A stretch of 64,000 nucleotides of DNA from Ranitomeya imitator (lineage: Eukaryota). Below the pieces are notes generated by a model. It saw only the letters and a list, made by a program, of their open reading frames with translations. It searched no databases and was not told the DNA's origin. Of the stretch, positions 1 to 64,000 are shown one piece after another. Within the stretch, counting starts at the first letter, position 1. Every line of letters starts with the position of its first letter. The position numbers and the translations under genes were made by a program. Location: NCBI RefSeq assembly GCF_032444005.1, contig NC_091288.1, positions 16,120,001 through 16,184,000 of the forward strand, in the 5' to 3' direction.

Positions 1-109
1 CGTGGTTTGTTTTCAGATTATTTTTTTTTTCATGCAATTTAGACTACCATGCATCGAATTACAAAGCAGCCATCACTGAAGAATGATCATCAAGGTGGCA
101 AAGGCTTAA

Positions 110-317
110 AGGAGTTTTCCAAAATAAAACAAAAAACAAAACAGGGCAGATAGGTTTCAAAAAACGGCGCCACATCTGTCCACAGGTTGTTTATGGTAAT
201 GCAACAAGGCTCCAGTGAAGTGAATGGAGCTGAGCTAAAATACAAGACGCCCAATGGACAGGTGAGGTGCTGTTCTGGAGGAACGCTGCCATGTTTTTCT
301 AATGCTGGACATCCCCT
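110..317. mobile_element. T2/Kolobok-type MITE
   Basis: TTAA|AGGAGTTTTCC ... GGACATCCCCT|TTAA: TTAA at 106-109 and 318-321 flanking imperfect AGG...CCT termini. Confidence 0.55.
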
Positions 318-711
318 TTAAATATGATTCCACTGCAAAGCTCCATTCTCGCTGATAGGTGTAGCATATTTCGTAATAGGTCTGTTTCTTTCTGTGATAC
401 AGTATTCATAGGCCATCGGTATCAAATCGGTGGGATCCGACTGGCCTTGCATTGGTTGTGGGGGAGTGCTGCTGCCGTTGCATCACTGCTTACACCCGTA
501 CTACGTGCATGTAGCAGAGGCAGTGATGGATGTCACAGCACAAGCAGTAAAGAAGCCATAGACCCTAGAAACATTTGATCTGAATGATGGGGGTCCCATA
601 AAACCCCCCTCTTGGTCTACTTCTCTTGGTGGGCAATTTGCGCTACGTTGATGACACTGTACCCTAATGGGATTAATTGCTTCAGTAACTTGGTGTTGTG
701 TTGTCTCTCAG

Positions 712-793
712 CTCTCAGGAAGAGGAGGATTTGGCTCTAGCCCGAGCGCTATCAGCCAGCGAGGAGGAATACAGACGGCAGCAGCAGCAGGCG
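712..793 (+). CDS. ZFAND2B: ZFAND2B (AIRAPL) penultimate coding exon, second UIM
   Basis: Acceptor ttgtctctcag at 711 and donor GTGAGT at 794. Translates SQEEEDLALARALSASEEEYRRQQQQA, matching the human ZFAND2B C-terminal UIM as I recall it (QEEEDLALAQALSASEAEYQRQQAQ). Confidence 0.92.
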
Positions 794-1044
794 GTGAGTA
801 GAAACCCGCAAGAGTCATCACGCTGCGATGTAGAGACCTAACACGGGCATGCTGCTGTGTGCAGGGCAATGCATGGCGCCATTCAGCTCGGAGTGACGCT
901 TAAATCATCGGGACTCATTATTTGTAGTTTACGGGGCTTGCCCCATTATGAACATCTATGGCAAATCCACAGGATATGCCATAAATCTCCAATGAGAATA
1001 CCCCTTTTATGATATTTGAAGGAAATGAAATGAAAACACCTTTT

Positions 1045-1426
1045 GGGTTTGTGCACACGCTGCGGATTCTCTGTGGATCCGCAGCGTTTTTTGAGGTGCA
1101 GAAACGCTGCAGATCTGCAATTGATTTACAGTACAATGTAAATCAATGAGAAAAAAAAAATGCTGCGCACACTTTGCGGAAAATCCGCTGCGGAAACGCT
1201 GCGGGTTTAAAAGAAGTAGCATGTCACTTTTTTGTGAATCTGCAGCGTTTTTGTACCCATTCCATTATAGAAAACCGCAGGGGTAAAAACCGCAGCAAAA
1301 GCGCACAAAAAAACGCTGCGGAACCGCACAAAAAACGCGACAAATCCGCAGGTGCGTTTTTTGCCTGGAGAGGCAGAATCCGCACCAGAAATTCCTAAGC
1401 CTAATCCGCAATGTGTGCACATAGCC
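1045..1426. mobile_element. Palindromic MITE (Harbinger-like TIRs)
   Basis: Left GGGTTTGTGCACACGCTGCGGATT and right AATCCGCAATGTGTGCACATAGCC are inverted repeats, with internal inverted CCGCAGCG/CGCTGCGG repeats. Lies in the last ZFAND2B intron. Confidence 0.7.
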
Positions 1427-1988
1427 TCAAGCATTTATATATTTTTTTTCATCCATGTGAAAATAAATGAACATTTCACATGTATTCTGCTGCCTAAGAT
1501 GGGCAGCTGTCATCATCCCTCCAGTATAGCATGCCGTGGTGATTACGCAGGGGACATGGTCGCTTTGTGCAGATAGTCACTGGAGGTGACCGCAGCGAGG
1601 CATCCTGTGTGCCATCATCCTCCATACATAATCATCATTGCTTTGCTCCCATCTAGTATAATGTGCATATAGTCGCTCACCGCACAATGTACAAGGTACC
1701 AATAGACCAACACTCCTCAGAAGTGAAAAAAAGGAAACCAATTCCAATGAAAGAAAAACATTTTTTTCCCAAATATTTTTCCCTTCAGCGCTCTGACCGC
1801 CACACTTAGGATTTTGCGTGCCGCGTAGCACAGGTAAGTGGAACAATATATATAATATTTTATATACAAACGGCGTGTTAGCCTATTGTACCTTGTATAT
1901 TCTCTGTTGGTTTCCTGCTGTCATTTCTGCTGAACTTCTGACACTCGGCTGATATAAAACTAAATAAATCTGTAATGTCTGAATTCAG

Positions 1989-2036
1989 GGGCAGACGAGT
2001 CGCAATGCCAAACAGAGCACCTGCAATATGTGCTAG
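1989..2036 (+). CDS. ZFAND2B: ZFAND2B last coding exon with CaaX box
   Basis: ttcag|GGG CAG ACG AGT CGC AAT GCC AAA CAG AGC ACC TGC AAT ATG TGC TAG = GQTSRNAKQSTCNMC*. Phase 0 matches the upstream exon, and it parallels the human ending SRSSKPSNCSLC*. Confidence 0.88.
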   Translation, partial: GQTSRNAKQSTCNMC

Positions 2037-4848
2037 CGCCACACGGACCACCCGTGACCCAGCACATGGACCACCGTGACCGAGCACAGGGACTGCGAGC
2101 AGAATCATGACCCAATCAGCGCCTCTCTTATTTCTCCAGGATGGCAGGCATGGACCGCGTTTTGCATGCAACTATTGAATCGTTATAATTGGGGGGTTTC
2201 GACCTTCACAGGTGGACATCAGATGCTTAAAGACTACATGGGATCCTCTATCTGGCCCAGTTCTGCGCTCAGGTTTCTCGCTGGGGGAATTTCCAGTCTA
2301 CTGCCAGGTACTTGAGATATCATGGAGGAAACTGATCCAAACTAATGTAGAGGAAAAATTAAAGGGGTGTTCCCACATCAGAAAGTAGTGGCATATACCA
2401 TCGCTGGATGATCGGGGGGGGATCTGATCCTGAGAATGAGAATGTTCTTCAGAACAGTCCCTAAGGCAGGTTTTCCTTGAACAATCCTGGCTTTACCCTA
2501 TTATCTTAAGTGGGACCAGTCGTAGGTCCGTACTGAGCCCGGTGGCCGGGACCCATGCTGTTCTGGGGAAAATTGTCATGGGGACTCGGCTCTGGTGTAC
2601 GTAATATGGACACGAAAATACGGCTGTGTCTTTGGCTATGAATCTGCACAAAAATCTGCCACATCTGAACATGAACCTGGGCGTACGGCACCATTCATCG
2701 GAGTTACTCTTGAAGAAGGTATAAGATTTGCAGAAGGAGAACGTCTATGTTCATCGTTCAGTTTCATTAATTCCAAAGACATTACTCAATAAGTCACTTT
2801 TAATTCTGTTTCTCTCCTTCACATTTACGCTTTTTCCATTCCTGGTACTTAGAGGAACACTCGAGGCACAGGATAACCCCCGTGTAATGTCTAGGCAGGT
2901 TCTGCGTGGTTGGGGTCCTTGCGCCATGCTGCGCCCCTGCAGACCCTGCACCAGACATAACACCGGTACCTGTGCTATCCTGAGTGCTCCTTTAATACAC
3001 CCCGTCATATAATAGCCTGGAAACTACAAGTCTCAACATGCTCCACATTTACAGGACATCATGAGAGTTGTAGGTAAACAACTCATTTCTGCTGTGGGTA
3101 GAAATCTATGTGGTGCTATTATTTTTTTTTTTTTTTTTTTTTTTTAGAAATGCAGATTTTTTTTTTCCTTAACTGGCAAAAAGATGGGAGAGGGGTAGGG
3201 AATTAAAGGGATTCTCCAGTCTCTTGTAAATAAAAGCTCTACAAACTCCCATCCTGGGTCTGGTCGTGTTCACACAGCTGCAGCTTGTTGCCGGCAATCC
3301 CCTGTGAGCACAATACAGCAGCACAAACCTCCTTTCTGCCCTAATAGCTCTTACCTACGCTGATACATTGCAACAAACCGCAGCTGTGTGAGAATAGGCG
3401 GTTAGGATAGATTTTCTTCTGGCGGAGATTAAGCTTTATTGACACAAGACTGGAGAATTCCATCATATACGGAGGACATTAACGTTACCGCCATGTCCTG
3501 CGGATCGTGAAATCACTTTTATATGCCTCTCCCATTTGTCTGTCTTTTGTTCTGTTCATCTGGATGTGATCGACATGTAAATCTGAGTAATCGCAGATAT
3601 TTTATTTTACTTGTACTCTTCAGAAATGATAGCAGAATTGTGTTTTCTTTTTGGTTCTGACTTTGCATCTTTCCGCACCCGCTGCCGGTTCAGTGTCTGT
3701 ACAGAGAGGGGAGGGATGTAGTGGGCACTGACTGTGCCGCATGTGAAGCTGAAGAGTAAAAGCTGTGGCCTATCAATCCGATTGGGGTACAAGAGAGCAG
3801 CTTTCCCAGATCATACAGCAAATGGGTTACTTTTTAGCAATTGGGCCCATCTGTGGAGGTTTGCAGGACATAAGGACTTTGGTACCACTCACTCCCAGTG
3901 TGGATGCGAGCGGCTCTGGACGGTGCCCGATAGCCCCTCTAACGCTCAGTTGTGTGCCGGAGATCTGTATAAGAACTGAGAAATGTCTTGTCTTCGTACC
4001 TCCACTACATTTTCTGATAATAAATGGCCCAATTTACCATAAATACATTTTTCGAATGATGGGGCAGATTTCCTAATTGATCTAAAACAAGTCTGTGCAG
4101 CACAGAGAGGCAGTGTATTCTACAGCACCTAGAACTACATGTAGTAATGAAACCGACAGAAAAAAGTCCCGTGATCGCTCGGCATCCAAAACGTAGACAC
4201 TTTACGGAAGAAGGCGCGCTGATATCATGGCTTCACAACGGTAGAAGAGCCGCAGACCGGAGCCCTCATCATCGTTTCTACCCATGTAGTCTCCATTCTC
4301 TCTGCTCTGGCAGTGTCTATTACTCCAGTCTATATAGAATGGTTACTTTATATCACAGGGGGCAGATGTTGTCTTCTACTGCCTGTAATATATGTATTTA
4401 TAAGGATTTATCTGAGATTTTTCATGTTCACAGTTGGCGAAATCATTTACAACATGGGTCCGTTTTGAGATTAGATGTTACCCAGTCCGGCTTTTAGGTA
4501 GCAGGAGGCTGATAGTGATCACATATGTGGGTTTTTAACGCACCTATATCTTATTCCTGTGGTCACCATAGTTTTACAAAAAAAAGTCTGATTAATAGAG
4601 CAACGATGAATGGCTATTGTGAGTCCTGGCCGACCTCCTGTACTTCACGAGTTGGACCTTGGGCCAAAGATCAGAATAATCAGAGACGCTTGTTAAACTC
4701 TGTCTGACAAACGCGAGTAGTTATTAGGCAGTTTATCTGTAGCAACCAGACTTCCTCACATGACTGTTAAGCTCACAGCTGGTCCCATCCTGCACTACTA
4801 ATCTGATTTTTTTTCTTAAAAAAATGAAATTATAAAAACTTCATTAAA

Positions 4849-5375
4849 GGGTTTTTTCAGGTTGAAAATGTATTGCTGCAGTCAGTCGCTCTGTGTGACC
4901 GCAGATTGCCAAATCCTGACAGTACGCAACATGAGCACCGTCAGGATTACGCTCAGTTATCAGCTTGAGTGCCCATCGCTTGTCCGGGTCACGTGCCGGC
5001 GAGCTTTCCATCCATTTCTCTCAATACAACACTGAAAGAAGCAGGAAAAGTTGCTCGTCTGCGCACGACCGCAACAGTACAACAAGCTAGCAGCAGTGTG
5101 GCATCATGACGGTGAGCTTATTGCGCACTGTCAGGATTACGCTCAGTTATCAGCTTGAGTGCCCATCACTTGTACGGGTCACGTGCCGACGAGCTTTCCA
5201 ACTATTTTTCTCAATACAGCACTAAAAGAAGCAGGAAAAGTTGCTTTTCTGCACACGACCGCAACTATACAACAAGCTGGCATCAGGGAGGTGAGCTTAT
5301 TGCGCACTGTCAGGATTCAATCTGTAGCCACATCGAGTGACTGCAAAAATGTTTACTTTGAGAACAGAAATGTCT
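4849..5375. mobile_element. T2/Kolobok-type non-autonomous element with ~190-bp internal tandem duplication
   Basis: TTAA|AGGGTTTTTTC ... GAAATGTCT|TTAA. The internal unit ctgtcaggattacgctcagttatcagcttgagtgcccatc occurs at ~4938 and ~5128, with a partial third copy at ~5307. Confidence 0.5.
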
Positions 5376-5379
5376 TTAA

Positions 5380-5789
5380 GGCTACTTTCACACTAGCGTT
5401 AACTGCAATCCGTCACAATGCGTCGTTTTGCAGAAAAAACGCATCCTGCAAAAGTGCTTGAAGGATGCGTTTTTTCCCCATAGACTTGTATTGACGATGG
5501 ATTGCCACACGTCGCATCCGTCGTGCGACGGATGCGTCGTGCTTTGGCGGACCGTCGGGAGCAAAAAACGCTATATGAAATGTTTTTTGCTCCTGACGGA
5601 CCGCTTTTTCCGACCGCGCATGCGCGGCCGGAACTCCGCCCCCACCTCCCCGCACCTCACAATGGGGCAGCGGATGCGCCAGAGAAATGCATCCGCTGCC
5701 TCCGTTGTGCAGTGCAGCAAACGCTAGCATCGGAATCTCTCCCCGACGCATTGCGACGGGGAGATTCCGATACTAGTGTGAAAGAAGCC
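5380..5789. mobile_element. PIF/Harbinger-like MITE
   Basis: TIRs GGCTACTTTCACACTAG ... CTAGTGTGAAAGAAGCC, a palindromic interior (GACGGAT/ATCCGTC), and TAA on the left. Confidence 0.7.
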
Positions 5790-6470
5790 AAAGCCTGAGA
5801 TATGGCAGCGGTTCAGCTGAAGTCTCTCTGTAATTCCCATGAAACGTTGTTTCCTCAGGTTGTAACACTGCCGAGAGGCGCAGGTTGTATTAATACTGTG
5901 ACAATTTGTAACGTTCGGAGGAAAAACTTTTGTGAGACAGAAGTCTGCTCCTCCGGTTATTTTAATTTATAAACCAAATAAATGATGAATTTTCATGTAA
6001 AGCTTTTTTTCGTGTCTTTCTTCATAATTTAATATTATTCTAGTAATAATTGGACGTGATGGCGTCCAGCAAATGTGAAGAGATGTGTACAGTACATTAC
6101 ATTATGTGGTTCTGCCAAGAAGGGGGAACAGTCCTGAAGGTGTAATGAGAGGAAAAGTATCCACAAAAACGAATTACATTAAGCCGATAAGAGATATCGC
6201 TGCTATCGGCGGGGATTAAACTCGTGATCTACAAACAGGAATGGTGGATTTCCAATGTGCTGCTAATTCCAAGATCCAAAGACAAAATGATTAAATCGAA
6301 AGGTTATTTATTGTCAGTGACTCCTTCCTCAGGACGACACTATTGGTGGGGATGGTCGTACATACTGGACTCTGCTCTTAGAGTATTTGTGCACGTTCAT
6401 TGTGAATGACTATCCTGACCGAACAAGAGATGCCGTACTGTGTGTCTGTAGAGGTGAGAGTACTCGGTAA

Positions 6471-6850
6471 GGCTTCGTTCACACTTGCGTCGTTTTGAAT
6501 CCGTCGCAATGCGTCGTTTTGGGGAAAAACGGATCCTGTATGTGCCCGCAAGATGCGTTTTTTTTCCCCCCCCCATAGACTTGTATTGCCGACAGATTGC
6601 GACGTATGGCCATACGTCGCGTCCGTCGTGCACTGAATGCTTCGTGTTTTGGCGGACCGTCGGCACGAAAAAACGTTCAAGGGAACATTTTTTCGTACGT
6701 CGCGTCCGCCATTTTCTACCGTGCATGCGCGGCCGGAACTCCGCCCCCTCCTCCCCGGACTTCAGAATTGGCAGCGGATGCGTTGAAAAACTGCATCCGC
6801 TGCCCACGTCGTGCAAAATTTTCACAACGTGCATCGGTACGTCGCGCCGA
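6471..6850. mobile_element. PIF/Harbinger-like MITE, right end truncated
   Basis: TAA|GGCTTCGTTCACACTTGCG start. Interior is homologous to 5380-5789 (GGCCGGAACTCCGCCCCC, CATGCGCGGCC). No right TIR; it abuts the broken hAT transposase. Confidence 0.6.
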
Positions 6851-6853
6851 AGG

Positions 6854-8056
6854 TTAGCCTTGCAGCTTGGTATTCAGCTCATTCATTAGTGTAGTCACAT
6901 CAATGGCAAAGGCCAGATCTGCTATCCAGTGCTTATCTGAGAACTCTGGGATGTCTTTGCCTTTCATTTGACAAAATGTCTGAATCTCAGCTCTCAGGTC
7001 CCATACTCTTTTAAGCACCTTCCCAAGGCTGAGCCACCTCACAGCTGTGTGGTAGCCTATGTCACTATGTTCACTTTCTTGTTCCTCCAACAGTGAAACA
7101 AATTGTCTGTGATTCAGTGCTCTTGCCCTGATGAAATTAACTGTCTTAGTTACAACATCAACAACATGGCTGATTTGTAGCACCGACTTGCACAGCACTT
7201 CTTGATGTATAATGCAATGCAAAAATATCAATTTCTGTTCTGGGTTTATTTCATTCACTTTATCTTGCATCCGCTTCAAAAGTCCAACATTTTTCCCTGT
7301 CTTATTTGGACATCCATCGGTTATAACACTTACTAATGTGTTCCATTTTAAGCCCAGTTTGTCCACGGATGCATTTACTTCGGTGAACAAATCACTCCCT
7401 TTCGTGGTACCTTTCAATGATCGCAAAGCTACCAGCTCTTCAGTCATCTCAAAGTTATTTGTTATTCCGCGTACAAAGATAAGTAACTGGGCAGTATCAC
7501 GGACATCACAGCTCTCGTCCAGAGCCAGGGAAAAAAAAATAAAATGATCAACTTTGTTTTTAAGCTGCAACTCCAAATTCCCCGCAATGTCTTCTACCCG
7601 TCTTGTTACGGTTCGCCTGGAGAGGGACACATGTGAAAATGCTTCTTTTTTCTCAGGACAAATTATTGCTACAGAGTCCACCAAACATTCTTTCACAAAC
7701 TCCCCATCAGAGAATGGCTTACTGTTTCTAGCAATTTTGTGGGATATTACAAAGCTTGTCCTGATGGCTGCATCCCTGGATGCGTGGAGCTTTGTAAAAA
7801 ATCTTTTCTGCGTTTGCAGTTTTGATAGCAAATCTTCAGATGCCCGTGCCCGCTCTGCCTCTGTCAAGTTCTTGTATTTCTGTGCATGTTTTGTTTCGTA
7901 ATGGCGATTTAAATTATAATCTTTAAACACAGCTATTTGCTCTCCACAAACTAAGCACACAGCTTTGCCTTTGGTTTCAGTAAATAAATATTTAGAAGTC
8001 CATTCCTTGTTAAAAACTCTGCATTCTCCATCAATCTTTCTTTTTTTAGCAGACAT
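6854..8056 (-). pseudogene. hAT transposase, N-terminal 400 aa (C-terminus missing)
   Basis: KRKIDGECRVFNKEW..VCLVC..YNLNRHYETKH zinc finger, FSLALDESCDV (first catalytic D), HCIIHQEVLC and VRWLS motifs. Stops at NELNTKLQG, before the catalytic Glu and dimerisation domain. Confidence 0.88.
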
Positions 8057-8199
8057 ATGTAAGGGCTAATTCTTCTGATGGGAGTCACGATTCTCTGCAG
8101 AAGGAGAAAATGCAGTTTTATACAATAAATATTGCAAGGTTTCTTTTCTTCATGAGTACTATTAATTTATGGCGGGCGGGTTACATGATACATATGATG

Positions 8200-8600
8200 G
8201 GCATTCATTTTGGTGCCCCCATAATGTCCAGATCTCATTTGTGCCCCCATAATGTCCAGATTTCATTCATTAGTGCCCCCATAATGTCCAGATTTCATTC
8301 ATTAGTGCCCCCATAATGTCCAGATTTCATTTGTGCCCCCATAATATCCAGATTTCATTAATTAGTGGCCCCATAATGTCCAGATTTCATTTGTGCCCCC
8401 ATAATGTCCAGATTTCATTAGTGCAGATAATAACCCAGTGCACAAGTACTGAGGAGCAGATAATAACCCAGTGCACAAGTACAGAGGTGCAGATAACCCA
8501 GAGCACAAGTACTGAGGAGCAGATAACCCAGAGCCCAAATACAGCGGAGCAGATGACCCAGTGCGCAAGTACTGAGGAGCAGATAACCCAGTGCCCTTAC
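8200..8600. repeat. Two adjacent minisatellites inside the hAT element
   Basis: Units gtgcccccataatgtccagatttcatt (8210-8420) and agataacccagtgcacaagtactgaggagc (8425-8600). Confidence 0.85.
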
Positions 8601-10698
8601 CACCGACCACCGGCACCGTCCGACTCCACAAGTGACCTCAGTACAGCGCTGCAGTGCCACACAGAACACCGGCGTCCGGCGCAACGGAGCAGAGCAGCAG
8701 CATGTGTCACGCTGAGGGACGTCACCTGCTGCTGGCGCTTCCCTGATGCGGAAGTGCCAGCGGCGGTCAGCGCCTCTCAGCGGACAGGAGTTTGAATGCA
8801 GGGCGCACAGGCGCAGGTGTGGCTGAAGGAAAGGGGAGCCGAGCGGTGCCGCGGGCGGCGGGCCGTTTACAACCGTCAGGCGGGCCGGATGCGGCCCGCG
8901 GGCCGCATCTTGCCCAGGCCTGCACAATACAGTGCTGATATTAGGTGTTCACACCACCAAAAAATTATTGTAATATTTGTTTCTCCATCGCCTTTCATTG
9001 GGGGACACAGGAACCATGGGTGTATGCTGCTGCCACTAGGAGGCTGACACTATGCAAATAAAAAAGTTAGCTCCTCCTCTGCAGTGTACACCCCACCGAC
9101 AGGAAGTAGGATATTCAGTTTTAACTTAGTGTCAGTAGGAGGTGGACACGGGTCTTTCATTAGACCCTTATCTACCTCAATGTGCTTTGTTTTCTTACAG
9201 GTTTCTGGAGGGATACAGGGTGAACAGTCACACCTGTACTCCCACAATGCGGACTATGAGTACGGCGTGTACTGCCACCCCGTATCCTCATAGATCCCTT
9301 AGCAGGACCATGATCCTGGCACACCAGCGTGCTCAGAAGTCCGGTCCTGGCTGCATCCCCCACCCACTCGCCCACCAGAGCCTGTCGCGGAGACGAGGAC
9401 GTCCATCAGCACCCTGGACGTCTCATTCCTCTTCAGGTTAGTAACGGCGTGGGATGTTTAAGGTGAGTATTTTCCCCATTCCATCCCATCCCATACAGAT
9501 CTTCAAAGGGGGGGATCCCACTGGTCGTCGCCCGTTGCAAGCGGGCAGCTGCACGCAGTTGCAGGGGCCTTTTTTTTTTCTGCGCTCACGGGCTGAGATC
9601 CCTTTACCGCGCGGCGGCCGTGCTCTTTCTGTCTGCCGCGCCGCTTCCATAGCTGCGGCCGTTCTGCCTCCTGTTCCAGCGTGGCGGCCTTTACAGGCTA
9701 CCGCGCCGCTTCTGGCCCCTGCGACCGTACGATTCCAGCTGCCCTTAGCGGCTCCCCTGCCATCTGTGCCAGCGCGGCGGCATTTGCAGGCCGCCGCATC
9801 GGGCCCCTGCAGCCGCACTGCTCCAGCCGCTCTCTGCGGCCGCGATGCCTTTGTCCTAGGCTGCCGCGCCGCTTCCTACCTGCGGCGCACAGCTCCGGCG
9901 CCGCGGTCTTGCACTGGTGGTTGCCGGCCTCTAATTTAGGCCCCGGCTTCACCCGGGGCCTACTTCCGGCCGCGACTCCGCCACTTCCTTCCTTACATCT
10001 CCCGCCCGACTGGTTCAAGTCGGTGAGCTCCGCCCACCAGCGCCATCTTGGCGGTTAGCCCCGCCCACTTTCTCCTGCGCCCCTGAAGTTGCTTTCGGCA
10101 CCAGGACCGCCTTGCGCTGGCTCCTCAAAGCGCATAGCCTGGCGTCCTCATCCCTTGCGGCTCAGCATTGCAGCCGGTCCCGGACAGAAGAGTGTCCCAG
10201 AAGTCTGCTCTGTCTGCCTGCACCCCTGCGTTAAGGACCATCGACATAATGAGGTGCAGCTTTCCATCCATCACCTGTCGTGAGTAGCTCTGCTGCAGAC
10301 TGACACTTTCCTCTGCTTTCCTGTCCCCTAACCTTCTGGCATTCCTCAGGGGTTCGTTCGCCATGTCAAATCTTAAGGGAAGTCGCTTTTGTCCTCCCTC
10401 TTCTGCCTTAGTCAAACACTTTGCGTGTTCGCCTTATGCCCACCGCAGCGTCTGCCGTGAGTAGCTCTGCACCACAGACTGATACTCTCCCCTTCTGATT
10501 TTTTCCTCAGGGGCCCGTTCGGTCTAATTTTAAGGGAGGTCGCTTCCGGCCTCCTACTTTTTCTCAGGCAGGCCTGCAGCAACCCACATTATGCTCACCG
10601 CCCAGGAGCCCCCCCCCCCAGCTGCTCCGCCTCAGAGCGAAGTCCCCACTCCAGGCTAGGCCTCCTCTCTGTCTCTATCAGTAGCGGATCTCACACAG

Positions 10699-11800
10699 GT
10701 GTCCCAGACCCTTGTGTCCGTGCTAGATCGGTTGCCCCCGCAGACTTCCGTAGTAGCCAGCGGGTCGCAAGAAGCTCCGTCCGAGACTTCTAATACATGC
10801 TGCGAAAGATCCAGACAGGAACGCCGGTCTGAGTTCTCTTCTCGGTCCATTTCGCCCCACGGTCCTCTGTGGTCCTCCCCTCCCCCCCTCCCCCACCCCC
10901 CGGAGTCAGGCGAGGCTTTCTCTGCGCCTTCGGAGGATAATTTGGGGCCGGATTTGAACCAAATCGCTAACATGAGGGATATGGTTCAAAGCCTCATTGG
11001 AGCGACCAATCAGACCTGTGGCATCAAAGATTCCTCTACGAAACCCGCAGATCAGGCGGTTTCGTTTAGACGGTCTAAACTACCTCCCAAGTTATTTGCT
11101 CCTCATCCTGAATTCGAGGAGCTTCTGGCCAGAGAAAAAGCAAATTCAACCAGACGTTCTCAAAGAGGCAAGCGTCTTGGAGTCTCATATCTCTTTCCTC
11201 CGGATCTCATTGCCAACCGGAATGAGAGGCATTAGAGAACGACCTCTCCCCCTGTGGATCCGCCGGCTGCTAGACTTGCCAACAACACAGTCCTTACGCT
11301 GTCCGGTGGGGCGGCTCTGAAAGATTCCATCGATAGGATCATGGAATCCTTCGTGAAGTCGGCTTTCGAAACTGCCGCATCATCCCTATGCCCGGCTTTT
11401 GCTTCCACTTAGGTTTCGAAGTCTGTATCCGAAGGGGCTAAACAACTCCGTTGGGGCATTCAAGCTGGAGCTCCATCAGGCCGGCTGGCGGAACTTGCCA
11501 CCCAGATTACTCACGCTGGGGAATAATTTGTTCCCTGGACGTCGCGTCTTCTGCCGCACAGGCGCCCAGTAATGTTGCCAACCGTCGCACTGTTTGGCTC
11601 AAGAGTCATCAAAGAAGTCCCTTACGAGCCTGCCTTTTCAAGGTTCACGTCCTTTCGGTTCCAAGCTGGACCAAATTATTAAGGACGCCACTGGCGGCAC
11701 CAGTCCCCTTCTCCAGACCTCGCCTACTTCCCCTTAGGCGGCAACTTCGGTCTTTTCGGCCTTTTTCGTAGTTTCGCGGCATCAGATTCCTCTTCGCAAC
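10699..11800 (+). pseudogene. DIRS gag-like ORF1 remnant
   Basis: KLFAPHPEFEELLAREKANS..RLGVSYLFP and PPVDPPAARLA..L.GGAALKDSIDR segments. Contains frameshifts and stops. Confidence 0.6.
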
Positions 11801-11899
11801 AGCAGAGGCCACAGGCACGTTAAGAGAAGAAGGTATTCTTCGGACTAGACCCCTGCCCATTTCCCAGGCTGGGCAGCCGTGTCCTCTTCCTCAGGGATG

Positions 11900-13427
11900 T
11901 CTGGGTCTCCTCAGTAGAGGACGCATGGGTCAGGGAACTTGTATCCTCTGGATACAAAATGGATTCATTTCACGGCCCCGGGATCGTTTTCTTCTAATCC
12001 TGACCGCTAAGAGACCCCGCTCTAGTCCCGGGTTTCTTTACAGCCATTGTTTCCCTCCTTAAATCCGGGGTAATTGTTCCCGTCCCAGAACAGGAACAGC
12101 TCTCAGGCTTCTCTTCGAATCTCTTTGTACCGAAAAAGGACGACAAGGTTCGTCCCAGTCTGGATCTCAATTTGCGGTACAAGAAGTTTCGTCTGAGACA
12201 CTTCAGGATGGAATCCCCTCGTTCAGTAATCGCTTCCATGGAGGCTCAGGAATTTCGGTTTCAGGCTCCTGAAAGTCTATCCATCTTCCCCCTACACTCT
12301 AGCCGTTGCGGGTGGCTCATCAACAGGAAGAAGTCCCGTCTTGTTCTTTCTCAGCGCCTCGTATTTCTTCCCGAAGACAAGATATTCCTCCTTCGTCGGG
12401 AAGTTTGCTTGCTCCAAGGTTCTCGGCTTCCCTCCTTTCCAATGGGCCATGAAGGTCCTGAGGAGGTTGGTTGCAACATCGGAAGCGATTTCCCTGCGCC
12501 CATTTCATTCAAGACTTCTTCAGCAGGCTATTCTATCACAGGGGGACAGGTCTTCTCCTCCCTACATCGTCCGATCCGGTTTTCTCCCACCGGTGGCCGA
12601 GGTCACTTCTCATATCCCAGAGCAGATCCTTCCTTCCCGTTCTCTGGCAGGTGGTGACGGCGGACGCCAGCCTGCTCGGCTGAGGCGCGGTGCTTTGTCA
12701 CCTTTTTTTTCAGGGTTGTTGGTCAGCGCAGGCGTCCTCTCTGCCGATCAATGTCCTCGAGTTCCGGATCATCTTTGTCTTTCCTTCGCTGGGTAAGGAT
12801 TCTCAGGAGCCTGCCAATTCGAATCCGGACAGACAATGCCACAGCAGTGGCATATGTCAACCACCAGGGGTGGACTCGGAGTTCTCTGGCCTCTGCCGAG
12901 GTTTCCAGGATCCTCCTTTTGGGCAGAGGCAACGGTCCTGGTGAGATCCGCAGTGCATGTCCCTGGCGTTGACATTTAGGCCGCCGACTTCCTCAGCCGC
13001 GAGCTCCTCGCGGCAGGGGAATGGTCCTTACTTCAGGAGGTCTCCTATCGGATAGCTCTTCGATGGGGGACTCCGGAAGTGGACCTGACGGCGTCCCGAT
13101 TGAACAAGAAGGCCCCTCGGGTCGTCCCAAGGTCCTGCAATCCTCTCGCAGTGGTGTTGACGCTCCGCCCATTCCTTGATCGCAGTTCGTGCTCCCCTTC
13201 CCTTGCCTTCCAAGCTGTCGAAAAAGATCAAGGCGGAAGGGGTGCCGGTCATTCTGATCGCCCCAGATTGGCCCAGGAGTTCTTGGTTTGTGGAGATTGT
13301 CAATCTTCTCGCGGACGCCCCCTGGCGCCTTCCAGACAGACCCGATCTGCTGTCTCAGGGTCCGATCTGCCACCCGAATTATCGGTTGCTCAGTTTAACG
13401 GCGTGGCTGTGGACACCACAGTTCTAA
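11900..13427 (+). pseudogene. DIRS RT/RNase H remnant
   Basis: SNLFVPKKDDKVRPSLDL and FRMESPRSVIASM (RT); IRIRTDNATAVAYVNHQG (RNase H); VPVILIAPDWPRSSWF. Multiple frameshifts. Confidence 0.85.
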
Positions 13428-14451
13428 GAGCGTCCGGCCTTTGGGCCCGGATGAGTCACACTATAATCCTGGCTAGGAAGCCTTCGTCTTCTAGGATCTA
13501 CTATCGCACCTGGAAGGCTTTCTTTTGTTGGTGCAAGTCCAACCGCTTTTCACCTATGTCCTTTTCCCTGCCTTCCATTTTGACTTTCCTTCAGGCAGGA
13601 CTGGATTCGGGCTTCACTCTTAGTTCTCTAAAGGGCCAGGTTTCTGCGCTCTTCTTCCCTTGCAGAAGACGTTATCATCTCAGCCACAGGTTAAGGCCTT
13701 CCTTCAAGGATTAGTCCACGCTGTCCCTCTGTACAGGACCTCTGTGGATTCATGGGATTTAAAGCTTGTGCTGGACGTTCTTAGGGGTTCCCCCCTTTGA
13801 GCCTCTCAGGGAGTTTTCCCTGTCAGTTCTATCTCGGAAGGTGATTTTTCTTGTGTCCATCACTTCGATCCACCACGTTTCCGAGTTGGCGGCCATTTCT
13901 TGCCGACCTCCTTTCTTGATTTTCCACCAGGACAAGGTGGTCCCAGGCATCCGCCTTCCTTCCCTCCCGAGGTGGTTTTCACCTTTCCACCTCAACGAGG
14001 ACATCGTTCTACCTTCCTTTATCCAGCTCCGACTCATCCTCTGGGCCGATAGTTGGAACAGGCTGGACCTCGTCAGGGCAGTGGGGATCTCCCTGGCTAG
14101 CTCGGCCGCTTTCCGAAAGATGGATTCTCTTTTCGCCATCCCTGATGGCGCGCGTAGAGGCCTGCCGGCTTCCAAGGCAACTATTGCTCGCTGGATCAGA
14201 ACGGCAATTTGGAGTCTTACCGGGTCAAGAACAGAGTGCCCCCTCCTGATATAAAGGCTAACTCTACCCGGGCAGTCGGCGCTTCCTGTGCGGTACGCCA
14301 CAGGGCTTCCGCCCTACGGCTTTGCAAAGCGGCAACCTGGTTTTCCATCCACACGTTCGCCGAATTTTGCAAGGTCCATACCTATGCTTCAGCGGACGGC
14401 AGCCTGGGCAGAAGGGTCCTGCAGGCGGCAGTGGTGAGTCCTCTGACCTGA
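13400..14451 (+). pseudogene. DIRS tyrosine recombinase remnant
   Basis: ARKPSSSRIYYRTWKAFFCWC, FLVSITSIHHVSELAAISC, ASKATIARWIR, IKANSTRAVGAS (HSTR-like) and KAATWFSIHTFAEF, split across frames. Confidence 0.85.
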
Positions 14452-15771
14452 TGGAAGTCTATTTTTCCCACCCTAGGGACTGCTTTGGGTCGTCCCATGG
14501 TTCCTGTGTCCCCCAATGAAAGGCGATGGAGAAAACAGGATTTTTGGTTGCTTACCGTAAAATCTGTTTCTCGGAGCCTTCATTGGGGGACACAGCACCC
14601 TCCCAAGTTGAACAGCTCTGTTTATGTTTGAGTGCTTTGAACACTCTTTGAGGGTTTGAAACTGTTAATCTGTGGAGCGCTGCGGAATTTGTTGGCACTA
14701 TATAGATAGTTTATTATTATATTATTCTTTCTCTTTTACGTGTTGCTTCTCCTACTGCTTTCTCACTAACTGAATATCCTACTTCCTGTCGGTAGGGTGT
14801 ACACTGCAGAGAAGGAGCTAACTTTTTTATTTGCATAGTGTCAGCCTCCTACTGGCAGCAGCATACACCCATGGTTCCTGTGTCCCCTAATGAAGGCTCC
14901 GAGAAACAGATTTTACGGTAAGCAACCAAAAATCCTGTTATCTGGTGTCCGAATAATGCCACCAAACAGTGCTGATATAATGGATAGATTAAAGGGGTTG
15001 TCCACTACCGATGTAAGCCTTGTAAAGAAGTATTATTGTAAATACCGCATGTTGTTATCTGTGCCTGTGAGTGGCGCTATCTCTGACCGCTCACTCGGCT
15101 TCACGTGATCCCAGCTTTGAGAAGCTTCTTGGAAATCCAGATGAAAGTGAAAGCAATTACGGGACTTTTCTTGCCACTTTTGACCTTATAAAAAAATAAA
15201 TAAATAATAATTAAAACTTTAACCTGATGGGGAAAAAAAACTCTTGTGGTGACTTGACAAAAATCTCGTTCCCAATGAGATCAGATTTAGTACTTTGACT
15301 AAATAAAAAATACAAACGGGCAAATCTAAGAATAAACTCTTGGACTCTTATCTAAAGTTCTGAAGATAATGAAAAGTTTTCTGGAATATTCCAAGACGTG
15401 TAGAGACCAGAACATGAAGATACAGTATCCATTAGTCACCGCAGATCTGCTAGCAAAGGACCTTAGAATCGATAACTCACCTTAGCTTCTGTAAGTCGCA
15501 GAGGATGGCACATCTATCAATGGGCACCATTTACGTAGAAATGTACACGTTTTAGAAAGTTATGACTAAACAAGTTCAGAACAGAACTAGATGCCTTTAT
15601 TGAAAAAATGTAACATTACAGGTTCGGGGTGCTGGGCTCTGTGATGGGTCGTTCATCAGGAGAACTAGTCTGATTGCCATATGTGAGGTCGGGAAGGAAT
15701 TTGTCCCCTAATATCGGGCAATTAGCATCTGCCACATGGGGGTTTTGTCTGGATCAATATGTTACAATATA

Positions 15772-17387
15772 CAGTACAGACCAAAAGTTTAGACACACCT
15801 TCTCATTTAAAGATTTTTCTGTATTTTCATGACTATGAAAATTGTACATTCACACTGAAGGCATCAAAACTATGAATTACCACATGTGGAATTATATACT
15901 TAACAAAAAAGTGTGAAAAAAATGAAATTATGCCTTATATTCTAGGTTCTTCAAAGTAGCCACCTTTTGCTTTGATGACTGCTTTGCACACTCTTGGCAT
16001 TCTCTTGATGAGCTTCAAGAGGTAGTCACCGGGAATGGTTTTCACTTCACAGGTGTGCCCTGTCAGGTTTAATAAGTGGGATTTCTTGCCTTATAAATGG
16101 GGTTGGGACCATCAGTTGTGTTGAGCAGAAGTCTGGTGGATACACAGCTGATAGTAGTACTGAATAGACTGTTAGAATTTGTATTATGGCAAGAAAAAAG
16201 CAGCGAAGTAAAGAAAAACGAGTGGCCATCATTACTTTAAGAAATGAAGGTCAGTCAGTCCGAAAAATTAGGAAAACTTTGAAAGTGTCCCCAAGTGCAG
16301 TTGCAAAAACCATCAAGCGCTACAAAGAAACTGGCTCACATGAGGACCGCCCCAGGAAAGGAAGACCAAGAGTCACCTCTGCTTCTGAGGATAAGTTTAT
16401 CCGAGTCACCAGCCTCAGAAATCGCAGCAGCTCAGATTAGAGACCAGGTCAATGCCACACAGAGTTCTAGCAGCAGACACATGTCTACAACAACTGTTAA
16501 GAGGAGACTTTGTGCAGCAGGCCTTCATGATAAAATAGCTGCTAGGAAACCACTGCTAAGGACAGGCAACAAGCAGAAGAGACTTGTTTGGGCTAAAGAA
16601 CACAAGGAATGGACATTAGACCAGTGGAAATCTGTGCTTTGGTCTGATGAGTCCAAATTTGAGATCTTTGGTTCCAACCACCGTGTCTTTGTGTGACGCA
16701 GAAAAGGTGAACGGATGGACTCTACATGCCTGGTTCCCACCGTGAAGCATGGAGGAGGAGGTGTGATGGTGTGGGGGGGCTTTGCTGGTGACACTGTTGG
16801 AGATTTATTCCAAATTGAAGGCATACTGAACCAGCATGGCTACCACAGCATCTTGCAGCGGCATGCTATTCCATCCGGTTTGCGTTTAGTTGGACCATCA
16901 TTTATTTTTCAACAGGACAATGACCCCAAACACACCTCCAGGCTGTGTAAGGGCTATTTGACCAAGAAGGAGAGTGATGGGGGGCTACACCAGATGACCT
17001 GGCCTCCACAGTCACCAGACCTGAACCCAATCGAGATGGTTTGGGGTGAGCTGGACCGCAGAGTGAAGGCAAAAGGGCCAAGTGCTAAGCATCTCTGGGA
17101 ACTCCTTCAAGATTGTTGGAAGACCATTCCCGGTGACTAACTCTTGAAGCTCATCAAGAGAATGCCAAGAGTGTGCAAAGCAGTCATCAAAGCAAAAGGT
17201 GGCTACTTTGAAGAACCTAGAATATAAGACATAATTTCAGTTGTTTCACACTTTTTTGTTAAGTCTATAATTCCACATGTGTTAATTCATAGTTTTGATG
17301 CCTTCAGTGTGAATGTACAATTTTCATAGTCATGAAAATACAGAAAAATCTTTAAATGAGGTGTATCCAAACTTCTGGTCTGTACTG
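15772..17387 (+). mobile_element. Tc1-like DNA transposon, full length, inactivated
   Basis: TA|CAGTACAGACCAAAAGTTT ... AAACTTCTGGTCTGTACTG|TA with ~200-bp inverted repeats. DD34E motifs SDESKF, QQDNDPKHT and SPDLNPIE. Confidence 0.95.
16186..17226 (+). pseudogene. Tc1 transposase pseudogene
   Basis: MARKKQRSKEKR..GRPRVTS start. Frameshift near 16430; in-frame stops at 16694-16696 and 17138-17140. Confidence 0.9.
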
Positions 17388-18092
17388 TAGGTAAAACTGG
17401 ATGGACTTATCTACTTTAAATTATGAAAATGTTATTACGTAAGCCTAATGGTGGTTGCAATAAAAGTAAAGTTCAGAAAATAGCAGAAGTGTTTTTCTAT
17501 TTCTTTTTTCTAATATATTCCATGTACTGCGAAGTTGTGCAGAATAACAAGTCCTCATACGACTAAGTTGGAAAGGAAGAAAAGTAAAGTTATTTTTGAT
17601 TCTGCAGAAATCCTTAACACCATAACCATCTAATGGTGGATCTTATTTCATCTTGAAAAGCGAACTCTCTTTAAAAAACAAAAAAAAGTAAAATAAGTTA
17701 TACAAAAGCACGATACAACATAAAAAGGCAAAAAAAAGTATCCAAGAGTAAATGGGGTTTCTTACTCTTGCTGTTCTAGCCACATTATAGCTTGTGCAAC
17801 GTGGTCATATATGGCAGAAGCATCTGGGGAAGAGCTTTTGAGAAACAAAAACAGAAATTTGCTATTAAACAGTAACGTGTCACTCTGGGCACAAGGGTGC
17901 AACACAACCTTGATACAAGGGTTAACCTGGGAGGCGATTCTGGAAATCTGTGTACTTTATCAAGTAATAAAAAACTTATTATCGAAAGTGAAAATGATCA
18001 CGGGGATTTTTTTTCTCCCCTTTCTGTACAGAATATAAATAACACACTAGCAGATCTTGTACAGAAAGGTGAAAACACCTGTAGACCGGACG

Positions 18093-18706
18093 ATGTTCTC
18101 AAGACTTCTGGGAATTTTTGGAATAACCAATCCGACTTTGCTAAGTGACGATGAGAGAAAGCAGGCCATGGAAGCTAAAGAACGAACAAAACGACTTTTA
18201 TCTGATGCTCTGAAGAAAAAGGAAATTCTGGTGGAAGATCTGAAGTTGTTTAGTGACTTGAAGTTAGAGAACCATAGTCCATTCCTCACCACAAATCTGG
18301 TGGAGGAGCTGAGCCGGGAACTAGAGAAGGTGACGTTTGCAAAAAATAGAATTTCTAAAGAAGATCTAGAAGTTATTGCGTATGTATACCCCGGCTCTGA
18401 TGATAGAACCATCTATCTATGTGCACGATTTTTTAAAATGGATCCAAAATCTAAATCCCAAGAAGCGACAATTATCCACGAGGTTTCCCACTTTCTTGGT
18501 TACGGTCATACAGTCCAGGAGAACAGTGACAGAGTACAGAAGTCTCCACAGTCCATGTTGTGTCCTCAGACGGCTTACTCTGTGGCTTCAGCCCTGACAT
18601 CGTCCATGGACCATCGTGGAACCTTCACAAATGGCTCCTACTCCTGCTGTGGTGAGACCTCCCGGGACACCGTGTGCGAGAAATCCTGGGTTTGTTACTA
18701 TGTCAG
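18093..18706 (+). CDS. M35/aspzincin-like zinc metallopeptidase gene copy 1, peptidase exon (coding part)
   Basis: Acceptor tttctgtacag|AAT at 18031 and ATG at 18093. Encodes AYVYPGSDDRTIYLCARFF, TIIHEVSHFLGYGH and YSCCGETSRDTVCEKS. Donor AG|GTAGGT at 18706/18707. The start codon is inferred. Confidence 0.78.
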
Positions 18707-19485
18707 GTAGGTGTCACATATTTATGTGTTACGTCTAGTAACTTACTAGTATACTATAAATAACCAAAAGAATGGAGAGCAAAGCAAAAAGTGAAGCAGA
18801 AAAAGTTCTAGTTAGGGTTTCACCTCATATGTATGGCAATTTTTCAATTTGTTGCTCTAGCCCTTTATACCCCGAGGAAGATTAAGGGGTGCGCTGACAC
18901 CCCCTGCACTCAGGAGCCGGGTACATGTTCTGGTAGCATTCCTCTAGTTAGGTATATTGGATATATAAACTATGGCGGGAATATTGCTAGAATGATGCAT
19001 CAAAATGTGTTAACTGGGACAATGGTCATAAAAATTTGTCATGTCTTTTAGGACTCCCGTGTTTCAGAACAAATTTACAACAGCTCTGAACTATTCAAAA
19101 TTTTATACGTTTTCTGACGCGACTATCCCGGTGCTGTGAGCGTCCACGCTCCCTTTTGCTTCTGTCACACTTTTTTTGTATTATGTTCTTAAAAAAAAAA
19201 AAGTAAAAAGACACAATTTTTGGCCATACTTGCCTTCTGAGAAATATTTTGGGACTTTTTTTATATAATGTTTTTATGAATATTTGTGGCTAAATGTTTG
19301 CTACATAGATGATAATCATGGCTGCTGTAATCTAGCAACTTCCTAGATACAGATACAATAGAAAGAAGGCAGAATACCTTACAGAAGAACAACATGCAGG
19401 TTCTGATGTTTAACATTAGACCTAACTAGATAATTTAAATTATATATATATATATATATATTTCTTTTTTCATTTTATTTATCAG

Positions 19486-19651
19486 GTCGATGTGCAGAGC
19501 AGAACGACTGAGGAAGCAACTATTGCTGGTGCGGAGATATTCCGATGGTGATGAGACCTATACTAGGGCTACGTTAAGATTAGCGTTGCGCCGCTATTGC
19601 GTCGGCGCCGCAGCGGCGACGCAGCGGCGACGCGCCCTATGTTTAACATAG
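19486..19651 (+). CDS. Copy 1 terminal exon, truncated inside a MITE
   Basis: ttttatttatcag|G TCG ATG TGC AGA GCA GAA CGA CTG is in phase with the upstream donor. (R)SMCRAERLRKQLLLVRRYSDGDETYT is homologous to the paralog tail exons. It reads into the MITE and stops at TAG 19649-19651. Confidence 0.6.
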
Positions 19652-19822
19652 GGGACGCGTGCGTCGTTTTGGTGGCGTTTTTCGCCACGTGCGTCGTTTC
19701 CGACGCTAGCGTCGGACGCAAGAAAACGCTACATGTAGCATTTTCTGTGCGTCCGATTTTCATCAAAAACGACGCACGCGTTTTTGCGCGCGTTGCGTCG
19801 CCACGCTAATGTGAACGTAGCC
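19567..19822. mobile_element. PIF/Harbinger-like MITE inserted in the copy 1 tail exon
   Basis: TIRs GGCTACGTTAAGATTAGCG / CGCTAATGTGAACGTAGCC, flanked by TAG/TAC. Removing it restores colinearity with paralog GATGAGACCGATACTACC. Confidence 0.85.
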
Positions 19823-20358
19823 TACCTGATGATACAGATGTGGCTGATGAAGAGTCAGATACTTTGTAGTGTAAGGACAGTCGCTTCTTTTGAAGATGCC
19901 GATACGTCTGATGACGAGATTCATACTTCTGCAGAGCAGACAGATAATGTTGTACAGTGTGAAAAGAGATGGATGACTCTGATGAAAAGACAGAACTGTT
20001 AATGAAGCAGAAAAATCTGATGAAGAAACAAATCAATCTAATGAAGAAACCGCAAAATCTGATGACGCAGAATAATGTTCTGAAGACAAAGGCGAATAGT
20101 GTGAAGACTCTGGAGGATCAGTTCCAGACAAAGGCCGATTTGGTGACAACAAAAGATGATATAAGGGAGACAGTGGCTGATATGTTGGAGACGGACACAG
20201 ATATGTTGACGACACTGGTGTATATGGTGAAAACAATGGCCAATACTGTGAAGCTTGATTCCATTTTTAGTAAAGATAATGGCCGAAAAATGGTGAAGCG
20301 TGAGGCAAATAAAGTGGAGAGAAAGTTCAATATGTTGAAGACACAATCTGATACTTAA
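19823..20358 (+). pseudogene. Disconnected remainder of the copy 1 acidic/coiled-coil tail
   Basis: DDTDVADEESDTCSVRT..FEDADTSDDEI..EQTD..KRW is homologous to the 40 kb and 55 kb exons. It carries a frameshifting deletion near 19985, then KQKNLMKKQINLMKK heptads. Confidence 0.75.
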
Positions 20359-20556
20359 AAGATAAACCCAAGTACTGTGAAGACTTTGAGTGATATCAGA
20401 AGGATAAAGATGTTGAAGTTACAGGCTGATTTATTGAAAGTACAGACTGATGTTTTCAACCCCAACTATGGGCTCAGGCAAATTGAAATAGAGGCCAAAA
20501 GTAGAATAAAGTTACCAGAATGTCAGTGACTTTAAAAAAAAAAAAGTACAGCTTAA

Positions 20557-21512
20557 CTCCTTAATGACCGCCAATACGCCTTTTAACTGACCTGAGATAT
20601 AAGAGAATAGCCTCCCCATACAGGTAACAATCCAGCAGCTGTCGGCTGTGCACTATAACTGACAACTTTCTGCATCAGCCACGATCAGTGTTTGCACCGT
20701 CCAAATCTGTTTAACCCCTTAGATGCTGCTGTAAATTGTGACTACATCATTATAAATGGTTAACAGAGTGTGGGGGCTTCTTTTTTATCCCAATTGGTGC
20801 CCTCAGATCATGATTGTGAGGTCCTGATGTTTGCGATGGCAATTCACGTCCAAATATCGGCCCTAGAGTCTGATGTCTGTTGTAACCTGTTCAGAAGTTA
20901 GAGACATTTAGGTGGTAATAATACACATTTTCATTTCTGTCATGCCACTTTGCATTAATTCCTGTAGAGCACCTGAAGGGTTAATAAACTACCTGACAGC
21001 AGTTTTCGATATGTCAGGGGGTGTTGTTTTTAAAATGGTATCACGTTTGTGGGTTTCTCAATATATGAGAACCCTAAAGTCACTTCAAACATGGATAAGT
21101 CCCTAAAAAAATAAATTTAGTAAATTTCCTTGAAAAAAATGAAAAATTGCTGCTACATTTTTAAACCTCCTAAAATGCTAAAAAAATAAAATAACATTTT
21201 ACAAATGGTGCTGATGTAAAGCTGACATGCTGGATATGTTATTTATTAATGGTTTGCTGTGGTGTGGCCATCTGGATTAAAGGGATAATCATTCAAATTT
21301 AGAAAATTGCTAATTTTTTCACATTTTTCTCAAATTTTTGATATTTTTTATAAATAAACACAAAACATATTGACCTAAATTTACCATTATCATAAAGTAT
21401 AATGTGTCACGAAAAAACAGTCTCAAAATCACTGGGATTTGTTGAAGCAGAGTTATTACCACATAAAGTGACACTGGTCAGATTTCAAAAATTTGGCTCC
21501 GTCACTAAGGGG
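20557..21512. mobile_element. piggyBac-type non-autonomous element
   Basis: TTAA|CTCCTTAATGAC ... GTCACTAAGGGG|TTAA; TTAA at 20553-20556 and 21513-21516. Confidence 0.75.
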
Positions 21513-21811
21513 TTAAAGAACCATAGAAATCATCTCCACCTGCTATCGGCAGAATTAATTCTCAATATGTATTTATATTAAGCGCTCAGTGAGATTTGCT
21601 GTTGTGTACGCCGGTCTTTTACCGAGTTGTACAGGAGTAGGATTTGACAAATCACATTTAAGAATTCTGTTCACTGATAAAGTTAAAATAGAATTATTCT
21701 GAAAAATAGATTTTAATAAATATAATTAAAAATCATGTATTACCCTCAAAGTTGTGGTAGTAATGCACATTGATGAGGATAATGTTAATGTATAATCCTA
21801 TACATATCCTA

Positions 21812-23293
21812 TCTACTATATAATTGTCTATGGGTCACTTCTGTCTGTCTGTCCTTCTGTCTGTCTGTCCTTCTGTCTGTCGCAGATATTCATTGGACGC
21901 GGCCTCTGTCTGTCATGGAAGCCAAGTCGCTGATTGGTCTCGGCAGCTGCCTGTCATGGCTGCCGTGACCAATCAGCGACGGGCACAGTCCGATTAGTCC
22001 CTCCCCTGCACTCACTGCCCGGCGCCCGCTCCATAATCACCTCCAGTCACCGCTCACACAGGGTTAATGGCCGCGGTGTAGCGCACTCCATTACCGCTGC
22101 TATTAACCGTGTGTCCCCAACTATTTACTATTGACGCTGCCTATGCAAAATCAATAGTAAAAATATGTCATGTTAAAAGTAATAATTAAAAAAAATCCTG
22201 CTATACTCACCATCCGCCGCCTTTCGCGCTCCTCGCGACGCTGCGGTGACCGCTCCATGCAAGCGGCAGGTTCCGGTCCCAATGATGGAACGCCAGAAGG
22301 ACCTTCCATGACGTCACGGTCATGTGACCGCGACGTCATCACACCCTGGGACCGGAAGCTGCCGTCTGCTGTCAACACGGTCATGTGACCACGACGTCAT
22401 CACGGGTCCTGCGCGAGAAGGACCTGCCATGACGTCACGGTCATGTGACCGCGACATCACCACACCCTGGGACCGGAAGCTGACGCCTGCACCGCGCACA
22501 GGACCAGGACTTCAACGGGCGTTTGGAGGGTGAGTATATGTTTATTTTTATTTTAACTCTGTATACTACGTGGCTCTGTGCTGTATACTCTGTCGCTGTG
22601 CAATATACTACGTACGTGGCTGGGCAATATACTACGTGGCTGGGCAATATACTACGTGACTGGGCAATATACTACGTGGCTTGGCAATATACTACGTGGC
22701 TGGGCAATATACTACGTGGCTGGGCAATATACTACGTGGCTGGGCAATATACTACGTGACTGGGCAATATACTACGTGGCTGGGCAATATACTACGTGGC
22801 TGGGCAATATACTACGTGGCTGGGCAATATACTGCGTCGCTGGGCAATATACTGCGTCGCTGAGCAATATACTACGTGGCTGGGCAATATACTGCGTCGC
22901 TGAGCAATATACTACGTGGCTGGGCAATATACTGCGTCACTGGGCAATATACTACGTCGCTGGGCAATATACTGCGTGGCTGGGCAATATACTGCGTGGC
23001 TGGGCAATATACTACGTGGCTGGGCAATATACTGCGTCACTGGGCAATATACTACGTGACTCTGGGCAATATACTACGTGGCTGGGCAATATACTACGTG
23101 ACTCTGGGCAATATACTACGTGGCTGGGCAATATACTACGTGACTGGGTAATTTACTACGTGGCTGGGCAATATACTGCGTCACTGGGCAATATACTACG
23201 TCACTGGGCAATATACTGCGTGGCTGGGCAATATACTATGTGGACATGCATATTCTAGAATACCCGAAGCGTTAGAATCGGGCCACCATCTAG
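21812..23293 (+). mobile_element. Probable non-autonomous Helitron
   Basis: 5' A|TCTACTATAT, (CTGT)n near the start, a subterminal hairpin CCCGA..TCGGG, and a CTAG|T 3' end. No TSD seen. Confidence 0.55.
22600..23240. repeat. 20-bp minisatellite (gtggctgggcaatatactac), ~30 copies
   Basis: Direct head-to-tail repeats with few variants and no spacers. Confidence 0.95.
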
Positions 23294-23400
23294 TATAATA
23301 TATAATCCTAATTAATACCCTATCCTCATGTAGATGGGTATAACAGAAAAAAATAAAGGGACAAAAAGAAAGTCAGAGCCAGAATAGTAGAAATCATTAA

Positions 23401-26328
23401 CCCTTTAATCCCATATGACATACTATCCTGTCAAGGTGACCTGGGAATTAATTCCCAGTGACGGGATAGTACGTCATATGCGATCGGCCACGCTCACGGG
23501 GAAAGCGCGGCCGGGTGTCAGCTGACTATCGCAGCTGACATCCGGCACTATGTGCCAGGAGCGGTCATGGAGCGCCCCCGGCACATTAACCCCCGGCATA
23601 CTGCGATCAAACATGATCGCAGTGTTCCGGCGGTATAGGGAAGCATCGCGCAGGCAGGGGGCTCCCTGCGTGCTTCCCTGAGACCCCCGGAGCAACGCGA
23701 TGTGATCGCGTTTCTCCGAGCGTCTCTTACCTCCCATCCCTGCAGGCCCTGGATCCAAAATGACCGCGAGGCTGCATCCGGGTCCTGCAGGGACTACTTC
23801 CGGGTCCAGTGCAGGCGCTGGTAAGCCTGCAGCGCTCTAAGTCAGATCGCTGATCTGACAGAGTGCTGTGCAAACTGTCAGATCAGCGATCTGTGATGTC
23901 CCCCCGGGACAAAGTAAAAAAGTTTAAAAAAATAAATAAATTCCGCATGTGTAAAAATAAAAAAAAAATTCCTAAATAAAGAAAAAAAAAGTGTTCCCAT
24001 AAATACATTTCTTTATCTAAATAAAAAAAAAACAATAAAAGTACACATATTTAGTATCGCCGCGTCCGTAATGACCCAACCTATAAAACTGGCCCACTAG
24101 TTAACCTCTTCAGTGAACACCGTAAGAAAAAAAGAAAAGCCAAAAAACAATGCTTTATTAACATACCGCCGAACAAAAAGTGGAATAACACGTGATCAAA
24201 AAGACAGATATAAATAACCATGGTACCGCTAAAAACGTCATCTTGTCCCGCAAAAAACGAGCCACCATACAGCATCATAAGCAAAAAAATAAAAAAGTTA
24301 TAGTCCTGAGAATAAAGCGATGCCAAAATCATTATTTTTTCTATAAAATAGCTTTTATCGTATAAAAGCGCCAAAACATAAAAAAAATATGAATGAGATA
24401 TCGCTGTAATCGTACTGACCCGACGAATAAAACTGCTTCATCCACTTTACCAAACGCGGAACGGTATAAACGCCTCCCCCAAAAGAAATTCATGAATAGC
24501 TGGTTTTTGGTCATTCTGCCTAACAAAAATCGGAATAAAAAGTGATCACGTGCCCGAAAATGTTACCAATAAAAACGTCAACTCGTCCCGCAAAAAACAA
24601 GACCTCACATGACTCTGTGGACCAAAATATGGAAAAATTATAGCTCTCAAAATGTGGAGACGCAAAACCTTTTTTGCTATAAAAAGCGTCTTTTAGTGTG
24701 TGACAGCTGCCAATCATAAAAATTCGATATAAAAAAACGCTATAAAAGTAAATCAAACCCCCCTTCATCACCCCCTTATTTAGGGAAAAATAATAAAATT
24801 AAAAAAAATGTATTTATTTCCATTTTCCCATTAGGGTTAGGGCTAAAGTTAGGGTTTGGATTACATTTACGGTTGATTAGGGTTAGGGGTGTGTCTGGGT
24901 TAGAGGTGTGGTTAGGGTTACCGTTGGGATTAGGGTTAGGGGTGTATTTGGATTAGGGTTTGTTATAATTGGGGAGTTTCCACTGTTCAGGCACATCAAG
25001 GGGTCTCCAAATGCGACATGGCGTCCGATCTCAATTCCAGCCAATTCTGCGTTGAAAAAGTAAAACAGTGCTCCTTCCCTTCCGAGCTCTCCCGTGCGCC
25101 CACACAGGGGTTTACCCCAACATATGGGGTATCACCATACCCGGGACAAATTGGACAACAACTTTTGGGGTCCAAGTTCTCTTGTTATCCTTGGGAAAAT
25201 AAAAATATGGGGGGCTAAAAAATCATTTTTGTGGAAAAAAAAATTTTTTTATTTTCACGGCTCTGCGTTATAAACTGTAGTGAAACACTTGGGGGTTCAA
25301 AGTTCTCACAACACATCTAAATAAGTTCCTTGGGAGGTCTAGTTTCCAATATGGGGTCACTTGTTGGGGGTTTGTACTGTTTGGGTACATCAGGAGCTCT
25401 GCAAATGCAACGTGACGCCTGCAGACCAATCCATCTAAGTCTGCATTCCAAATGGCGCTCCTTCCCTTCCGAGCTCTGCCATGCGCCCAAACAGTGGTTC
25501 CCTCCACCCCCCACCCCCCCACATACGGGGTATCAGCGTACTCAGGACAAATTGGACAACAACTTTTTGGGTCCAATTTCTTCTCTTACCGTTGGGAAAA
25601 TAAAAAATTGAGGGCGAAAAATCATTTTTGTGAAAAAATATGATTTTTTATTTTTACGGCTCTGCATTATAAACTTCTATGAAGCACTTGTTGGGTCAAA
25701 GTGCTCACCACACATCTAGATAAGTTCCTTAGGGGGTCTACTTTCCAAAATAGTGTCACTTGTGGGGGGTTTCAATGTTTAGGCACATCAGTGGCTCTCC
25801 AAACACAACATGGCGTCCCATCTCAATTCCAGTCAATTTTGCATTGAAAAGTCACACGGCACTCCTTCCCTTCCGAGCTCTGCCATGCGCCCAAACAGTG
25901 GTTTACCCCCACATATGGGGTATCAGCGTACTCAGGACAAATTGTACAACTTTTGGGGTCAATTTTCTACTGGTATCCTTGGTAAAATAAAACAAATTGG
26001 AGCTGAAATAAATTTAGTGTGAAAAAAAAGTTAAATGTTCATTTTTATTTAAACATTCCAAAAATTCCTGTGAAACACCTGAAGGGTTAATAAACTTCTT
26101 GAATGTGGTTTTGAGCACCTTGACGGGTGCAGTTTTTAGAATGGTGTCACACTTGGGTATTTTCTATCATATAGACCCCTCAAAATGACTTCAAATGAGA
26201 TGTGGTCCCTAAAAAAAAAAATGGTGTTGTAAAAATGAGAAATTTCTGGTCAACTTTTAACCCTTATAACTCCCTAACAAAAAAAAATTTTGGTTCGAAA
26301 ATTGTGCTGATGTAAAGTGTTTCAGGAG
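23401..26328. mobile_element. Large piggyBac-type non-autonomous element, right end lost
   Basis: TTAA|CCCTTT start. Colinear with 35216-38837 (same GATCGC palindromes, AT-rich body, internal ~430-bp tandem units and short TTAGGG patch at 24830-24960). Confidence 0.75.
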
Positions 26329-27459
26329 GTCCACTCTGCTTTTGTTGGATTCTGAATGAAGGACGCTGGCTAGAATTTCTTGATTACATGGGAGCATATA
26401 ATAGCTGACTGCTACTCCACGTTTTCCAGTCTAAAAGAACACACTTTATTTACAGCACACAGAATATATAACACAGATACACAGGGCAGGCCAATAGAAA
26501 AAACAGGCCGGACATACATTACAATAGCCGCAGGGGGCCGGAGCCTGCTGGTATTTACTGTGGGAATTACAAAGGTGGGGGAGGTCAGAAAGATAATATC
26601 TTGTCCAGGGGCGCAGCCTGTGGACTGATGCATGTCACATGGAAACTTATACATAATATATATAGCATAACATATTCTTGGTACTGGGGGTTCTGTAACA
26701 CAAGCGCTGTTATTCTTTTATTTTGTAAATTAAATTAAATAAATTCTGAATATCTTTATTAAGGCACCAAAGAAACGGAGTGTTAAACACAGCCGTATCC
26801 CAATTAAAATAATACATTTTATTAACGAACTTCATAAAAAATATATATTTATAAAAACCGTAAGACAAATACCACAGGTACAACAACGATTTGGGTGGGT
26901 ACACCCGGGGGTATTGATGATGCTCACAGATAGTGTTGTACAGAGCAAAATTTATACATAAGTTATCTGTTAAATGTGTATCTCATTATGCACACGTAAT
27001 GTTACTCTATAAGCTATCATACAGTAAGAAAGAAACAAATCCTCAATACATCAGGAAGCCAATGGTGAAAAAAAGCTGCAGTAAAAAACACAGTAACACA
27101 AGTAAACCCCTATTCTAATAGGCAAAGTTGTAATGAGAAGGTAAAGGTGTGTGGTATATAAGGCAAGATAAAGGAGCCTCCTGTATGCACCGAATTAATA
27201 ATGGCAAAATAAGATATACATATATGTCCAATGTGATGGCATAGTAGAGGTACCTACATAATAGACCAAAGGTACAAAAAGGTATAGTTACATGAAGATA
27301 AACACCCGGGGGACCCATCACACCGATGCGCGTTTCGCTTGGAAATGCTTAATCCAAGCAAAATGTGCATCGGATGTGGTGGGTCCCTCGGGTTTTCACG
27401 TGGTTCTGAGAAAGTGAGAACGTTGATTAGGATCACTGCTCTGGAAACTGTCTGATGGC

Positions 27460-28740
27460 GGGGGGCCGGTAATTGTGATTATGCACCATATGTGGGGGAA
27501 AACTACTGTTTGGGGGCACAGGAGCGCTTGGAAGGGAAGGTGTCATTTTTTGTATGCAAAATTTGTTGAAATAATTAGTGGGTGCCATGTTATGTTTGGA
27601 GAGCCCCTAATGTGCCTAAGCAGTGGAACCTCCCCCCCCCCCCCCCCCACATGTGACACCATTTTGGAAACTAGGCCCCTTAGGTAACTTACCTAGATGT
27701 GTGGTGAGCACCTTGAACCCTCAGGTACTTCACAGAAGTTTATAACATTGAGCAGTAAAAATAAAAAAAATCACATTTTCCCCACAAAAATGTTTTTAAG
27801 CACCAAATTTAGTATTTTCATAAAGGTAACGTGTGAAATCGATGCCTATAACCCTGTATGTAACCCCTTTCTCATGTACAGCACCATGGAATTAATGGTG
27901 CTATATAAATAAATAATAATAATTAATAATAATAATAAATTGCACCATACAATTTGTTGTTCAATGTCGCTTCAGTACACCGATACCCCATATGTGGGGG
28001 TAAAATACTGTTTAGTCTCGTGGCAGGGCTCAGAAAAGGAGTGACGTTTTGGAACGCAGACTTTGATGGAATGGTCTGCTGGTTTCATGTCTCGTTTTGA
28101 GAGCCTAAACAGTGGAATACCCCCACAAGTGACCCCATTTTGAAAGCTAGACCCCTCAAGGAATGTATTCAAATGTGTGGTGAGCACCTTGAACCCTCAG
28201 CTGCTTCACAGAAGTCTATAACGTAGAGCAGTGAAAAGATTTAAAAAAAAAAAAAAAACATTTTTCCCACATAAATGTTATTTTAGCTCCAGTTTTTATA
28301 TTTTTCACAAGGATAGTAGGAGAAAATGGACTCCAAACTTTGCACTTTTTCCTGATGACGCCAATACCCTATATGCGGTTGAAAACTACTTTTGAGACAC
28401 ATTGCAAAGCTCAGAAGGGAAGCGCCATATTGGAGTTCACATTTATCTGGACTGGTTTGCGGGTGCCATGTCACATTAGCAGAGCCCCTAAGGTGCCAAA
28501 ACGGTAGAATCCCCCATAAGAGACCCCATTTTACAAACTACACCTCTCAAATAATTCACCTAGGGGTGCAGTGATCATATTGACTCCACAGATGAGTCAC
28601 AGAATTTTATACAATTAGGCAATGAAGACAAAATTATTATATTTTTACCACTAAAATTTAATTTTAGCCCCAGATTTTAACATTTTCACACGAGGAAAAA
28701 TAGCACCAAAATTTGTCCGCTAATTTCTGCTGAATGTAGC
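27460..28740. mobile_element. Older fragment of a related piggyBac-type family, opposite orientation
   Basis: Repeated units ccccacaagtgaccccattttg(g)aa..agacccctcaagga are the reverse complement of the internal units at 25.3-25.8 kb. Confidence 0.5.
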
Positions 28741-28792
28741 TGTGACTATTTTTTTTACTTCATAATAATAATTATTTATGGGTGTATATATA

Positions 28793-29105
28793 CAGTTGAA
28801 ACCAGAAGTTTCCATCCACTATAAAAAGACACATCTGCAAGTTTTTCTCCATATTTGACATGAAATCAGAATAAACCTTTCCCGTGTAGGACAATTAGGA
28901 TTACCATAATTATTAATATTTGCCAAATGCCAGAATATTGAGAGAGAGAGAATGTTTTAAGGCATTTTTATTACTTACTGCAAAGTCAAAAGTTTCCATC
29001 CATGTCATTAGTATTTGGCATCACTGCCCTTAAACTGAATTACTTGGGTTAGACGTTTGGGATCTCCTTCCACAAGCTTCTCACAATAGTTGGTCGGAAT
29101 TTACT
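28793..29105 (+). mobile_element. Tc1-like 5' fragment
   Basis: TA|CAGTTGAAACCAGAAGTTT terminus followed by typical Tc1 5' UTR sequence. No transposase. Confidence 0.6.
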
Positions 29106-31316
29106 GCCGGGTACTTGATCATTATTTTGTTATCCTAGGTTTTGTCTGTTAATTTCCACCATATTCCATTATAAGCGACAGACTTAAAATTAAACAATTG
29201 AAGAATGGATATCACTCATGACATCTCTTCTATTGTGGGTGTCCCACCAGAGTTTGGAGGGGGTGGTATGGTAAAGGGGTAAAATCCAAATGTTTCTGAG
29301 TGGGGTTTCTGGTTACAGTTGTGCTACAATCTTTATTTGTAAACAAAATTAAAGAAATGAAGGGACTTTTTGTTCCACTTCCATGACTAAGAATATGAAG
29401 AAACTGCGTAAGGCTTTTGCCTGGTTAAAAAAGAAACTTTAGTGACTAGAGCAACGTCCGAGCAGTTCCCCAGTGAGATCAGATTTAGAAGCTAAAAGAA
29501 AAATATATTCTAACCAATCAATGTAAAAATAAACTCTTCAACTCTTATCCAAAGTTCTGATGATAAAGGAAAGTTTTGTCGAAGATTCCAAGTGGTGTTT
29601 AGACCAGAACATGAATATACGGCCTCCATTACTCACTTTATATCTGGTGATGGCGCAGATTCAGGGACCAAAGAAAGCGACGCTTGCGACCTTAGTAATG
29701 ATGCCAACACCGTGACTTCTAAGGATAGCGCCATCTATTAATGTACAACTTTTTGGAAATCTAGAAAAATAATCTGAAGCAAATACCTGTAGGATGCCGG
29801 TTATATTTCCAAATTAACAATAATACGATTGCTATTTTTGTATTTATCTTGACTTTGAAAAAAAACACAACAAAGTACATGAACAACAGAATAATGCCAT
29901 TAAATAACTTGCAAATAACAAGTCCTCGTACGGCTGTATCGCCAGAGAAGTAAAGTTAAGGCTCTTAGTGATCGTGATCTGGATTGCAGCTCAATCGTCT
30001 GATGATGGATTTAATTTCGCCTTGGAGAACTGCCTCTCCTGTGTTAAATAATAGTTAAAAGAATAAGTAAGTTCTATTAACATTTTTTTAAAAATGCATA
30101 AAAACAATATAAAAGGCTAAAATAAGTTTTAAAGTAAACCGGGTTTTTTATTCTTGCTGATAGTATAAGCATTGGGGTAGAACTTTAAGGAAGAAAGAAA
30201 AACACAAATTCTCCATTAAGATGCAGTATAGGAAAGTTAGTCTTACGTGTGTAGATATATGGAAGGGTAACAATAAAATCTCACTAAGAAAAAAACCCTT
30301 TTAAAATATAACTTTTACCAAGTTTTGTTAAAAATTGAAGTTTTATACCCACACCAAGGTGAAAGTGCGATGTGCAAAAAAAATAAAGATAAATATAATA
30401 GTTGTAGGTAACTAATATAACCAGAAGGTAGGCTAGTATAATGTATCAAAATCTAGCCCAATGACCTTCTGTCAATTGCAGTAGTATACTAAATTCTCAT
30501 TGCTAGAGATGTTGGGTATCGCCGTAATCTGACCACAAGGGTTTTATGTTAAATGTAATGTGAAAGGCGACCATAGTCCTACAACATAACTCCTCATCGA
30601 TGGACGTAGTATAACCCAGAAATGTACCTTAGTGCTACCTACATCAATGGTAGATCCTACTGTGCCAGTGTCTACAGTAACTGTGCTAACGATATAGTCA
30701 ATCATACTCAGCCGAAGTGGATAAAGGGGTGAACTGACACTATATGCCTCCTCTACTGTTCACTTACCTATATGCGGAGGTTGCCACCCTAAGATGGTGA
30801 GAAGTGACGCCCCCGCTTGTGCGTCCGCTGTCCCTGTGCTTCTGTACCAGCCCCTAACCAGACGTAAAGAATGAAACAGAGGGCCAGTTGGCCTATATAT
30901 GTTGCTGGTAATACTCTGTCGTAGGCACGATATGTAGTGGGGAAGATAAAAAAACCCAGAGCACAAACCGGAAACTAGATGTCACCATGCATAACAGCAG
31001 TAAACATTTATATCACAATCAATTGGCCAAAGGATTAACCTTGCGAAAAATACATAGGGTCACAATAGAGTGCTTATCTGTATAGACATGGTGCTCCAGA
31101 TACACAGGTAAATGCCAAAGTCAATCTCGACTCGTTTCCCCCATAACTGGGTTCAACAGGAGATACCGATGCACTAACATATGGCCAAGGATCGATGTCC
31201 TATGGATGAAGAAAGTTACACATTTCACTATGGAATGAAAAGTTTGCGCCTTGCGCCACCCTTGCCCGTACAGGGGTTAACTTGCCTGGCTATTCTGCTG
31301 AACAGATAACAAATCT

Positions 31317-33032
31317 GAAAAAGAGTGGTATTCACCTGCGCTGTCTACAAAAACGAACAATAAAATGAAAAATAAATGAATAAGAGAGCACTTACTTAAT
31401 GAGTAATCATTGGTTATGCAGTGGATGTTGTAATGGGTCTTTAAAGTACTACCAGAATCTTAGGGGAATGAGGAGAGAAAAAAAGACAAACATTTACCCC
31501 CCTTTTTTTTTTTTATTGGTGAATATAGTGAGACTAAATAGATTTATAATATATACTCACTCAGATATTAAATGGAAATGTGCAATGAAGAGACGTGATC
31601 CCTGTGTATCTGCAATTGATGCGGGTATTGTGATGACCACGGTTGCTTAATCTTCAGAGGTTTATAGTAGATGCCCCTGCTTAGATAAATGTACAACCTT
31701 TATAGGTAATGGTGGTTTTAAATAAATGTGGTCTAGTTTTCCCAGTACACAATAAACTTACTGCTGGTGGGAGTAGCGTAGGATTCCGTTCGGTTAAGGT
31801 AGTAAGATGACCATCAGATGCTGGCTGACAAGGATTACTGTGATTAGAATGGATTGCCCATATGTTGAGATGAGGAGAAATGCTCCCCTAGTATGTTGGA
31901 GCACTAATATGCCACAATTGCTATGTGCACATAAAATATGCTATACTCACTGTGGTGCTGAGTGCGGAGGGAAGCGGTTCCGGAAAGTCTGAGCCACCGC
32001 TAGGTGTACCACTATGACAGAGCGGTAGGTTAAGGAGAGAGTGGCGGCAGAAGCCGTGCGACCGCGAAACCTTGCGTGCCCCGGCCGGATGCAGCGCTGA
32101 GGTAGCGGTCGGAGATTAACCCTGATGAAGAGGGCCTGAGCCCTTGAAATGCATTGGTTTGCTGACTAGCTATACTAGCACACCTGTCCTCTTTAGCCCC
32201 GTAGCGTGGTAACGTCACCAGCAGCTCTGCCCACCCTCTCCGACCGCTACCTCAGCGCTGCATCCGGCCGGGGCACGCAAGGTTTCGCGGTCGCACGGCT
32301 TCTGCCGCCACTCTCTCCTTAACCCACCGCTCTGTCATAGTGGTATACCTAGCGGTGGCTCAGACTTTCCGGAACCGCTTCCCTCCGCACTCAGCACCGC
32401 AGTGAGTATAGCATATTTTATGTGCACATAGCAATTGTGGCATATTAGTGCTCCAACATACTAGGGGAGCATTTCTTCTCATCTCAACATATGGGCAATC
32501 AATTCTAATCACAGTAATCCTTGTCAGCCAGTATCTGACGGTCATCTTACTACCTTAACCTAACGGAATCCTGCGCTACTCCCACCAGCAGTAAGTTTAT
32601 TGTGTACTGGGAAAACTAGACCACATTTATTTAAAACCACCATTACCTATAAAGGTTGTACATTTATCTAAGCAGGGGCATCTACTATAAACCTCTGAAG
32701 ATTAAGCAACCGTGGTCATCACAATACCCGCATCAATTGCAGATACACAGGGATCACGTCTCTTCATTGCACATTTCCATTTAATATCTGAGTGAGTATA
32801 TATTATAAATCTATTTAGTCTCACTATATTCACCAATACAAACATTTACCCCCCTTTTTTTTTTTTTTTTTTCTCTCCTCATTCCCCTAAGATTCTGGTA
32901 GTACTTTAAAGACCCATTACAACATCCACTGCATAACCAGTGATTACTCATTAAGTAAGTGCTCTCTTATTCATTTATTTTTCATTTTATTGTTCGTTTT
33001 TGTAGACAGCGCAGGTGAATACCACTCTTTTT
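31317..33032. repeat. ~1.7-kb palindrome: ~800-bp inverted arms with a ~120-bp loop
   Basis: 31317-32115 is the near-perfect reverse complement of 32237-33032; the ORF track shows near-identical 61-aa ORFs at 31807+ and 32360-. Confidence 0.93.
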
Positions 33033-33336
33033 CATTTTATATACTTTACAGGTCTACACAGAACCTGTCACAATCACCAGCAGCACTCTACATTCAGCAA
33101 TTTTGTTTCCCCACTAGGGACTATCAGGAGCGCCAGTGCTTTTTACTTTCTTTTTTAGATAACAAATCTGTGTTATATCAGCACGTAATAAAGTAGTTGT
33201 GAAAGTGAAAACAGCTCTGGGACTTTCTGTGCAGTTTTCAGAATGTACATACGCCAGAAGGATTTGTACAGAAAGGTAACGACACCTGTATAGAGAACAG
33301 TGCTCTCGAGACTTCTGAGGCACTTTGGAATTGAGG

Positions 33337-33962
33337 ATGAAAACAGTAAGGCCACGGAAGCCAAAGAGAAGGACCATGAATAATCGATGTTTGTTGAGTG
33401 AAGATGAGAGAAAGCAGGCCACGGAAGCTAAAGAACAAACCCAACGACTATTATCTGATGCTCTGAAGAAAAAGGAAAGTCTCCTGGTGGAAGATCCCGA
33501 GGTGTTTGGAGAACTAAATTTGAAGAAGCTTTGTCCATTCCTAACCACAGATCTGGTGGAGGAGCTGATCCGAGAACTAGAGAAAGTGACATTTGCAAAA
33601 AATAAAGATCCCAAGCAAGATATTGGAATTAGTGCGTATGTATACCGCGGCTCTGAAGATAGAACCATCTACCTATGTGCACCATTTTGGAAAATGGATT
33701 CAAAATTTAAATCCCAGCAAGATACAATTATCCACGAGGTTTCCCACTTTATTGGTTATGGTGATACAGTCCAGAAGAACACTGAGGGAGTGCAGAAGTC
33801 TCCACAGTCCATGTTGTGTCCTCAGACCGCTTACTCAGTGGGTTTAGCCCTGACATTGGACATGGATCATCCTGGAACCTTCACAGATGGCTCCTACTCC
33901 TGCTGTGGTGAGACCTCCCGGGACACCGTGTGCGAGAAATCCTGGATCTGTAACCACATCAG
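33337..33962 (+). CDS. M35/aspzincin-like metallopeptidase gene copy 2, peptidase exon
   Basis: Acceptor ttttcag|AAT at 33241, with in-frame ATGs at 33337 and 33376. Encodes AYVYRGSEDRTIYLCAPFW and TIIHEVSHFIGYGD. Donor AG|GTAGGT at 33962/33963. Confidence 0.75.
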
Positions 33963-34000
33963 GTAGGTGTCACATATTTATCTATTTCTAGACAGTATAA

Positions 34001-35060
34001 ATCGCTGTGAATGTAGTGACTCATAAATCCAGGTGTTAAATTGAGTCCTAGTGTCAACGAATTGAACATATTCATTAGTTTGAATTCACAAATTTTTCTT
34101 TCCCTGTGATCCTTAAAATGACCTTTTAGTATTAAGACTTTTAAATCTGTCATACTGTGTCCAGGTCCAGAGAAATGTTTTCCCACAGGTGTGTCCATTT
34201 CATTCCTGATTGTGTGTCTGTGTAGATTCATCCTTGTTTGTATTCTTTGCATGGTTTCCCAAATATAAATACTTCCAGGGCACCTCGTACATAGTATCTG
34301 TCACGCCGTAAGCGGCGATAAAGGGGCAGGACGGCGTACTGGGACCCGCACCTGTCCCTACCACTTTAATGGGGCCCTGGCTTTCCCTTATCTCGGGGGT
34401 ACCTATGATGGTTAGGAGGCCCGAGCTGCCAGCGTATCACTGTCTCCTGTGCAGGCCCTATCAGTGGCCCCCTCTCCCCCCAAAGGAGGTGGACTGCACC
34501 AGTGTAATAATACAACAAATAGGAGGGTATACAGACAAGGTAACTAAAAGATTCAAACTCACCAAATGCTCACACAACCACAGAAGTAACACATAGAAGG
34601 GAAGATAAGGAAAAAACTAAGAAGGAAAACAGGTTTAACATGCAACCAAAACAGCAGACACCAATCTCTGTAAATAAACCTCCAACACCAACACTATGCT
34701 CCTTCAACCTCCAAGCCAGGCAGTAGAACTGATCACTGACTCTAGCTGTAGTCAGGACTGGGTCTATATAGAGGATCAGATTACAAAATCCACTTCAGCT
34801 GAGAGAGACCCAGCTCTCAGCAATAAAGTTAACTCCTGCACTGCTGGCACAAAGCAGCCAGGTCAGAATACAGGTGAAGAGCTTCTGTTCACTGTGTGTG
34901 AATGAGGCCCAGAGCGCTGCGGTTCTCTGGAACCTCTCTGTCGCGGTAGTCCCGTGACAGTATCATGTACACCACGTTGGAGGATGTACATGAAAAGGAA
35001 CCCGTGACCTTATAGTCCTGATTTGTGTTTGGTACACGGACTATATTTGTTGGTAATAGT
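34001..35060 (-). mobile_element. Penelope-like element GIY-YIG fragment (minus arm), interrupted by a solo LTR
   Basis: With the LTR removed it reads YKVTGSFSCTSSNVVYMILCTRCPGSIYIWETMQRIQTRMNLHR..PVGKHFSGPGH..EFKLMNMFNSLTLGLN. Confidence 0.85.
34299..34959. mobile_element. Solo LTR
   Basis: TGTCACG...CGTGACA termini, with a 5-bp TSD GTATC at 34294-34298 and 34960-34964. Confidence 0.88.
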
Positions 35061-35215
35061 GACGGGCACATTCCCTTGTAACAATAAAAAATGCAAAACG
35101 TGTACCCACATATTACCAACAAATATAGTTCGGACACACCTGTGGGAAAACATTTCTCTGGTCCTGGAAACAGTGTGACAGATTTAAAATTCTTAATACT
35201 AAAAGGTCATTTTAA

Positions 35216-38200
35216 CCCCTTTCTGACATATGACGTACTATCCCGTCGAGGTTGGGTGGGCCCGTATGCCCACCGAAGGGATAGTACGTCATACGCGATC
35301 GGCCGCGCTCACGGGGGGAGCGCGGCCGGGTGTCAGCTGCCTATCGCAGCTGACATCCAGCACTATGTGCCAGGAGCAGTCACGGACCGCCCCCGGCACA
35401 TTAACCCCGGCACACCGCGATCAAACATGATCGCGGTGTGCCGGCAGTATAGGGAAGCATCGCGCACGGAGGGGGCTCCCTGCGGGCTTCCCTGAGACCC
35501 CCGGAGCAACGCGATGTGATCGCGTTGCTGCAAGGGTCTCTTACCTCCTCCTCCTTGCGGGCCCGGATCCAAGATGGCCGCGGCATCCGGGTCCTGCAGG
35601 GAGGGAGGTGGCTTACCAAGTGCCTGCTCAGAGCAGGCGCTTGGTAAGCCGCAGCGCTATAAGTCAGATCGCTGATCTGACAGAGTGCTGTGAAAATTGT
35701 CAGATCAGCGATCTGTGATGTCCCCCCCCCCCCCCCGAGACAAAGTAAAAAAGTTTTTAAAAAAATTTCCACATGTGTAAAAAAATAAAAATAAAAAATT
35801 CCTAAATAAAGAAAAAAAAATATTCCCATAAATACATTTCTTTATCTAAATAAAAAAAAAACAATAAAAGTACACATATTTAGTATCGCCACGTCCGTAA
35901 CGACCCAACCTATAAAACTGTCCCACTAGTTAACCCCTTCAGTAAACACCGTAAGGAAAAAAAAAACGAGGCAAAAAACAACGCTTTATTATCATGGTAC
36001 CGCTGAAAACGTCATCTTGTCCCGCAAAAAACGAGCCGCCATACAGCATCATCAGCAAATAAATAAAAAAGTTATAGTCCTGAGAATAAAGTGATGCCAA
36101 AATAATTATTTTTTCTATAAAATAAAAAACACATAAAAAATGATATAAATGAGGTATCGCTGTAATCGTACTGACTTGAAGAATAAAACTGCTTTATCAA
36201 TTTTACCAAACGCGGAACGGTATAAACGCCTCCCCCAAAAGAAATTCATGAATAGCTGGTTTTTGGTCATTCTGCCTCACAAAAATCGGAATAAAAAGCG
36301 ATCAAAAAATGTCACGTGCCGGAAAATGTTACCAATGAAAACGGCAACTCGTCCCGCAAAAAAACAAGACCTCACATGAGTCTGTGGACTCAAATATGGA
36401 AAAATTATAGCTCTCAAAATGTGGTAATGCAAAAAATATTTTTTGCAATAAAAAGCGTCTTTCAGTGTGTGATGGCTGCCAATCATAAAAATCAGCTAAA
36501 AAACCCACTATAAAAGTAAATCAAAACCCCCTTCATCACCCCCTTAGTTAGGGAAAAATTTAAAAAATGTATTTATTTCCATTTTCCCATTAGGGTTAGG
36601 GCTACGGTTAGGGCTACTGTTAGGGTTAGGGCTAGGGTTAGGGTTAGGGTTAGGGCTAGGGTTAAGGCTACAGTTAGGGTTGGGACTAGGGTTAGGGCTA
36701 GGGTTAGGGCTAGGGTTAGGGTTGGGGCTAGGGTTAAGGCTACAGTTAGGGTTGGGGCTAAAGTTAGGGTTGGGGTTAGGGTTGGGGCTAGGGTTATGGT
36801 TAGGGTTAGGGCTAGGGTTAAGGCTACAGTTAGGGTTAAGGCTACAGTTAGGGCTGGGGCTAAAGTTAGGGTTAGGGTTTGGATTACATTTACAGTTGGG
36901 AAAAGGGTTGGGATTAGGGTTAGGGGTGTGTCTGGATTAGAGGTGTGGTTAGGGTTACCGTTGGGATTAGGGTTAGGGGAGTGTTTGGATTAGGGTTTCA
37001 GTTATAATTGGGGGGTATCCCACTGTTCAGGCCCATCAGGGGCTCTCCAAACACAACATCCGATCTCAATTCCAGCCAATTATGCGTTGAAAAGGTAAAA
37101 CAGTGCTCCTTCCCTTCCGAGCTCTCCTGTGTGCCCAAACAGGGGTTTACCCCAATGTATGGGGTATCAGCGTACTCAGGACAATTGGACAACAACATTT
37201 AGGGTCCAATTTCTCCTGTTACCCTTGGAAAAATACAAAACTGGGGGCTAAAAAATAATTTTTGTGGAAAAAAAAATATATTTTTTATTTGCACGGCTCT
37301 GCGTTATAAACTGTAGTGAAACACTTGGGGGTTCAAAGCTCTCACAACACATTTAGATGAGTTCCTTAGGGGGTCTACTTTCCAAAATGGTGTCACTTGT
37401 GGGGGGTTTCTACTGTTTAGGTACATTAGGGGCTCTGCAAACGCAATGTGACACCTGCAGACCATCCCATCTAAGTCTATATTCCAAATGGCGCTCCTTC
37501 CCTTCTGAGCCCTCCCATGCGCCCAAACGATGGTCCCCCCCCCCCCCCCCCACATATGGGGTATCAGCGCACTCAGGACAAATTGGACAACAACTTTTGG
37601 GGTCCAATTTCTCCTTTTACCCTCGGGAAAATACAAAACTGGGGGCTAAAAAACAATTTTTGGGGGAAAAAATTTTTGTTTTATTTTTACGGCTCTGCAT
37701 TATAAACTTCTGTGAAGCCCTTGGTGGGTCAAAGTGCTCACCACACATCTAGATAAGTTCCTTAGGGGGTCTACTTTCCAAAATGGTGTCACTTGTGGGG
37801 GGTTTCAATGTTTAGGCACATCAGTGGCTCTCCAAATGCAACAAGGCGTCCCATCTCAATTCCTGTCAATTTTGCATTGAAAAGTCAAACGGCGCTCCTT
37901 CCCTTCCGAGCTCTCCCATGCGCCCAAACAGTGGTTTACCCCCACATATGGGGTATCAGCATACTTAGGACAAATTGTACAACAACCTTTGGGGTCCAAT
38001 TTCTTCTCTTACCCTTGGGAAAATAAAAAATTGGGGGCGAAAAGATAATTTTTGTGAAAAATATGATTTTTTATTTTTACGGTTCTGCATTATAAAGTTC
38101 TGTGAAGCACTTGGTGGGTCTAAGTGCTCACCACACCTCTACATAAGTTCCTTAAGGGGTTTACTTTCCAAAATGGTGTCACTTGTGGGGGGTTTCAATG

Positions 38201-38837
38201 TTTAGGCACATCAGTGGCTCTCCAAACACAACATGGCGTCCCATCTCAATTCCTGTCAATTTTGCATTGAAAAGTCAAATGGCGCTCCTTCGCTTCCGAG
38301 CTCTGTCATGCGCCCAAACAGTGGTTTACCCCCACATATGTGGTATCGGCGTACTCAGGACAAATTGTGCAACAACTTTTGGGGTCTATTTTCTCCTGTT
38401 ACCCTTGGTAAAATAAAACAAATTGGAGCTGAAGTAAATTTTTTGTGAAAAAAAATTAAATGTTAATTTTTATTTAAACATTACAAAAATTCGTGTGAAA
38501 CACCTGAAAAATGTGCTGATGTATAGTAGACATGTGGGAAATGTTACTTATTAAGTATTTTGTGTGACATATCTCTGTGATTTAATTGCATAAAAATTCA
38601 AAGTTGGAAAATTGCGAAATTTTCGCCAAATTTCCATTTTTTTCACAAATAAACGCAGGTAATATCAAGGAAATTTTACCACTATCATGAAGTACAATAT
38701 GTCATGAGAAAACAGTGTCAAAATCACTGGGATCCGTTGAAGCGTTCCAGAGTTATAACCTCATAAAAGGACAGTGGTCAGAATTGTAAAAATTGGCCTG
38801 GTCATTGACGTGCAAACCATCCTTGGGGGTAAAGGGG
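35216..38837. mobile_element. Complete 3.6-kb piggyBac-type non-autonomous element
   Basis: TTAA|CCCCTTT ... AAAGGGG|TTAA (TSD 35212-35215 and 38838-38841). No transposase ORF. Confidence 0.85.
36588..36995 (+). repeat. Degenerate telomere-like (TTAGGG)n array inside the piggyBac-type element
   Basis: TTAGGG interspersed with CTAGGG, TTGGGG, TTAAGG and CTACAG variants over ~400 bp. Confidence 0.9.
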
Positions 38838-40025
38838 TTAAGGATGACCGGAAAGAAAAATTTGGGAATTCAAACTAATGAAGATGTTCAATTTTTTGAC
38901 ACTAGGACTCAATTTAACACCTGGATTTATGAGTCACTACATGGATACAATTCACACCTCCACCAGATGGGCTCCAGATAACTAAGAACATATTCCCACT
39001 GCCTCTCCATTTGTAAGAAAATGCCTAATTTGATTTCCTTGGCTTATCTTTACAAGGCATCACACTTCCCACCCCCCTGAACAAATGTCCAGCTGTAGTA
39101 TTCTTTAAATATTGTGCTTTTTTCTTTATTAATCTATTTGTAATCTGCCTGAAGAAGGAGCCTCTGTGCTCTGAAAGCTGCAAACATATTATTTTCTGGT
39201 TAGCCAATAAAGGTATCACTCCGAGAATACTTCTGTCATCATTGGGCAGAAAAGTATTCACATCGATTTTTGGGCTAACACAGTACCACAATACAATTTG
39301 TTATTGTACATCATAAACCGTATCAAGAATGTCTGGTGATTTTCTGATCTACTGCAAATTGCCATAAAGAGGAAAGAGCGGAGCAAGTAGGAAACATCTA
39401 CAGGGTGATGAGTAGTTTTTCCCTCATATGGGGCAAAGTTTCATTTTACTACCCCCGATCTGTATCTAAATACCCTGACCAGGTGGTGTGCGGACACCCA
39501 GAATCCAGAGTGTATGCCTCTACCTATGTACGTTGGGTATATAAACAATGGGAGGGAATGTATAGAATGTATAATAAATGTGGCATATCTGTTGGCTGTC
39601 TCTGCACCAGAAAATTAAATCTAAAGCAGCTCTTGATTTTACGTACTTTCTCATGCAAGTTATTCCTCTGTTCAGGGAGGGACCAAGCTCCATTTTGTTA
39701 AACCCTCAATTTATTTTTATTTTTTTTTACAAAAGTAACACAAAGAGCAAAAAGTTGAAACTTTTGACCATGTCTTGTGGCAAATTTTGGAACCTGTTTA
39801 TGATAAATAATAGATATCCCTCTTTGTGTTTCTACAAGTGACTCTGAGATAGTAGCTCCGTTGCTGATACATGCGGCTGCTGAAATTTACTCACTCCCTA
39901 GATTCAGATACAAAAGTAAAAGGTCAGGAGAAAAACTAGGTTTCAAGTATCAGGAGAGTAAGTTCTGATTTTTAACCTTGCATCTAACTGATTTTTTTTT
40001 TATTATTATTATTATTATGTATCAG

Positions 40026-40881
40026 GTTGGTGAAGTTGATGAACAAAATAGAACATCTGTGGAAACAAATATTGCTGGTGCCGAGATGTCCTGCTGGGGA
40101 TGAGACCGATGCTACCAGTGATGATACAGAAGAGTTGGGGGCAGATACTTGTAACGTAAAGACAGACTGTTCTTCTGAAGATCCGGATATATCTGACGAT
40201 GAGATAGAGGCGTCTGAGGAGCAAACATATATTGTTATGCAGATGGTAAAGAGATGGACGACTCTGGTGAAGACTCAGTCCGGTCTGTTGAAGACACAAA
40301 CCAATTTGTTAGAGAAGCAGAAAGATCTGATGAAACAAAACAATCAATTGAAAACGGAGACAAATCAATTGAAGACGCAGAGAAATCTATTGAAGACACA
40401 AAGAAATCTATTGAAGACGAAGAGAAAGCTATTGACGCAGAGAAATCTATTGAAGACGCAGAGAAATCTATTGAGTCAGAGAAATCTATTGAAGACTCAG
40501 AGAAATCTATTGAGGCAGAGAAATCTATTGAAGACGCAGAGAAATCTATTGAGTCAGAGAAATCTATTGAAGACGCAGAGAAATCTATTGAGGCAGAGAA
40601 ATCTATTGAGGCAGAGAAATCTATTGAGGCAGAGAAATCTATTGAAGACACAGAGAAATCTATTGAAGACGCAGAGAAATCTGTTAATGGCACAGGATAA
40701 TGTTTCGAAGGAAGAGATCAATATGTTGGAGACAGAGGTCGACATGTTGGAGACACGGTTCAATATGTTTAAGACATCGGACAATGTGGAGAAAACAAAG
40801 GCGGATGTGGTGAACACCCTGAGCGATTTACTGAAGACACTGGCCGATGTGTTGGAGACACAGTATATGCGGAAACATTGA
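40026..40881 (+). CDS. Copy 2 terminal exon: acidic linker plus 16 RNLL-type repeats (predicted coiled coil)
   Basis: (tta)n tgtatcag|G TTG GTG AAG. The phase-2 junction gives H-I-R-L-V-K-L. Open for 284 codons to TGA. Spliced product from ATG 33337 is 493 aa by my arithmetic. Confidence 0.78.
40372..40690 (+). repeat. Coding minisatellite of mixed 21-nt and 18-nt units
   Basis: agagaaatctattgaagacgc (RNLLKTQ) and agagaaatctattgaggc/gagtc (RNLLRQ/RNLLSQ). Confidence 0.95.
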
Positions 40882-42376
40882 CTATTATTGGATAGGTACA
40901 GGATGAGGTTTTGGACCAAGCATGGGGCAGAGAATTTAAATAATGGCCCCAGAGGCAGAAAAAAATTCTACTAGAATCTCAGTGACTTAAAAAAAATTAC
41001 TTTTAAAGGGTTAAGTGTCCTGTTGTGCCATAATAAAGAGGTTAAAACAATATCATGATTTTACTACTACATGTTCTGTACATGACTGATATCATAATCA
41101 GATCAGGGATACGACAATCGATGACCTTTATGACTATTTACATATAGTAATTATTAATACAATCCAATTATCATTTGCAGCCTGGAAGCCAACAAGAAGT
41201 TGATTTTGGTTGACAAAAAATGCTGACACTTGTAGTTATTATTTTTAGTTTATAAATCAAATAAATTAAAATTGTTCTTCTCAGTTTCTGTATTTTTCCT
41301 AATAACAATAAAAATTATTATCCAACAAGAGGATAAACCGCACTCCTGACTTTGGAAGAAACTATAGAATAGACTTTATTTAATTAATCAGTATCTCACA
41401 AAGCATTGTAGCATTGCGGGAATGTTTTCAGACTGATGAAGGTCCTTCTTCAGGCTCTATGAGCAGGTATAAGGACAGTCTTGCCTCCCATTTATTTCCA
41501 CACTACTTCTGTGTAAGAAGGATAGAATTGGGCTTAAATATTTATACAATCAGATACAATTTTGAAAACTCTGGTCCAGACAGATTTTCTATGTGATACG
41601 TGAAGGATGTGAGTGATCAGTGATGTATCAGCCATTACGTAATAAAGGAGAAATGTCAAAGGTCTAAAAATGACTATACAAGATGCCATTAAGTGGTGAA
41701 GTCTGAAGTTCGGCTCATTAAGAGTGGGGTGGACACATTGGACATTTTGGTGTCAGGAATAGCATGTGTGTACAGAGAATATAAAATATTCTTGTGTCCC
41801 ATGAGAAGAGGTCAGACACTTGCAGACGGACAGCTTATCATAAGAAAGGAGATGATGTGGAGTCTGCATTATAGCTAGTTATAAGTGGGGGCGAGTAGTA
41901 TTTATTCTAGATGGTGCCCAGGACAAAAAGTGAGTGTCAAGGATGCATCAGCTTGTAGTGTTGGTGTAGTCTGTTCCAGGCGGAGAAGACCTGTCCTCCT
42001 GCATGAGCACTGTCACCAAGAAGAAAGTGCGAGGAGATCTTCCATGGATGGGAGCATAGAGGTATTGTAACTAAGTGAACCATGCATCTGCTGACAAAAT
42101 GGCGGTAAGCTGACATAGAGTAAAGGAGTTACCATTTATAAGGGGATCATATTGACTTATGTCATTTTCAAGTTCTAGTGAGAACATAATAAGGATCATG
42201 TACAGTAAGTGCCGAGAAGTGCAGGTTTATTGATACTGTGAGAATTTCTAATGTTCCGAGGAAAAACTTTCTGAGACAGAAATCGTCTCCTCCGGTTATT
42301 ATTCTACTTTACAAACCAAATAAATTATGACTGTACGTTGATGTTAAATTCTGCCTTTTTTATAAAGGTTTATTAA

Positions 42377-42673
42377 TAGTGATGAGCGAATATACTCGTT
42401 ACTCGAGACTTCTTGAGCACGCTCGGGGGTCCTCCGAGTATTTTTTAGTTTTCCTCACTTCAGCTGAATGATTTACAGCTATTAGCCAGCTTGATTACAT
42501 GTGGGGATTCCCTAGCAACCAGGCCACCCCCACATGTACTTATGCTGGCTAACAGATGTAAATCATTCAGTTGACGTGAGGAAAACTAAATCTCTGAGCA
42601 CTAAAAAAATACTCGGAGGACACCCGAGCATGATCGAGAAATCTCGAGTAACGAGTATATTCGCTCATCACAA
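42377..42673. mobile_element. hAT-type palindromic MITE
   Basis: TAGTGATGAGCGAATATACTCGTTACTCGAGA inverted termini; 8-bp TSD TTTATTAA at 42369-42376 and 42674-42681. Confidence 0.88.
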
Positions 42674-43619
42674 TTTATTAATATTATTAAAATAATAGTA
42701 GGGGACAATAGTAGTGATGAGAAGTTTCTGGGGTACAACATGTGGCCTTTCATACAAGACTGGGACAGTCATAGAGCCAAAAATGCTTTGCAGTGTGAAT
42801 GGAGACGTAAAGTTTACACAAACCAAACACGAGCGTGCATTTAGCTGATAATAGTTATTGAGTAAGATTACATTACAGATCTGTCACACACACATTCGCT
42901 TCACTTTTTAATCCAGGCTATGGCTTGTTCCTTGACTAGGCCTTGGACATAACTGCGCATACAGACCGTATCATCGCTCGGCAACGTGCATGGTGACGTC
43001 CAAGGCCTACACAAGATAGAAGACCCAGCCTGGAGTGAAGAGGCCAAAGAGAATGCTCATAATGAGGAAAGGGGAGAAGAGGAGGCACTGGGGAGGGATA
43101 GGCTTTCCGGTCTGGGGAGCGGTGAGGTATTATTTGTTTTGTTTTTCTAAGGTTAAGCAAAACGGTGACCGCAGCTGGACTCCATTTTTCCTTCATTCAT
43201 CTGGTGCAAACTGCAAAAAAAATCCATATTCTGGAGAATATGAAACTTTGTAAAATTTGAGGAGAAATTCTACTCAAAACATTTCACTCATTTCTAATTC
43301 CTGTACTTTACTCTTGGAATATTTTGCACCTCAGTGTGGACCTGTCCTGACCAAACACAAGGTTACCAGCTGTCTGTAAGGGTTAATAAAGTCCTGTGAT
43401 TACAGCAGCCTCTGCACTGATTCCAGCAGTCTCTGTCTCTCTGCCCTGTAGAAGGAGGAGACTGACACATGTAATGTGAGCAAACAGCAGCCAGAGACCT
43501 TGCCATAGACAAGAATAGCTTTTTAGAACAAAATGGGGTCTAGATCTACAAATAGTATAGTCTCCGCCCACCTGTCATTTTTAGGTGCTTTTGTAATTAT
43601 AAACTACGGTAAATACAAG

Positions 43620-44770
43620 TGTGGCTTCCCAGGGTCCTGGTTGTCACAGTAGCATTGCTTTCCTCATGGGGAGAGTGATGTTACGCTTGGAGGCAAGAAG
43701 GGATAACTGTCACCTGGTACCACAAGCATGCAACATGTTCACACTCCAGGCCACTAGGGGGAGCTTTCGATCCTATTTACTAGGTGACTCCCCCTATATA
43801 TAGTAGTTTTGGAGGGAAAGGAGTTAGTTGCAGACTGAGAACAGTTCTTGCCAGGAGACAGACTGGATCAGTCTGAGGCACAAGAGGGTTTACGGAGCTG
43901 TGTAGCCGCAGTGCTGCCGTTCCTGGGAAGAGACATACAGAAAGCCGAATATATTGCAGTGAGCGTGCAGGAGAGAGAAGCACAGGAGAGAATACCAGGG
44001 GGAGACCAGCCACGAGCAGTCTGCCTCCTTCTGAGTTGCAGAGACCGGTAGCTGGAACACCAAGGTTGTAAGGCCCTCCACGACTTACATCAGAGACCGG
44101 CAGGACAGATAAACTTCAAGTTACCTGTCCGCCTTAATACCCAGGAGGCACGGTGACACCCTTAGAGGCTGGTGCATGCTAGAGTCCCTATAAACCGCCT
44201 CAAGTCACCAGTCATACGGGTTGCATTCTATACGGGGGACAGAGAGAGAGAGATAACATCTGTGAGGACCTTATCTGAAGCCATAGGCAATAAGGGACTA
44301 CAACACCACTACACTAGAGGAAGGCTTTGATTTCCACCTGGATAAGGGGACTCCTAACTAGCCTCCAGGCTGGCCAGACCCTGCCAGCCCTGTGATCTGG
44401 TACCCTGGACTGCGGATGCTGAAGTCTTCAGTAAATAAAGTAAAGAGACTGCAAACCTGTGTCCTCGTTCTTCACTGCACCTCTCACCATCTACCATCTA
44501 CACATCGGGAGCCCTGGGGACACACTTCACATGTGGGAAGGTATACCATCTAGCTGCCATAACATCACCCCAGTGGACCCCTTAAAGCAGCGTCGGTCCC
44601 TACTGACCGAATACCACAGGTGGCGTCACGAACAATAGACTTTATCCCTTTAAAGACCTTTTACATTTTACATGTGCACCCAGGGCCACGGACTGGGTCG
44701 CCGCCGTGACATCCCCCTGTGAAGTACCGGACCCGGTATCGAGTACCCCACAGCCCTGGCGGGCGCCTCA
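43620..44770. mobile_element. Solo LTR-like element
   Basis: TGTGGCTTCCC...GGGCGCCTCA termini; homologous along its length to 47306-48418. No TSD found. Confidence 0.65.
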
Positions 44771-45416
44771 TCTAAACAGCTGATATATTTGTATTTTCCA
44801 CCAAAATGTATTTACCCCAAATATTACCATTTTGTTTTCAGATGTTATCATAGAATGCATAAATAATGCCTCTACATAGTATCCAAATAACAGCAATTTA
44901 TAGAACGATAGATTTTCCACATAAGTCCAAGAAATCTACAGTGCAGTGTTTATAATTCAATACAGTACAATGTCAACCATACAATACCTAAATAACACTC
45001 TTGTTTGCAGTCTAGATAATATTGCCAAACAGGGTAAGGGTTAAAGGTTTTTTTTTTTACCTCCAGTTATCACATATGTGCACTCATTTCCGGCCCCTTT
45101 AAGTCCCTAAGGACTAAGGCCTTTATCATCACAGAGACCACCGCTTTCCACCAATACTCCATCCCAAGTGCTAAAATTAAAAGAGTCATTCTTCACTTTA
45201 GGCAAGGTCATGACGACTGAAGAATGGATACGAGTCACGACATCTTATGTAAAGTGGACGTCCCACTAAAGGTTGGGAGGGTAAAGGGGGAAACACTCAG
45301 AATGTTCCTGAATGGGGTTTCTGGTGACCGTTTTTGATACAAATTTTCCTTGTAAACAAAAAAGTTTGTAAACAAAAGGAAAATGAAAGAAATGAAGGGA
45401 GTTTTTGTGCCACTAA

Positions 45417-45982
45417 GGCTACTTTCACACATCAGGTTTTTGCCGTCAGGCACAATCCGGCGTGTTTTGAAAGAAAAAACGGATCCGTTTTTTTCTTCTG
45501 CCGGATCTTTTTTTTCTCATAGAGTAGTATTAGCGCCTGATGGCCACACGTTTCATTCGTTCTTTCCCTGATCCATCAAAAAAGTTGTTTCCGGCGGACG
45601 GAGAAAACGTACAGAGGAACGTTTTTTCTGTCCGGTGAAAAAACGCCCAGGTACTGATCCGGCCAAAAACGGATGAAGCGGAGATGTGAAATTATGAATC
45701 CGGCTTCCGAATCCGGTTTTCCCTGCATTCTCCATTCAAGTCCTGCACATTTTCCATTCTGGTCTCTCTCTGTCTCTCTCTCTCTCATACTCTCTCTGTC
45801 TCTCTCTCTCCTCCCCCCCTCGGAATAGGAAGTCACTGTTTCCCCGGGTTAAAAAGACAAAAACGGATCCAGCAGAAAAACGGATCCGTCGCATCAGTTT
45901 TTTACTATTTGCGACGGCTCCGTTTTTTTACAAATTTGCCGGATTGTGCCTGAACCAAAAAAACTGATGTGTGAAAGTAGCC
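45417..45982. mobile_element. PIF/Harbinger-like MITE with (CT)n interior
   Basis: TIRs GGCTACTTTCACACATCAG / CTGATGTGTGAAAGTAGCC flanked by TAA/TTA. Confidence 0.85.
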
Positions 45983-45985
45983 TTA

Positions 45986-46800
45986 CAGTTATGTGCAAAA
46001 TAATAGCAGTCTAACATCACTAATATGTTTAATTACTGTTTTGAGCAGAAAAGATCATACAATGTGGGAAAAAAATTAATGACTAGGTGTAGGCGAGTAA
46101 TGTGCAGCCAACAGAGTCAACAGTCATGAAATGCACGCTGCTAATTGGGTGTAGTTGTGTACCGAAGGAGGAAGAAGTTTGTTCATGAAGTTGATTAGAG
46201 AGGGGAAAACAGGTAAAAAAGTGAAGAAAAGAATTGGCTGTTCAGCTTAAGATTTCCAATGCTTTAAAATGGCAAACAATACCTGAAATACGTGGTAGGA
46301 AAATAAATACTACCAGCCGCATAGATCATAGAATAACAAGAATGGCAAAGAAGTCTCCAATGATCGGCTCCAGGGAGATCAGAGAAGATCTTCAGTTACC
46401 TGTCAGTTTTGCAACCATCAGAACACACCTTCATGATGCCAAACTATTTGCAAGAAACCCTCGTAAAGTACCATTGTTGAAATAAAGACATGTTGAAAAG
46501 ATTACAGTTTGCCAAAGAACACATTGACCGGCCTAAAGAGAAGAGTCCGACATTCTATGGACAGATAAGAGCAAGGTTGTTCTTATTGGGTGTAGAGGCT
46601 GCAGAAAGTTTGTGAGACCACCCATAAGTGAATTCAGGCCACCGTACAATGTGAAGACTGGAAAATATGGAGGTGCGAGCAGAATGATTTGGAGATGTTT
46701 CTTATACTATGGAGTTGGGCCCATTTATCGCATACCAGGCACCATGGAAAAGTGTGAATGTAGCACAATATTGGAAGAGGTCATGTTGCCTTATGCTGGA
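45986..46800 (+). mobile_element. Old Tc1-like element, 3'-truncated
   Basis: TA|CAGTTATGTGCAAAATAATAGCAGT start. Degenerate transposase pieces ARNPRKVPLL, FAKEH and GVGPIYRIPG. Confidence 0.75.
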
Positions 46801-47305
46801 GAAATTATATTGCTGGTGCTGAGACCGATGCTACCAGTGATGATACAGATGCCCCGGCAGAAGAGTTGGGGACAGATACTTGTAGCATAAAGACAGACTG
46901 TTCTTCTGAAGATCCGGATATATCTGATAACGAGATAGATGCGTCTGAGGAGCGGACAGATATTGTTATGAAGATGATAAAGAGATGGACCAATCTGGTG
47001 AAAACTCAGGCCGGTCTGTTGAAGACACAAACCAATTTGTTAGAGAAGCAGAAAGATCTGATGAAGCAAATCAATCGAAGATGCAGAGAAATCCTGTTGA
47101 AACAAACTAACTTCTTCAAGCCATATGATAATGTTTTGAAGGAAAAGGCCACTATGGTAAAGACACTGGTCGATATATGGGAGACGCAACCAAAATGTTG
47201 GAGACACAGGTCAATGTGGAGAAGATAAAGGCGGATGTGGTGAAGACCCTGAGCGATATGCTGCAGATACTGGCCGATGTGTTGGAGACACAGTACATGC
47301 GTAAA
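46801..47305 (+). pseudogene. Orphan, decayed tail exon (copy 3) lacking its peptidase exon
   Basis: TDATSDDTDAPAEELGTDTCSIKTDCSSEDPDISDNEIDASEE..KRWTNLVKTQAGLLKTQTNLLEKQKDLMKQ. The 5' end is fused to the Tc1 fragment, later frameshifts are present, and an LTR sits in the last codons. Confidence 0.82.
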
Positions 47306-48418
47306 TACAGCACCCCAAGTAGCCGGTTGTTGCAGTGATGTTGCCTTCCCTTCGGGGAGGGTGATATCACGCTTGGAGGCAAGTGAGATTCTTTCTATCA
47401 GGTAAGGCACTTACATTCAGCACATCTGAATCTAGGCCAGGAGGGGGAGCTCTGAACCCGGATTCAAGGGAGCGTCCCTTAGCTATATGCATCCTTGTCT
47501 GGAGGAGGAGTCAGCCAGTTGTAGAGGACTGAGGAGAGGAGAAAGACGTCTGTACCAGACAGAGGGGTGACACAGCCAAGTGGGAGCTGTGGCCTCTGGA
47601 AAGCGTGAGAACTTGAAGGAGTTAAATAGTGAGGAGCTGAGAGGGAAGAAGCACAGTGGAGGAAAGGGCTCAGGAGGGGAACAGCAGACGGACACCCTCA
47701 GAGCCAGAGCGCAGAAGCCGGGTACCGGGAGCCCGAGGTCGTGTTGTTCTCCAGAATGCACAACAGAAGCGGAGGGCATAGGACTATATGTCAATTGCCT
47801 GTAATAAGTCAGTGGTGAAGCAGTAACCCTTAGAGCAGGGTCATCTAAGAGATCTTATAAACAGGCTCAAACTGCCTATCGTACAGACATCTGTCTTAGG
47901 ACAGGAGAGAGGGGACCCTGTCAGCAAGCTTTAAGCCGCAGGGACCTCACCATCTGGTGCAAGTAGGAAAGGCTTATGGACCTCACCTGAAGTGGGATCC
48001 CATATTGCCTCCAAGACGGCCGGAACACAGCTACCCTACACCTGGTACCCTGCACTGAGGACTGCTACCATCAGTAAACCAGGTATAAGACTGCAAACTC
48101 TGTGTCCTCCACTTATTCGTCGGCATACACCATCTTTGCCACACACCTTGGGAGCCTTGGGGACATACTTCACCTGTGGGAAGTTATACCATCTAGCTGC
48201 CATACCATCCCCCTAGAGGACCCCTTTAAGCAGCGTCAGTCCTACTGACCAAATACCACAGGTTGCGCCACGAACAATAGACTTTATTCATAAAACCCCT
48301 AAAAGACTTTACCTTTAATTGGACACCCAGGGCCACGGACCGGGTCGCAGCCACCATGACATCCCCTTTAAGACCATACCCGGTACCGAGTACTCAACGG
48401 CCCTGCCGGGGCGCTCCA
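47306..48418. mobile_element. Solo LTR inserted at the end of the orphan tail exon
   Basis: TACAGCACCCC...GGGGCGCTCCA termini; 4-bp TSD TAAA at 47302-47305 and 48419-48422. Confidence 0.8.
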
Positions 48419-51206
48419 TAAACGTAGGTCGTTACATTCTAGACGAAGGCCAATGTTTTGTTTTTTTAACAAGTATTGGTTAAAGAAATTGAAATAATGG
48501 CAGAAAATAATGTTCTAGAATCTCAATGACTTAACCCTATAAATATACAATTTTTTTGTGTCCTTTTACGCCATGAAAAAGAGGGTAAAACAATATGATG
48601 ATTATATCACTACATGTACCATACATTATTGATTTCATAATCATAGCTCAGATCAGAGATACCAAAATCGACCATTATTACCATTTGCATATAGTAATTA
48701 TAAATGTAATCCACCTATCGTTCGCTGCCTGGAAACCATCGAGAAATTCATTTTGGTTGAATTAATTCTCATCTCAGCAATGAACCTGCATTTTGATGTT
48801 TTCCATGTAAAATCTACATAGAAGCCGATACCTGCAGTTATCATTTTACTTTGTAAACCAAATAAATTACAATTGTTCTTGCGAGACTCTGTATTCTCCC
48901 TTATAACGTAATTGTAAAATTATTAGCCAAGAGGAGGATGAACCGCACTGCAGACTATGGATGAACTTATAGAATAGACTTTATTTAAATCAGTACCTCA
49001 AAAATCACTGCAGCATTGCAGGAATGGTTTTGGACCGAAAACATGTGTTTTTTTCAGGTTCTATGAGAAGGTTTAAGGGCAGCATTGTCTCTTATTGATG
49101 TCTACTCTACTTCTGGGTAAGAAGGATAACTATGGGCCTAATAATCTGAGACACAATTTAAAAAAAAAACCTTCTGGTCCAAGTGACATGTGATGTGAGT
49201 GATCAGTGATATATGAGCCATTACATTATAAAGCAGAAATGCCAAAGGTCTAAAATATAAGATGCCACTAAGTAGTGAGGTCTGAAGAGCTGCTCATTAA
49301 GAGTAGGGTTGACACTTGACAGTTTGGTGTCAGCATTAGCATGTGTGCACAGAGAACATAAAATATTCTTGTTGTCCCATCAGTAGAGGTCAGACACTTG
49401 CAGAAGAATAGCCTGTCAGAACGAAGGAGATGATGTGGTGCCCAGAATTAAAAGTCTGCATTACAGCTATCTAAAAGTGGGGGTGAGTAGTGTTTGTTAT
49501 ATATGGTTCCCACAACAAAAATGAGGGCCTCAGAGAAGCCAGAAGTAAAGCAGGAGTATCAGCTTGTACTGGCGGTATAGTCTGTCCCAGGCGAGAAGAT
49601 CTGCCCTTCAGTATGTGAGTACTGTCGCTAAGAAAATAGCACAAGGAGATCTTCCATGGGTGGGAGCATAGAGGTAAGTTAACCGTGAGTGAAGAGTGCA
49701 TCTTCTGACAGAGTGAAGGTAGAGTTGTTTGAAAAAGTGTTGGGGGCAAACACTTTTTCACACAACTGCAAGCCACCATAAAGCCAAAGATCTGCCACAG
49801 AAAAGGAGAACATATTAGCTAATGTCACGTCACTTTTAAGATTGCATTTTCGGTTCTACTGACGACATTATAATGATCTGTATAATTATAATTGAAACTT
49901 ATTGAGATGAACCTCAGCTTCCCAGATTTGTGGTCTCCTGAACTTCATTCTGTTTCCTATATTATTATTTGAAGATCTGTATAAGGCCGGAGTCACACTA
50001 GAGAGAAATATGGACGAGTGCTATGTGATAAAACATATCGATGTATGTAAGATATTGGGTAATATTGGGGCCACAATACGTAAGCTGGCAACCCACATCA
50101 AGGGTTCTTACATTTTGCCAGTCCTAATGCTAAACATTAAACAAAGCTCACAGACACTAAAAGAGGACTTAAAAAATCCTCCAAAAATTTTTAAAAAGTC
50201 ACAGAAAAAGGCAGAGATGATTACCTTGCTTGTGTGAATAATGCCACATACAGACTATTATTTTTTATCTTTTTGTGCACTAAAATACCAAACAGCCAAC
50301 ACTGGATTGAAAGTGGTTGTTTCATCGGTATGGCTGCACCTGTGCTTCTGCCATCATTAATCGGGTCTGCTGCACCCTGCCAGTGCATTTGTTTTGTAGG
50401 CCTGAGCAGGTAATCATCTCTGCTTTTTTTCTCTGTGACTTTTTTCAAATTTTTGGAGGATTTTTTAAGTCCTCTTTTTGTGTCTGTGAGCTTCCCTTCA
50501 GATGGATTTACATCGTGGGACGTGACTGTACGGCGGACAGATATGGGATATTGTTGCTTTTTTATTTTCCTTTTTTTTCAGAAGAATGAGGGTTGTCAGT
50601 TGAATTGAGCGTACAATAAAGATATTAAAACCCCATGTGTTTTTTTATTTCATTAAAATACTTTATTCATAATGTGTTTGTGTTTTTTAACCCTTTACTA
50701 CTATTGGATTAATAATGGATAGGCGTCTTATTGACATCTCTACATTATTAACCAGGCTTAATGTTACCTTACACTACCAAGGTGACATTAACCCTTTATT
50801 ACCCCATATCCCACCGCTACAGGGGAGTGGGAAGAGAGTGGCTAAGTGCCAGAGTGGGCGCATCTTCCAGATGTGCCTTTTCTGTGGTGGCTTGGGGCAG
50901 ATGTTTTTAGCCCTCAGTCACTGGCTTTCCCACTCTGGAGGAGAAAATTGCGCCGGCGCCCACACCATTTTTTTCCGTGAATTAATCCTTTAATTTAACA
51001 CCTACAGCTCCAAAATTTAACACACACATAGTACTAACATTATTAATCAATCAGGGACATATAAAAATCTAACAGATATGCATTGGTTTACTGTATGTAA
51101 ACCATGTCTCATATCCTGTCGGGTTCTGTAATGATTTTACAGAAGCCGAGAATTGATTTTTCACCTATTCTGCTATCTATCTCTGTATAAAATATATATC
51201 TATATA

Positions 51207-52731
51207 CCGTATATAGTCGAGTATAAGCCGACCGGAGTATAAGCCGACCCCCCTAATTTTGCCACAAAAAACTGGGAAAACTTATTGACTTGAGTATAAG
51301 CCAAGGGTGGAAATGCAGCATTTACCGGTGAATTTTAAAAAATAAAAATAGATCATTATTTCCCCATAGATGTACCATATAGTGCTCTGTACCGTTCATA
51401 TTTCCCCATAGCTGTGCCATATAGTGCTCTGCGCCGTTCATTTTTGCCCCATAGCTGTGCCATATAGTGCTCTGCACCGTTCATATTTCCCCTTAGCTGT
51501 GCCATATAGTGCTCTGCACCGTTCATTATTGCCCCATAGCTGTGCCATATAGTGCTCTGCACCGTTCATATTCCCCCTTGGCTGTGCCATATAGTGCTTT
51601 GCACCGTTCATATTTCCCCATAGCTGTGCCATATAGTGCTCTGCACCGTTCATATTTCCCCATAGCTGTGCCATATAGTGCTCTGCACCGTTCATATTTC
51701 CCCATAGCTGTGCCATATAGTGCTCTGCACCGTTCATATTTTCCCATATCTGCCCCATATAGTGCTCTGCACCGTTCATATTGCCCCATATCTGCCCCAT
51801 ATAGTGCTCTGCACCGTTCATATTGCCCCATATCTGCCCCATATAGTGCTCTGCACCGTTCATATTGCCCCATATCTGCCCCATATAGTGCTCTGCACCG
51901 TTCATATTGCCCCATATCTGCCCCATATAGTGCTCTGCACTGTTCATATTGCCCCATAGCTGTGCCATATAGTGTTCTGCACCGTTCCTATTGCCGCATA
52001 TCTGCCCCATATAGTGTTCTGCACCGTTCCTATTGCCCCATATCTGCCCCATATAGTGCTCTGGACCGTTCATATTGCCCCATAGATGCTCGGTATAAAT
52101 CTGTGCCGCCGCTGCTGCTGCAATAAAAAAAAAAGCCATACTCACCTCTCTTGATTGCAGCTCCCGGCGTCTCGTCCCGGCGTCTCTCCGCTCTGAGTGA
52201 TCAGGTAGAGGGCGCCGCGCACACTATATGCGTCATCGCGCCCTCTGACCTGCACAGTCAGAGCGCAGATAGACGCCGGGAAGATGGAGCGGCGCTCGGC
52301 GGCTGGAACGGCGCTCAGCGGCTGGAACGCGGACAGGTGAATATTACATACTTACCTGGTCCCGACGTCCGGCTCCCCCTGCCGTCTCACGGTCTTCTGT
52401 GCTGCAGCTTCTTCCCCTTTTCAGCAGTCACTGGCACCGCCGATTAGAGAAATGAATAGGCGGCTCCACCCCTATGGGAGGTGGAGCCGCTTATTCATTT
52501 CTCTAATGAGCGGTCCCATGTGACCGCTGAACAGTGGAAGAACTGTAGCACCGAAGACCTGGGACAGGCGGGGAGCGCCAGGATCGCTGGGACTAGGTAA
52601 GTATACCTCAGCGCCCTCACCCCCTCACCCGCCGACCCCACAGCTACCGTGACTCGAGTATAAGCCGAGAGGGGCACTTTCAGCCCAAAAATTTGGGCTG
52701 AAAATCTCCGCTTATACTCGAGTATATACGG
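51207..52731. mobile_element. TcMar/Tc2-like non-autonomous element
   Basis: TA|CCGTATATAGTCGAGTATAAGC ... GCTTATACTCGAGTATATACGG|TA. Confidence 0.8.
51360..52085. repeat. 30-bp minisatellite (ccccatagctgtgccatatagtgctctgcaccgttcatatt-like units)
   Basis: More than 20 head-to-tail units in two subtypes, inside the Tc2-like element. Confidence 0.95.
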
Positions 52732-53979
52732 TATGTGTCTCACTTACATATATGTAGAGAGAGAGAGACTGTATATATATTTTCACAAATATTTGAGGTC
52801 ATGGACACATTATTTGTCCATTTTGCAAGCCAGTGAGAAAATCTCGCTGTACGGATGCCATACACATGTCACACGGATACTTTGATGTGAGGAAATCGCA
52901 TCCTCACATTGCAGACTGATGACATACAGATCACGGTTCATGAAACATTTGTGCGATTCTTGTCCGTGAAAAACCGTGACCGCGACATCATCGAAGGTCC
53001 TTCACTCTCTGCATTCTTAGGAACGGAGGCAGACGCTTGCAGTGCTGAGAGCCAGGGTTCGTCGGAGGGCTGAGTATATCCATATTTTTTATTTTTATTC
53101 TTTATTTTTTACATGAATATGGATCCCAGGGCCTGAAGGAGAATCTCCTCTCCTCCAGACCATGGGAACCACACGCCGTATAAGATGACCCACGTCTTAT
53201 ACGACGGGTATATCCCAAATTCCATATTTTATATGGAAAAGTTGGGGGTCGTCTTATACGCCCAGTCGTCTTATACACCAGAAAATACTGTATGTCGCTT
53301 ATACCTCATGGTGATAGGGATAATATTTCAATTAAAAAAAAAAAATTGTAGAATTGCTGTTTTTCCATTCCTTTCTTTGCAAAATGTGAATTCAAGTTTT
53401 TCAATACTTTATATAAAACCAGAATATGGTAATTAAAAACAACAAGCTCTAAAGAAAATTAAATTATGGCTCTTGGTGATGAAGCTCCGGATTTCAGTAC
53501 AATCATCTAATGGTGGATCTTATTTCATCTTGGAGAATTATTGCGCCGTCTTGAAGAATTATTAAGTTAATGATGCTAAATTGTAAACAAATCAAACAAT
53601 ATTAAAAGCTAAAAAAAAGTGTAAAAATAAACAATGGTCTTTGTTCTCACTGTTCTTGTGATGTTTTTCCTTTTGTGACTTGCTCATACTTTGTGTAAGT
53701 AATGGCAGTGGAGCCTTCTGTATGAAATAAAAACTACATTTCACCATTGAGCAACAGCATTGAAAAATTAAAATGTTTGCTCTGAAAACAAAACGCCAAT
53801 GACAATGGAAGGGATTTTCCGTGTGGCTATTCTGCTGTATGGGAAAAATCTGTTTACTCTGCTTCTATATGACGTAATAAAAGTTGTCTGTAGTGAAAAT
53901 GAAAGGAACTTTTTCTGCACAGAATATCAAGAAGACGTCAGAATAACTTGGACAGGTAACAATTCCTGTAGACTGGACG

Positions 53980-54641
53980 ATGATCTGGCTTCTGAAGCTC
54001 TTGTTGGTACTGGAAACAATTCAAGTGAGGCTAAAGAAGATAAAGAGAAGGACCAGGAACAATCCATGTTTTCTGAGTAAAGATGAGATAAAAGAAGCCG
54101 AAGAAGCTAAAGAACGAACCCAACGACTTTTATCTGATGCTCTGAAGAAAAAAGAAAGTCTCCTGGTGGAAGATCCCAAGGTGTTTGGAGACCTAAACTT
54201 GAAGAAGCTTTGTCCATTCCTAACCACAGATCTGGTGGAGGAGCTGATCCGAGAACTAGAGAAAGTGACGTTTGCAAAAAATAAAGATCCTAAGCAAGAT
54301 ATTGGAACTGTTGCGTATGTATACCGCGGCTCTGAAGATAGAACCATCTACCTATGTGAACTATTTTGGAAAATGGATCCAAAATTTAAGTCCCATCAAG
54401 ACACAATTATCCACGAGGTTTGCCACATTCTTGGTTATGATCATACAGTCCAGGAGAACAGTGACGGAGTGCAGAAGTCTCCACAGTCCATGTTATGTCC
54501 TCAGACCACTTTCTCGGTGGCTTCAGCCCTGACATCATCCATGGATCATCCTGGAACCTTCACAGACGGCTCCTACTCCTGCTGTGGTGAGACCTCCCGG
54601 GACACCGTGTGCGAGAAATCCTGGATCTGTAACCACATCAG
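53980..54641 (+). CDS. M35/aspzincin-like metallopeptidase gene copy 4, peptidase exon
   Basis: Acceptor ttttctgcacag|AAT at 53922. ATG at 53980 is homologous to the ATG of copy 1. Encodes AYVYRGSEDRTIYLCELFW and TIIHEVCHILGYDH. Donor AG|GTAGGT at 54641/54642. Confidence 0.8.
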
Positions 54642-55391
54642 GTAGGTGTCACATATTTATCTATTTCTAGACAGTATAATGTCTGGTGATTTACTGATCT
54701 ACTGCAAACTGCCATAAAGAGGAAAGAGCGGAGCAAGTAGGAAACATCTACAGGGTGATGAGTAGTTTTTCCCTCATATGGGACAAAGTTTCATTTTACT
54801 ACCCTCGATCTGTATCTAAATACCCTGACCAGGTGGTGTGCTGACACCCAGAATCCAGAGTGTATGCCTCTACCTATGTACGTTGGGTATATAAACAATG
54901 GGAGGGAATGTATAGAATGTATTATAAATGTGGCATATCTGTTGGCTGTCTCTGCACCAGAAAATTAAATCTAAAGCAGCTCTTGATTTTACATACTTTC
55001 TCATGGAAGTTATTCCTCTGTTCTTGGAGGGATCAAGCTCAATTTTATTAAATCCTCAATTTTATTAATTTTTTTACAAAAGTAACACAAAGGGCAAAAA
55101 GTTGAAATTTTTGACCATACCTGTCTTGTGGCAAATTTTGGAACCTGTTTATGATAAATAATAGATATCCCTCTTTGTGTTTCTATAAGTGACTCTGAGA
55201 TAGTTGCTCCAGAGCTGATAAACGCGGCTGCTGAAATTTACTTACTCCCTAGATTCAGATACAAAAGTAAAAGGTCAGGAGAAAAACTAGGACTCAAGTA
55301 AAGGCAAATTATCAGGAGAGTAAGTTCTGATTTTTAACCTTGCATCTAACTAATTTGATAATTTTTTTTAATTATTATTATTATATATCAG

Positions 55392-56130
55392 ATTGGTGAA
55401 GTTGATCGACAAAGTAGAACGTCTGTGGAAACAAATATTGCTGGTGCCGAGATGTCCTGCTGGGGATGAGACCGATACTACCAGTGATGATACAGATGCT
55501 CCGGTAGAAGAATTGGAGTCAGATACTTGTAGCGTAAAGACAGAATTTTCTTTTGAAGATCCGGATATATCTGATGACGAGATAGATGAGTCTGAGGAGC
55601 AGACAGATATTGTTATGCAGATGATAAAGAGATGGACGACTCTGGTGAAAACTCTGTCCGGTCTGTTGAAGACACAAACCAATTTGTTAGAGAAGCAGAA
55701 ATATCTGATGAAACAAATCAATCTATTGAAGATGGATAGAAATCTATTGAAGACACAGAGAAATCTATTGAAGACGAAGAGAAATCTATTGAAGAAGCAG
55801 AGAAATCTATTGAAGACGAAGAGAAATCTGTTGAGGCAGAGAAATCTATTGAGTCAGAGAAATCTATTGAGGCAGAGAAATCTATTGAGTCAGAGAAATC
55901 TATTGAAGACACAGAGAAATCTGTTAATGGCACAGGATAATGTTTTGAAGGAAGAGGACAATATGGAGAAGACACTGGACGACAAGGATGACGAGTGGGA
56001 GATACTGTTCGATATGTTTAAGACATCGGACAATGTGAAGAAAACAAAGGCGGATGTGGTGAACACCCTGAGCGATTTACTGAAGACACTGGCCGATGTG
56101 TTGGAGACACAGTATATGCAGAAACGTTGA
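55392..56130 (+). CDS. Copy 4 terminal exon: acidic linker plus 10 RNLL-type repeats
   Basis: tatatatcag|A TTG GTG AAG, in frame after a 750-bp intron. Open to TGA; spliced product 466 aa (662+739 nt). Confidence 0.8.
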
Positions 56131-57023
56131 CTATTATTGGATAGGTACAGGATGAGGTTTTGGACCAAGAATGGGGCAGAGAATTGAAATAATGGCCCCA
56201 CATTCAGAAAAAAATACACTAGAATCTCAGTGACTTAAAAATTTTTACTTTTAAAGGGTTAAGTGTCCTGTTGTGCCATAATAAAGAGGTTAAAACAATA
56301 TCATGATTTTACTACTACATGTTCTGTACATGACTGATGTTATAATCAGATCAGGAATACGACAATCGATGACCTTTATGACTATTTACATATAGTAATT
56401 ATTAATACAATCCACTTATCATTTGCAGCCTGGAAGCCAACAAGAAGTTGATTTTGGTTGACAAAAAATGCTGACACGTGTAGTTATTATTTTTAGTTTA
56501 TAAACCAAATAAGTTAAAATTGTTCTTCTCAGTTTCTGTATTTTTCCTAATAACAATAAAAAAATGATTATCCAACAAGAGTATGAACCGCAATCCTGAC
56601 TTTAGAAGAAAGTATAGAATAGACTTTATTTAATTAATCAGTATCTCACAAAGCATTGTAGCATTGCGGGAATGTTTTCAGACTGATGAAGGTCCTTCTT
56701 CAGGCTCTATGAGGAGGAATAAGGACAGCCTTGCCTCCCATTTATTTCCACACTACTTCTGGGTAAGAAGGATAGAATTGGGCTTAAATATTTATACAAT
56801 CAGATACAATTTTGAAAACTCTGGTCCAGACTGATTTTCTATGTGATACGTGAAGGATGTGAGTGATCAGTGATGTGTCGGCCATTACATAATAAAGGAG
56901 AAATGTCAAAGGTCTAAAATATGACTATACAAGATGCCACTAAGTAGTGAAAAAAAAATACTTTATAAAAGAGGATAAACGAATTTGCAAGGAAATGGAC
57001 ATCCCAGATTCTCTACTGGCTGA

Positions 57024-57607
57024 TGTTAAATTCCTATATGGTTTGAGGCCTGAGTTTCCGATCTTACTATGCTCCTGCTAAACCCTGATCTTTCCCCTCC
57101 CCCACCCCATGAGGCATGGGACAGAACTGTAATGTAAACAAGACACAAAGGCAAAACAGAGATAAAAGAAAGCCTCTACCATACAAACACACTAACCAAC
57201 AATAGGGAGGATGATAGGGACAGGGAGGAATAAACTAAATGGGAAGGGGACCAGGAGATAAACACACACATACTAAAGCAAACCACAGAACACTTCTACA
57301 GCAACTCTACTCCAACCACTTAGCTTTAGCAAACAGCACAGGGAGATGAATCTTTCACTGGCAGGGACAAGAAGGTCTGACCAGTTTATATAGGAAGAGG
57401 AAATGACCAGATCAGAAGCAGCTGAAATGGAGCTGCATGTTTCTAACCAGCATAGAAAGGGTTGTTAACCTATTTAGCACCAGAGGAAACTAAATCCCTT
57501 TAATATGGGACACAAATCACACCATCTCTAAAGAAGAACTGCGATTCATTACCCGACGTGACCGTCTAACTCCAGGTCTTCCAGGGAGACGTGACACCCT
57601 TGTGACA
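57024..57607. mobile_element. Probable solo LTR
   Basis: TGTTA...GTGACA termini and composition resembling the 34299-34959 LTR. No TSD seen. Confidence 0.4.
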
Positions 57608-58996
57608 TTATCTATTCACATCTTTTTTGCAAAAGGAATATCAAAAGAATAGAAAAACGCAACAGCACTCACCAAATATGCAGTTTCAAGTGTCCTTTAT
57701 TGCAAAACCATGCGGTACATCTTCACGGCATGGGGGAGTAGAAAAAGAGGGGTGGGAGTGCGGCAGGCGAGACGACGTCCGTTTCGCGCTACACACGAGC
57801 GCTTCTACGGGTCAATGTCCAAAACGGAAGTGACGCTAGGTTAAGTAAGTAAATGAACACGAACTCCTCCTGCGTCATCATCCAATTGGACAATAGAAAA
57901 AGTGCACAGTGTATTAAAAACAATTAAAAACAAATATATAAGCACATTACTGACATGAATAAAGCACATATACAATCCTGCAATCAAAATGCTATATGAA
58001 AACATAGTACTACGATCAAGATATTATACACAGCTGATAATCTGCAATGCCCATCGGAAGGAAAAAATTGTGACATCACAAACACACCTACCGGTGTCAT
58101 ATCGAAAAGCATGGAAAAATGTGGCACTATAACAGCACCGAAAACTGCAACAAAAAAACAAACAGTGAGAGACCGCCCTGCAAAACTGAATTACAGAAAC
58201 ACGGACATATCGATTCTGTCATTCAGGCCAGCTGGGCCAGTGGCTTTTGTCCGCAAAATCCACTTCGCCTCCTGTTATGATCCGGTGACCTTGGAGCAGC
58301 ATGAAAACTTTCACTGGAGTAGGTGGTAACTGTACTGACCGCAAATCCTGATCTTAACACCGCAACTAGAAGTAACCGTGGAGTGTACCTAACCAATCCT
58401 AGACACCTCGTCACAGCCGGAGGACTAAATACCCCTAAAGATGGAAATAGGAATTCTACCTTGCCTCAGAGCAGAACCCCAAAGGATAGGTAGCCCCCCA
58501 CAAATATTGGCTGTGAGTAGGAGAGGAAAGACACACACAGGCAGAAAACAGGATTTAGCACTAGAGGCCATTCTAGCTAAAATAGGAAAGGATAGGACAG
58601 AGTACTGTGCGGTCAGTATTAAAACCCTTCCAAAAATATCCACAGCAGATTATACAAAAATTCCTCCATCTAACTAAAAACGTGGAACGTATATCTGCAA
58701 CTCCAGAGAATCCTACACTCAGACCAGGAATACAATCAAAAAACAAGCACACAGCATGTGTGCCATAGAAAAAGAAACAGACACTTATCTTTGCTGAATT
58801 GGCAGCTAAGCAGGAGAAGCCAGGCAGAGGTCCAACACCTCCCAAGAAACATTGACAACTGGCAAGGACTAATTAGTCCTGCAAACCTAAATACCCCAGT
58901 CAGAATTGCAATCAGCAGATACACCTGTCCAGGACTGCAGCCCAGGGACAACTGCATTACCACCTACAACCACCGGAGGGAGCCCAAAAGCAGAAT

Positions 58997-61900
58997 TCAC
59001 AACAGTACCCCCCCTTGAGGAGGGGTCACCGAACCCTCACCAGAGCCCCCAGGCCGATCAGGATGAGCCAAATGAAAGGCACAAACCAAATCAGCGGCAT
59101 GGACATCAGAGGCAAAAACCCAAGAATTATCCTCCTGGCCATAACCCTTCCATTTGACAAGGTACTGAAGCTTCCGCCTCGAAAAACGGGAATCCAAAAT
59201 CTTCTCAACAACATATTCCAACTCCCCATCAACCAACACAGGGGCCGGAGGATCAACAGAGGGAACAACGGGCTCCACATATTTCCGCAATAAAGATCTA
59301 TGGAAGACATTATGGATAGCAAAAAAGGCCGGAAGCGCCAGTCGAAAAGACACCGGATTAATAATCTCAAAAATCCTATAAGGACCAATAAACCGAGGCT
59401 TAAACTTAGGAGAAGAAACTTTCATAGGAACATGACGGGAAGACAACCAGACCAGATCCCCAACCTGAAGCCGGGAACCAACACACCAACGATGGTTAGC
59501 AAAATGTTGAGCCTCCTCCTGAGACAACACCAAATTGTCCACCACATGAGCCCAAATCTGCTGCAACCTGTCAACCACAGAATCCACACCAGGACAGTCA
59601 GAAGGCTCAACCTGCCCAGAAGAAAAACGAGGATGAAAACCAAAATTACGAAAGAAAGGCGAAACCAAAGTAGCCGAACTAGCCCGATTATTAAGGGCAA
59701 ACTCGGCCAATGGCAAGAAAGCCACTCAATCATCCTGATCAGCAAACACAAAGCATCTCAAATAAGTCTCCAAAGTCTGATTAGTTCGCTCGGTCTGACC
59801 ATTTGTCTGAGGATGAAATGCAGAAGAAAAAGACAAATCAATGCCCAGCCTAGCACAAAAGGCCCGCCAAAAGCTAGAAACAAACTGGGAACCTCTGTAG
59901 GACACAATATTCTCCGGAATACCATGCAAACGGACCACATGCTGAAAGAACAACGGAACCAAATCCGAAGAGGAAGACAATTTAGGCAAAGGCACCAAAT
60001 GAACCATCTTAGAGAACCGGTCAAACAACCCAGATAACCGACATCCTCTGGGAAACCGGAAGATCAGAAATAAAATCCATAGAAATATGCGTCCAGGGCC
60101 TCTCAGGGACCGGCAATGGCAAAAGCAACCCACTAGCACGGGAACAACAAGGCTTGGCCCGCGCACAAGTCCCACAGGACTGCACAAAAGAAGGCACATC
60201 ACGTGACAAAGAAGGCCACCAAAAGGACCTACCAACCAAGTCTCTGGTACCAAAAATGCCAGGATGACCAGCCAACATGGAACAGTGAACCTCAGAAATC
60301 CCTCTACTAGTCCATCTGTCAGGAACAAACAATTTCCCCACAGGACAGTGGTCAGGTCTGTCAGCCTGAAATTCCAGAAGAACCCGTCGTAAATCAGGGG
60401 AAATGGCAGAAAGGACCACCCCTTCTTTCAGAATACCGACCGGTTCTAAGACCTCAGGAGAATCAGGCAAAAAACTCCTAGAGAGGGCATCAGCCTTAAT
60501 GTTCTTAGAACCCGAAAGGTACGAGACCACGAAATCAAAACGGGAAAAAAACAAGGACCATCGAGCCTGTCTAGGATTCAGCCGTTTGGCAGACTTGAGG
60601 TAAATCAAATTCTTATGATCAGTCAAGACCACAATACGGTGCTTAGCTCCCTCAAGCCAATGTCGCCACTCCTCAAACGCCCACTTCATAGCCAACAACT
60701 CCCGTTTGCCGACATCATAATTGCGTTCAGCAGGCGAAAACTTACGGGAAAAGAAGGCACACGGTTTCATTAAGGAACCAACAGGATTCCTCTGAGACAA
60801 AATGGCCCCTGCCTCAATCTCAGAAGCGTCAACCTCAACCTGAAACGGAAGAGAAACATCCGGTTGGCGCAACACCGGAGCAGAAGTAAATCGACGTTTA
60901 AGCTCCTGAAAGGCAGAGACAGCCGCAGAGGACCAATTCGCCACATCAGCGCCTTTCTTCGTCAAATCGGTCAAGGGTTTAAGCACGCTGGAAAAATTAG
61001 CAATGAAACGGCGATAAAAATTTGCAAAACCCAAAAATTTCTGAAGGCTCTTCACGGATGTGGGCTGAATCCAATCATGAATGGCATGAACCTTAAACGG
61101 ATCCATCTCTATAGACGAGGGAGAAAAAATGAAGCCCAAAAAAGAAACCTTCTGCACCCCAAAGAGACACTTAGACCCTTTCACAAACAGGGCATTGTCA
61201 CGAAGGATCTGAAATACCATCCTGATCTGTTCCACATGAGACTCCCAATCATCGGAAAAAAATCAAAATATTGTCCAAATATACAATCAAGAACTTATCA
61301 ATATAAGTCCGGAAGATATCATGCATGAAGGACTGAAAAACAGATGGGGTATTAGTGAGCCCGAATGGCATCACAAGGTATTCAAAATGGCCTTCGGGCG
61401 TGTTAAACGCAGTTTTCCATTCATCACCCTGCTTAATACGAACAAGATTATATGCCCCCCGAAGGTCAATCTTCGTAAACCAACTAGCTCCCTTAATCCT
61501 AGCAAACAAATCGGTAAGCAAAAGTAAAGGGTATTGAAACTTGACCGTGATCTTATTCAAGAGGCGATAATCAATACAGGGTTTCAAGGAGCCATCGTTT
61601 TTAGCAACAAAAAAGAACCCAGCTCCCAACAGTGAAGAAGACGGCCGAATATGCCCTTTCTCCAAAGACTCCTTAATATAGCTCCGCATGGTGGTATGTT
61701 CAGGCACAGATAGTTTGAAAAGTCGACCCTTAGGAAACTTACAGCCTGGAATCAAGTCAATAGCACAATCGCAGTCCCTGTGCGGTGGAAGGAAACTGGA
61801 CTTGGGCTCATCGAATACATCCTGAAAATCAGACAAAAACTCTGGAATTTCAGAAGAAGAGATTGAAATCAAAGGAACATCATTATGAACCCCCTGACAA

Positions 61901-62330
61901 CCCCAACTAATCACAGCCATGGACTTCCAATCCAACACAGGATTATGTACCTGCAACCACGGAAAACCCAGCACGATAGCATCATGCAAATTATGCAACA
62001 CCAGAAATCGACAATCTTCTTGATGGGCTGGCGCCATGTGCATGGTCACCTGTGTCCAAAACTGGGGCTTATTTTTAGCCAAGGGTGTAGCATCAATGCC
62101 CCTTAAAGGAATAGGGTTCTGCAAAGGCTGCAAGGGAAAACCACAACGCCTGGCAAACTCAAAGTCCATTAAGTTCAAGGTGGTGCCTGAATCCACAAAC
62201 GCCATGACAGAAAATGATGACAATGACCAGATCAAGGACACAGATAACAGAAATTTAGGTTGTACAGTACTGATGGTAAATGAACTAGCGATCCTCTTTG
62301 TCCGCTTAGGGCAGACTGAAATGACATGAG
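58997..62330 (-). pseudogene. Gypsy pol (PR-RT-RH-IN-chromodomain), frameshifted
   Basis: AFVDSGTTLN, KIDLRGAYNLVRIKQGDEWKTAF, VYLDNILIF (YLDD mutated), [26 protein letters not shown] and EYVVEKILDSR..YLVKWKGYG. Spread over four ORF fragments. Confidence 0.92.
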
Positions 62331-62395
62331 AAGCATCAACACAACCTATTCTGACATCTGAATCCTTGTCGTTCCGTTCTAGACAGAATCCTATC

Positions 62396-63067
62396 TCACT
62401 GCATTGGCTCAGGAATCTGCTCTGAGGACAACGCCACAGCGCGCACAGTTCTGCGCTCCCGCAAGCACCGGTCAATCTGAATGCCCAGAGACATAGAATC
62501 ACTCAGACCGGAAGGCGTGGGAAACCCCACCATAACATCTTTAACGGATTCAGAAAGACCCTTTCTGAAAATTGCCGCCAAAGCATCATTATTCCATTTA
62601 GTCAACACAGACCATTTTCTGAATTTCTGACAATACAATTCTGCCGCTTCTTGACCCTGAGACAGGGCCAACAAGGTCTTCTCAGCTTGATCCACAGAAT
62701 TAGGTTCATCATATAATAATCCTAAAGCCTGAAAAAGGAGTATACATTAAGCAAAGCCGGATTCCCAGATTCCAGGGAAAACGCCCAATCCTGCGGATCG
62801 CCACGCAGCAGGGAGATGACGATTTTAACCTGCTGAATGGAATCACCGGAGGATCGAGGTCTCAAAGCAAAAAAACAGTTTACAGTTGTTTTTAAAACTC
62901 AAAAATTTGGACCTGTCACCAAAAAACAAATCAGGAGTAGGAATCTTCGGTTCTAAAACAGGAGTCTGAACAATATAATCAGAAATACCCTGTACCCTAG
63001 CAGCAAGCTGGTCTACACGAGAAGCTAATTCCTGAACATCCATGCTAGCACAAGACTCCTCAGCCAC
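62396..63067 (-). pseudogene. Gypsy gag remnant
   Basis: EPKIPTPDLFFGDRSKF..FKNNCKLFF and LLALSQGQEAAELYCQKFRKW..WNNDAL; RTL1/PEG10-like gag, broken. Confidence 0.85.
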
Positions 63068-64000
63068 CCAGAGATAAAGAGGGAAAAGAAGACAAAACAG
63101 ACTGAAGAAAAAAAAAAATGGCTCAACACCTTTCTTCCCTTCTTCTGAGATGCATTTAACTCATTGTTGGCCAGTTGTACTGTTATGATCCGGTGACCTT
63201 GGAGCAGCATGAAAACTTTCACTGGAGTAGGTGGTAACTGTACCGCAAATCCTGATCTTAACATCGCAACTAGAAGTAGCCGTGGGGTGTACCTAACACA
63301 CCTAGACACCTCGTCACAGCCGGAGGACTAAATATTCCTAAAGATGGAAATAGGAATTCTACCATGCTTCAGAGCAGAACCCCACAGGATAGGCAGCCCC
63401 CCACAAATATTGGCTGTGAGTAGGAGAGGAAAGACACACACAGGCAGAAAGCAGGATTTAGCACAAGAGGCCACTCTAGCTAAAATAGGAAAGGATAGGA
63501 CAGAGTACTGTGCGGTCAGTATTAAAACCCTTCCAAAAATATCCACAGCAGATTATACAAAAATTCCTCCATCTAACTAAAGACGTGGAACGTATATCTG
63601 CTACTCCAGAGAATCCTACACTCAGAGCACGAATACAATAAAAAAACAAGCACACAGCATGTGTGCCATAGAAAAAGAAACAGACACTTATCTTTGCTGA
63701 ATTGGCAGCTAAGCAGGAGAAGCCAGGCAGAGGTCCAACACCTCCCAAGAAACATTGACAACTGGCAAGGACTAATGAGTCCTGCAAACCTAAATACCCC
63801 AGTCAGAATTGCAATCAGTAGATACACCTGTCCAGGACTGCAGCCCAGGGACAATTGCATTACCACCTACAATCACCGGAGGGAGCCCAAAAGCAGAATT
63901 CACAACAGCCTCCTGTCTCAGAAGTATTTTATGGAGATCACCGCCCTGCGGTGGTAAGGCTACTTTTTCGATGCCCGCAAAAGTTAAAACCTCCGGGTTA

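What the first reader, a model, noticed from the sequence alone, without database searches (positions are those of the whole stretch)
18032..56130. Hidden two-exon gene family: M35-like zinc peptidase spliced to an acidic linker and a cationic repeat coil
Seen: three peptidase ORFs (18057, 33325, 53980) each 'end' at CAG GTAGGT, where the TAG is part of a canonical donor. Each is followed by a polypyrimidine/AT tract ending in CAG, then an exon whose first base completes the AG codon (AG|G, AG|G, AG|A = Arg) and continues in frame. The same phase-2 junction occurs in all three copies across introns of ~780, 6063 and 750 bp. The ORF-track 'peptidase' and 'coiled-coil' ORFs are therefore probably one protein of ~466-493 aa. 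Its order is helical N-terminus, AYVY..IYLC..F[WF], TIIHExxH, QTAYS, YSCCGET..VC, Asp/Glu-rich linker, (RNLLKTQ)n coil. Known: AYV..IYLC..F plus HExxH is the signature of M35 aspzincins (deuterolysin, lysine-specific metalloendopeptidases such as GfMEP and AsaP1), which I know as secreted fungal/bacterial enzymes without such a tail. Inference: this is a lineage-expanded, possibly uncharacterised amphibian protease architecture.
Basis: partly seen in the sequence, partly recalled or inferred. Interest (0 to 1): 0.88.

Follow-up and report, generated by a model that had tools for sequence, protein, structure and literature searches.

The report
Frog zinc-peptidase genes with helical tails
The window holds a tandem cluster of real two-exon frog genes, already in the public annotation but never studied, that join a fungal/bacterial-type (M35 "aspzincin") zinc-peptidase domain and a small zinc knuckle to an acidic linker and a long, positively charged helical tail.

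Summary
Three paralogous ORFs (from 18093, 33337 and 53980) end at CAG|GTAGGT. Introns of 779, 6063 and 750 bp end in a pyrimidine/AT tract plus CAG. The next exon continues in phase 2.

Two copies give intact proteins of 493 and 466 aa. Copy 1's second exon is broken by a 256-bp MITE-like insert and frameshifts. A fourth, orphan exon-2 fragment lies at 46811-47305.

The gene is not "hidden". The spliced copy 3 is identical to a public Ranitomeya imitator protein, and paralogues and orthologues carry the same junction. RNA-run contigs cover both exons and not the intron, but no junction-spanning contig was shown.

Exon 1 is an aspzincin by three tests: Pfam above threshold, profile against GfMEP E 6e-13, and predicted fold Z 10-11. 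It departs from the M35 pattern: the third zinc ligand is His in two copies, the motif Tyr is lost, and there is no propeptide. It is followed by a conserved BTK-type H-CC-C zinc motif.

The module occurs in fishes, amphibians, reptiles and birds, often fused to ApoL. No mammal was seen and no paper was found.

Function is inferred: an intracellular zinc peptidase, or a pseudo-peptidase, positioned by a helical tail. It is a new variant of a known kind, of moderate interest.

The parts
53980..54641 (+). Copy 3, coding exon 1: N-terminal helix, aspzincin-fold domain, BTK-type zinc motif and the start of the junction helix. The last two bases, AG, begin a split Arg codon.
   Evidence: ORF. Pfam PF14521 33.5 bits and BTK 24.9 bits. 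AlphaFold2 model pLDDT 90.9. RNA-run contigs cover it. Part of public protein P0067.
54412..54444 (+). Copy 3 zinc-site motif HEVCHILGYDH (residues 145-155): HExxH, Gly, then His at the position of the aspzincin Asp ligand.
   Evidence: The alignment to GfMEP GTKD(130) is.
54547..54612 (+). Copy 3 BTK-type zinc motif, H-x10-CC-x8-C (residues 190-211).
   Evidence: Pfam PF00779 24.9 bits against a cut-off of 24. H190, C201, C202 and C211 are kept in 58 of 62 family domains.
54642..55391 (+). Copy 3 intron, 750 bp, GT..AG, phase 2.
   Evidence: Sequence. Contig depth is zero across 54660-55307 in three of four runs and near zero in the fourth, while both exons are covered.
55392..56130 (+). Copy 3, coding exon 2: rest of the junction helix, acidic disordered linker (net -16), long cationic helix, C-terminal heptad helix, stop codon.
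   Evidence: Identical to P0067 residues 221-466.
55720..55922 (+). Copy 3 tandem array of 21- and 18-nt units encoding RNLLKTQ / RNLLRQ / RNLLSQ (about 10 units).
   Evidence: Tandem Repeats Finder. Unit spacing of 7 and 6 residues.
56280..56285 (+). AATAAA, 150 nt after the copy 3 stop codon. Likely polyadenylation signal (inferred).
   Evidence: Copy 2 has the same signal in the same relative place (41032).
33337..33962 (+). Copy 2, coding exon 1, from the first ATG. Zinc motif HEVSHFIGYGD at 33733-33765 and BTK-type motif at 33868-33933.
33963..40025 (+). Copy 2 intron, 6063 bp. It equals the copy 3 intron plus about 5.3 kb of inserted repeats (34000-39328).
   Evidence: blastn of the copy 3 unit against copy 2. 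Repeats.
40026..40881 (+). Copy 2, coding exon 2 with stop codon. The repeat array at 40342-40682 has about 17 units. AATAAA at 41032.
18093..18706 (+). Copy 1, coding exon 1, intact. Zinc motif HEVSHFLGYGH at 18477-18509 and BTK-type motif at 18612-18677.
18707..19485 (+). Copy 1 intron, 779 bp, GT..AG.
19486..20250 (+). Copy 1 second exon, degenerate. It is in frame for about 54 codons, then interrupted, frameshifted and full of stops.
19567..19822 (.). A 256-bp MITE-like insert with 28-nt terminal inverted repeats, inside copy 1 exon 2.
   Evidence: Inverted repeat I1. Gap in the blastn alignment to copy 3.
46811..47305 (+). Orphan exon-2 fragment. It has no acceptor and no exon 1, carries a frameshift, and abuts Tc1-type transposase remains.
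   Evidence: tblastn, blastn, and Pfam HTH_Tnp_Tc3_2 on 46234-46482.

Best explanation
The window carries a tandem cluster of paralogous protein-coding genes of the mimic poison frog, Ranitomeya imitator. There are two intact copies, one copy with a broken second exon, and one orphan fragment. Each intact gene has two coding exons joined across a phase-2 GT-AG intron.

The product, from N- to C-terminus:
- A short N-terminal helix.
- An aspzincin-fold (M35-like) zinc domain with HExxHxxGxx(H/D).
- A BTK-type His-Cys-Cys-Cys zinc knuckle.
- A helix that runs straight across the exon junction.
- A disordered linker of about 50 residues, net charge about -16.
- One helix of about 130 residues whose core is a fast-evolving 7/6-residue repeat, net charge about +20.
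- A final heptad helix.

Proposed mechanism (inferred, not shown):
- The protein stays inside the cell. It has no propeptide and no uninterrupted hydrophobic leader, and it carries a Cys-rich zinc knuckle.
- It binds two zinc ions, one catalytic and one structural.
- It acts as a zinc endopeptidase whose specificity has moved away from Lys. The helical tail holds it in an oligomer or on an anionic surface such as a membrane or nucleic acid.
- The acidic linker may mask the cationic helix until it is engaged.
- Relatives in turtles, crocodilians and birds carry an ApoL domain in place of this tail, and the family duplicates and diverges quickly. A host-defence role is therefore the favoured but weakly supported guess.

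Sub-confidences: real spliced two-exon genes about 0.93; aspzincin-fold zinc-binding domain about 0.9; catalytically active peptidase about 0.5; immune or membrane role about 0.2. The overall figure of 0.6 is for the statement as a whole, mechanism included.
For: Gene structure:
- Donors, acceptors and phase are conserved in all copies.
- Spliced copy 3 is identical to public protein P0067.
- The RefSeq paralogue XP_069591640.1 and orthologues in Anomaloglossus, Phyllobates and Leptodactylus cover 90-99% of the two-exon protein.

Transcription:
- In four runs from three studies, contig depth lies on 53904-54659. In three of the four it also lies on 55308-55715.
- Depth is zero or near zero in the intron and zero in the 540 bp upstream.
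- Contigs stop exactly at 54641/54642 or start at 55393, with further letters that do not fit the intron.

Fold:
- Pfam PF14521 scores 33.5-38.9 bits against a cut-off of 30.
- The family profile matches GfMEP at E 5.8e-13 and AsaP1 at E 4.8e-10.
- The AlphaFold2 model has pLDDT 90.9.
- VIA-align gives Z 10.1-11.0 to AsaP1, GfMEP and deuterolysin over the whole catalytic domain. The next match scores 7.0.

Zinc sites:
- HExxH plus H/D is kept in 48 of 62 family domains and in all three window copies.
- The H-CC-C set is kept in 58 of 62.
- The BTK Pfam hit is above its cut-off for copies 2 and 3.

Tail:
- The full-length model shows helix 215-237 across the junction, low confidence for 238-286, and helices 287-416 and 423-465.

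Family context:
- ApoL-fused relatives.
- Expansion within dendrobatoids.
- dN/dS of 0.5-0.6 for exon 1 and 0.85 for exon 2.
Against: - No junction-spanning contig or read was displayed. The read laying joint table lists none for 54641>55392. Two contigs that end at the exon edges carry 48-71 further letters that were not placed on the other exon of this copy. They may come from paralogues.
- The public models are gene predictions.
- The catalytic site departs from M35 'HEXXH+D+Y' (PMC8584072). The third ligand is His in copies 1 and 3. The motif Tyr is Gln. The Asp that H-bonds His117 in GfMEP (PMC3268031, Table 1) is Phe or Tyr here.
- Thirteen anuran family domains have lost HExxH but keep the zinc knuckle, so catalysis is dispensable for at least part of the family.
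- Exon 2 evolves almost neutrally (dN/dS 0.85).
- The repeat has only two adjacent Leu per 6-7 residues and mixes 6- and 7-residue units, so it is not a canonical coiled coil.
- Tissue, localisation, zinc content and activity are all untested. No signal-peptide predictor was available.
Confidence: 0.6

Rival explanations
1. Pseudo-peptidase. The aspzincin fold and its two zinc sites serve as a binding or scaffold module with no proteolysis, as in other zincin-fold proteins that have lost activity. The helical tail provides the real function, such as assembly or targeting.
For: - The M35 Tyr and the second-shell Asp are lost in the frog branch, and the third ligand has changed.
- Thirteen anuran domains lack HExxH yet keep the H-CC-C motif. 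N-terminal domains of two-domain frog proteins are degenerate.
- There are precedents for the M35 fold without peptidase activity: lyophyllin (PMC8584072) and the zinc-scavenger Pra1, which is the next-best structural match at Z 7.0.
Against: - All three window copies, and every coil-tailed relative inspected except one Phyllobates protein (P0073), keep H, E, H and a ligand-type residue at +6.
- HExxHxxGxxH without a Tyr is a working arrangement in many metzincins (established knowledge).
- dN/dS of exon 1 is below 1.
Confidence: 0.3
2. There is no single product. The peptidase ORF ends at the TAG, and the coil ORF is a separate gene, a pseudo-exon or non-coding. The public two-exon models would then be prediction artefacts.
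For: - No junction-spanning record was displayed.
- Peptidase-only models also exist in R. imitator (P0078, P0079, P0089, P0093).
Against: - Exon 2 has no ATG-led start of its own near its 5' end.
- Its frame is open only in the phase set by the donor.
- The intron has zero coverage while both exons are covered.
- The same architecture is modelled in four other frog genera.
- The predicted helix is continuous across the junction.
- A Logan contig of a relative (L001) reads through the homologous point with no GTAGGT.
Confidence: 0.04
3. A secreted skin or venom-type precursor. A leader would be followed by a protease, and the acidic spacer and cationic repeats would be processed into amphipathic antimicrobial-like peptides, as in frog skin peptide precursors.
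For: - An acidic segment followed by a cationic amphipathic repeat.
- A hydrophobic N-terminus in copy 3 (MIWLLKLLLVL).
- The species is a poison frog.
- Canonical M35 enzymes are secreted.
Against: - The N-terminal hydrophobic run is short and interrupted by charged residues. It is absent from copy 2 and from most relatives.
- A Cys-rich zinc knuckle of BTK type is typical of intracellular proteins.
- The repeats are only about 29% hydrophobic.
- There is no propeptide.
Confidence: 0.04
4. An M35-fold enzyme with a non-peptidase activity, for example an RNA N-glycosidase like lyophyllin. The cationic tail would bind ribosomes or RNA.
For: - Lyophyllin shows that the fold can depurinate rRNA without zinc (PMC8584072).
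- The tail is strongly cationic.
Against: - The Tyr that lyophyllin needs (its Y137, in the 'HEXXH+D+Y' motif) is the residue lost in the frog proteins.
- No specific similarity to lyophyllin was tested.
Confidence: 0.03

Closest known systems
Peptidyl-Lys metalloendopeptidase of Grifola frondosa (GfMEP, PDB 1g12/1ge6; MEROPS M35, Pfam PF14521 Aspzincin_M35)
   Same: - The AYVYP..IYLC..FW strand-turn and the HExxH helix are shared.
- The family profile matches at E 5.8e-13.
- The predicted fold superposes over the whole 167-residue enzyme, Z 10.5-10.6.
- Salamander, reptile and fish members of the family even keep the full GTxDxxY motif directly after HExxH.
   Different: - GfMEP is a secreted fungal enzyme made with a propeptide. 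The frog proteins have about 30 residues before the domain and no evident leader.
- The spacer between HExxH and the third ligand is 3 residues shorter.
- In the window the ligand is His in copies 1 and 3 and Asp in copy 2, the motif Tyr is Gln, and the Asp154 equivalent is Phe or Tyr.
- A BTK-type zinc knuckle and a tail of about 250 residues follow the domain.
AsaP1 of Aeromonas salmonicida (PDB 2x3a-c) and deuterolysin of Aspergillus oryzae (PDB 1eb6)
   Same: The catalytic fold is the same, with Z 10.1-11.0. The family profile matches AsaP1 at E 4.8e-10.
   Different: These are extracellular enzymes with a large N-terminal propeptide, and AsaP1 is toxic. In AsaP1 the aligned part starts at chain residue 178. 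Neither has a zinc knuckle or a helical tail.
BTK motif (Pfam PF00779) of Tec-family kinases and some Ras GAPs
   Same: The ligand pattern and surrounding residues agree: HPG.F.DG.Y.CC....(8-9)..C. Pfam scores are 24.5-26.3 bits in frog members and 36.7 bits in an eel member, against a cut-off of 24.
   Different: In known proteins the motif follows, and packs on, a PH domain. Here it follows a zincin domain. Structural matches to BTK PH-TH were weak (rank 46, E 1.8). Zinc binding was not tested.
Uncharacterised sauropsid 'PLMP metalloendopeptidase / apolipoprotein L-like' proteins (for example Chrysemys XP_065417389.1, Alligator XP_025050415.1, Struthio XP_068804927.1)
   Same: They carry the same N-terminal aspzincin-plus-H-CC-C module. 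They are true family members, with profile E 1e-60 to 1e-70.
   Different: Their C-terminal half is an ApoL domain (PF05461, E 5e-29 in P0035) instead of the acidic linker and cationic repeat helix. They keep Asp and Tyr of the aspzincin motif.
Metzincins (HExxHxxGxxH/D plus Met-turn)
   Same: The linear motif of copies 1 and 3 (HEVSHFLGYGH, HEVCHILGYDH) reads exactly like the metzincin consensus.
   Different: The fold matches to snapalysin, MMPs and serralysins score only Z 3.3-3.8, against 10-11 for aspzincins. The resemblance arose by an Asp-to-His change within an aspzincin lineage.

Membership tests
Aspzincin / peptidase family M35 (Pfam PF14521) | Profile match above the curated threshold | tested here: met
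   38.9, 35.5 and 33.5 bits against a gathering score of 30 for the three exon-1 products. The full-length protein scores 31.8 bits.
Aspzincin / peptidase family M35 (Pfam PF14521) | HExxH on the active-site helix | tested here: met
   HEVSH, HEVSH and HEVCH in copies 1-3. They lie on predicted helix 138-151.
Aspzincin / peptidase family M35 (Pfam PF14521) | Third zinc ligand Asp and catalytic Tyr within GTxDxxYG ('HEXXH+D+Y', PMC8584072; GfMEP ligands H117, H121, D130, PMC3268031) | tested here: not met
   The window copies read GYGH TVQ, GYGD TVQ and GYDH TVQ. Asp is present only in copy 2, His replaces it in copies 1 and 3, and Tyr is replaced by Gln in all three. Distant family members such as axolotl P0049 (GTEDLAYG) do meet the feature.
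Aspzincin / peptidase family M35 (Pfam PF14521) | Aspzincin three-dimensional fold | tested here: met
   The AlphaFold2 model (pLDDT 90.9) has its best PDB matches in GfMEP, AsaP1 and deuterolysin. Foldseek E is 4e-4 and VIA Z is 10.1-11.0 over model residues 29-192. This is a predicted, not a solved, structure.
Aspzincin / peptidase family M35 (Pfam PF14521) | Secreted zymogen with signal peptide and N-terminal propeptide | tested here: not met
   Only about 28-33 residues precede the domain. The N-termini are short, charged or interrupted, and vary between copies. No signal-peptide predictor was available, so absence of a leader rests on inspection.
Aspzincin / peptidase family M35 (Pfam PF14521) | Zinc-dependent endopeptidase activity (X-Lys specificity in the peptidyl-Lys group) | not testable with these tools
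   This needs recombinant protein and assays.
BTK motif (Pfam PF00779) | His-x10-Cys-Cys-x8/9-Cys ligand set and profile match above threshold | tested here: met
   25.1 and 24.9 bits against a cut-off of 24 for copies 2 and 3; copy 1 scores 19.0 bits, below it. The ligands are kept in 58 of 62 family domains. An eel member scores 36.7 bits.
BTK motif (Pfam PF00779) | Placed directly after a PH domain, on which it packs | tested here: not met
   Here it follows the zincin domain, and there is no PH-domain hit.
Metzincins | HExxHxxGxxH/D motif together with the metzincin fold and Met-turn | tested here: not met
   The linear motif is present. The fold matches to metzincins score only Z 3.3-3.8, against 10-11 for aspzincins.
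Apolipoprotein L fusion subgroup of the same vertebrate family | C-terminal ApoL domain (PF05461) | tested here: not met
   No ApoL hit in the window's tails or in full-length P0067. It is present in turtle P0035, and reported for alligator, ostrich and other birds.
CCDC70 (the name NCBI gives the Leptodactylus homologue P0006) | Sequence homology of the tail to CCDC70 | tested here: inconclusive
   The window's exon-2 products have no Pfam hit at E below 0.7, and the protein atlas gives no hit above 0.68. The name probably reflects repeat composition. No direct comparison with a CCDC70 sequence was made.

The most novel reading that the evidence does not exclude
The aspzincin-plus-BTK-knuckle module may define an old, undescribed family of intracellular effector proteases of bony vertebrates, seemingly absent from mammals. 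On this reading the module is repeatedly coupled to membrane-active or self-assembling tails: ApoL in turtles, crocodilians and birds, and cationic helical repeats behind an acidic mask in hyloid frogs. It would evolve by rapid tandem duplication as part of innate host defence. The frog branch would have converted an Asp-zincin site into a metzincin-like HExxHxxGxxH site.
Probability: 0.2. Interest if true: 0.75.

Novelty: new variant of a known kind. Interest (0 to 1): 0.45.

Why it matters
M35 aspzincins are treated in the literature as secreted fungal and bacterial enzymes, often virulence factors. The held paper library has nothing on vertebrate members.

This cluster shows three things:
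- Vertebrates carry their own divergent, apparently intracellular branch of the family.
- That branch has an added BTK-type zinc knuckle and interchangeable C-terminal tails.
- It offers a natural example of an Asp-to-His switch of the third zinc ligand within one fold.

If the ApoL link reflects function, the family would be a new player in non-mammalian innate immunity. As it stands, the gene models are already public. What is new is their description, not their discovery.

Tried and rejected
- **Direct junction evidence.** One read-laying run on 52500-55715 showed exon-limited coverage but listed no 54641>55392 joint. A search for short Logan-derived proteins spanning the junction (P0067:160-290) found none. 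P0054, which seemed to span it, comes from a genome annotation, not a transcript. Genome loci for P0002 could not be fetched because the files are too large.
- **Tail homology.** Pfam and the protein atlas gave nothing for exon 2. I regard the 'CCDC70' name of one orthologue as a repeat-composition artefact, but did not test this directly.
- **Metzincin membership.** I considered it because of HExxHxxGxxH and rejected it on fold and on the family alignment.
- **Horizontal transfer into frogs.** I rejected it because the module spans fishes to birds.
- **Earlier notes of this scan.** Nothing near this place or by words.
- **Literature.** Searches for locus names and for ApoL plus metalloendopeptidase found nothing. 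One broad search was badly framed and uninformative.
- **Zinc-site geometry.** Model coordinates are not readable from scripts, so it could not be measured.

Full report
**1. What is in the sequence**

With eukaryotic start codons they begin at ATG 18093, 33337 and 53980. Each ends in ..CAG|GTAGGT, so the apparent stop TAG lies inside a consensus donor.

Downstream, T/A-rich tracts end in CAG at 19485, 40025 and 55391. The next base (G, G, A) completes an Arg codon, and the frame runs on. The introns measure 779, 6063 and 750 bp.

Joining the exons in a script gives:
- an open 493-aa product for copy 2 and a 466-aa product for copy 3;
- for copy 1, a frame that runs only about 54 codons into exon 2 and then meets stops.

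blastn against copy 3 shows why copy 1 fails. A 256-bp element at 19567-19822 with 28-nt terminal inverted repeats sits in the exon, and the remaining part is only about 70% identical, with indels.

tblastn with a full-length relative also finds a fourth, orphan exon-2 fragment at 46811-47305. It has no acceptor and no exon 1, carries a frameshift, and lies next to Tc1-type transposase remains.

Copy 2's long intron is the copy 3 intron plus about 5.3 kb of inserted repeats. AATAAA lies 150 nt after the stop codon in both intact copies.

**2. Is the spliced product real?**

An exhaustive HMMER search with exon 1 of copy 3 found only 64 cluster representatives among 1.84 billion. One of them, a 435-aa Ranitomeya imitator protein (XP_069591640.1), has the same ..NHIR|LVKL.. 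junction.

A word-index search then returned P0067, a 466-aa R. imitator protein. It is identical over its whole length to my spliced copy 3. There it is labelled 'unnamed protein product' or 'Lysine-specific metallo-endopeptidase domain-containing protein'.

Orthologues that cover 90-99% of the two-exon protein are annotated in R. variabilis, Anomaloglossus, Phyllobates and Leptodactylus. All of these are gene models, so I looked for RNA evidence.

Contigs of four runs, from three studies and three organism labels, were laid on 52500-55715:
- All four runs cover 53904-54659. Three of them also cover 55308-55715.
- Depth is zero in 54660-55307. The exception is one 90%-identical piece in one run.
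- Depth is zero in the 540 bp upstream of the gene, so genomic DNA is not what is being seen.
- Contigs end exactly at 54641/54642 or begin at 55393, and carry 48-71 further letters that do not fit the intron.

The tool listed no 54641>55392 joint, and the relevant loose ends were not printed. The join itself therefore remains undisplayed. The edge contigs probably come from paralogues whose split codon is AG|G.

Two further attempts to obtain a junction-spanning cDNA failed. A Logan contig of a relative (L001) does read through the homologous point without any GTAGGT.

The AlphaFold2 model of the full protein places one confident helix, residues 215-237, across the junction at residue 221. 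Taken together, I rate the two-exon structure at about 0.93.

**3. What the first exon encodes**

- All three products pass the Pfam Aspzincin_M35 threshold.
- A 62-sequence family profile matches GfMEP at E 5.8e-13 and AsaP1 at E 4.8e-10.
- The domain model has pLDDT 90.9 and pTM 0.84.
- Its best structural matches are GfMEP, AsaP1 and deuterolysin: Foldseek E 4e-4 to 5e-2, and VIA Z 10.1-11.0 over residues 29-192.
- Pra1 scores 7.0 and everything else is at or below 5.6.

The M35 attribution is therefore right.

The details differ from the textbook 'HEXXH+D+Y' pattern (PMC8584072; GfMEP ligands H117, H121 and D130, PMC3268031):
- The family motif is HExxHxLG(T/Y)x(D/H). The GTxD block follows HExxH directly, three residues closer than in GfMEP.
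- Salamander, reptile and fish members keep GTxDxxY. An example is GTEDLAYG in axolotl.
- Frogs read GYxH or GYxD followed by T-V-Q. Here His is the third ligand in copies 1 and 3, Asp in copy 2, and the Tyr is lost.
- The Asp that H-bonds His117 in GfMEP aligns with Phe or Tyr.
- The result looks like a metzincin motif, but the fold is not metzincin (Z 3.3-3.8).

Of the 62 domains, 48 keep HExxH plus H/D. Thirteen anuran domains have lost it.

**4. The YSCCGET..VC block**

This block is a BTK-type zinc motif with the pattern H-x10-CC-x8-C. Pfam BTK scores 25.1 and 24.9 bits, against a cut-off of 24, for copies 2 and 3, and up to 36.7 bits in an eel member. The four ligands are kept in 58 of 62 domains, which is better than the catalytic site. 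It lies beyond the end of the aspzincin superposition. In known proteins the BTK motif follows a PH domain. Here it follows a zincin domain.

**5. The second exon**

In the full-length model and by segment charge:
- Residues 238-286 have low confidence. They are strongly acidic, with 18 Asp/Glu and a net charge of -16.
- Residues 287-416 form one long helix with a net charge of +19.
- Its core, residues 330-400, has a net charge of +20 and consists of RNLLKTQ, RNLLRQ and RNLLSQ units.
- The DNA array has 21- and 18-nt units: about 10 in copy 3, about 17 in copy 2, and 3-4 in the paralogue P0002.
- The mixed 7/6 spacing and only two adjacent Leu per unit argue against a canonical coiled coil in the repeat.
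- The last helix, 423-465, does show a 3.5-residue periodicity.
- No family or atlas match was found for the tail.
- dN/dS between copies 2 and 3 is 0.85 for exon 2 and 0.61 for exon 1.

**6. Family range**

Named members come from the following groups:
- many anurans;
- salamanders (Pleurodeles, Ambystoma);
- squamates (Anolis, Sceloporus, Phrynosoma, Elgaria, Varanus);
- turtles and Alligator;
- birds (Struthio, Apteryx, Chauna and others);
- ray-finned fishes (Anguilla, Huso, Osmerus, Aldrovandia, Colossoma, Trichomycterus).

No mammal appeared in either the exhaustive or the profile search. This is absence of evidence within these databases.

Turtle, crocodilian and bird members carry an ApoL domain after the module (E 5e-29 in P0035). 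Squamate tails show only weak ApoL/SseC-like hits. Some frogs have two or three tandem modules. One transcript-derived relative ends in a transmembrane-like segment.

Canonical M35 enzymes are reached at E about 1e-10 with the profile. A maximum-likelihood tree of frog domains puts the three window copies in two supported Ranitomeya subclades inside a dendrobatoid clade, so the expansion is lineage-specific.

No paper in the held library mentions vertebrate aspzincins or these loci.

**7. Reading**

Shown:
- a tandem cluster of transcribed two-exon genes;
- an aspzincin fold with an intact HExxH;
- a conserved H-CC-C motif;
- an acidic linker and a cationic helical tail;
- wide distribution among non-mammalian vertebrates, with swapped tails.

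Inferred:
- intracellular location;
- two bound zinc ions;
- endopeptidase activity with changed specificity;
- tail-mediated assembly or surface binding, with the acidic linker as a possible mask;
- a host-defence role, suggested only by the ApoL fusions, the rapid duplication and the relaxed constraint.

The main rival is a non-catalytic zinc-binding scaffold, at about 0.3.

**8. Verdict**

The gene is not hidden, one of the three copies is broken, and the peptidase module is not specific to amphibians. What remains of interest is an unstudied vertebrate branch of M35 with an added BTK-type knuckle, a His-for-Asp ligand switch, and modular tails. It is a new variant of a known kind, of moderate interest (0.45).

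Noticed in passing
window 36590-36997 and 24877-24958: Interstitial telomere-like arrays (TTAGGG/CTAGGG variants). The first lies inside the enlarged intron of copy 2.
   Followed up: no
window 37024-38454: A 390-bp satellite, 3.7 copies at 80% match, also inside the copy 2 intron.
   Followed up: no
window 22613-23243 and 51357-52085: Two long minisatellites, 20 bp x 31 and 42 bp x 17. They create spurious long ORFs on both strands.
   Followed up: no
window 52608-53363: This stretch just upstream of copy 3 has very high contig depth in all four runs (hundreds to thousands), with many loose ends. It is presumably a highly repeated, transcribed element.
   Followed up: no
window 58997-62502 (- strand): Pol of a Ty3/gypsy-type retrotransposon in pieces: aspartyl protease, RVT_1, RNase H, integrase zinc domain, SH3_Tf2-1 and chromodomain.
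   Followed up: partly
window 6857-8056 (- strand); 16295-17140 (+); 46234-46890 (+): A 400-aa ORF with a Spin-doc-type zinc finger, probably derived from a transposase, and two Tc1/mariner-type transposase remnants (DDE_3, HTH_Tnp_Tc3_2). The second remnant abuts the orphan exon-2 fragment.
   Followed up: partly
L001 (Logan contig SRR12112769_107855), 84-962: A transcript-derived relative (P0010, 292 aa). Its peptidase module has Tyr in place of the second His of HExxH, and its short tail ends in a hydrophobic, transmembrane-like segment.
   Followed up: partly
Relatives P0001, P0003, P0007, P0075 (Pelobates, Mantella, Hyperolius, Aquarana): Two or three aspzincin-BTK modules occur in tandem within one protein. 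In the two-module proteins the N-terminal module has usually lost HExxH while keeping the H-CC-C motif.
   Followed up: partly
window 53951 / 33271: Similarity between copies 2 and 3 starts only about 30 nt upstream of the copy 3 ATG and runs to about 820 nt past the stop codon. The copies therefore do not share an obvious promoter. The 5' UTR structure and any upstream non-coding exon remain undetermined.
   Followed up: no

What the first reader, a model, noticed from the sequence alone, without database searches (positions are those of the whole stretch)
18477..54444. Zinc site rewired: HExxHxxGxxH/D instead of HExxH+GTxD, and variable between paralogs
Seen: HEVSHFLGYGH (18477-18509), HEVSHFIGYGD (33733-33765) and HEVCHILGYDH (54412-54444). 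No GTxDxxYG follows. Known: in aspzincins the third Zn ligand is an Asp in GTxD, about 9 residues after the second His. Metzincins use HExxHxxGxxH, or D in snapalysin. Inference: an M35-type scaffold may have acquired a metzincin-spaced third ligand, with a His/Asp swap in copy 2. Alternatively the site is degenerate and these are pseudo-proteases. The catalytic Glu is kept in all three copies.
Basis: partly seen in the sequence, partly recalled or inferred. Interest (0 to 1): 0.72.

Follow-up and report, generated by a model that had tools for sequence, protein, structure and literature searches.

The report
Frog aspzincin genes with His/Asp zinc ligand
Three neighbouring poison-frog genes encode a fungal/bacterial-type (aspzincin) zinc-protease domain whose third zinc-binding residue is the family's usual aspartate position, moved three residues closer to HExxH in all vertebrate members and changed to histidine in most frog copies, so the site is an ordinary substitution in an unstudied vertebrate family and not a newly invented ligand.

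Summary
They lie in three tandem two-exon genes of Ranitomeya imitator or a very close relative.

Pfam, Foldseek and VIA-align place the domain in the aspzincin (M35) fold (Z 10-11). Metzincins score Z 3.5-3.8.

The claim that no GTxDxxYG follows holds only as a string. Salamander, fish, lizard, turtle and ostrich homologues read HExxHxxGTxDxxY(G). Two profile comparisons open a 3-residue gap and align the +6 residue with Asp130 of GfMEP, a documented zinc ligand. So the metzincin-like spacing comes from a short linker that is ancestral to the vertebrate family.

Asp is the state in all 25 non-anuran domains. His is derived in frogs (40 of 47). Copy 2's Asp is a recent CAT-to-GAT reversion, is seen in three independent runs, and sits in a spliced transcript. 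All 72 domains that keep HExxH have only H or D at +6.

Frogs also lost the +9 Tyr and the NADN helix motif, so catalytic activity is unproven. An invariant Btk-type H..CC..C zinc finger follows the domain.

The scan met this gene family before, about 62 kb beyond this window. No paper on a vertebrate aspzincin was found. Zinc-site geometry could not be measured.

The parts
18093..18706 (+). Copy 1, coding exon 1: N-terminal helices, aspzincin-like domain and Btk-type zinc finger. It ends at the donor AG|gtaggt, and the in-frame TAG that follows is intronic.
   Evidence: ORF; Pfam Aspzincin_M35 38.9 bits; 86% identical to the R. imitator protein P0001 from the ATG at 18093; donor position; AF2 model pLDDT 88
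18477..18509 (+). Copy 1 zinc motif HEVSHFLGYGH: His117 (18477-79), Glu118, His121 (18489-91), Gly124, Tyr125, His127 (CAT, 18507-09). Numbering is that of the 193-residue domain starting at 18129.
   Evidence: His127 aligns with the GTxD Asp of canonical aspzincins, and this family column aligns with Asp130 of GfMEP
18612..18677 (+). Copy 1 Btk-type zinc finger: His162, Cys173, Cys174, Cys183 (H-x10-CC-x8-C)
   Evidence: codons verified; invariant columns; HCCC present in 112 of 114 domains; Pfam BTK 19 bits, below the cut-off of 24 for this copy
19486..19651 (+). Copy 1 exon 2, truncated. The acceptor is tatcag|G. An insertion of about 256 nt after 19565 brings in a stop at 19649-51, and the coiled-coil coding remnants up to about 20445 are out of frame and carry stops. 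The predicted product is 259 aa.
33337..33962 (+). Copy 2, coding exon 1 (the Asp variant)
   Evidence: ORF; Pfam Aspzincin_M35 35.5 and BTK 25.1 bits; donor at 33962; covered by contigs of 4 runs
33733..33765 (+). Copy 2 zinc motif HEVSHFIGYGD, with Asp127 = GAT at 33763-65
   Evidence: no differing letter at 33763 in runs X1, X14 and X15; nested in a 23-row frog clade that is otherwise all His
33868..33933 (+). Copy 2 Btk-type zinc finger (His162, Cys173, Cys174, Cys183)
40026..40881 (+). Copy 2 exon 2: acidic stretch and QRNLLKT-type heptad repeats. The spliced ORF is 493 aa.
   Evidence: The X14 contig ends at 33969 with loose letters AAGTTGATG, which equal window 40033-40041; joined translation
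53980..54641 (+). Copy 3, coding exon 1
   Evidence: ORF; 98.7% identical to P0027 of R. imitator; Pfam Aspzincin_M35 33.5 and BTK 24.9 bits
54412..54444 (+). Copy 3 zinc motif HEVCHILGYDH, with His127 = CAT at 54442-44
54547..54612 (+). Copy 3 Btk-type zinc finger
55392..56130 (+). Copy 3 exon 2 (acidic stretch and heptad-repeat tail). The spliced ORF is 466 aa, the same length as P0027.
46770..47314 (+). Orphan exon-2-like fragment (tail repeats) with no adjacent protease exon
   Evidence: tblastn with P0027, P0031 and P0051 at 65-70% identity

Best explanation
Each of the three tandem genes encodes a protein with no clear signal peptide (judged by eye), so it is probably cytosolic. The protein has an aspzincin (M35-fold) domain, a Btk-type zinc finger and a tail exon. 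The catalytic zinc is most likely held by the two His of HExxH on the active-site helix and by the residue six positions after the second His, on the coil just after the Gly124 turn. Glu118 would act as the general base. The +6 residue is the homologue of the aspzincin GTxD aspartate (Asp130 of GfMEP). In the whole vertebrate family the linker between HExxH and GTxD is three residues shorter than in GfMEP, and this alone produces the metzincin/snapalysin-like string HExxHxxGxxD. Asp is the ancestral state, found in fishes, salamanders, reptiles and ostrich. In the frog lineage GTxDxxY became GYx(H/D)xx(Q/E), and most copies have His. Copy 2 of this window went back from His to Asp by one base change (CAT to GAT) and is transcribed and spliced. 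A second, structural zinc is probably bound by the invariant His162, Cys173, Cys174 and Cys183. Shown here: homology of the position, fold, conservation, direction of change, and expression of copy 2. Inferred: actual zinc ligation by residue 127, zinc in the finger, cytosolic location, and peptidase activity (about even odds, because frogs lost the +9 Tyr and the NADN helix motif).
For: Fold: Pfam Aspzincin_M35 above cut-off for all three copies. The AF2 model has pLDDT 88 and pTM 0.88. Foldseek's top hits are GfMEP, AsaP1 and deuterolysin, and VIA-align gives them Z 10.1-11.2 over 125-136 residues spanning the whole of GfMEP. Homology of +6: literal GTxDxxY(G) two residues after HExxH in Phrynosoma, Anolis, Ambystoma, Pleurodeles, Trichomycterus and Colossoma relatives. 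hhalign of family against canonical aspzincins gives 99.8% and E 3.7e-29 with a 3-residue gap, pairing His127 with the GTxD Asp. The HMMER family profile against 1g12 (E 7e-13) pairs this column with Asp130 and +9 with Tyr133. Asp130 is a crystallographic zinc ligand lying on a coil (PMC3268031 Table 1), and residue 127 of the model lies on the coil after helix 110-122 in a block of pLDDT 94. Constraint: 72 of 72 HExxH-intact domains have H (40) or D (32) at +6 and nothing else; among 42 domains without HExxH only 18 do. Glu118 never goes missing when both His are present. Neighbouring candidates such as +10 (E 33, K 10 and others) are not conserved. Direction: the non-anuran clade is 25 of 25 Asp; the anuran clade (support 100) is 40 His and 7 Asp; copy 2 is inside a 23-row clade with 22 His (support 100); the tree needs 3 changes at least. 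Expression: a spliced contig joins 33962 to 40026. dN/dS is 0.47-0.58. The +6 spacing with Gly at +3 is described as a zinc-site motif in other zincins (HEXXHXXGXXD; PMC3890501).
Against: No model coordinates were available, so the distance of residue 127 from the two His could not be measured, and AF2 places no metal. The coupling between loss of HExxH and relaxation at +6 rests on only 5 phylogenetically independent contrasts: the same direction in about 2, never opposite, not significant. The raw Fisher p of 1e-13 ignores relatedness. Frogs have lost other aspzincin signature residues. The Tyr133 equivalent is Q/E and others in 47 of 48 domains that have Tyr at +4. The Asn152-Ala153-Asp154 equivalents, of which Asp154 hydrogen-bonds His117 in GfMEP, are replaced by T/S-x-Y/W. 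dN/dS of about 0.5 is only moderate constraint. Copy 1 has a broken tail exon. The tree was made with the quick method and has long branches among the outgroups.
Confidence: 0.75

Rival explanations
1. Pseudo-proteases: the zinc site is kept, with His127 or Asp127 as ligand, but the frog proteins no longer cleave peptides. The domain would serve as a zinc-dependent binding or scaffolding module, or as a decoy.
For: The anuran clade lost the Tyr133 equivalent and the NADN helix motif, including the Asp154 equivalent (roles in GfMEP and, for Tyr133, from memory). 42 of 114 family domains have lost HExxH altogether, often as the first domain of two-domain proteins, so non-catalytic use of this fold is common in the family. 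dN/dS is about 0.5.
Against: Glu118, which is not a metal ligand, is invariant wherever both His are present, in 72 of 72 domains. This is expected for catalysis and not for mere metal binding. The site has been kept across anuran diversity while sister paralogues lost it completely, an all-or-none pattern. Frogs gained a near-invariant Tyr at +4 and an aromatic residue at the Asp154 position, which could replace the lost Tyr (inference).
Confidence: 0.2
2. One reading: the aspzincin third ligand (GTxD) was lost and a new, metzincin-spaced ligand arose independently at +6.
For: A gapless alignment to GfMEP puts Gln at the Asp130 column. The string matches HExxHxxGxxH/D.
Against: Relatives in the same BTK-bearing family carry a literal GTxDxxY(G) at +3 to +9/+10. 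Both profile comparisons align +6 with the canonical Asp. There is no conserved Met-turn, and metzincin structures score only Z 3.5-3.8 and TM about 0.24.
Confidence: 0.03
3. Residue 127 is not a ligand. The third ligand is another residue, such as the +10 Glu or the invariant His162, or the site binds no metal.
For: The geometry was not measured. His162 is invariant.
Against: +10 is E in 33, K in 10 and other residues in 5 of 48 domains, and it is Lys in copy 2. His162 stays invariant together with CC..C in 40 of 42 domains that have lost HExxH, so it belongs to the finger and not to the catalytic site. Only +6 is restricted to metal-binding residues.
Confidence: 0.04

Closest known systems
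Aspzincins (MEROPS M35, Pfam PF14521): GfMEP / peptidyl-Lys metalloendopeptidase (1g12, 1ge6), AsaP1 (2x3a-c), deuterolysin (1eb6)
   Same: Same fold (Z 10-11). Same AYVYP...IYLC...FW lead-in and HExxH helix. The third ligand sits at the homologous GTxD position on a coil after the helix. Non-frog members also keep the xxY and NA(D/N)NxEYEF motifs.
   Different: The linker from the second His to the ligand is 6 residues instead of 9 (GfMEP). In the frog copies the ligand is His (Asp in copy 2), Thr128 is replaced by Tyr, Tyr133 by Gln or Glu, and the NAD motif is lost. A C-terminal Btk-type zinc finger and a coiled-coil or ApoL tail are added. There is no clear signal peptide or propeptide (by eye), and the host is a vertebrate, whereas the aspzincin papers retrieved here concern fungi and bacteria.
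Metzincins, including snapalysin (M7, 1kuh), with HExxHxxGxxH/D
   Same: Identical linear motif, including the Gly at +3 and natural use of either His or Asp as third ligand (PMC3890501; snapalysin's Asp from memory).
   Different: Different fold: TM about 0.24 for snapalysin and Z 3.5-3.8 for MMPs. There is no conserved Met-turn: the Met of QSMLCP is absent in ranid, Pelobates and Discoglossus members. The resemblance is convergence in spacing, not kinship beyond clan MA.
Mini-zincins / 'Asp-zincin' motif proteins (PF06262, PDB 3E11)
   Same: HEXXHXXGXXD motif with a predicted His, His, Asp zinc site; intracellular; the third ligand varies among homologues (PMC3890501).
   Different: These are bacterial proteins of about 110 residues with almost nothing after the third ligand. 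The window copies give no Pfam Zincin_1 hit, and minigluzincin structures reach only Z of about 5.
Btk motif (PF00779) of Tec-family kinases
   Same: H-x10/11-CC-x8/9-C pattern. Pfam scores are above cut-off for copies 2 and 3 and for many homologues.
   Different: It follows a protease domain instead of a PH domain. Zinc binding is inferred only.

Membership tests
Aspzincin (M35, PF14521) | HExxH with catalytic Glu on the active-site helix | tested here: met
   HEVSH or HEVCH in all three copies; lies in model helix 110-122
Aspzincin (M35, PF14521) | Profile match above Pfam's gathering score | tested here: met
   38.9, 35.5 and 33.5 bits against 30, but covering only profile positions 41-109 of 142
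Aspzincin (M35, PF14521) | Aspzincin three-dimensional fold | tested here: met
   VIA-align Z 10.1-11.2 to 2x3c, 1ge6, 1g12 and 1eb6, with the next family at 6.7; Foldseek top 7 hits are all aspzincins. This rests on a predicted model.
Aspzincin (M35, PF14521) | GTxDxxYG motif whose Asp is the third zinc ligand | tested here: inconclusive
   The literal motif is absent in the window copies (GYGHTVQE, GYGDTVQK, GYDHTVQE). The position is homologous, and the literal motif is present in non-frog members of the same family. Asp is present only in copy 2. Tyr and the second Gly are lost.
Aspzincin (M35, PF14521) | C-terminal helix motif NADxxEYF (Asp154 hydrogen-bonds His117 in GfMEP) | tested here: not met
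   Frog copies read TAYSVASAL, TAYSVGLAL and TTFSVASAL. Non-anuran members keep NA(D/N)NxEYEFE. The role of Asp154 is from PMC3268031.
Aspzincin (M35, PF14521) | Zinc-dependent endopeptidase activity | not testable with these tools
   Needs recombinant protein.
Metzincin | HExxHxxGxxH/D string | tested here: met
Metzincin | Conserved Met-turn beneath the zinc site | tested here: not met
   No conserved Met downstream. QSMLCP in dendrobatid and hylid copies corresponds to QYKLCP or QHKLCP in ranids and to NNETVK in Pelobates.
Metzincin | Metzincin fold | tested here: not met
   Snapalysin TM 0.24; MMPs Z 3.5-3.8, against 10-11 for aspzincins
Btk motif zinc finger (PF00779) | His plus three Cys in the H..CC..C pattern and a profile score above cut-off | tested here: met
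   Pattern present in all three copies and in 112 of 114 domains. Pfam gives 25.1 and 24.9 bits (cut-off 24) for copies 2 and 3 but 19.0 for copy 1.
Btk motif zinc finger (PF00779) | Sits next to a PH domain, as in Tec kinases (from memory) | tested here: not met
   No PH domain in the Pfam scans of the window ORFs or the full-length homologues

The most novel reading that the evidence does not exclude
A previously unstudied, probably cytosolic vertebrate aspzincin family (fishes to birds, fused to ApoL or coiled-coil tails and stapled by a Btk-type zinc finger) has rebuilt its catalytic zinc shell in frogs. The third ligand changed from Asp to His, giving a His3 site that converges on the metzincin motif inside a different fold. 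The catalytic Tyr may have moved from +9 to +4. Expressed tandem paralogues naturally toggle between His and Asp. If the copies are active, they would offer a natural matched set for asking how the identity of the third ligand tunes a zincin. The tandem expansion, the frequent pseudo-enzyme copies and the ApoL fusions would also point to an innate-immunity protease family.
Probability: 0.3. Interest if true: 0.65.

Novelty: new variant of a known kind. Interest (0 to 1): 0.45.

Why it matters
The aspzincin papers retrieved here concern secreted fungal and bacterial enzymes and virulence factors. No paper in the searchable library treats a vertebrate member. This locus shows that vertebrates carry an expanded family of them, probably intracellular, with a compact HExxHxxGTxD site and an added zinc finger. 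It also shows that frogs replaced the defining Asp ligand by His while keeping the fold. That explains the apparent hybrid aspzincin/metzincin motif in a simple way, as linker length plus one substitution. It also gives protein chemists naturally occurring, expressed His and Asp versions of one site, 92% identical in DNA, for testing the effect of ligand identity on metal affinity and catalysis. It does not reveal a new kind of zinc site.

Tried and rejected
1. A gapless HMMER alignment of copy 1 to GfMEP put Gln at the Asp130 column and suggested the ligand was lost. I rejected this once family profiles opened a 3-residue gap.

2. I looked for the model's coordinates to measure ligand distances. 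None are exposed, so the geometry is untested.

3. A phylogenetically controlled test of the coupling between HExxH loss and relaxation at +6 found only 5 independent contrasts, so it is not significant. I do not rely on the raw Fisher test.

4. A Met-turn reading of QSMLCP was rejected, because the Met is not conserved outside hyloid frogs.

5. Alternative ligands (+10 Glu, His162) were rejected on conservation grounds.

6. The runs found are contigs of uncertain library type. Depth cannot be used, and only one spliced junction (run X14, with a probable second in X2) shows transcription. Expression of copies 1 and 3 was not tested.

7. My regular-expression search for a clean long exon 2 of copy 1 failed. 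The exon turned out to be truncated by an insertion.

8. Two literature searches found nothing on vertebrate M35-like proteins. Subscription journals are not covered.

9. Not used: the second structure job and the third word search.


Full report
**Observation**

The three strings are present exactly as reported on the + strand: HEVSHFLGYGH at 18477-18509, HEVSHFIGYGD at 33733-33765 and HEVCHILGYDH at 54412-54444. The codons at the +6 position are CAT, GAT and CAT. They lie in three paralogous ORFs of about 215 codons that are 85-92% identical in DNA.

**Gene structure and source**

- The annotated Ranitomeya imitator protein P0027 (466 aa) matches copy 3 at 98.7% over exon 1 and 99.6% over exon 2. 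The window is therefore R. imitator or a very close relative.
- Each gene has two coding exons. Exon 1 ends at a conserved donor ATCAG|gtaggt, so the TAG that closes the mechanical ORF is intronic.
- Copy 3 is 53980-54641 plus 55392-56130 (466 aa).
- Copy 2 is 33337-33962 plus 40026-40881 (493 aa).
- Copy 1 is 18093-18706 plus 19486-19651. Its tail exon is cut short by an insertion of about 256 nt, and the downstream coiled-coil remnants are out of frame.
- An orphan tail-exon fragment lies at 46770-47314.
- The scan had already met another copy about 62 kb beyond this window. An earlier follow-up read it as a two-exon aspzincin/heptad-tail gene, which agrees with what I see here.

**The domain is an aspzincin**

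- Pfam Aspzincin_M35 scores 38.9, 35.5 and 33.5 bits against a cut-off of 30.
- An AlphaFold2 model of the copy 1 domain (193 residues, 48-sequence alignment) has mean pLDDT 88 and pTM 0.88.
- Foldseek's seven best PDB hits are all aspzincins: GfMEP, AsaP1 and deuterolysin, with TM about 0.5. Snapalysin scores 0.24.
- VIA-align gives Z 10.1-11.2 for the aspzincins over 125-136 residues spanning the whole of GfMEP. The next family (Pra1) scores 6.7, and MMPs score 3.5-3.8.

Metzincin kinship is excluded beyond the clan level.

**Where the +6 residue comes from**

Word and profile searches found the family across anurans and in lizards, turtles and alligator. An exhaustive profile search added salamanders (Ambystoma, Pleurodeles), otophysan fishes (Trichomycterus, Colossoma) and ostrich. 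I ran that search because the claim depends on which distant relatives exist.

In these non-frog members the sequence after HExxH is a literal aspzincin motif starting two residues later. Examples are HEVSHFLGTDDIAYG (Phrynosoma), HEASHFLGTEDLAYG (Ambystoma) and HEVSHFLGTEDATY (Trichomycterus). The distant tail of the same search consists of canonical aspzincins reading HExSHFxxxxGTxDxxYG. Counting literal motifs, the Asp is at +6 in the BTK-bearing family and mostly at +9 elsewhere, with a few at +6, +7 or +13.

Two independent profile comparisons make the equivalence explicit:

- hhalign of a 53-sequence family alignment against 28 canonical aspzincins gives probability 99.8% and E 3.7e-29. 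It opens a 3-residue gap after HExxHF and pairs His127 of copy 1 with the GTxD Asp.
- The HMMER family profile against GfMEP (E 7e-13) pairs this column with Asp130 and +9 with Tyr133.

Asp130, with His117 and His121, is the crystallographic zinc ligand set of GfMEP and lies on a coil after the helix (PMC3268031 Table 1). In the model, residue 127 lies on the coil after helix 110-122 in a block of pLDDT 94.

The earlier gapless alignment that put Gln at the Asp column was therefore misleading. The metzincin-like spacing is a family-wide short linker, not a newly acquired ligand. The HEXXHXXGXXD spacing is also already described as a zinc-site motif in other zincins (PMC3890501).

**Is +6 constrained like a ligand?**

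- Among 72 domains that keep HExxH, the +6 column holds only His (40) or Asp (32). Among 42 domains that lost HExxH it holds H or D in 18 and nine other residues in 24.
- The raw association is strong (Fisher p = 1e-13), but the tree gives only five independent contrasts. The constraint goes the same way in about two and never the opposite way, which is not significant. I treat this as consistent with a ligand, not as proof.
- Glu118 is never missing when both His are present. That argues for catalysis and not just metal binding.
- Other nearby acidic residues are not conserved. Position +10 is Lys in copy 2.

**Direction of change**

On a tree of the 72 intact domains, with the trait column removed, the non-anuran clade is 25 of 25 Asp. 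The anuran clade (support 100, stem length 1.07) has 40 His and 7 Asp: five Pelobates domains, one Xenopus tropicalis paralogue and copy 2. Three changes suffice.

Copy 2 is nested in a 23-row, fully supported frog clade in which every other member has His. Its Asp is therefore a recent His-to-Asp reversion by one base. The codon is confirmed by contigs of three runs from three studies.

A contig of run X14 ends at 33969 with the loose letters AAGTTGATG, which occur once in the window, at 40033-40041, seven bases into exon 2. The contig reads across the 33962|40026 junction, so copy 2 is transcribed and spliced.

Pairwise dN/dS among the three exons is 0.47-0.58. This indicates constrained but fast-evolving genes.

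**What really is rewired in frogs**

- Besides Asp to His, the frog clade changed GTxDxxY to GYx(H/D)xx(Q/E...). Thr128 became a near-invariant Tyr at +4, and the Tyr133 equivalent was lost. It is Tyr in 23 of 24 domains without Tyr at +4, and in 1 of 48 domains with it.
- The second aspzincin signature, NA(D/N)NxEYEFE, is invariant N-A in all 25 non-anuran domains. In frogs it became T/S-x-Y/W-x-V/I.
- In GfMEP, Asp154 of that motif hydrogen-bonds His117, and the Thr128 carbonyl hydrogen-bonds His121.

The title 'zinc site rewired' is thus fair for the second shell in anurans. Whether the frog enzymes still cleave peptides is open. I put a pseudo-protease reading at about 0.2.

**Second zinc site**

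His162, Cys173, Cys174 and Cys183 (H-x10-CC-x8-C) are invariant. Pfam reports the BTK motif above cut-off for copies 2 and 3 and for many homologues. The pattern is kept in 112 of 114 domains, including 40 of 42 that lost HExxH. It is therefore a structural element independent of the catalytic site. VIA alignments to GfMEP end at about residue 164 of the model, so the finger is an addition to the aspzincin fold.

**Wider context**

- Family members carry different tails: acidic plus heptad repeats in frogs, and ApoL domains in a turtle and in ostrich, and by precomputed Pfam in Platysternon and alligator.
- Many frog proteins have two or three tandem domains, often an HExxH-less one followed by an intact one.
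- The N-termini show no clear signal peptide by eye. No predictor was available.
- Tandem expansion, frequent catalytic-site loss and ApoL fusion suggest an immune-type family. That is inference only.
- No paper on a vertebrate aspzincin was found in two searches.

**Verdict**

The locus holds three expressed or expressible members of an unstudied vertebrate aspzincin family. Their third zinc ligand is the canonical GTxD position on a short linker, with His derived in frogs and Asp regained in copy 2. This is a new variant of a known kind, of moderate interest.

The read-laying run used 5901 letters.

Noticed in passing
window 18612-18677, 33868-33933, 54547-54612: An invariant H-x10-CC-x8-C element, matching Pfam's BTK motif, follows the protease domain directly. 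It is kept in 112 of 114 family domains, including those that lost HExxH. A Btk-type finger attached to a protease fold instead of a PH domain appears to be undescribed.
   Followed up: partly
window 19486-20445: Copy 1's tail exon is truncated. An insertion of about 256 nt, partly GC-rich, after 19565 brings in a stop at 19649-51, and the remaining heptad-repeat coding sequence is out of frame with stops. The catalytic exon is intact.
   Followed up: yes
window 46770-47314 (and 45054-45312): An orphan tail-exon copy, 65-70% identical to annotated R. imitator tails, has no protease exon next to it. A second small piece matches the C-terminus of P0051.
   Followed up: no
P0055, P0057, P0061, P0083 (turtles, alligator, ostrich): In sauropsids the same aspzincin and finger module is fused to an Apolipoprotein L domain. 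Pfam ApoL scores 100.8 bits in Chrysemys, and the ostrich gene is annotated 'apolipoprotein L3'.
   Followed up: partly
P0018-P0026, P0035-P0048 (frog homologues): Many frog proteins carry two or three tandem copies of the domain. In ranids and several other lineages the first domain lacks HExxH and the second keeps it, giving a pseudo-enzyme plus enzyme arrangement.
   Followed up: partly
P0098 (Halteria grandinella, ciliate), P0102, P0104: A ciliate protein and some unnamed metagenomic or Logan proteins match the family profile. Some have an H..CC..C pattern but a longer linker (HEVSHFKHVLDLVDY). They may be intermediates or a separate lineage.
   Followed up: no
window 58997-62502, - strand: A Ty3/Gypsy-type LTR retrotransposon: ORFs with gag-asp protease, RVT_1, RNase H, integrase zinc-binding, SH3_Tf2-1 and chromo domains.
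   Followed up: partly
window 6854-8056, - strand: A 400-aa ORF with a Spin-doc type C2H2 zinc finger (PF18658, 41 bits). It is possibly derived from a transposon.
   Followed up: no
window 35800-37400: Very high contig depth, up to about 170,000 in one run, marks highly repeated and probably highly transcribed repeats inside the intron of copy 2.
   Followed up: no
window 8000-14000: A block with GC of 54-56% and negative GC and AT skew stands out from the background of about 40% GC.
   Followed up: no
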